Below, piece by piece: positions 1 to 64,000 of a stretch of 64,000 nucleotides of DNA (positions are counted from its first letter, which is position 1; every line of letters begins with the position of its first letter). The stretch is from contig CAWHVD010000001.1 of NCBI GenBank assembly GCA_963832835.1, positions 1,160,536 through 1,224,535 on the forward strand, written 5' to 3'. The position numbers and the translations under genes are program-made. The DNA is from an uncultured Chlamydiales bacterium (GTDB lineage Bacteria > Chlamydiota > Chlamydiia > Chlamydiales > JAAKFR01). The notes beneath the pieces were generated by a model. That model did no database searches and was not told the origin of the DNA. It saw nothing but the letters and a program-made list of their open reading frames with translations.

Positions 1-107
1 GGATAGAAAGGATTTGGGTTGTTTTCGAGATCGAATACTTGACTGTCCCACTCTTGAGCGATAAGGGAGAGGGGCAGTAGGAGGAAAAGAATCGTTTTTT
101 TTATCAT
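1..107 (-). CDS. 5' end of an exported protein; the gene runs off the left window edge
   Basis: The ATG at 107-105 overlaps the rnhC stop (ATGA overlap at 104-107). The translation MIKKTILFLLLPLSLIAQEWDSQVFDLENNPNPFY has a signal-peptide look. It is absent from the ORF track because it has no stop inside the window. Confidence 0.4.
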   Translation of the reverse strand, partial: MIKKTILFLLLPLSLIAQEWDSQVFDLENNPNPFY

Positions 108-991
108 GATGTAATCACCTGCGCCGTTTTAAAATGCATTTTTCCTACTTGGATCAAAACCTGAGCCCCATGCTCGTGCACCAGTTGCTTGCCAGCTTGA
201 ATGGTCATTGCGCTCGCTCCCTTTGGAAAAGGGACGCCCCATGTTGCTTTGAGTTTCTCTAAGCCCTCTAAAAAGGCCGCACGGGCCAGGATAGAGGCGG
301 CAGCGACTACTAAATCCTGTTCCGCCTTTGTTCGTTGTGTGAGAAGCACCTTCCGTTTTTTGCGCTTCAGTGCATTTTCAACTACATGCTCAGCTGCAAA
401 TTGGTCGATGATGACCGAGACGCAGCCCGACTGCTCGACCAGATTTTCGATAACAGTCGCATGTCCCCAGGCAAGTAGAAGGTTGAGGTTACCGAATTTC
501 TCGTAAAGCTCGTTGTATTTTTCAGGGTTGATGCGAACAACATGAAATAGATAATCTTTTCGTACTTTTTGGGCAATTTTTAACACCGAAGCGTCGCTTA
601 ATTTTTTTGAATCTTTCACCCCGAGATCGGCAAGATGTGAGATGCCCTCTCCTGCTGCGTAAACGCCGGCGACACAAAGCGGACCAAAAAAATCTCCCTT
701 ACCCGATTCATCAACACCAATACGAGCAGTGAGATCGAGCGTTAGTTTTTCATAACCGAAGCCAAAACTCTGTAGGATTTCAGGTTCTAGATAAAACTGG
801 ATGAAAGGGCCCATCTCCTTGCCTTGCACCATGAGTTTCCCTGAAGTGTACAAGGTGCAAGTAAGCCCCTTTTTTTTTCCTTGAAAGAGGGTGTAGGCGG
901 GCTGCGCAATCTCGAATCCCTGCTCTTGCAATCCTGCTTTAAGCTTTTCTGCAAGAGATAGATCGATTTGTACTACAAAAGAAGAGGTCAT
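104..991 (-). CDS. rnhC: ribonuclease HIII
   Basis: The N-terminal domain is typical of RNase HIII. It is followed by an RNase HII/HIII fold with GVDESGKGDFFGP and the downstream DSKKL motif. The probable start is Met13 (MTSSF, CAT at 989-991). Confidence 0.85.
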   Translation of the reverse strand: MTSSFVVQIDLSLAEKLKAGLQEQGFEIAQPAYTLFQGKKKGLTCTLYTSGKLMVQGKEMGPFIQFYLEPEILQSFGFGYEKLTLDLTARIGVDESGKGDFFGPLCVAGVYAAGEGISHLADLGVKDSKKLSDASVLKIAQKVRKDYLFHVVRINPEKYNELYEKFGNLNLLLAWGHATVIENLVEQSGCVSVIIDQFAAEHVVENALKRKKRKVLLTQRTKAEQDLVVAAASILARAAFLEGLEKLKATWGVPFPKGASAMTIQAGKQLVHEHGAQVLIQVGKMHFKTAQVITS

Positions 992-1018
992 GGCATCGAT
1001 TTTGCATGGCATATTCAA

Positions 1019-2467
1019 ATGTCGCAACCCCTATTATTGGTGTGTATTTTTTGTTTAGTCTGTTCGACCGGATGCTTTCGCCATTGCTACCGGTCGCATC
1101 CTTATTCATTATGCCAAACCGATCTAGGTGAAAATGTTCAAGAGGCTTTAGAAACGGGGGTTGTGAGGGCAGGCGAATTGCCATCTGGTGCATGGTGGGT
1201 TTTTTTTCAGGATGAACAACTCGATCGCTTGATGGAAGTAAGTCTTGCTTGCCATCCCGACATCCATATTGCAGAAGCACGTATCACAAGAGCCTATGAA
1301 GAGGCAAGAGTGGCCAGATCGGCCCTTTTTCCTCATCTTTTTGGTTTGGCAGACGTGCAGCGCAAGAAGATCAGCAAATTAGGGGAAGGGTTTGTTCCCA
1401 GTTTACCTACACTTTTTACACAAACGACCTTAAAACTCACATCGGCTGTATACGAGCTCGATGTATGGAAAAAAAACCGTTCGATTTACTATGCCTCCCT
1501 CGATTTAGCACAGGCCAAACGCGCTGAGTATGAGGAGGCAAGACTTTTATTGTCGACAGCACTTGCTGGGGTCTATTTTGATTTGCAGATGAAATGGGCA
1601 CGTAAAGAAGTGACTGAAAAAAGACTGGCTGCTCGTCGTGAGCTCTATGCGTTACACAAGCAACAGTTCGATTTAGGGATCATCTCAGAATTTCGTCTCT
1701 ATGAAACAGATACTGATGTTCAGCTTTTGCAAGATTTTGTCTATGTGCTAGAGGGTGAAATTGCAATCGATCAGCACACAATCGCAGCGCTCGCAGGCAA
1801 TGTCTGTTGTTTGTGCGGCACGGACGGCAAGTTAGAGGTAACCCCTGCAGCCCAGTTTAATCATCCTTTTCCATTGCCCTCTACATTGCCGATAGATCTG
1901 CTCGCTAGAAGGCCCGATGTTACGGCCCAGAGGTGGCGTGTGGAAGCGGCTTGTTTTGGAATTAAAGTAGCTCAGGCAAATTTTTTTCCACGGATAGATC
2001 TGCTCGGCTGGGTAGGGGTACAGAGCATTCTGATAGGCAAGCTGTTTCGAGGCGAAACGCTTGTAGCTTTAGGTGAGGGAGCGGGAGCTCTTCCTCTTTT
2101 CTTGGCGGGTAAGCTACAAGGTGATTTGGGTGTGGCTCGCGAAGATTTAGAGATTGCCATTGAGATCTATAACCAATTGATTTTAAATTCTGTACAACAG
2201 GTGAGTGACGCGTTATCTGATTTGCAAACCGCTACGAAGAGAAAGTTGGCAGTGGAAGATGCACTAAAGGATGCGACAGGGCTTTTGGACTTGACACAGC
2301 AGAAATATGAAAAGGGTGTGGCCAATAAGTTAACCTTTTTGAATGCCCTCGAAAATGTCTTTGTTCAACAAGATCTAAAAGTACAGATTCAATTGGCACG
2401 TTTTGAAGCTGCTGTTGAATTAATCCGAGCCATTGGAGGAGGGTACTATGACAACTCCTCCCTCTGA
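1019..2467 (+). CDS. outer-membrane efflux lipoprotein, NodT/TolC (OEP) family
   Basis: The ATG at 1019 gives MSQPLLLVCIFCLVCSTGC, a lipoprotein signal with a lipobox. Two OEP-type coiled repeats follow. It sits immediately upstream of, and overlaps, an EmrA-like gene. Confidence 0.8.
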   Translation: MSQPLLLVCIFCLVCSTGCFRHCYRSHPYSLCQTDLGENVQEALETGVVRAGELPSGAWWVFFQDEQLDRLMEVSLACHPDIHIAEARITRAYEEARVARSALFPHLFGLADVQRKKISKLGEGFVPSLPTLFTQTTLKLTSAVYELDVWKKNRSIYYASLDLAQAKRAEYEEARLLLSTALAGVYFDLQMKWARKEVTEKRLAARRELYALHKQQFDLGIISEFRLYETDTDVQLLQDFVYVLEGEIAIDQHTIAALAGNVCCLCGTDGKLEVTPAAQFNHPFPLPSTLPIDLLARRPDVTAQRWRVEAACFGIKVAQANFFPRIDLLGWVGVQSILIGKLFRGETLVALGEGAGALPLFLAGKLQGDLGVAREDLEIAIEIYNQLILNSVQQVSDALSDLQTATKRKLAVEDALKDATGLLDLTQQKYEKGVANKLTFLNALENVFVQQDLKVQIQLARFEAAVELIRAIGGGYYDNSSL

Positions 2468-3638
2468 AGCAAAAAGTCCTTCTGAAGATACCCAAAGAAA
2501 AAAACGGAATTTTTGGCTCCTCGTATTAGCAGCAGCTTTTTTATGTGCAGCTCTGATTGGGTTAATCTATTGGGTATTTATCGGCAGATTCTATGTATAC
2601 ACCGAAGATGCGTACACAAATGGCAACGCTGTCATGCTGACTCCTCAAGTCTCTGCAGGTGTCAAAGCCATTTATGCCGATGAAACCGACCTTGTGCATC
2701 AAGGTCAACTCGTTGTCGAGTTGGACCCTAGCGATTTTGAGCTGCGGTTTGAGGAATCAAAAAAGGAGCTGGCAGTTACTGTCCGAAAAGTAGCAGGAAT
2801 GTTCCAGGAAGTGGAGGCCAAGCAAGCTCAAATTATTTTGAAAAAGGCACAGTTGCGGCAGGCAGAGCTCGACCTAAACCACCGGGATCCTCTGGTAAAA
2901 ACCGGAGCGGTTTCAGTGGAAGAGTACGAAACCTACCAAACCAGTGTAGTTGTTGCAGCTGCGGCTGTGGACTTTGCTGAGAAAGAGCACGAATCTGTCA
3001 AAGCGTTAGTGGCAGGCACAACAGTTGCCACTCACCCGCTTGTGCAGCAGGCTGTATGGAACTTAAGGCAGACGTACTTAAATTTAATCCGTTGTCAAAT
3101 GTGGGCTCCTGTAACCGGTTATATCGCCAAACGCACAGTCCAGGTTGGAGATCAAGTTGTTGCTGGAACCACCCTTCTTTATATTGTCCCCCTCGATCAA
3201 ATCTGGGTAGAGGCCAATTATAAAGAAACAGCACTTAAAGATGTGCGCAAAGGGCAAGAGGTCAGCTTTACCGCCGATCTTTATGGAGATAGTTTCACCT
3301 ACCATGGCAGGGTTTTGGGTTTTCAGCCTGGAAGTGGAAATGCTTTTTCTCTTTTGCCACCCGAGAATGCTTCGGGCAACTGGATTAAAATCGTACAACG
3401 GATCCCTGTTCGGATCAGCATCGATCCACAGGAGCTACTCCAAAGACCTCTTTTTCTAGGGCTTTCTATGAGGGTAACAATCGATGTCCATGAAACAGAA
3501 GGGCACATGATGGCCCAAATACCTACCTTTTCTCCTCTGTACACAACTTCAATTTATGGCAGGCAACTGGAGCAAATGGTCGCCATAGATCCACTCATTG
3601 CCGATGTCATTGCCAATAATACCATTTATCAAAAATAA
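2448..3638 (+). CDS. HlyD/EmrA-family membrane fusion (periplasmic adaptor) protein
   Basis: It has a single N-terminal TM (FWLLVLAAAFLCAALIGLIYWVFIG), an EmrA-like YTNGN motif, a coiled-coil hairpin and a beta-barrel C-terminal part. The ATG at 2448 overlaps the upstream gene end. The last 4 codons and the stop lie inside a MITE. Confidence 0.8.
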   Translation: MTTPPSEAKSPSEDTQRKKRNFWLLVLAAAFLCAALIGLIYWVFIGRFYVYTEDAYTNGNAVMLTPQVSAGVKAIYADETDLVHQGQLVVELDPSDFELRFEESKKELAVTVRKVAGMFQEVEAKQAQIILKKAQLRQAELDLNHRDPLVKTGAVSVEEYETYQTSVVVAAAAVDFAEKEHESVKALVAGTTVATHPLVQQAVWNLRQTYLNLIRCQMWAPVTGYIAKRTVQVGDQVVAGTTLLYIVPLDQIWVEANYKETALKDVRKGQEVSFTADLYGDSFTYHGRVLGFQPGSGNAFSLLPPENASGNWIKIVQRIPVRISIDPQELLQRPLFLGLSMRVTIDVHETEGHMMAQIPTFSPLYTTSIYGRQLEQMVAIDPLIADVIANNTIYQK

Positions 3639-3779
3639 ACCATGAAGTGGCACTGTATAACACGCCATTTTTGAACGATCCTTTCTCGCTTAGGTGCAAA
3701 AACATAGGCTTCGAAACGATCTTTCAAATCTAGCATGTTACCCAGTGCCACTTCATGGCTTTGTTTTTGATAAATGGTA
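3620..3779 (-). mobile_element. MITE copy A (160 bp, sub-family with TTTATCAAAAATAAA termini)
   Basis: Terminal inverted repeats are TACCATTTATCAAAAATAAA...TTTGTTTTTGATAAATGGTA. It is flanked by TAA at 3617-3619 and 3780-3782. The interior matches the other copies. Confidence 0.9.
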
Positions 3780-3912
3780 TAACACCTACTCTCCTTAAAT
3801 CGACTCTTGATAGATGAAATTATTTCTATAGACTTCTGTTAAAACACCCAGCTCAATTGATTAAAATCAGCCGGTCGCAGATAATGGCGGGCCTAGGCAG
3901 GTGTTTCACTAT

Positions 3913-4332
3913 ATGCATCAAGAGCTCATTCAATTAGGTTCTATCATCAAGAAAAGACGCGAAGAGAGAGGTATCTCTTTGAAAGAGGTGGAAAATGCCA
4001 CATCGATCCGCTTTGGCTATTTGCAGGCTATCGAAGAAGGGCATTTAGGCAAGCTGATCTCTCCCATCTATGCACAGGGATTTATTTCGAAGTATGCTCT
4101 ATTTTTGGAGTTGGATCCGGAACAACTTCTCCATGATCATCCTTATGTCATGAAAGTTTTGAACGAAAAATATTCTGAGTCTCAAGATTTTACATTGGGA
4201 ATCGGAACCCTCGAAGTGCGGGGTTCTCCTGGTGGGGAGGTAAAATGGTTGCCGAATCTCATGTGGGTAGGCGCATCGGTCATGACCATCTTGGTGGGTT
4301 GGTTTTTAGCTCGCTATATCGGTATTTTCTAA
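3913..4332 (+). CDS. rodZ: RodZ-like cytoskeleton protein (XRE-type HTH plus one C-terminal TM)
   Basis: The HTH_25-like N-terminus reads LGSIIKKRREERGISLKEVENATSIRFGYLQAIEEG. The C-terminal membrane anchor is WVGASVMTILVGWFLARYIG. The short form resembles chlamydial RodZ. The ATG at 3913 is preferred over the GTG at 3901. Confidence 0.6.
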   Translation: MHQELIQLGSIIKKRREERGISLKEVENATSIRFGYLQAIEEGHLGKLISPIYAQGFISKYALFLELDPEQLLHDHPYVMKVLNEKYSESQDFTLGIGTLEVRGSPGGEVKWLPNLMWVGASVMTILVGWFLARYIGIF

Positions 4333-4335
4333 GTC

Positions 4336-5163
4336 ATGAAATTGCGCCTCTACCTGATCGGTCTGGTCATGGGGATCGCCGATTTGATGCCTGGGATTTC
4401 GGGAGGAACGATCGCCTTCATCTCAGGTATCTACGAAGAACTGCTTGAAAGTATTAAAACTCTTCAATTTCAGTCTTTTAAGAAGATTGCATGGCCGTTT
4501 CTCCTCCCTCTGGGTGGAGGAATCATCACTGCAATCCTTTTGTTTTCGAAATGGATATATTTCCTACTACAGAATTACCCCGCCCCACTTTTTGGCTTTC
4601 TTTTTGGTTTGATTGCTGCCTCTACTCTTCTTTATGCACGCAGCGCAGAGCTGAAACGACCCCAGAATTGGGTAGCACTTGTTATCGGTATTGCTGTGTC
4701 ATATGGGCTGACAATTCTCCCTTGCCAGCAACTTTTTGAGACCCATTTTCTCTGGATACTGTTGGCAGGCATGTTGGGTGTAGGGGGAATGCTCTTGCCC
4801 GGCGTTTCAGGAAGCTACATTCTTCAAATTATTGGAGTTTATCCCCTTGTGATCAGCGCACTCAATTGCCCTTCTGCGCCAGGCTCTTTGAAGCTGCTTG
4901 TCGCGATGGGTGTAGGTATTGCTTTAGGATTTATTGTTTTTTCGAGGGGGATCAGCTTTTTACTTACTCATTGTCGTGGTATCACTACAGCGGGTCTTGT
5001 GGGGTTTATGGCAGGGGGCGTGAAAACTCTCTGGCCATTTGGAATGGGAGCTATTCTATGGCCCTCCATGTGTGTCTGTGCTGGATTTGTGGTGATTATT
5101 GCATTGGAAGTGAGTATGAAACGTGTGCGTAGCGGACCTAATGTCTTCGATTCAGAAACCTAA
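4336..5163 (+). CDS. DUF368-family polytopic membrane protein (undecaprenyl-phosphate translocase-like)
   Basis: It shows the internally duplicated signature GIADLMPGISGGTIAF / GGMLLPGVSGSYIL and about 8 hydrophobic segments. Confidence 0.75.
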   Translation: MKLRLYLIGLVMGIADLMPGISGGTIAFISGIYEELLESIKTLQFQSFKKIAWPFLLPLGGGIITAILLFSKWIYFLLQNYPAPLFGFLFGLIAASTLLYARSAELKRPQNWVALVIGIAVSYGLTILPCQQLFETHFLWILLAGMLGVGGMLLPGVSGSYILQIIGVYPLVISALNCPSAPGSLKLLVAMGVGIALGFIVFSRGISFLLTHCRGITTAGLVGFMAGGVKTLWPFGMGAILWPSMCVCAGFVVIIALEVSMKRVRSGPNVFDSET

Positions 5164-5227
5164 TCTTCTCTCTGTTTAGACTTTAGATTTTTTTAGCCAG
5201 CAGTTCTGTATTACTATTAGCCTTGTC

Positions 5228-5312
5228 GCAGCCCTACAGGCTGCATAGCACGTTATTCCATTGATACCCAGGGCGTTGCCCTGGGCTATTACTGTCTCAG
5301 CCCTTTGGGCTG
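5228..5312. other. cluster of three short GC-rich hairpins
   Basis: Hairpin 1: GCAGCC-ctaca-GGCTGC (5228-5244). Hairpin 2: CCCAGGGC-gtt-GCCCTGGG (5267-5285). Hairpin 3: CAGCCC-ttt-GGGCTG (5298-5312). The cluster lies downstream of the DUF368 gene. Confidence 0.5.
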
Positions 5313-5361
5313 AATACCGGGGGACTTTGTAGACGGAAGCCCCTGCATACTCATGCTCTTA

Positions 5362-5441
5362 TACCAAATATCACAAATAATTTGCATTTAGGGGGGAGCT
5401 TTCGCTGCCGCCTAAATGCAAATTATTTGTGATATTTGGTA
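5362..5441. mobile_element. 80-bp perfect-palindrome element (second MITE-like type)
   Basis: The 31-bp arms TACCAAATATCACAAATAATTTGCATTTAGG (5362-5392) and its exact reverse complement (5411-5441) enclose an 18-nt loop. It starts with the same TACCA as the main MITE. It is flanked by TTA (5359-5361) and TGA (5442-5444). Confidence 0.55.
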
Positions 5442-5760
5442 TGACTTGTAGAAACTAAAAAACTTGTATCAGTAACAGCGTTTGACATCCTTACTCCTTA
5501 TTTTGTAAAGTAATATGATAACATATCATTAATTATTAACTAATTATTAAGATGTTAAACTTTGCTTTATTGTAATTTTAAAGATTTTATAAATGGCTGG
5601 TGAAAAGGGAGGAAGGAGGGCCTTTGGACTTAAGTTTTTTTTAGAGCATCTATCTCCGTATCAATAGGAAGCATTTTGGCCCAAGATGCGGTGTTTCAAT
5701 CTAATCATCCTTTTCTATAAAATAAAAACAGATCATTTTATTTATAATAGTATATTTTTT

Positions 5761-7830
5761 ATGGCCCATCCCCTTTACACCAATCGCCTCATCCATGAAA
5801 AATCGCCCTACTTGCTTCAGCATGCCCATAATCCTGTGGACTGGTACCCTTGGTCTGAAGAGGCTTTCCTAGCAGCAAAAGATCAAGATAAGCCTATTTT
5901 TCTCTCCATTGGTTATGCGACGTGCCACTGGTGTCATGTGATGGAATCCGAATCCTTTCAGAGCCTCGAAGTGGCTCAGCTCATGAATGAAACGTTCATC
6001 AACATCAAGGTGGATCGTGAAGAAAAACCAGAGATTGACAGCTTGTATATGGAGTTTGCGCAGGCAATGATGTCGGGGGGAGCAGGGTGGCCTTTGAATC
6101 TGATTTTGACACCCGATCTTCTGCCTTTCTTTGCATCGACTTACTTACCAGCAGATGCTCACCGAGGATTTTTAGGGGTAAAACAATTGGTTCTTCGGAT
6201 CCGCCAGATATGGAATACACCCGAAGAAAGAGAGGACGTGGTCACTCAAGCGGGGAAAATTGTGGATGTTTTTGCCGATTATGTCCACATCGAGGGTAAA
6301 GAGTTGCCTCATGTTGAACAGGTCAAGGAGGCTGCTGAGCTCTTGTATAAAACGGCCGATCCTATCTATGGAGGGACTAAGGGGTCTCCCAAATTTCCAG
6401 TCGGATTTCAAGCCTGTTTCTTGCTTCGTGTGGTTAAAAAGTCCCCCGATAGCCGCGCTCTATTTTATGTCGAGCGCTCCCTAAGCATGATGCATCGAGG
6501 AGGAATTTACGACCATTTGGGTGGTGGTTTTTCACGCTACAGTGTCGATGAAAGGTGGCTTGTTCCCCATTTTGAGAAGATGCTCTATGACAATGCCATT
6601 TTAGCGCGCACCTATCTAGAAACATGGGAATATACCCGTCAGGATTTTTACCGGGAAGTTGCTGAGGAGATCATGGATTATATTCTCAGAGATATGACTG
6701 GACCTCAAGGAGGCTTTTACTCGGCTGAGGATGCTGATTCTGAAGGGCATGAAGGTAAATTTTATCTATGGTCTTGGGATGAAGTACACCTTGCGTTGGG
6801 TAAAGATGCATCCCTTTTTTGCGAATACTACGGGATCACTCCAACGGGAAATTTTGAAGGACGTTCCATCCTGCATTTACGCCAAAGCCATGAGGAATTT
6901 GCTGCACAGAGACATCTCGATCCTGTTGTATTGAAGCAATCGTTGAAGGAGACGCGCCATAAATTGTGGGAAGTACGTGAGGAAAGAGTGCACCCCTTCA
7001 AAGATGATAAAGTGCTTTCTGCTTGGAATGGTTTAATGATTTATGCCTTAGCCGAAGCCGGGCGGGTTTTAGGTAAAGATGAGTATTTAGACGCTGCCGA
7101 AAGGGCGGCCACATTTATTCGTGATCAATTATGGAAAGAGGGGAGTCTGCTACGTCGCTGGAGAGAAGGAGATGCAAGGTTCGAGGGGTGTCTTGATGAT
7201 TATGCCTTTATGATTCAAGGTCTTCTTTCTTTGTTTGAAGCTGATAGAGGCTCTGGGTGGCTTGAGTTTGCCCTCACCCTTACCCATACACTAAAGTCCG
7301 ATTTCAAAGCAGAACATGGCGCGTTTTACCTAACTAACGGGAAAGACCCCAACCTGATTTTGCGCCGCTCTGAATTTTACGATGGTGCTGAGCCCTCTGG
7401 TAATGCAATCCATACTGAGAACCTGATTCGCCTCTATCAAATTACAGGTGTTGAGGAGTATATCAATGAGGCCGCCGATATCTTGAAAGCCGCTAAAGAA
7501 CACATCGACCTCTATCCACCTGGGGCGTGCTATCATTTGATGGCCCTTCTGCGCTTTTTGGACCTAAAAGCGCCCACAGTTGTGGTTGCTCTCAATGAGC
7601 AAGAAGAATTCAAAGAAGAGATCACCGCGCTCTTATCCGGCCATTTTATGCCTCACAAAACAGTGATTTGGAAGAGGGAATCAGACGAGGAGCTACGCGA
7701 CCTGGTCCCCACCGCCCGCAATAAGTCCCCGGTCGAGGGCAAAACCACTCTCTATATCTGCTACCGTGACAAGTGCGACGAGCCCATCACCGACGTCAAC
7801 AAAATGCGCGAAGCTATCGAAAAATTATAA
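5761..7830 (+). CDS. thioredoxin-domain protein of the DUF255/YyaL (SSP411-like) family
   Basis: The N-terminal thioredoxin-like fold carries [13 protein letters not shown] long (alpha/alpha)6 N-acylglucosamine-epimerase-like region follows. The ATG at 5761 ([10 protein letters not shown]) is preferred over the upstream ORF start. Confidence 0.8.
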
Positions 7831-7927
7831 TTTCTTTTGTGCCCGCCAGGGGGCATATGCCTCTTTTTCTCCTAACAGGAAAAAGCCCCTGCACGTTATC
7901 CTTTATCCTCTAGGAATCTGAGGGATA

Positions 7928-8980
7928 ATGTTCATGAAATCAAAGTTTTTGCTTGTCTGTTTGGGGATCATTTCAACTGTGGGTGCAGCGCCTCCCTCGA
8001 TGGACTTTAATTCCAGCTTAAGTTTTGACCAAAACTATCCTGAAGACATTGTCATCAATAACCGTGTTCTACTCAAATTCAATGGTAAAACGATCACTGT
8101 GATGGATGTAGTCCGTAAAATGGATCTCCTTTTTTATAGGCAGTATGAGAACCTCGCTTCTTCTGCCGTAGCTCGCTATCAGTTCTACCATTCAGGATGG
8201 CGCACCGTACTCGGCATGGTCATCGACGACTATTTGATTATGGCTGATGCTGAAGAGAAACAGGTGAAGGTAAATGATGGCGAGGTGCGCGAAGAGCTCG
8301 AACAGTTATTTGGGCCAAATGTCGTACTCAATCTCGATAAGCTGGGTATGACTCTGGAAGAAGCCTTTGCTTTAATTAAAACAGAGCTGACCGTGCAACG
8401 GATGACTTCCATGATGGTCCGTAGCAAAGCAATGAGCGATGTTTATCCGCTTTCTGTGAAAAAAAGATACGAAAAAATGGTCGCAGAGAACCCTATACAA
8501 GATGTTTGGGTATACCGTGTTCTGTCTGTGCGAGGCCCCGGGCATGAACATGTGGCGCAAGAGGCGCATCGTTTGATCAAAGATGTCGGAGTCCCAGTTG
8601 AAGAGGTGATTGCGAAGCTTAAAACAGAAAATGTGGAACTGACATTTTCAGATGCTTACCATCAAAAAGAAAAAGAGCTTTCCGTAGCTTATCGCGCTGT
8701 TTTAGGAACATTGGCAGCAGGAGAAGCTCCCAGTGCTTCTGTATCGGCTCCCATCTCAAATAAGACCGTGAGCCGCCTGTTTTGTTTAAAGGGGATCGAA
8801 AAAGAGGAGTCTCGTACATTTAATGCCATGGCAGAAGAGCTCAAAAAAGAGCTTACTGTGCAAGCGATGGAGAAACATAATACAGAGTATCGTACAAAGC
8901 TGCGCAAACACTATGGCATGACCGAAAAATACCTGAGCCATATTATCCCAAGCGATCTTCAGCCCTTTGCCATGCGCTAA
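7928..8980 (+). CDS. secreted SurA-like chaperone (SurA N-terminal domain, degenerate PPIase region)
   Basis: The signal peptide is MKSKFLLVCLGIISTVGAAP. The N-terminal INNRVLLKFNGKTITVMDV pattern is typical of SurA_N proteins. Confidence 0.5.
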   Translation: MFMKSKFLLVCLGIISTVGAAPPSMDFNSSLSFDQNYPEDIVINNRVLLKFNGKTITVMDVVRKMDLLFYRQYENLASSAVARYQFYHSGWRTVLGMVIDDYLIMADAEEKQVKVNDGEVREELEQLFGPNVVLNLDKLGMTLEEAFALIKTELTVQRMTSMMVRSKAMSDVYPLSVKKRYEKMVAENPIQDVWVYRVLSVRGPGHEHVAQEAHRLIKDVGVPVEEVIAKLKTENVELTFSDAYHQKEKELSVAYRAVLGTLAAGEAPSASVSAPISNKTVSRLFCLKGIEKEESRTFNAMAEELKKELTVQAMEKHNTEYRTKLRKHYGMTEKYLSHIIPSDLQPFAMR

Positions 8981-9157
8981 GGGCTCGTAAAGAAATAACT
9001 TCCGCATTTGGACTCTGCGAGACAAAGCTCAATCGAAGCGAGCGTAGCTCGCATCCGAGCGAGGAGCACCATTCCCAAATCGGGAAGGGCGAGAAGGAGG
9101 ATCGATTGGGCGAAGTCGTAGCCAGTCCAAATGCAGAAGTTATTTTTTTACGAGCCC
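8981..9157. repeat. 177-bp imperfect palindromic intergenic element
   Basis: The left arm GGGCTCGTAAAGAAATAACTTCCGCATTTGGACT (8981-9014) pairs with the right arm AGTCCAAATGCAGAAGTTATTTTTTTACGAGCCC (9124-9157). Inner segments are also partly self-complementary. Confidence 0.6.
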
Positions 9158-9164
9158 TAAAGAG

Positions 9165-45871: not shown

Positions 45872-47184
45872 GGTGTTTCTTCATTTTTGAGGGGTGTGAT
45901 ACGCACTTTTTCGACACTGCGCTCAGATGAACTCAAAATTTCCAAGTCGAAATCTTCGTGGTGGATCTTCAAACCTTTATGCGGTATGGCACCTACCTTA
46001 TGAAAAACATAACCTCCGATTGTATCGTATTCCCCGTCTTGGGGGATATGGATGTCAAAGGTCTCTTCAGCATCAAGGATTGTCATGCGGGCATCCACAA
46101 TCCAGCCTCCACCACCGGGCTGAGTTGTATACAGCTGCTGTTCATCGATATCGTACTCATCGGCAATGTCTCCAACAATTTCCTCGAGAATATCTTCCAT
46201 CGTGACTACCCCTTCGGTACCACCATATTCATCGACAACAATAGCCATGTGCATCTGTTTGGAACGAAACTCTTGCAACAGTTGAGCTACTTTTTTGGTT
46301 TCGGGGGTATAAAAAACTCCCTTCGTAATCGATTCGATCGGGGCGTTTGTCTGAGCGCTGTCTTTTTTGCCTCCTAAGCAATCCATGTAGAGCTGGAGAA
46401 TATCTTTAAACATTAAAACGCCAATAATGTTGTCCACGGTATCACGGTAAACAGGTACCCTGCTGTATCCTTCACTAGTCAGCTCTTTGGCGGCATCCTG
46501 GATCTCTGTATCGGCTGGCAACATAAACAAGTCGACGCGTGGAACCATCACTTCGCGCACGATGCGGTCCTTAAATTTAACGACCGATTCGATCAATTTT
46601 TTATCGGAATGGTTGAGTTGGCCTTGCACATCGGCATCATGCAGGATTTGCACGATAGTCTCCTTCATTTCCTCCACCGGGTCTCCCCAACTCTGGTCCT
46701 TACGTGCCTTGGTGGCTATTTCGGCCAATTTTAAGAATACAAATGAGATAGGAAAGGAAAGATAAAGAAACAAGGAAGCAAAGGGCAAAGAGGCCGCTAG
46801 CGCCTGATCTGAAGCCCAAATGGCCCAAAAGCGTGGAAAAAAATCACCGATCAATAATACCAGAAAAAGTAAAACGACCAAGATTCCGATCAGCGCTGTG
46901 GTAGTCTCAGGGCTATAAAAATACAGGCCAATGGCTGCACAAACGACATATCCTAAGCGGGCCAAATTTTCACTTAGGGTGGCTGCAAAAACGAGCAATT
47001 CGAAGCGCCAAGCTTTATTGAATAAGCGATGTAGCGGAGCATAAAAGAACCGGATCGGATATTTCTTGATGATTTCCAGCGAACGCGACTTTCCAAGACG
47101 CGTAAGAGAATGAGTCACGGTTGTCAAAAAGAACGACCAGATCAAAAAGAAGAGACAAAGTAAAATTGAACCAGTGAGTGCCAC
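45868..47184 (-). CDS. DUF21-CBS-CorC/HlyC family protein (TlyC-like)
   Basis: It has an N-terminal 4-TM DUF21, a tandem CBS pair and a C-terminal CorC_HlyC transporter-associated domain. An ATGA-type overlap links it to rny. Confidence 0.85.
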   Translation of the reverse strand: MALTGSILLCLFFLIWSFFLTTVTHSLTRLGKSRSLEIIKKYPIRFFYAPLHRLFNKAWRFELLVFAATLSENLARLGYVVCAAIGLYFYSPETTTALIGILVVLLFLVLLIGDFFPRFWAIWASDQALAASLPFASLFLYLSFPISFVFLKLAEIATKARKDQSWGDPVEEMKETIVQILHDADVQGQLNHSDKKLIESVVKFKDRIVREVMVPRVDLFMLPADTEIQDAAKELTSEGYSRVPVYRDTVDNIIGVLMFKDILQLYMDCLGGKKDSAQTNAPIESITKGVFYTPETKKVAQLLQEFRSKQMHMAIVVDEYGGTEGVVTMEDILEEIVGDIADEYDIDEQQLYTTQPGGGGWIVDARMTILDAEETFDIHIPQDGEYDTIGGYVFHKVGAIPHKGLKIHHEDFDLEILSSSERSVEKVRITPLKNEETP

Positions 47185-47283
47185 CCTTTTCCCAACGTGC
47201 TTTTCGCAAAAGATTATTATAGTGAATATTAAGGTACTACGTCAATTTGTATTCATATTTTCAGTTGGATAGAGATTGAAACA

Positions 47284-47315
47284 CAGAGGCACTGAGAAGC
47301 AGAGGCACTGAGAAG
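47284..47315. repeat. 16-bp exact tandem duplication CAGAGGCACTGAGAAG x2
   Basis: Units lie at 47284-47299 and 47300-47315, about 100 nt upstream of the CBS-protein gene. Confidence 0.8.
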
Positions 47316-47363
47316 AATTTATACCAATCCGCAAAAATAACACTGCAAATTAGGGCTGTCTAA

Positions 47364-47524
47364 TACCATTTCCAAAAAATAAAGTCACAAATTGGCACTG
47401 TATAACACGCCATTTTTGAACGATCCTTTCTCGCTTAGGTGCAAAAACATAGGCTTCGAAACGACCATCCAAATCTGTCATGTTACCCAGCGCCACTTCA
47501 TGGCTTTATTTTCCGGAAATGGTA
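47364..47524 (-). mobile_element. MITE copy E (161 bp)
   Basis: It has full TIRs and is flanked by TAA (47361-47363) and TCA (47525-47527). Its right end supplies the last codons and the stop of dus. Confidence 0.9.
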
Positions 47525-48498
47525 TCAGTCCAAGTAGATTGTAGGATGGGGATTGCATAGTCCAGCAGAGCTTCTGGTGTTGGCAAAGAAGAGGTCAAAA
47601 GATCTTGTCTTTTTGCGTGCAACTCTGGGCTGCCTTTAAAAAACAGACCTAGAAGCTGTTTGAGCTTACTCACACGTAATTTAGGTCTTGCTGAGAGGGG
47701 AATTGAGTTGACGTACATGTGCAAGTAACTCATCAATTCCTCCCATTGGGGTTGGTAGGATTTGCCTGAGAAATGGGCGCGGATTTGATGAAAAATGAAG
47801 GGGTTCATGACACTTCCCCGTCCAATCATGAGTGCATCACAATTTGTATTACGGAGCATGTCGAGTGCATTTTGGACAGACACGATGTCGCCATTGCCCA
47901 CAACAGGTATCTTAAGCAAAGCTTTGGCAAGCGCGATGAATTCCCACTTAGCTGGAGGACCATAGCCATCGATTTTAGTTCGGGGATGGAGAGTAATGTA
48001 ACGGACACCGCTTTCTTGGGCGGCCAGAACATTTTCTTTGAAAAGGGAAGTGTCTGCGTATCCCGAGCGCATTTTCATCGTGACAGGAATCGAGACTGAT
48101 TGCACTACAGCTTTGGCGACTTCCAATAGAAAATCGGGGCTCTTTAAAAGGCTTGACCCTGCGCCGCGTCCTGTGACCGTATTAGATGGACATCCACAGT
48201 TGATGTCGATGCGAGGGGCCCCAAGGCGGGCTAGCTCTTGGGCCATTTCAGCCATTAGTTCAGGGTCAGAGCCCATGATTTGAGCTGCCAATGGAATGGG
48301 CGCTAACTCATCACAATGGTAGCCCTTCGCTAAGCTCTTCACATGCGCGTTTGAGGGAACCCGCAAAAAATCCCTGACAGCCTCGTCAAATCCTGCTATT
48401 GATCCGATCGCTTTACGAAAACAGGTGTCCCCGATCCCCTCCATAGGGGCTAGTTGCAAATAAGGACAACCTGATGGGTCTCGAGGCAAAATACACAC
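47506..48498 (-). CDS. tRNA-dihydrouridine synthase (Dus family)
   Basis: The FMN TIM barrel has LAPMEGIGD and the catalytic DINCGCP. The C-terminal residues DTISGK and the stop are encoded by MITE copy E. Confidence 0.85.
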   Translation of the reverse strand: MCILPRDPSGCPYLQLAPMEGIGDTCFRKAIGSIAGFDEAVRDFLRVPSNAHVKSLAKGYHCDELAPIPLAAQIMGSDPELMAEMAQELARLGAPRIDINCGCPSNTVTGRGAGSSLLKSPDFLLEVAKAVVQSVSIPVTMKMRSGYADTSLFKENVLAAQESGVRYITLHPRTKIDGYGPPAKWEFIALAKALLKIPVVGNGDIVSVQNALDMLRNTNCDALMIGRGSVMNPFIFHQIRAHFSGKSYQPQWEELMSYLHMYVNSIPLSARPKLRVSKLKQLLGLFFKGSPELHAKRQDLLTSSLPTPEALLDYAIPILQSTWTDTISGK

Positions 48499-48606
48499 GC
48501 AAACAGGATACTACAGGACAAGATTAGCCGGTAGAACAGAGCTCGCCCAACTGCGGGAACTTTCACGTAGTTTGAGATGCGGAAATTATTCCTTGATGAG
48601 TCCTTA

Positions 48607-48767
48607 TACCATTTCCAGAAAATAAAGTTACAAATTGGCACTGTATAACACGCTATTTTTGAACGATCCTTTTTCGCTTAGGTGCAAAAACATAGGCTTC
48701 GAAACGATCATCCAAATCTGTCATGTTACCCAGCACCACTTCATGACTTTATTTTCTGGAAATGGTA
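48607..48767 (-). mobile_element. MITE copy F (161 bp)
   Basis: It has full TIRs and TTA duplications at 48604-48606 and 48768-48770. The right one is the TAA stop codon of the DUF2147 gene on the minus strand. Confidence 0.9.
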
Positions 48768-49277
48768 TTAGTGGATAGAGGCTGGAGTGAGTTGATACAA
48801 ATCGAGTTTTTGAAACCGAGTATTGAAGTTCTGCTCGGGAAAGGGGAAAAGCACTTCATTCTTACCGAACATCATGAACTCACCGCGGAGCACCAGATTT
48901 TCTCTCTCAACCCAGAGTTTAGCAGAGTAGACTTTACCGCTACGTGGATCGACTACATGTCCCTTGGCAGGCTCTCGACCTGACGCTGGAGATACCCAGA
49001 TAATATCCAGGCCGCAATAATAAGGCTGCCCCTGAATGCCTGTTGCTCGGCTCCGTGGCTGATAAATCGTTTCGTCTAAATTACCTTGTTTATCGAAATT
49101 CGCCACAATTTTGCCGTAAATTTTTCCCTGGTAGGGATAAACCGCAACGACTGAAGTGGGTAAATGCGTTTGATTATCAACTGTTTGCCAAAAACCATAG
49201 AGGTTGTTGGCGCAAACACTTGAATAAGAGCAAACAAAAATCGCAAATGTCAAATACAATAATTTAAAATAAGACAT
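48768..49277 (-). CDS. DUF2147-domain secreted protein
   Basis: It has a signal peptide. GFWQTVDN...GKIYGKIV...DPRSGKVYSAKLWVERENLVLRG is typical of DUF2147. Confidence 0.7.
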   Translation of the reverse strand: MSYFKLLYLTFAIFVCSYSSVCANNLYGFWQTVDNQTHLPTSVVAVYPYQGKIYGKIVANFDKQGNLDETIYQPRSRATGIQGQPYYCGLDIIWVSPASGREPAKGHVVDPRSGKVYSAKLWVERENLVLRGEFMMFGKNEVLFPFPEQNFNTRFQKLDLYQLTPASIH

Positions 49278-49445
49278 GGTTTGGTTATATTTTGTTTCAA
49301 AACCTGTCGCTTGTCAATAATTATTTATTATAAAAATGAGATTTTATGATCTTTTTGACTACTCGAGAGAACTTTGGGTTGGTGAAAATGTAAGAATCAA
49401 TTATAAGTGTTTAAAAGTAAGATAAAATGAGCGAAAGAGGTTAAG

Positions 49446-50618
49446 TTGGAAAAAGTAAAAGCTTCAGGCAAGGGTTCTAATTTTAATTGGGGACCCGTCG
49501 TATTCCTTGCTGGATATCATCTCTTAATGCTCTTGTTACTTCCTGTCTATCTACTCTACTTTACCCCCTCTTGGGGGATCCTCGTCACTTCTGTTGTGCT
49601 GCTCTACCTAACTGGTTTGAGCATTGCTGCTGGCTACCATCGTCTGTTTTGCCATTCCACATTCAAAGCTAATCCTATTTTTGAATACCTACTTCTTTTC
49701 TTTGGCACAATGGCCACACAGGGAAGCGCGATCCGCTGGTCATTTGATCATCGTTATCACCACGCTTTTGTTGATACGGATCGCGATCCCTACTCAATCA
49801 AGAAGGGTTTTTGGTATGCACACTTTGGGTGGATCCTGGAAAAACCCAAACCTATTGAAGATAAAGTAGTGGCAGACCTGTTACGCAAGCCGCAATACCG
49901 TTTCCAACACAAGTACTACGAAGTGCTGATGTTTAGTACAAATGTTTTGGTGACACTTTTTATCGGGTGGTGCTTTTCTGATTATTTCGGCGCTTTTCTT
50001 TTTACCTGGCTGATCAGGCTATTTTTTCTGCACCACTTCACTTGGTTTATCAATTCGCTTGCCCACACGTGGGGAGCACATACCTTTTGCCAGGAGCTTT
50101 CTGCTGTCGATAATTTTCTGATCTCTCTGGTGACTTTTGGTGAAGGATACCACAATTATCACCACGCCTTTGCTTATGATTACCGCAACGGTGTGAGATG
50201 GTATCACTTTGACCCAGCTAAATGGCTAATTTGGTTTATGAGCAAAATCGGCTTGGCATACAAATTAAAGAAGAATCACAGGTATTTTATTGAAGAACAA
50301 ATCCTTCTCGACAGAAAGAAGCTTTTGCTCAACACAATCCAAGCTTCCTTTGACTCTCATAAAGAGATCCTAACGGAAAAGGTAACCCAACTTTCCGAAA
50401 ATATACAAGCCAAATTGTCTCGTCTTAAGCAACTTTGTGACAATTACTTGCTGTTGAAGAAGGAAAAACAGGTTGAAAGAAGCCGATTAAAGGCCATGCA
50501 TGCTGAAATCAAAGAGGCTAAAAAAAGGCTCAAAGAAGAATATCATCATTGGACCTCAATGTCTCGTCAGTTGCGCTCAAAGTCAAGGCGCAAAGACATA
50601 GAGAGTATGGCCTCCTAA
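49446..50618 (+). CDS. acyl-CoA (stearoyl-CoA delta-9 type) fatty-acid desaturase with a C-terminal coiled-coil tail
   Basis: The three His boxes are HRLFCH, HRYHH and HNYHH. It has four TM segments. The TTG start follows an AAGAGG RBS. A Lys/Glu-rich C-terminal extension of about 100 aa follows. Confidence 0.85.
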   Translation: MEKVKASGKGSNFNWGPVVFLAGYHLLMLLLLPVYLLYFTPSWGILVTSVVLLYLTGLSIAAGYHRLFCHSTFKANPIFEYLLLFFGTMATQGSAIRWSFDHRYHHAFVDTDRDPYSIKKGFWYAHFGWILEKPKPIEDKVVADLLRKPQYRFQHKYYEVLMFSTNVLVTLFIGWCFSDYFGAFLFTWLIRLFFLHHFTWFINSLAHTWGAHTFCQELSAVDNFLISLVTFGEGYHNYHHAFAYDYRNGVRWYHFDPAKWLIWFMSKIGLAYKLKKNHRYFIEEQILLDRKKLLLNTIQASFDSHKEILTEKVTQLSENIQAKLSRLKQLCDNYLLLKKEKQVERSRLKAMHAEIKEAKKRLKEEYHHWTSMSRQLRSKSRRKDIESMAS

Positions 50619-50624
50619 GCGCCC

Positions 50625-50885
50625 ATGACGCATTGGGAAGTGTATATGATCCGCAGTTCATCGGGTAAGCTTTATACAGGCATTACAAATCATCTGGAAC
50701 GACGCTTCTCAGAGCACCAAAAAGGTGCCCGGGGAGCTCGTTTTTTTTACTTCTCCAAGGCAGAGGCAATTGTATTTCGCGAGACTCATCCAGACCGCTC
50801 TTCAGCCTCTCGTCGCGAAAGCGCCATCAAAAAAATGTCTCGAGCGGAAAAATTGTTACTCATTCAGTCCATATTAGATAAATGA
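50625..50885 (+). CDS. GIY-YIG nuclease-family protein (UPF0213/YhbQ-like)
   Basis: VYMIRSSSGKLYTGITNHLERRFSEHQ carries the GIY-YIG signature. It is 86 aa long. Confidence 0.8.
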   Translation: MTHWEVYMIRSSSGKLYTGITNHLERRFSEHQKGARGARFFYFSKAEAIVFRETHPDRSSASRRESAIKKMSRAEKLLLIQSILDK

Positions 50886-51205
50886 AACAGGAGTGGCTTT
50901 TTCCTGCCTCAATTCTCGATATACCAACCATTGGAGTGGCAAAATCGATTTTGGTGGGTGCTGCCACAGAAGATCTGCCCGATGAGCCTGGTAGCCACAT
51001 CCCTCTTATATGGAAAGGGGAAAAGATCGCTGCTGTGGTGCGTACTAAAAGAAAATGTGCCCCTCTAATCATTTCTGCGGGTCATCGGATTACTCTTAAG
51101 ACGGCTGTTTCCTTAATTTTAAGTTGTCTTAGAGGCTATCGTTTGACAGAACCTACCCGTTTAGCTCATCTTGCCTCTAATGAGATTCGGATCTCCCATA
51201 AATAA
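50882..51205 (+). pseudogene. nfi: 5'-truncated endonuclease V (C-terminal half only)
   Basis: DIPTIGVAKSILVG...LIISAGHRITLKTAV...GYRLTEPTRLAH aligns to the second half of Nfi. The N-terminal ~110-120 aa, which carry the catalytic acidic residues, are absent. Confidence 0.65.
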
Positions 51206-51350
51206 GAGATCCTAGCGCAAAGAATGAGCGTACATTGGTCGGATTCTTCAATGTTGGTTAAGACTCTCTAATTAAAATTATTTTTGATGCTGTATTAAAT
51301 ATATAATAATTGTATAAAACATGTTTTAACAAAAAAAAATATGAGCATTT

Positions 51351-53210
51351 ATGTTTCAATCTGTTTCTTCATCAAATTACCTTGAGCCCCCTACCCCACC
51401 CAGTCGTGATACAAGCCCTACTATGCCACCGCGTACTCCAATCATTCCAGAGGGTTATTTACCTTTTTCCGAATTTGACAAGCTATTTGATTTAGCAGAT
51501 GTAACGACTGAAATGGACAACCCCGATACCTTGAAATTGAGTGAGGTTATGTGCGCAGCCGGTGGATTGTCCAAAGGACTTGAAATGCTTTTGTCTCAGG
51601 AAGTACCTGTTGTTGAAGCTTTTCGAAAGTTTTCAAGTATTTTTGGTCCGATTGCACTTTCATTGGCAGAAAAAGCAGCGAAGGGGGGACGCATTTTTTT
51701 TGTGGGTGTGGGCTCAAGCGGACGCCTAGCACTTGATTTAGCCGCCAAAGTGATATCTGTTGATCCGAACTTTAAATGTATGGGAATTACCGGAGGGGGA
51801 GATTTCGCTTTGATTCTTGCCAGAGAGACGTTTGAAGATTCTATTAATGAAGGTGAAGCTGCCGCAAAAAAATTAGAATTAACGGATTTGGATACTATTT
51901 TTTTGCTTTCATCAAGTGGATCAACCACATTCAATGTTGGATTTGGACATATAGCTGCTAATAAGAACTGTAAGGTTTACTATTTTTATAATAGTATTTC
52001 AATACCCGACAGAACTCAGGCTCTTTTCAAACGCCCGGTTAACCCTGTAGAACCTCTTCTGTTAGATATAGGGCCACCCGCAATTTCAGGGTCGACTCGT
52101 CTACAAGGGTATAGTGTAGCCCGCATGTGTTTCTCTTATCTTTTAGGACAAACGCTGATTCAATGCGGGAACTCCATAGATCCCAACGAGATTTCCGTAG
52201 ATGCGCTCTGCACAAAACTTTTGTATGCAATTAAGAAAATTAGAAAAAAGATTCATGATCTGAAAAGGATTGTTCAAGCAGAAAGTACAGTGTTCATCAG
52301 TCCCCAATCTAACTTTCGACGAGTTCAAGATGAGACAAAGGCTGGATATATAACTTATTTAGGCACCGAACGTACTGTGAGGGAGGCTCTTATTGATGCC
52401 GTGGAAATCCCTCCGACTTTTTCCTTAAGTCCTTATAGAAGGGAAGGTAAAGGTTGTGGAAAAATGCCTGAGTATCAGGCATTCCTAGTAGGTGTTGATA
52501 ACGAAGAGGCCTGGAACGTGGTTTTGGGAAGGAAAATCCTCTTTGGCGAGGAATGGGCAAGTACTTCAGAGTTTCTCCTCTCGGCAACAGCTCAGGGCAT
52601 TGAAAGTTTTGATAACCGCCCTCAAGGCCCTGGAAATTGTGTCATCGGTGTGGAATTCTTACGCATGGAGGGTAAAATTTCTACGCACCTTACTCAGGCT
52701 CTCACCAAGGCTAAGAAGAAAGGGGCTGAAACCATTTTGTTTGTCATTTCAGAAGATAAACAGGAAGAGTTATTTCCAAATTATGAGTCATTTTGCTCGC
52801 AATTGGTGGTGATCGATGGGATTAAAGATGATCCTTTAGGACTCACATCTAGCCAAGCGTTGAAAATGGCGTTGAATCTATTTTCTAATGCCACCATGAC
52901 TGTATTGGGAAAAGTATTTTGTGGCCGGATGATAGATGTACGCACTTCAAATAATAAACTTATTGATCGTTGCATACGCAATATTTGTTACGTGTGGCGC
53001 ATCAGCAACCCCTCAGCATCGAGCTTGTCACGCGAAAACCTATATGGACTTGTGATCGAAGCGTATGAACGAGAGAAGGAAGCGAATCTTATGGGTAAGT
53101 ATACTCCTTCTCCGCTGAAAGTTGTATTTACGATGCTTCAAAAGAAATGCAATTATCCACGAGCAATTATCTATTTACAAGATGTTCAAGAAAATATTGG
53201 GCTTTTATAA
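51351..53210 (+). CDS. GCKR/MurQ-family double-SIS protein (619 aa)
   Basis: It has the TEMDNPDT motif and the SIS motifs GGRIFFVGVGSSGRLALDLAAK and ISGSTRLQGYSV. A second degenerate SIS-like half follows. At 619 aa it is about twice the ~300 aa recalled for bacterial MurQ. Confidence 0.6.
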   Translation: MFQSVSSSNYLEPPTPPSRDTSPTMPPRTPIIPEGYLPFSEFDKLFDLADVTTEMDNPDTLKLSEVMCAAGGLSKGLEMLLSQEVPVVEAFRKFSSIFGPIALSLAEKAAKGGRIFFVGVGSSGRLALDLAAKVISVDPNFKCMGITGGGDFALILARETFEDSINEGEAAAKKLELTDLDTIFLLSSSGSTTFNVGFGHIAANKNCKVYYFYNSISIPDRTQALFKRPVNPVEPLLLDIGPPAISGSTRLQGYSVARMCFSYLLGQTLIQCGNSIDPNEISVDALCTKLLYAIKKIRKKIHDLKRIVQAESTVFISPQSNFRRVQDETKAGYITYLGTERTVREALIDAVEIPPTFSLSPYRREGKGCGKMPEYQAFLVGVDNEEAWNVVLGRKILFGEEWASTSEFLLSATAQGIESFDNRPQGPGNCVIGVEFLRMEGKISTHLTQALTKAKKKGAETILFVISEDKQEELFPNYESFCSQLVVIDGIKDDPLGLTSSQALKMALNLFSNATMTVLGKVFCGRMIDVRTSNNKLIDRCIRNICYVWRISNPSASSLSRENLYGLVIEAYEREKEANLMGKYTPSPLKVVFTMLQKKCNYPRAIIYLQDVQENIGLL

Positions 53211-53236
53211 TGTGCAAAATTGGGAGATTATGATTC

Positions 53237-53665
53237 TCACAACGCCTTTCGTAAAAAGAACATTTTTGCGCCCTTTTCAAAACCTTCTCGTGTAAATTCG
53301 ATGCTGTATCCCAGATTCTGGTAGAAGGGCAATGCTTGCCAATCCATCGTGTTCACAGTTGCAAAAGAACAACCCCTATCTCTTCCGATCATTTCTGCTT
53401 GCCTCATCAATAGGGTTCCCCATCCCTGCCCTCTCAAATGCGGTTCAATCCACAGCATATCGACGTAAAGGTTACCAAAGAGACTAACCCCGGTAGCCCC
53501 TCCTCCAATGACTTTACGGTCATGGTTTCTAAGCTCTACTGAAAATGGCTTGATAGGTTGCATCTTCTTCAGCAAATCAGCCTGCACATTAATACCATCA
53601 AACAACAGTTTTTCCAATTCAGGATCGATCGAATCATGAGAAATGAGTGCATAATCACTGGTCAT
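53237..53665 (-). CDS. GNAT-family N-acetyltransferase
   Basis: The acetyl-CoA motif is LRGQGWGTLLMRQAE. The start is taken at MTSDYAL (CAT at 53663-53665). The longer ORF runs into MITE copy G. Confidence 0.8.
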   Translation of the reverse strand: MTSDYALISHDSIDPELEKLLFDGINVQADLLKKMQPIKPFSVELRNHDRKVIGGGATGVSLFGNLYVDMLWIEPHLRGQGWGTLLMRQAEMIGRDRGCSFATVNTMDWQALPFYQNLGYSIEFTREGFEKGAKMFFLRKAL

Positions 53666-53688
53666 CTTGCCTCCTTTAGAACATCTAA

Positions 53689-53848
53689 TACATTTCCAGA
53701 AAATAAAGTCACAAATTGGCACTGTATAACACGCCATTTTTGAACGATCCTTTCTCGCTTAGGTGCAAAAACATAGGATTCGAAACGATCATCCAAATCT
53801 GTCATGTTACCCAGTACCACTTCATGGCTTTACTTTCTGGAAATGGTA
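53689..53848 (-). mobile_element. MITE copy G (160 bp)
   Basis: It has TIRs (the left TIR lacks one C) and TAA duplications at 53686-53688 and 53849-53851. It lies 23 bp upstream of the GNAT start codon. Confidence 0.9.
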
Positions 53849-53988
53849 TAATTGAAGATACCCAGTAGCATACCTGTTATAGTACTCTCCTGGCATCTAA
53901 AAAGTTTTCCTTAAAAATGGGGTTTGTTGGTGCTGCACTTTTGGCTGGCAAAGATTTAAAAACTATTGCATAGGCATCAATAGATAGG

Positions 53989-55404
53989 GTGCTAGTGCAA
54001 ATAATGAAAAAGTATCTTTGCGATCAGATGTGTGCGCAATTAGGTCGATGGTTGCGGGCAGCAGGATATGATACGGTTATCATAGATACTCCTTTAAAGG
54101 ATCAAGATATCCTTAAAAAGTCTATTGCAGAAAAACGACTTCTCCTCACACGGGATAGATATTTTAATGAAATGGATCCAGAAGGAAAAACAGTCATCTA
54201 TTTACACGGTGAATTTCTTGATGATTGGGTAGAACAGTTAGGGGAAGAAGGTGTTGATTGGTTATTTTGTCCTTTTACAAGGTGCCTTCGATGCAATGCC
54301 CTATTTGAAAAAAATCATGCTCCCGTTGATTTACTCGCTCAGATTCCTGAGGGAACAAAAGAGTTTTGGTTTTGTGCCAACTGCAAACAATTCTTTTGGT
54401 TGGGATCTCATACAGAGAGAATGGAAAGTCAACTCAAAGAATGGAATGATAAAACATATTTGACAATTGGTCTTGGAGGTGACCTTATGATAGGCCGCCT
54501 TGTCGATGACTATTTAGATAACGCACCTCCTTCCTACGTCTGGGGAAACTTATTGCCGGTCCTTTTGAATACAGATTTTAATCTTGTCAATTTGGAAACC
54601 ACTTTAACATGTAGTGAGAAAATTCTTCCTAAAATATTCAATTTTAAAGCCAGTCCAAACAAAATTGCAGTGCTTACAGAAGGGGCCATCCACGCTGTGA
54701 ATGTGGCCAATAATCATATTCTCGATTTTTCAGAGGAGGGGCTTCTTGAGACACTTCAAGTGCTCGATCGAGCAAAAATCCTTCATGTAGGGGCGGGCAT
54801 TGATCTAAAAGAGGCAAAAGCTCCTAGTATCATTGAAAAAAAAGGGATCAAAATAGGTTTTTTGGGATGTACGGATAACGAGCCTTCTTGGAAAGCTTCG
54901 GCATCGCATCCAGGAACCTATTTTGTAGAAGTTGGTAATCTTGAATCATTGCACAATGAGATCATCAAACTACGCAAGCAAGTAGATCTTCTGATATTGT
55001 CTATCCATTGGGGACCGAATATGCGTAAAAAACCAATGCCCTATTTTCGCGCCTTTGCCCATGAATTAATGAATCTCGGAGTGGATATTCTGCACGGTCA
55101 TAGTGCACATGTTTTTCAAGGAGTTGAGATTTATAAAGGAAAATTGATCCTTTATGATACAGGAGATTTAGTTGATGATTATGCAATCGATCCTCTCCTA
55201 CGCAATGACAGGTCATTCTTCTTTGTTGTAAAAGCAAACAAAAAAAAACTGATTTTATTGAAGATGATCCCAACACTCATCTCCCATTTTCAAGTAAATA
55301 TTTCTAAGGACAATGAACACCTGGCTGAAATGGAAGCACTGTGCAAAGAATTGAAGACCTACCCAATGCGCAAAGAGCACACTCTGAGTTTGGATTTATC
55401 TTGA
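53989..55404 (+). CDS. fusion protein: Mut7-C (DUF82) RNase-like domain plus CapA/PGA_cap metallophosphatase-like domain
   Basis: The N-terminal LCDQMCAQLGRWLRAAGYDT plus the zinc ribbon CLRCN...CANCKQFFWLGSH match Mut7-C. The C-terminal GGDLMIGR, NLETTLT, VANNHILDF, SIHWGPN and GHSAHVFQG match the CapA family. Confidence 0.7.
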   Translation: MLVQIMKKYLCDQMCAQLGRWLRAAGYDTVIIDTPLKDQDILKKSIAEKRLLLTRDRYFNEMDPEGKTVIYLHGEFLDDWVEQLGEEGVDWLFCPFTRCLRCNALFEKNHAPVDLLAQIPEGTKEFWFCANCKQFFWLGSHTERMESQLKEWNDKTYLTIGLGGDLMIGRLVDDYLDNAPPSYVWGNLLPVLLNTDFNLVNLETTLTCSEKILPKIFNFKASPNKIAVLTEGAIHAVNVANNHILDFSEEGLLETLQVLDRAKILHVGAGIDLKEAKAPSIIEKKGIKIGFLGCTDNEPSWKASASHPGTYFVEVGNLESLHNEIIKLRKQVDLLILSIHWGPNMRKKPMPYFRAFAHELMNLGVDILHGHSAHVFQGVEIYKGKLILYDTGDLVDDYAIDPLLRNDRSFFFVVKANKKKLILLKMIPTLISHFQVNISKDNEHLAEMEALCKELKTYPMRKEHTLSLDLS

Positions 55405-55498
55405 AGTGGAAGGACGCATTCAGAACTTTTGATTGGGAAAAATTTAAAAGTCATTTAAATTGAATGGTTGAAGAATCCGAAAATAAAAGGGTAGTATC

Positions 55499-55936
55499 AT
55501 GGCGATTATAGAAAAAATAAATGAGGGGATCAAGGAAGCAATAAGAAGCCGAGATCAGATTAGGCTCTCTACATTGCGTATGCTCAAATCAAAAATATTA
55601 GTCGTGGATGCACGTGCCAATCTTCCCGATGCAGAAGTCATAAAACTATTCAAAACGTATTTCGGCAGCCTTCAAGAAGCTCTTGAGCAGGCGCAGGATC
55701 TGAATCGTCCTGATATCGCCGAGCCCTTGAAAAAGGAACTTGTGATCATTCAAGAGTTTTTACCTAAAGCTCTTTCTTCCGAAGAAACTAAGCAAATTGT
55801 TGTCCAAGCTATTTCAGAATCAGGAGCTAAGACAAAAAAAGATTTAGGATTGGTCATGAAAGCCGTCATGAAATTGAATAGTGCTGTTGATGGAAAGTTA
55901 GCCAAAGATTTAGCTAGTGAATTGCTAACAGATTGA
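55499..55936 (+). CDS. GatB/YqeY-domain protein
   Basis: INEGIKEAIRSRDQIRLSTLRMLKS...GLVMKAVM is typical of the YqeY family. Confidence 0.85.
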   Translation: MAIIEKINEGIKEAIRSRDQIRLSTLRMLKSKILVVDARANLPDAEVIKLFKTYFGSLQEALEQAQDLNRPDIAEPLKKELVIIQEFLPKALSSEETKQIVVQAISESGAKTKKDLGLVMKAVMKLNSAVDGKLAKDLASELLTD

Positions 55937-55956
55937 TGATACCAAATCATAAATAA

Positions 55957-56117
55957 TACCATTTATCAAAAATAAAGCCATGAAGTGGCACTGTATAACA
56001 CGCCATTTTTGAACGATCCTTTCTCGCTTAGGTGCAAAAACATAGGCTTCGAAATGATCCTTCAAATCTATCATGTTACCCAGTGCCACTTCATGGCTTT
56101 ATTTTTGATAAATGGTA
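55957..56117 (-). mobile_element. MITE copy H (161 bp, same sub-family as copy A)
   Basis: The TIRs carry TTTATCAAAAATAAAG. TAA duplications lie at 55954-55956 and 56118-56120. Confidence 0.9.
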
Positions 56118-56346
56118 TAACTTTGGATTTTTCTTGAAAAGCATCGATCATAAATCGATCAGGTGAGCAAACCGCTATCCACAAATCTTTTTTGCCACAA
56201 GATAAATTAATTTTGACAGATATTATCCAACCACAGTAAACTGCGGTCTTAATATTATTTTTTTGATGGTGTCATCAGTTGAATCGCAATTGGTGGAGCT
56301 ATTCAGCCAAAATAGATAAAAACAGAAGGGATGAAATGAGAAGTCT

Positions 56347-57219
56347 ATGAAATTTTCTTTATCAAAATTAGCTTTGAAAGTTTTCCAATTCGTAATTGGA
56401 ATAGGTGCGTCAACACCTCTTTTTTCTAACCCCTGCCGTCCATTCGACGGGTTTTACACAGGCGCCATGGGAGGGTTTTTACAATCGGCAACCGAATTCA
56501 CTACAGAGAGCAGCGCTCAACATGAAAACTTTTTCCACGAACCTGGTCTTATCTCCTCTAGGCAAAAAGATGCGAAAGTGTATCGCTGTCATGGAGAAGG
56601 AGCTCTCAATTTCGGCTACGGCCAACAAATTAGAAAATGCATGTTCCTTGCAGGAGAGATCTTCTTAAGTTGGGCCAACCGCGATACGTTGATAAGGAAT
56701 TTTGCATACACCGAGCAAGGATTCCCTGATCAATTAGGTAGTTTCAACGCATCCTTAACATCCAAAACTTTCGCTTCAATGCGAACAACTGAATTTGCTA
56801 TCGATTTGCGTCCCGGATTCATCTTTGATTGTCGTACGCTATTGTTCGGCCGTATCGGTGTCGGCTTAAATAAGTTGCGCACAAGACACACGGTGGACTT
56901 CGAATATTTCAGCGATGCTATTGAAGAACATTCAATCGACAGCCTTTCCGCGGCCAAAAAAGACTATAAAGCAGTGCTAAGGTTGGGTGTAGGGGGTGAA
57001 TGGAAAATCTGTTCTAATTTGAGTCTTACTTCAGATTACATTTTTTCCTATTACGGAAGAAGCAAAACACACAAGATCGGCGATTCGACTTTTGCAAACG
57101 GCGAAGACGATAACGTGATCCCAAATGGCTTCAAGATATCTTCTTCAGCAAGAACATGTACTCAAGCATTCATGATCGGCATCAAGTATTACTTCAATAA
57201 AGCCAATCGTAGTCGCTGA
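56347..57219 (+). CDS. outer-membrane beta-barrel protein (OmpA-like/OMP_b-brl family, Cys-containing)
   Basis: It has a signal peptide and FDGFYTGAMGG at the start of the barrel. Amphipathic strands alternate. The terminal strand IGIKYYF is followed by a short tail. Eight Cys residues are present. Confidence 0.7.
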   Translation: MKFSLSKLALKVFQFVIGIGASTPLFSNPCRPFDGFYTGAMGGFLQSATEFTTESSAQHENFFHEPGLISSRQKDAKVYRCHGEGALNFGYGQQIRKCMFLAGEIFLSWANRDTLIRNFAYTEQGFPDQLGSFNASLTSKTFASMRTTEFAIDLRPGFIFDCRTLLFGRIGVGLNKLRTRHTVDFEYFSDAIEEHSIDSLSAAKKDYKAVLRLGVGGEWKICSNLSLTSDYIFSYYGRSKTHKIGDSTFANGEDDNVIPNGFKISSSARTCTQAFMIGIKYYFNKANRSR

Positions 57220-57232
57220 GAAAATATGCCAC

Positions 57233-57275
57233 AACGAAGCTAGCCGAAATTCGGCTAGCTTCCGTTGTCTTTCTA
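57233..57275 (+). terminator. rho-independent terminator after the OMP gene
   Basis: A 13-bp perfect stem GAAGCTAGCCGAA/TTCGGCTAGCTTC is extended by CAAC/GTTG, then TCTTTCT. Confidence 0.65.
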
Positions 57276-57300
57276 TTAACCTGTATGAATCCGGTAAAAT

Positions 57301-58116
57301 ATGGAGCATTGGGACAATCAAGCCCGGCAGTGGGCATTGGTCGGAGAACCATTAAAGCCTTCACAGGCAGAACTCCAGAATTCCTATTCCTGGATTCATG
57401 AACATGCGCAGCTTCAGAATGATTATTTAACCGCATTGGTTCTGGGCGTTACACCGGAGATCATCAACCTCTCTTGGCCCGCTCAAACCAGACTAATAGC
57501 GGTCGATTACAATGAGACAATGATCAAATCTGTCTTGCCTAAAAAAACTGCGACTCTTGCTCCCATCGGATTATTGGCAAATTGGTTGCAGCTTCCGCTG
57601 CCATCCTCCTCAGTCGACATCGTCATCGGAGATGGGTGCTACAGCCAAGTTCGTTGGAAAGATTACGAAGCGCTTACACAGGAAATTCGGCGGGTTTTGA
57701 AGCCGAATGGTATCTTTATTATCCGTTTTTTTACCAAACCAGAAAACATTGATCCCGTCGAGTCCATTTACCGCGATGTGTTCTCAGGAGAGATCGCAAG
57801 CTTTCACGCTTTCAAATTCCGTCTTGCAATTGCCCTGCAATCTGATCCTCGTCAAGGTGTGTGTTTAAAAGACATCTGGAGCACTTGGGATTCGAGTTTC
57901 AAACAAGAGGTTCTGCAGAATATGCAGAAATTAAAATGGAATCTTGAAACAATCAGCACTATCGATATCTACCGTCTCTCAAACACTATTTATACGTTCC
58001 CCACACAAATTGAGATCAGATCCATCTTTTCCAAGCATTTACTTGAAAAGGAGTTACATATACCTTGTTATTATTTCGGTCAGTGTTACCCAACCTTCAA
58101 ACTCTCAAAAATATAA
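57301..58116 (+). CDS. class I SAM-dependent methyltransferase (271 aa)
   Basis: The order of Rossmann-like motifs is ALVLGVTPE, LIAVDYN, VDIVIGDGCY and LKPNGIFIIRF. The stop overlaps the start of the next gene (TAATG). Confidence 0.6.
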   Translation: MEHWDNQARQWALVGEPLKPSQAELQNSYSWIHEHAQLQNDYLTALVLGVTPEIINLSWPAQTRLIAVDYNETMIKSVLPKKTATLAPIGLLANWLQLPLPSSSVDIVIGDGCYSQVRWKDYEALTQEIRRVLKPNGIFIIRFFTKPENIDPVESIYRDVFSGEIASFHAFKFRLAIALQSDPRQGVCLKDIWSTWDSSFKQEVLQNMQKLKWNLETISTIDIYRLSNTIYTFPTQIEIRSIFSKHLLEKELHIPCYYFGQCYPTFKLSKI

Positions 58117-60080
58117 TGGAAAATTCAAGCGACATAAAATCTTATACTCTACTTACTTTGGTTGACAGGCCTTGCGTTTATCAGGGATACATCAAAGGAT
58201 TCCGTCAACCCATCGGATGTTTAAGTCTGCAAGTCCAATCTTTTCAACTATCTCATGTTGAGCCTTTGCAAAAATTTTTGGAGGTGTATTTTAACAGATA
58301 TTTCCTTCACTGCAATCCAATTCGTTTCCCTAAAGATCTGATTGCATGTTTAGGAGAAGCGATCATCGCAATTCAACAAGCTGCCGGGCTCCCGATTTTT
58401 GAACCGATCCGTATCGAAGCACTACCCGAAGAAGATCACGCCTTCAAGCTTTGGATCCCTTGTTTACAGGAAGAGTGCTTTCATCAAGTAGTAGCTTTCA
58501 TGCTGCAATTTTTCTTGCATCATCTTGCCGCCCCCTTTTCTTCCTACCAAATCGAGATCTCCGACGAGATCGTAGAGTTGATAAACAGTTTAAAAAGTTT
58601 TGCCCCGAAGGGGCTGAACAGCTTACGGATATTGGAGATTGCCCATCAGCATGAAATTCCTTGGCATCACCTGGCTCAAAATACGTTCCAGTTAGGGTAC
58701 GGCTGCCATTCCCGATGGTTTGACAGCACACTGACTGACAAAACCCCCCAAGTTGCAACCTCGATAGCTAGAAACAAATATAGTACCGCGAAATTCCTTA
58801 AAAAAATGGGAATTCCAGTTCCCCGGCAGGAAGTCGTTCAGTGCGAGGCAGAGGCTGTGGAAAAGGCATGGGAGCTGGGGTATCCCGTTGTGATCAAGCC
58901 CCTCAACGAAGACGGGGGTAGGGGTGTTAGCGCAGGACTGATGACAGACGAACAGGTCAAAAAAGCCTTTGCTGCGGCTCAGCAGTATTCTGAGATTGTC
59001 CTCTTGGAACAGCACATCGTCGGCAAAGATTACCGTTTGCTGGTGTTTAACGGGACATTAGTGTGGGCAATTGAAAGGATCCCTGCCGGAGTAAAAGGCG
59101 ACGGAGTGAGCACCATCAACCAGTTGATTGATCAAACCAATCGAACGCGCGTGCCACACACCGCTCAAACGCCGACACTCAAGCCCATCGCGGTCGATGT
59201 GGACACGCATGAATTCCTGTCGGATCAAGGATACACCATCAATAGCATCCCGGAAAAGGGCCGATTTGTCCAGTTAAGCCGGATCTCTAATATCAGTTCG
59301 GGAGGAATTCCAGTGCCGGTCTTTGACGAGGTGCATCCTGATAACAAACGCTTGGCGGAAACAGCAGCAGATTTATTAAAGCTAGATATTGCCGGCATCG
59401 ATCTCATCATGCCCGATATTCGGCAATCCTACCTTACAACTGGGGGGACAGTCATCGAAATCAATGCTCAGCCTCAGATCGGCACAGTTACAGCAGCGCA
59501 TATGTACCCTCTCATTTTGAAGATGTTTATCCCTAATCGAGGCCGCATTCCTATCATTGTGATCTGCAGCGATAAGGCAGAAGGCACGATGATCCTGAAA
59601 TTACATTCTTATCTATCTCGCCGTTATAAGAAGATAGGGTGGGCGAGCAATTCAACGGCATATATCAATAAAAAGAGGATGCATACTGCTTCTTCATTAT
59701 ATCAAGCTGCTCAAACGCTATTAATTAACCAAACAGTTGATGCGATGATCTACAGCATTCAAAAGATGGACGACATCAAGCATGAAGGACTCCCTTTTGA
59801 TCAATTCAATTGTTTGATTTTTCTTGGAATGCCGCAATCGTTGAATCATCAAAACTGCGATGAGCAATGCGACATCGTCCAGACTCTTTTTTCCGCTTGC
59901 CAGGGAGATCGGCTTGTCAATGATCCTTCATTTTATGATTTGATCAATAGGGATGCTCCCTTAGCTCCCCCTCAGCTTTTGACCGGAGAAGAGATTGAAG
60001 ATAAAATCGAAGATGGACTCCTTCTGCTAGAAGAAGATTCAAAACTGTTTTTGTGCCGTGAGGCACTCAAAAGTTACTGA
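58116..60080 (+). CDS. cyanophycin-synthetase-like ATP-grasp enzyme lacking the Mur-ligase domain
   Basis: The central region KFLKKMGIPVP...YPVVIKPLNEDGGRGV...HIVGKDYRLLVFNGTLVWAIERIPAGVKGDGVSTINQLID resembles the CphA ATP-grasp (G) domain and its preceding N domain. No Mur-ligase P-loop region follows. Confidence 0.65.
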   Translation: MENSSDIKSYTLLTLVDRPCVYQGYIKGFRQPIGCLSLQVQSFQLSHVEPLQKFLEVYFNRYFLHCNPIRFPKDLIACLGEAIIAIQQAAGLPIFEPIRIEALPEEDHAFKLWIPCLQEECFHQVVAFMLQFFLHHLAAPFSSYQIEISDEIVELINSLKSFAPKGLNSLRILEIAHQHEIPWHHLAQNTFQLGYGCHSRWFDSTLTDKTPQVATSIARNKYSTAKFLKKMGIPVPRQEVVQCEAEAVEKAWELGYPVVIKPLNEDGGRGVSAGLMTDEQVKKAFAAAQQYSEIVLLEQHIVGKDYRLLVFNGTLVWAIERIPAGVKGDGVSTINQLIDQTNRTRVPHTAQTPTLKPIAVDVDTHEFLSDQGYTINSIPEKGRFVQLSRISNISSGGIPVPVFDEVHPDNKRLAETAADLLKLDIAGIDLIMPDIRQSYLTTGGTVIEINAQPQIGTVTAAHMYPLILKMFIPNRGRIPIIVICSDKAEGTMILKLHSYLSRRYKKIGWASNSTAYINKKRMHTASSLYQAAQTLLINQTVDAMIYSIQKMDDIKHEGLPFDQFNCLIFLGMPQSLNHQNCDEQCDIVQTLFSACQGDRLVNDPSFYDLINRDAPLAPPQLLTGEEIEDKIEDGLLLLEEDSKLFLCREALKSY

Positions 60081-60227
60081 AAAATATCCCAGGCATGATT
60101 GAGTGGTACCTATCACCTTTTCATTCAAAAGGGCTACCCAGTAATTACCTTATCATCGCTCTATAGAGCCTCAACTTTTTATACTGCTGATGTTGGCTTC
60201 GTTTGCATCGGTATCAGCAGCGCTTTA

Positions 60228-60388
60228 TACTACTTCCAGAAAATAAAGCCATGAAGTGGTACTGGGTAACATGACAGATTTGGATGATCATTTCGAATCC
60301 TATGTTTTTGCATCTAAGAGAGAAAGGATCGTTCAAAAATGGCGTTTTATACAGTGCCAATTTGTGACTTTATTTTCTGGAGATGGTA
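60228..60388 (+). mobile_element. MITE copy I (161 bp, most diverged TIRs)
   Basis: The ends are TACTACTTCCAGAAAATAAAG...CTTTATTTTCTGGAGATGGTA. TTA duplications lie at 60225-60227 and 60389-60391. Confidence 0.85.
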
Positions 60389-60728
60389 TTATCCTAAAAA
60401 CGGCAGTTGGAGCGCTTATTTTAAAGAAATGCAGGCGTATTTTTTACTTGAGCTCCTTTTATTCTTAAATTATTGAAAATTAAAGCGTTGGTAAGGGGTG
60501 GTTTTTTGTTAGCGGATTTTTGATCGATCATTTCTTGTGTGGTCACTTTTTCGAGGAGGTATTAGGCTACTTTCTTTTTTTTGAGTTAACGGCTTTTTTA
60601 TCAATAATAAATATATGGATTATACTTAAAAAATTAACTATAATCGTAAACATGGCACTATTCAGTTAGTTAGTTATTTAATAAGTGCTGTAAAACAATA
60701 AATCACTTGAAAGAGTGAGGAGGGTTTT

Positions 60729-61031
60729 ATGACTTGCCTTAAACGTACTTTCTTATTCGGGCTACTCTGTGCTCTTGCCGTAGTTCCTTTTACTGTTGGA
60801 ACTGCTTCAGCGAACGATAGAGCTTCAAGCTCCGTCCAATCTAGCGAATTAGCTTGGGGTGGACACCACGGCTGGGGTGGCGGCGGACACTGGGGCGGAC
60901 ATGGTTGGGGTGGTTACGGTGGTTGGGGTGGCTATAGAGGCTACAACTACGGCTATAGTCCTTACTATTATAGTAGCTACTATCCATACAACTACTACAG
61001 TCCTTACTACTACAGCTATTACGGATACTAA
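60729..61031 (+). CDS. secreted low-complexity Gly/Trp/His then Tyr-rich protein (100 aa)
   Basis: The signal peptide is MTCLKRTFLFGLLCALAVVPFTVGTASA. Then comes WGGHHGWGGGGHWGGHGWGGYGGWGGYRGYNYGYSPYYYSSYYPYNYYSPYYYSYYGY. A GAGGAGGG RBS precedes the gene and a strong terminator follows. Confidence 0.65.
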   Translation: MTCLKRTFLFGLLCALAVVPFTVGTASANDRASSSVQSSELAWGGHHGWGGGGHWGGHGWGGYGGWGGYRGYNYGYSPYYYSSYYPYNYYSPYYYSYYGY

Positions 61032-61048
61032 GAGTCCGTAAAGAGTTT

Positions 61049-61076
61049 GGGGCGGCCTTGGCCGCCCCTTTTTTTT
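61049..61076 (+). terminator. rho-independent terminator
   Basis: GGGGCGGCC-tt-GGCCGCCCC is followed by eight T residues. Confidence 0.85.
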
Positions 61077-61112
61077 GTCAAAGTTAGAGGGGGGTGCAAT
61101 TCCCTCGTTAGA

Positions 61113-62441
61113 TTAGTAAAAATAGGGAAGGATCTTATAAGGGACTTTTTGGCAATGGCGTTGCCAACCCTCGCCATATTTTAGGCCACACCGTTCATCA
61201 TCGCGCAGCGCCCTATCGATGAGCAGAATGGTGAGAAAGCAGACGTAAAAGTAGGGGAGGAAGTTGACAAATAGGGCAGGTAGGCTCCAACAGAGAGCTC
61301 CAATGATTTCGGGAATATAGTGAAAATGGCGCGCAAGGCCCCACCATCCTGATGCGAGCAAGAGGTTTTCTTTGACCATTCCCTCAGTTGTTTTGTACTT
61401 GACCGGTGTATATTGAGGCTTTTTCCCCCAGATGGTGCACTTGCCCGAAGATAAGCGGAATGCAAAGCGTTGCTGGTCGGCCCAGTAATTGATCAAGATC
61501 GCAGAACCTCCAACGATGAGCAATAGCGCTGCAAGAGGAAGGCCTAGGTGAATCGGATGGTGCACCAGATACATGGTGGGAGAAGTGTAAATGCATGGCA
61601 CCCACACCAAGCAACCCCAGCAGATATAAAAACCTGCTCTATCGTGCATAATATCGAGCGAACGGAGATATCCAGTCTCCCAGAAATAGAATTTGGTGAG
61701 ATAGATAAATTGAAGCGCTATAGATACAACCATCGAATCGCTTAAACCATAGAGCTCTTTTTGTTTGGCTGCGTAAGAAATCAGAAGGAGTCCCCATCCC
61801 ATCATACCAAAGCGACAGTTGGTAAACATTTTCAAATCCCAGCCTAAAACACGAGGGTAGAGCTCAGTGCCCCAGTAGTAGTCAAAAATGAAATTTCCTG
61901 TAAGACCCTGGTCATTAGATGAGGGGGCCAGTCGCCCTTTGAAATAGAGGAATAAACAATAGAGCAGGCTAAAACAGTTAAGTGCACCTAAGATTCCGCC
62001 AAGATTGTCATAAAGAATGGTAGCAGAAAACAAACCGAGAGAAGAAAAGCCGATAAAAAGAATCATTGTCGTGAGGTAGGCACTGACACCGTTTGCTTTA
62101 TAGACCGGTATGTTGCCATGGGGCGAGGGAGGCCCCTTAAAGGTAGTACCTGGCAGTACTTTCATAAAAAAGAGCTGAACTGCAGCAAAAAGGGCAATGA
62201 TCAACCACGCAAGAGGTGTACCAAAAAAATAGGGGCTCCAAATCTCGTACAGAAACGTGAAGAATCCTTGAGTAGAAACTTTCTGCCAAAAGGTTGAAAA
62301 AGAGCCTTGTAACACTGTATTTGTGTACCAAAAAATCATCACGGCCGGCGGACAACAGGCGATTAAAAACAAAGGCCCTAGAGTTTGACGTAATTTTCTC
62401 AACATAATGGATCTCCTATGCATTTGATTTTGAGATATCAT
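61113..62441 (-). CDS. ERG4/ERG24-family sterol reductase (7-dehydrocholesterol-reductase-like)
   Basis: It is polytopic (8-10 TM). The C-terminal signature is GLARHFHYIPEI...LIDRALRDDERCGLKYGEGWQRHCQKVPYKILPYFY. Confidence 0.8.
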   Translation of the reverse strand: MISQNQMHRRSIMLRKLRQTLGPLFLIACCPPAVMIFWYTNTVLQGSFSTFWQKVSTQGFFTFLYEIWSPYFFGTPLAWLIIALFAAVQLFFMKVLPGTTFKGPPSPHGNIPVYKANGVSAYLTTMILFIGFSSLGLFSATILYDNLGGILGALNCFSLLYCLFLYFKGRLAPSSNDQGLTGNFIFDYYWGTELYPRVLGWDLKMFTNCRFGMMGWGLLLISYAAKQKELYGLSDSMVVSIALQFIYLTKFYFWETGYLRSLDIMHDRAGFYICWGCLVWVPCIYTSPTMYLVHHPIHLGLPLAALLLIVGGSAILINYWADQQRFAFRLSSGKCTIWGKKPQYTPVKYKTTEGMVKENLLLASGWWGLARHFHYIPEIIGALCWSLPALFVNFLPYFYVCFLTILLIDRALRDDERCGLKYGEGWQRHCQKVPYKILPYFY

Positions 62442-62581
62442 GTCTTACGATTATTAGTCTTGCAAAAACTACCTTGCTACGCATTTGTTCAATAATAACC
62501 AACTAAACATTCGTTATTTAGTTTAATTATTTTTAATATTTTAAATATGTTATAGTAATAAAAATTACATACATATTTAAA

Positions 62582-64000: not shown

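Follow-up and report, generated by a model that had tools for sequence, protein, structure and literature searches.

The window analyzed here, by which we mean the whole 64,000-nucleotide stretch of chlamydial DNA, contains a single family of palindromic elements, represented by nine full-length copies (160–161 bp), one truncated nested copy and a 41-bp remnant (Table 1). Their neighbors include genes for an EmrA-like protein, Maf, UbiE, Dus, a DUF2147 protein, a GNAT protein and a cyanophycin-synthetase-like protein; some copies contribute to the gene ends themselves, and copies also lie in the intergenic regions adjoining gene ends. The terminal inverted repeats are perfect over 21 bp. A search with the 21-nt terminal repeat, allowing ≤3 mismatches, gave 15 matches against 0 expected from 100 shuffles, and a profile search of the 64-kb window returned no copies beyond those tabulated.

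Table 1. Positions in the window of the element copies and of the remnant, with their flanking triplets (left/right) and surroundings.
Feature	Position	Strand	Remarks
MITE copy, sub-family 2	3620–3779	−	160 bp; termini TACCATTTATCAAAAA; TAA at 3617–3619 and 3780–3782
MITE copy, sub-family 1	27456–27616	−	161 bp; TAA/TAA; between ORF 27036–27344 and ORF 27778–28365
MITE copy, sub-family 1	38083–38243	+	161 bp; TAA/TAA; divergent region upstream of maf (−) and ORF 38466 (+)
Outer MITE copy	38884–39126	−	161 bp after removal of insert and one TAA; TTA/TAA; end 5 nt from UbiE stop
Inner truncated MITE copy	38926–39004	−	79 bp = TAC + right half of element; TAA/TAA
Remnant of divergent copy	47322–47362		41 bp; terminus TACCAATCCGCAAAAATAACACTGC
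MITE copy, sub-family 1	47364–47524	−	TAA/TCA, no clean duplication; overlaps Dus 3′ end
MITE copy, sub-family 1	48607–48767	−	TTA/TTA; abuts DUF2147 stop codon
MITE copy, sub-family 1	53689–53848	−	160 bp, left terminus short one base; TAA/TAA; upstream of GNAT gene (−) and of ORF 53989 (+)
MITE copy, sub-family 2	55957–56117	−	TAA/TAA; ~20 nt past stop of ORF 55499–55936
MITE copy, sub-family 1	60228–60388	+	most diverged copy; TTA/TTA; 148 nt past cyanophycin-synthetase-like gene

The copy coordinates given in a preliminary description of this DNA are all correct, and we recover the two sub-families that it had recognized, with the copies at 3620 and 55957 forming the second and the distinguishing change mirrored in both terminal repeats. 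The five copies that it had placed no more than 25 bp from the 3′ end of a gene do lie there (3620, the copy ending at 39126, 47364, 48607 and 55957). At 38884–39126, it had counted two copies, one nested in the other; the nesting stands, but the inner copy is truncated to 79 bp rather than being a second full copy, and its insertion site is the TAA inside the outer one (consensus CACTGTA-TAA-CACGCC). Identity is 92–97% within sub-family 1 and 84–90% between the sub-families, and the ~3–13 substitutions that we observe between copies are somewhat more than the “few” from which recent mobility had been argued, such that recent mobility is a reasonable reading but the copies are not nearly identical. 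The remnant at 47322–47362, which the preliminary description had missed, belongs to a divergent copy and adjoins the 47364 copy, which lies at the equivalent internal TTA/TAA position within the older copy.

Target duplication and mobility

Identical TAA or TTA triplets flank eight of the ten window copies and, when complete copies from relatives are included, 11 of 14, with mismatched triplets at the other three. Within the window, we count TAA/TAA at six copies, TTA/TTA at two, and a one-base mismatch at the outer 38884 copy and the 47364 copy, in agreement with the tally initially reported. As TAA and TTA each make up only ~1.5% of the window trinucleotides, the matching flanks are not due to chance. 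The nested copy provides an internal comparison of empty and filled sites, the empty site being the consensus of the other copies, and the only model that fits it has a duplicated TAA (3 bp) and symmetric element ends, TAC...GTA. Together with the flank statistics, the nested copy rules out 2-bp TA, 4-bp and 5-bp duplications and an asymmetric 162-bp element; direct and palindromic flank pairs stand at 11:2, which argues against TA for this MITE. By both of these measures, the element lacks the canonical 2-bp TA duplication of IS630/Tc1-mariner elements.

The junction between the DUF2147 gene and dus carries the element in the window and is without it in three contigs (L011, L012 and L013) from relatives in ENA ERZ27311206 bins, in which Dus is 92–94% identical. 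The left junction falls exactly at the stop codon TAA, and the empty site is clean on this side only, with ~85–95 extra bp in the window on the right. Copies in relatives occupy other sites (L011 8703, L014 9958, L015 1003 and L016 8855). Since relatives are without a copy at the DUF2147 stop and have copies elsewhere, the element is mobile; with the nested insertion, these differing sites bear out the earlier suggestion that it is a mobile rather than a fixed repeat. No copy was found in ~44 kb around dxs in relatives L008–L010, and we discarded a candidate empty site near dxs because the intergenic DNA of the 94% relative is too diverged for alignment. Wider searches were similarly unproductive: a 31-nt degenerate repeat pattern gave only chance matches in genome and metagenome contig collections that do not include the source genome, the conserved core matched nothing among viral contigs, and blastn of one copy against plasmids and phages gave no match.

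The family therefore shows the features by which MITEs are defined, namely short length (<~300 bp), multiple copies and terminal inverted repeats, a flanking target-site duplication, movement as seen from empty versus filled sites, and no transposase coding capacity (see below). The element is a miniature, non-autonomous transposon that carries terminal inverted repeats and duplicates a 3-bp T-W-A target.

Hairpin, coding content and effects on gene ends

The interior had been described as a palindrome that would allow each copy to fold into one long hairpin, and folding confirms this, with RNA folding energies of −77 kcal/mol (z = −12) for one strand and −66 kcal/mol (z = −11) for the other, and a DNA folding energy of −34.7 kcal/mol (z = −7.9). 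Of the first 25 positions, 11 are altered in both arms when sub-families 1 and 3 are compared, and 10 of these 11 are still Watson–Crick paired, while interior changes are mostly on one side only; over the whole hairpin, 20 pairs are altered on both sides, compared to 7.4 ± 1.8 in shuffles. Such covariation of the arms is expected if the same transposase must bind both ends. Across sub-families, conservation is highest in the central ~40 nt of the element. The difference between −77 and −66 kcal/mol hinted at strand-specific RNA selection, which we rejected since wobble-type mismatches are balanced between the strands (~7 vs 6). No promoter or terminator consensus was found within the copies scanned, and Rfam and tRNA scans gave no match.

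An internal 40-codon ORF, whose 40-aa translation we used as a search handle, was rejected as a real peptide, as its changes are mostly nonsynonymous and one stop and one frameshift occur among the copies. Translated frames of the MITE matched no Pfam family and no transposase model, and an apparent likeness of one frame to the C-terminus of IS5-type transposases was dropped for want of a Pfam match. The other open frame, compared by HMMER with 1.8 billion proteins, likewise gave no transposase: apart from one repeat protein matched by chance, the matches were short, spurious ORFs belonging to related elements.

In the EmrA-like protein and in Dus, the element has replaced both the C-terminus and the stop codon. 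The 3620 copy provides the EmrA-like gene with its final five codons and stop (...ANN/TIYQK, then stop), and the 47364 copy provides Dus with its final six codons and stop (...STW/TDTISGK, then stop), compared to Dus C-termini of ...STWGMF or ...SAWAK in relatives. At the 48607 copy, the DUF2147 gene ends in the duplicated triplet (48768–48770), which serves as its stop codon. This is the one window copy of ten in which an actual stop is the duplicated triplet, and it lends slight support to the proposal that TAA stop codons are preferred targets. Copies are also possible substrates for recombination, and the long hairpins may influence the transcripts that contain them.

Classical chlamydiae are almost completely devoid of repeats (PMC2878342), and we found no MITE in Chlamydiota in the open-access literature. 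In environmental chlamydiae, an abundant MITE adds a tangible source of genome change, rewriting gene 3′ ends (Dus, EmrA-like) and planting very stable hairpins between genes. It also breaks short-read assemblies: contigs L001 and L013 stop inside the terminal repeat, and contigs L015 and L017 start inside a copy.

A transposase-bearing contig and its IS630 homologues

The window encodes no transposase, as had been noted at the outset, and ~110 kb of contigs from relatives contained no transposase partner of the MITE; an IS481-like gene in L009 and an IS3 OrfA at the end of L016 were both considered for this role and rejected, as their ends or context do not match. The one transposase gene joined to the element is found in L017, a 912-nt metagenome contig (JGI 3300025538 Ga0210132_1020856) that starts at position 4 of the terminal repeat, follows sub-family 1 with ~97% identity over ~103 nt (in the same orientation as the 38083 copy), and then enters an IS630-family transposase gene, with the right end of the element out of view. 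ORF1 of this gene matches HTH_23/28/29/32/33 and NCBIfam transpos_IS630 (E = 1e-21), and is followed by an A7 slippery run and by ORF2, which encodes a partial DDE_3 domain (profile positions 2–35). The leader, from the end to the likely start of ORF1, measures ~245 nt, vs 33–78 nt in the seven homologues described below. Given a single contig, a right end that is out of view and an unusually long leader, L017 could alternatively be a truncated MITE upstream of an unrelated IS630 copy.

Searching with ORF1 of L017 by tblastn returned IS630-family genes only, of which we inspected seven plasmid homologues annotated as “IS630 family transposase”. All seven elements start with TACC, end with GGTA and are flanked by identical T-N-A triplets: TAA/TAA in Photobacterium toruni, Acinetobacter johnsonii and Vibrio sp. 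HDW18, TTA/TTA in Moraxella osloensis, TGA/TGA in Spartinivicinus ruber and Thermus thermophilus, and TCA/TCA in Polaromonas JS666. Two genes interrupted by such insertions define the length of the duplication. When the IS and one triplet are removed, an IS6 transposase is restored over profile positions 1–202 (258 bits), compared to positions 30–202 only (209 bits) when a 2-bp TA is removed instead, and the reading frame of TauD becomes continuous, which is not the case under the TA model. As both genes are restored only in this way, the duplication made by the IS630 homologues is of 3 bp.

The resemblance of the MITE to these elements includes both termini and duplication. The left repeat of the Moraxella element, TACCAAACCCAGAAAATATAG, matches the sub-family 1 repeat at 17 of 21 positions, as does the window remnant at 47322–47362 with the right repeats of the Vibrio and Photobacterium elements (17/21), and the MITE makes the same duplication as the homologues. 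The likeness is limited to about the terminal 8–21 nt, and the MITE profile gave no significant match to the seven IS loci. TACC...GGTA elements of this IS630 clade are seen in Gammaproteobacteria, Betaproteobacteria, Deinococcota and Chlamydiota. Separately, we note a weak ACCATT motif at ~nt 138 of L017, which could mark the end of an unrelated IS630 copy.

Origin of the element and comparison with known systems

Taking these observations together, we consider it probable, at roughly 78%, that the element is an IS630-derived MITE, likely driven by an IS630-type transposase. Judging from the one partial contig, the left ~105 nt of the MITE would derive from the terminal repeat and leader hairpin of an IS630-family insertion sequence, and the right ~56 nt from the other terminal repeat of the same IS, the transposase gene between them having presumably been deleted. 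An IS630-type DDE transposase acting in trans would then mobilize the noncoding MITE: it would bind the ~21–45 bp terminal inverted repeats beginning with TACC, cut the element out and join it to a T-W-A target opened with a 3-nt stagger, and gap repair would leave the triplet duplicated. A cognate IS630-type IS with TACCATTTCCAG-type termini would be predicted to be present in the source genome, mobilizing these copies. Mobilization in trans is a known property of bacterial MITEs (PMC3184786).

The preliminary description had instead assigned the element to an IS5 (IS1031-type) or Harbinger-like transposase, reasoning from the duplication type alone. An IS5-family (IS1031, ISL2 or IS427 group) or Harbinger-like DDE transposase could in principle mobilize the MITE, with the IS630 gene of L017 merely adjoining a truncated copy; truncated copies are common in these genomes, and L017 shows one end only, behind an unusually long leader. 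The 3-bp T-W-A duplication fits as well, being an established hallmark of IS5-related and PIF/Harbinger elements (ISfinder, Repbase). However, neither the window nor ~110 kb of related loci contained a DDE_Tnp_1 or DDE_Tnp_4 gene, such that the duplication is there but not the associated transposase, and the translated frames of the MITE are without a Pfam transposase match. Furthermore, IS5-family ends generally begin with G-rich sequences, whereas the MITE termini begin with TACC; the only joined transposase is of the IS630 family, and this IS630 clade, whose seven inspected members share termini and T-N-A flanks, alone explains both properties. We therefore regard IS5-type or Harbinger-like mobilization as very unlikely, and the original assignment as not supported.

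It is also unlikely that we are dealing with an orphan, in which the transposase has been lost from the lineage, the copies are immobile relics and L017 comes from a different organism. The finding of no transposase in either the 64-kb window or the ~110 kb from relatives would fit such a history, as would copies that are 92–97% rather than fully identical, several of them truncated or chimeric. Against this, the sampled region covers <10% of a 2.6-Mb genome, so its lack of a transposase says little, the end of L017 is ~97% identical to sub-family 1 and thus within the range of divergence seen among the copies themselves, and both the nested insertion and the sites that differ between close relatives speak for movement. 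The least probable reading, which is largely refuted, is that the repeat is not a conventional transposon but an ancient structural or regulatory palindrome (REP-like, terminator-like or an sRNA) spread by recombination, or an IS200/IS605-type single-strand hairpin element. While the very stable single hairpin of each copy, the mostly intergenic positions near gene ends and the well-conserved central ~40 nt would suit it, the precise target duplications, the nested insertion with its known empty site, the empty sites in related genomes and the perfect terminal inverted repeats in place of subterminal hairpins do not. The lack of promoter and terminator consensus sites in the copies scanned and of an Rfam match also speaks against this reading, and the balance of wobble-type mismatches argues against selection at the RNA level.

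IS630/Tc1-mariner elements are described as duplicating TA, which conflicts with the 3-bp duplication and counts against the IS630-derived origin that we favor for the MITE. ISEcret5 of Ca. Endozoicomonas cretensis, which has the same type of ends, is recorded with “2 bp (TA)” (PMC6007542). We tentatively propose, at somewhat less than even odds, that a large TACC...GGTA clade of IS630 elements, widely spread among bacteria, integrates with a 3-nt stagger at T-N-A in place of the canonical 2-bp TA, and that this may have been overlooked or, as with ISEcret5, entered as “TA” by mistake. In that case, the chlamydial MITE would be the first MITE family described in Chlamydiota, and a TWA duplication by itself would not be diagnostic of an IS5/Harbinger (“Tourist”) origin. 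A transposase family inferred from the duplication alone would be the wrong answer here, and the occurrence of T-W-A duplications in an IS630 clade as well bears on the classification and annotation of both MITEs and IS.

Among known systems, the TACC...GGTA elements of the IS630 family (the seven plasmid elements and ISEcret5) have the same terminal bases, TACCA..., as the MITE, but are 1.07–1.16 kb long with two frameshifted ORFs, in contrast to 161 bp without a gene, and also duplicate TGA and TCA, whereas the 14 MITE copies duplicate TAA or TTA only. IS630-attributed bacterial MITEs, together with RUP (Streptococcus pneumoniae), Correia (Neisseria), ERIC and Nezha, resemble it in having a length of 100–170 bp, terminal inverted repeats and a whole-element hairpin, and in lying between genes and near them, with ORF ends fused with the element. 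The chlamydial MITE, from a different phylum, has no sequence similarity to any of these, and its 3-bp T-W-A duplication is unlike the TA that RUP and Correia duplicate. Tourist-type MITEs and PIF/Harbinger and IS5-family elements share with it the TAA/TTA 3-bp duplication and small, palindromic, non-autonomous copies, but their termini differ, and the transposase associated with the chlamydial MITE is of the IS630 type (HTH + DDE_3). PATE elements, which derive from IS200/IS605, make no target duplication and carry subterminal hairpins, whereas here the 3-bp duplications are clear and the terminal inverted repeats perfect. Finally, Fot (pogo superfamily, IS630-Tc1-mariner group) falls in the same broad transposase group as the IS630 type; it is eukaryotic and much larger than the MITE, with a single-ORF pogo-type transposase, and the duplication reported for most of its copies is TAA instead of TA (PMC7386202).

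Element copies, target-site duplication and mobility

The 21-nt terminus TACCATTTCCAGAAAATAAAG has 15 matches in the window at ≤3 mismatches, with 0 expected in shuffled sequence, and terminus matches, extraction with flanks, repeat finding and profile search all place the palindromic MITE where the preliminary description had located it. Nine copies, named here by their window start, are full-length (160–161 bp), and flank extraction, repeat finding and profile search gave no additional copy in the window. The nesting described for block 38884–39126 stands, but the second copy is not full-length: the block (243 bp) is a full outer copy split by a truncated one of 79 bp, in which TAC is fused to the element's right half. 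A 41-bp fragment, the remains of a more divergent copy, immediately adjoins copy 47364, which sits in this older element's internal TTA/TAA position, the position also used by nested copy 38926. Every copy folds into a single long hairpin (RNA −77 kcal/mol on one strand and −66 on the other, z ~ −12 and −11; DNA −34.7 kcal/mol, z = −7.9).

As first described, six insertions in the window have TAA/TAA flanks, two have TTA/TTA and two show a mismatch at one base; when five copies from related contigs are included, 11 of the 14 complete copies have identical TAA or TTA flanks, each triplet making up only ~1.5% of trinucleotides in the window. The nested copy, whose empty site can be read from the other copies and which therefore serves as a rigorous control, fits 3 bp only: between the empty site CACTGTA-TAA-CACGCC and the filled site CACTGTA-TAA-[TAC...GGTA]-TAA-CACGCC, and comparing duplication lengths of 2–5 bp, the 3-bp model alone gives symmetric element ends. 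A TA duplication with CC...GG ends was rejected at this site, as it requires a different empty site. Furthermore, 11 flank pairs are direct (TAA/TAA, TTA/TTA) against 2 that are palindromic (TAA/TTA), and thus the middle base belongs to the duplication rather than to a palindromic target. We note that the triplet/reverse-complement flanks listed in the table are exactly what an inversion would produce by recombination between two copies of opposite orientation; no partner copy came to light.

In three related loci whose Dus is 92–94% identical (L011, L012 and L013), dus directly follows DUF2147 without a MITE, and the alignment breaks right at the end of the TAA stop codon, at the start of the copy in the window. 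Only the left side of this site is clean; on the right the window has ~85–95 extra bp, which could represent either another insertion or no more than a spacer that has diverged. Conversely, L011 and L013 have a copy downstream of dus, at a distance of ~100 bp, a position unoccupied in the window. No copy was found in L012, nor near dxs across ~44 kb in three relatives, while L014, L015 and L011 hold more copies, flanked by TTA/TTA or TAA/TAA. Short-read contigs also tend to break at the element: the terminal repeat is where L001 and L013 end, and L015 and L017 start inside a copy. As copies do carry TWA flanks and relatives do have an empty site, the two points on which the preliminary description had staked mobility, the MITE is a mobile repeat.

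Features in the window and in related loci (locus coordinates where a locus is named)
Feature	Position	Observation
Full-length copies (starts)	3620, 27456, 38083, 38884, 47364, 48607, 53689, 55957, 60228	
Truncated nested copy	38926–39004	
Divergent remnant	47322–47362	
Triplet and reverse complement	38881–38883 / 39127–39129	TTA/TAA or TAA/TTA flanks
Triplet and reverse complement	L016 8852–8854 / 9016–9018	TTA/TAA or TAA/TTA flanks
Copy 48607 to dus start	48500–48606	the extra bp; missing from L011, L012, L013
Sub-family 3 copy	L016 8855	
Chimeric copy	L011 8703	left end sub-family 2, right end sub-family 3
Possible MITE relative	L011 18315–18599	sub-family 3 left terminus (46 nt, TTA-flanked), then unrelated AT-rich DNA ending ...GCGCATGGTA TT at locus edge
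IS481-like gene	L009 1143–2222	HTH plus rve_3; ends unlike the MITE's
IS3-family OrfA	L016 12740–13024	at contig end; ends unlike the MITE's
ORF without Pfam match	12573–14060 (−)	probably a repeat-containing protein
Tandem array within this ORF	13555–13928	3.7 copies of 102-bp unit, 95% identical
AbiEii toxin / AbiEi antitoxin pair	15943–17384 (−)	type IV toxin-antitoxin system
Futalosine-pathway menaquinone cluster	39132–43781	MqnA-like, radical SAM with CofH_C domain, UbiE; beside DUF3604 gene
Endonuclease V gene	50882–51205	truncated: 107 aa, profile positions 113–197 only
ATP-grasp gene	58065–60080	cyanophycin-synthetase-like
ERG4/ERG24 sterol-reductase domain protein	61113–62441	442 aa, domain full-length, E = 3e-74

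Sub-families and arm covariation

The termini fall into at least four types: sub-family 1 (TACCATTTCCAGAAAATAAAG, most window copies), sub-family 2 (TACCATTTATCAAAAATAAAG, copies 3620 and 55957), sub-family 3 (TACGGATCCCAATTAAAAACTGC, seen in relatives) and the window remnant (TACCAATCCGCAAAAATAAC). Among the first 25 positions, sub-families 1 and 3 differ in both arms at 11, 10 of which still form Watson–Crick pairs, and interior changes are mostly one-sided; over the whole hairpin, there are 20 two-sided pair changes, compared to 7.4 ± 1.8 in shuffles. The covariation fits two ends constrained to match the same DNA-binding protein. Wobble-type mismatches are about as frequent on one strand as on the other (~7 vs ~6), and thus give no sign of selection on a single RNA strand.

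Short spurious ORFs 45–73% identical to the MITE open frame (P0258–P0274), with variable ends (…LFPGFGI, …FLPGIGI, …LFSGIGI), occur in many other assemblies, indicating that a wider superfamily of related elements exists. The TTA-flanked stretch in L011 (see table) may be a 285-bp MITE relative with a different interior.

Probable link to an IS630-family transposase

Pfam and NCBIfam scans of all main ORFs show no transposase in the window, in line with the preliminary description, which had proposed an IS5/Harbinger-like enzyme from the duplication alone. This assignment is not upheld: the gene linked to the element is of the IS630 family, and the loci examined contained no sign of an IS5-type or Harbinger-type element. 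As a search handle, we used the MITE's internal 40-codon ORF, which is not conserved as coding yet is annotated by gene callers, and which gave 16 small ORFs from the source genome and from ENA and JGI assemblies. One of these, P0256, lies on a 912-nt metagenome contig (L017) and diverges past the MITE centre. This contig begins at terminal-repeat position 4 and is ~97% identical to sub-family 1 over ~103 nt, the likeness fading by ~nt 112; there follow a GC-rich hairpin and ORF1 (HTH_23/28/29/32/33 domains; NCBIfam transpos_IS630, E = 1e-21), then a slippery run (A7) and ORF2, which matches the start of DDE_3.

A tblastn search of plasmids with ORF1 matched 139 records, and among the 25 matches listed the annotated features are all IS630-family transposases or their winged-helix ORF. 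We delimited seven IS elements, from five bacterial orders, all of which start with TACC, end with GGTA and have identical T-N-A flanks.

Delimited IS630-family homologues
Source	Length	Flanks
Spartinivicinus	1145 bp	TGA/TGA
Polaromonas	1163 bp	TCA/TCA
Moraxella	1091 bp	TTA/TTA
Photobacterium	1110 bp	TAA/TAA
Acinetobacter	1094 bp	TAA/TAA
Vibrio	1111 bp	TAA/TAA
Thermus	about 1077 bp	TGA/TGA

Two of the seven sit within recognisable genes. Removing the IS with one triplet restores an IS6-family transposase (NCBIfam profile 1 to 202, 258 bits), whereas under the 2-bp TA model the match runs from position 30 only (209 bits); likewise, the TauD frame becomes continuous, and is broken by the TA model. 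These two restorations prove a 3-bp duplication. Of 21 positions, 17 are shared between the Moraxella left repeat and the sub-family 1 terminus, and likewise 17 between the window remnant and each of the Vibrio and Photobacterium right repeats. The ORF2 stop lies 13–15 nt short of the IS end in five of six homologues checked, with C-termini reading ...CSRxWxxL(TS) before the stop; near its right end, in the same direction, the MITE has ...QKWRVIQ in sub-family 1 and ...CRRWRII in sub-family 3, a resemblance that is only suggestive. A MITE profile search against the IS loci gave no significant match.

L017 could also be a truncated MITE adjoining an unrelated IS630 copy, as its leader is ~170–215 nt longer than those of the seven homologues (33–78 nt), and a single IS end is visible on this short contig. 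Even if this is mere adjacency, the termini and duplication type point to the IS630 clade and not to IS5/Harbinger. The best-supported reading is that the MITE arose from an IS630-family element of the TACC...GGTA clade and is moved in trans by one, whose enzyme would integrate with a 3-nt stagger at T-N-A. From one partial contig, we infer that the MITE would be an IS left end (terminal repeat and leader hairpin, ~105 nt) fused to an IS right end (~56 nt), which would account for the imperfect palindrome that the whole element forms.

The conventional description of IS630/Tc1-mariner elements is a TA duplication. ISEcret5 has an inverted repeat, ATRCCAATYGC, that matches our homologues in end type; it is listed with "2 bp (TA)" (PMC6007542) rather than their 3-bp T-N-A. 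TAA duplications are reported for Fot/pogo elements (PMC7386202), which are eukaryotic and belong to the same broad group. The 3-bp duplication of the TACC...GGTA clade may be under-recognised or mis-annotated, a modest side result on target duplication in IS630 elements, and one that cautions that the duplication alone is a poor guide to transposase family. Bacteria are well known to carry MITEs of IS630 origin, as well as ones that form hairpins (PMC3184786, PMC10969869); repeats are almost completely absent from classical chlamydiae (PMC2878342), and no report of a MITE in Chlamydiota was found in the literature searched.

Gene ends and genomic context

The best matches of Dxs and Dus are Chlamydiota and Parachlamydiaceae sequences, and an environmental chlamydia fits the gene content (RNase HIII, futalosine-pathway genes and Rsm22, with Chlam_OMP genes in relatives). 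The contig from which the window derives measures 2,585,090 bp. As previously noted, the 3′ end of a gene is no more than 25 bp away from five of the copies (3620, block 38884–39126, 47364, 48607 and 55957). Copy 3620 supplies the final five codons and stop of an EmrA-like gene, and copy 47364 the final six codons and stop of Dus, which ends ...STWTDTISGK in the window and ...STWGMF or ...SAWAK in relatives. The DUF2147 stop codon is the duplicated triplet of copy 48607, the UbiE stop is 5 nt from the end of the nested block, and copy 55957 lies ~20 nt past its upstream ORF.

Among other genes, L011 and L012 have a full nfi (227 aa) preceded by a GIY-YIG gene that is absent from the window, where endonuclease V is truncated. 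The sterol-reductase domain encoded near the end of the window belongs to ERG4/ERG24, a mostly eukaryotic family.
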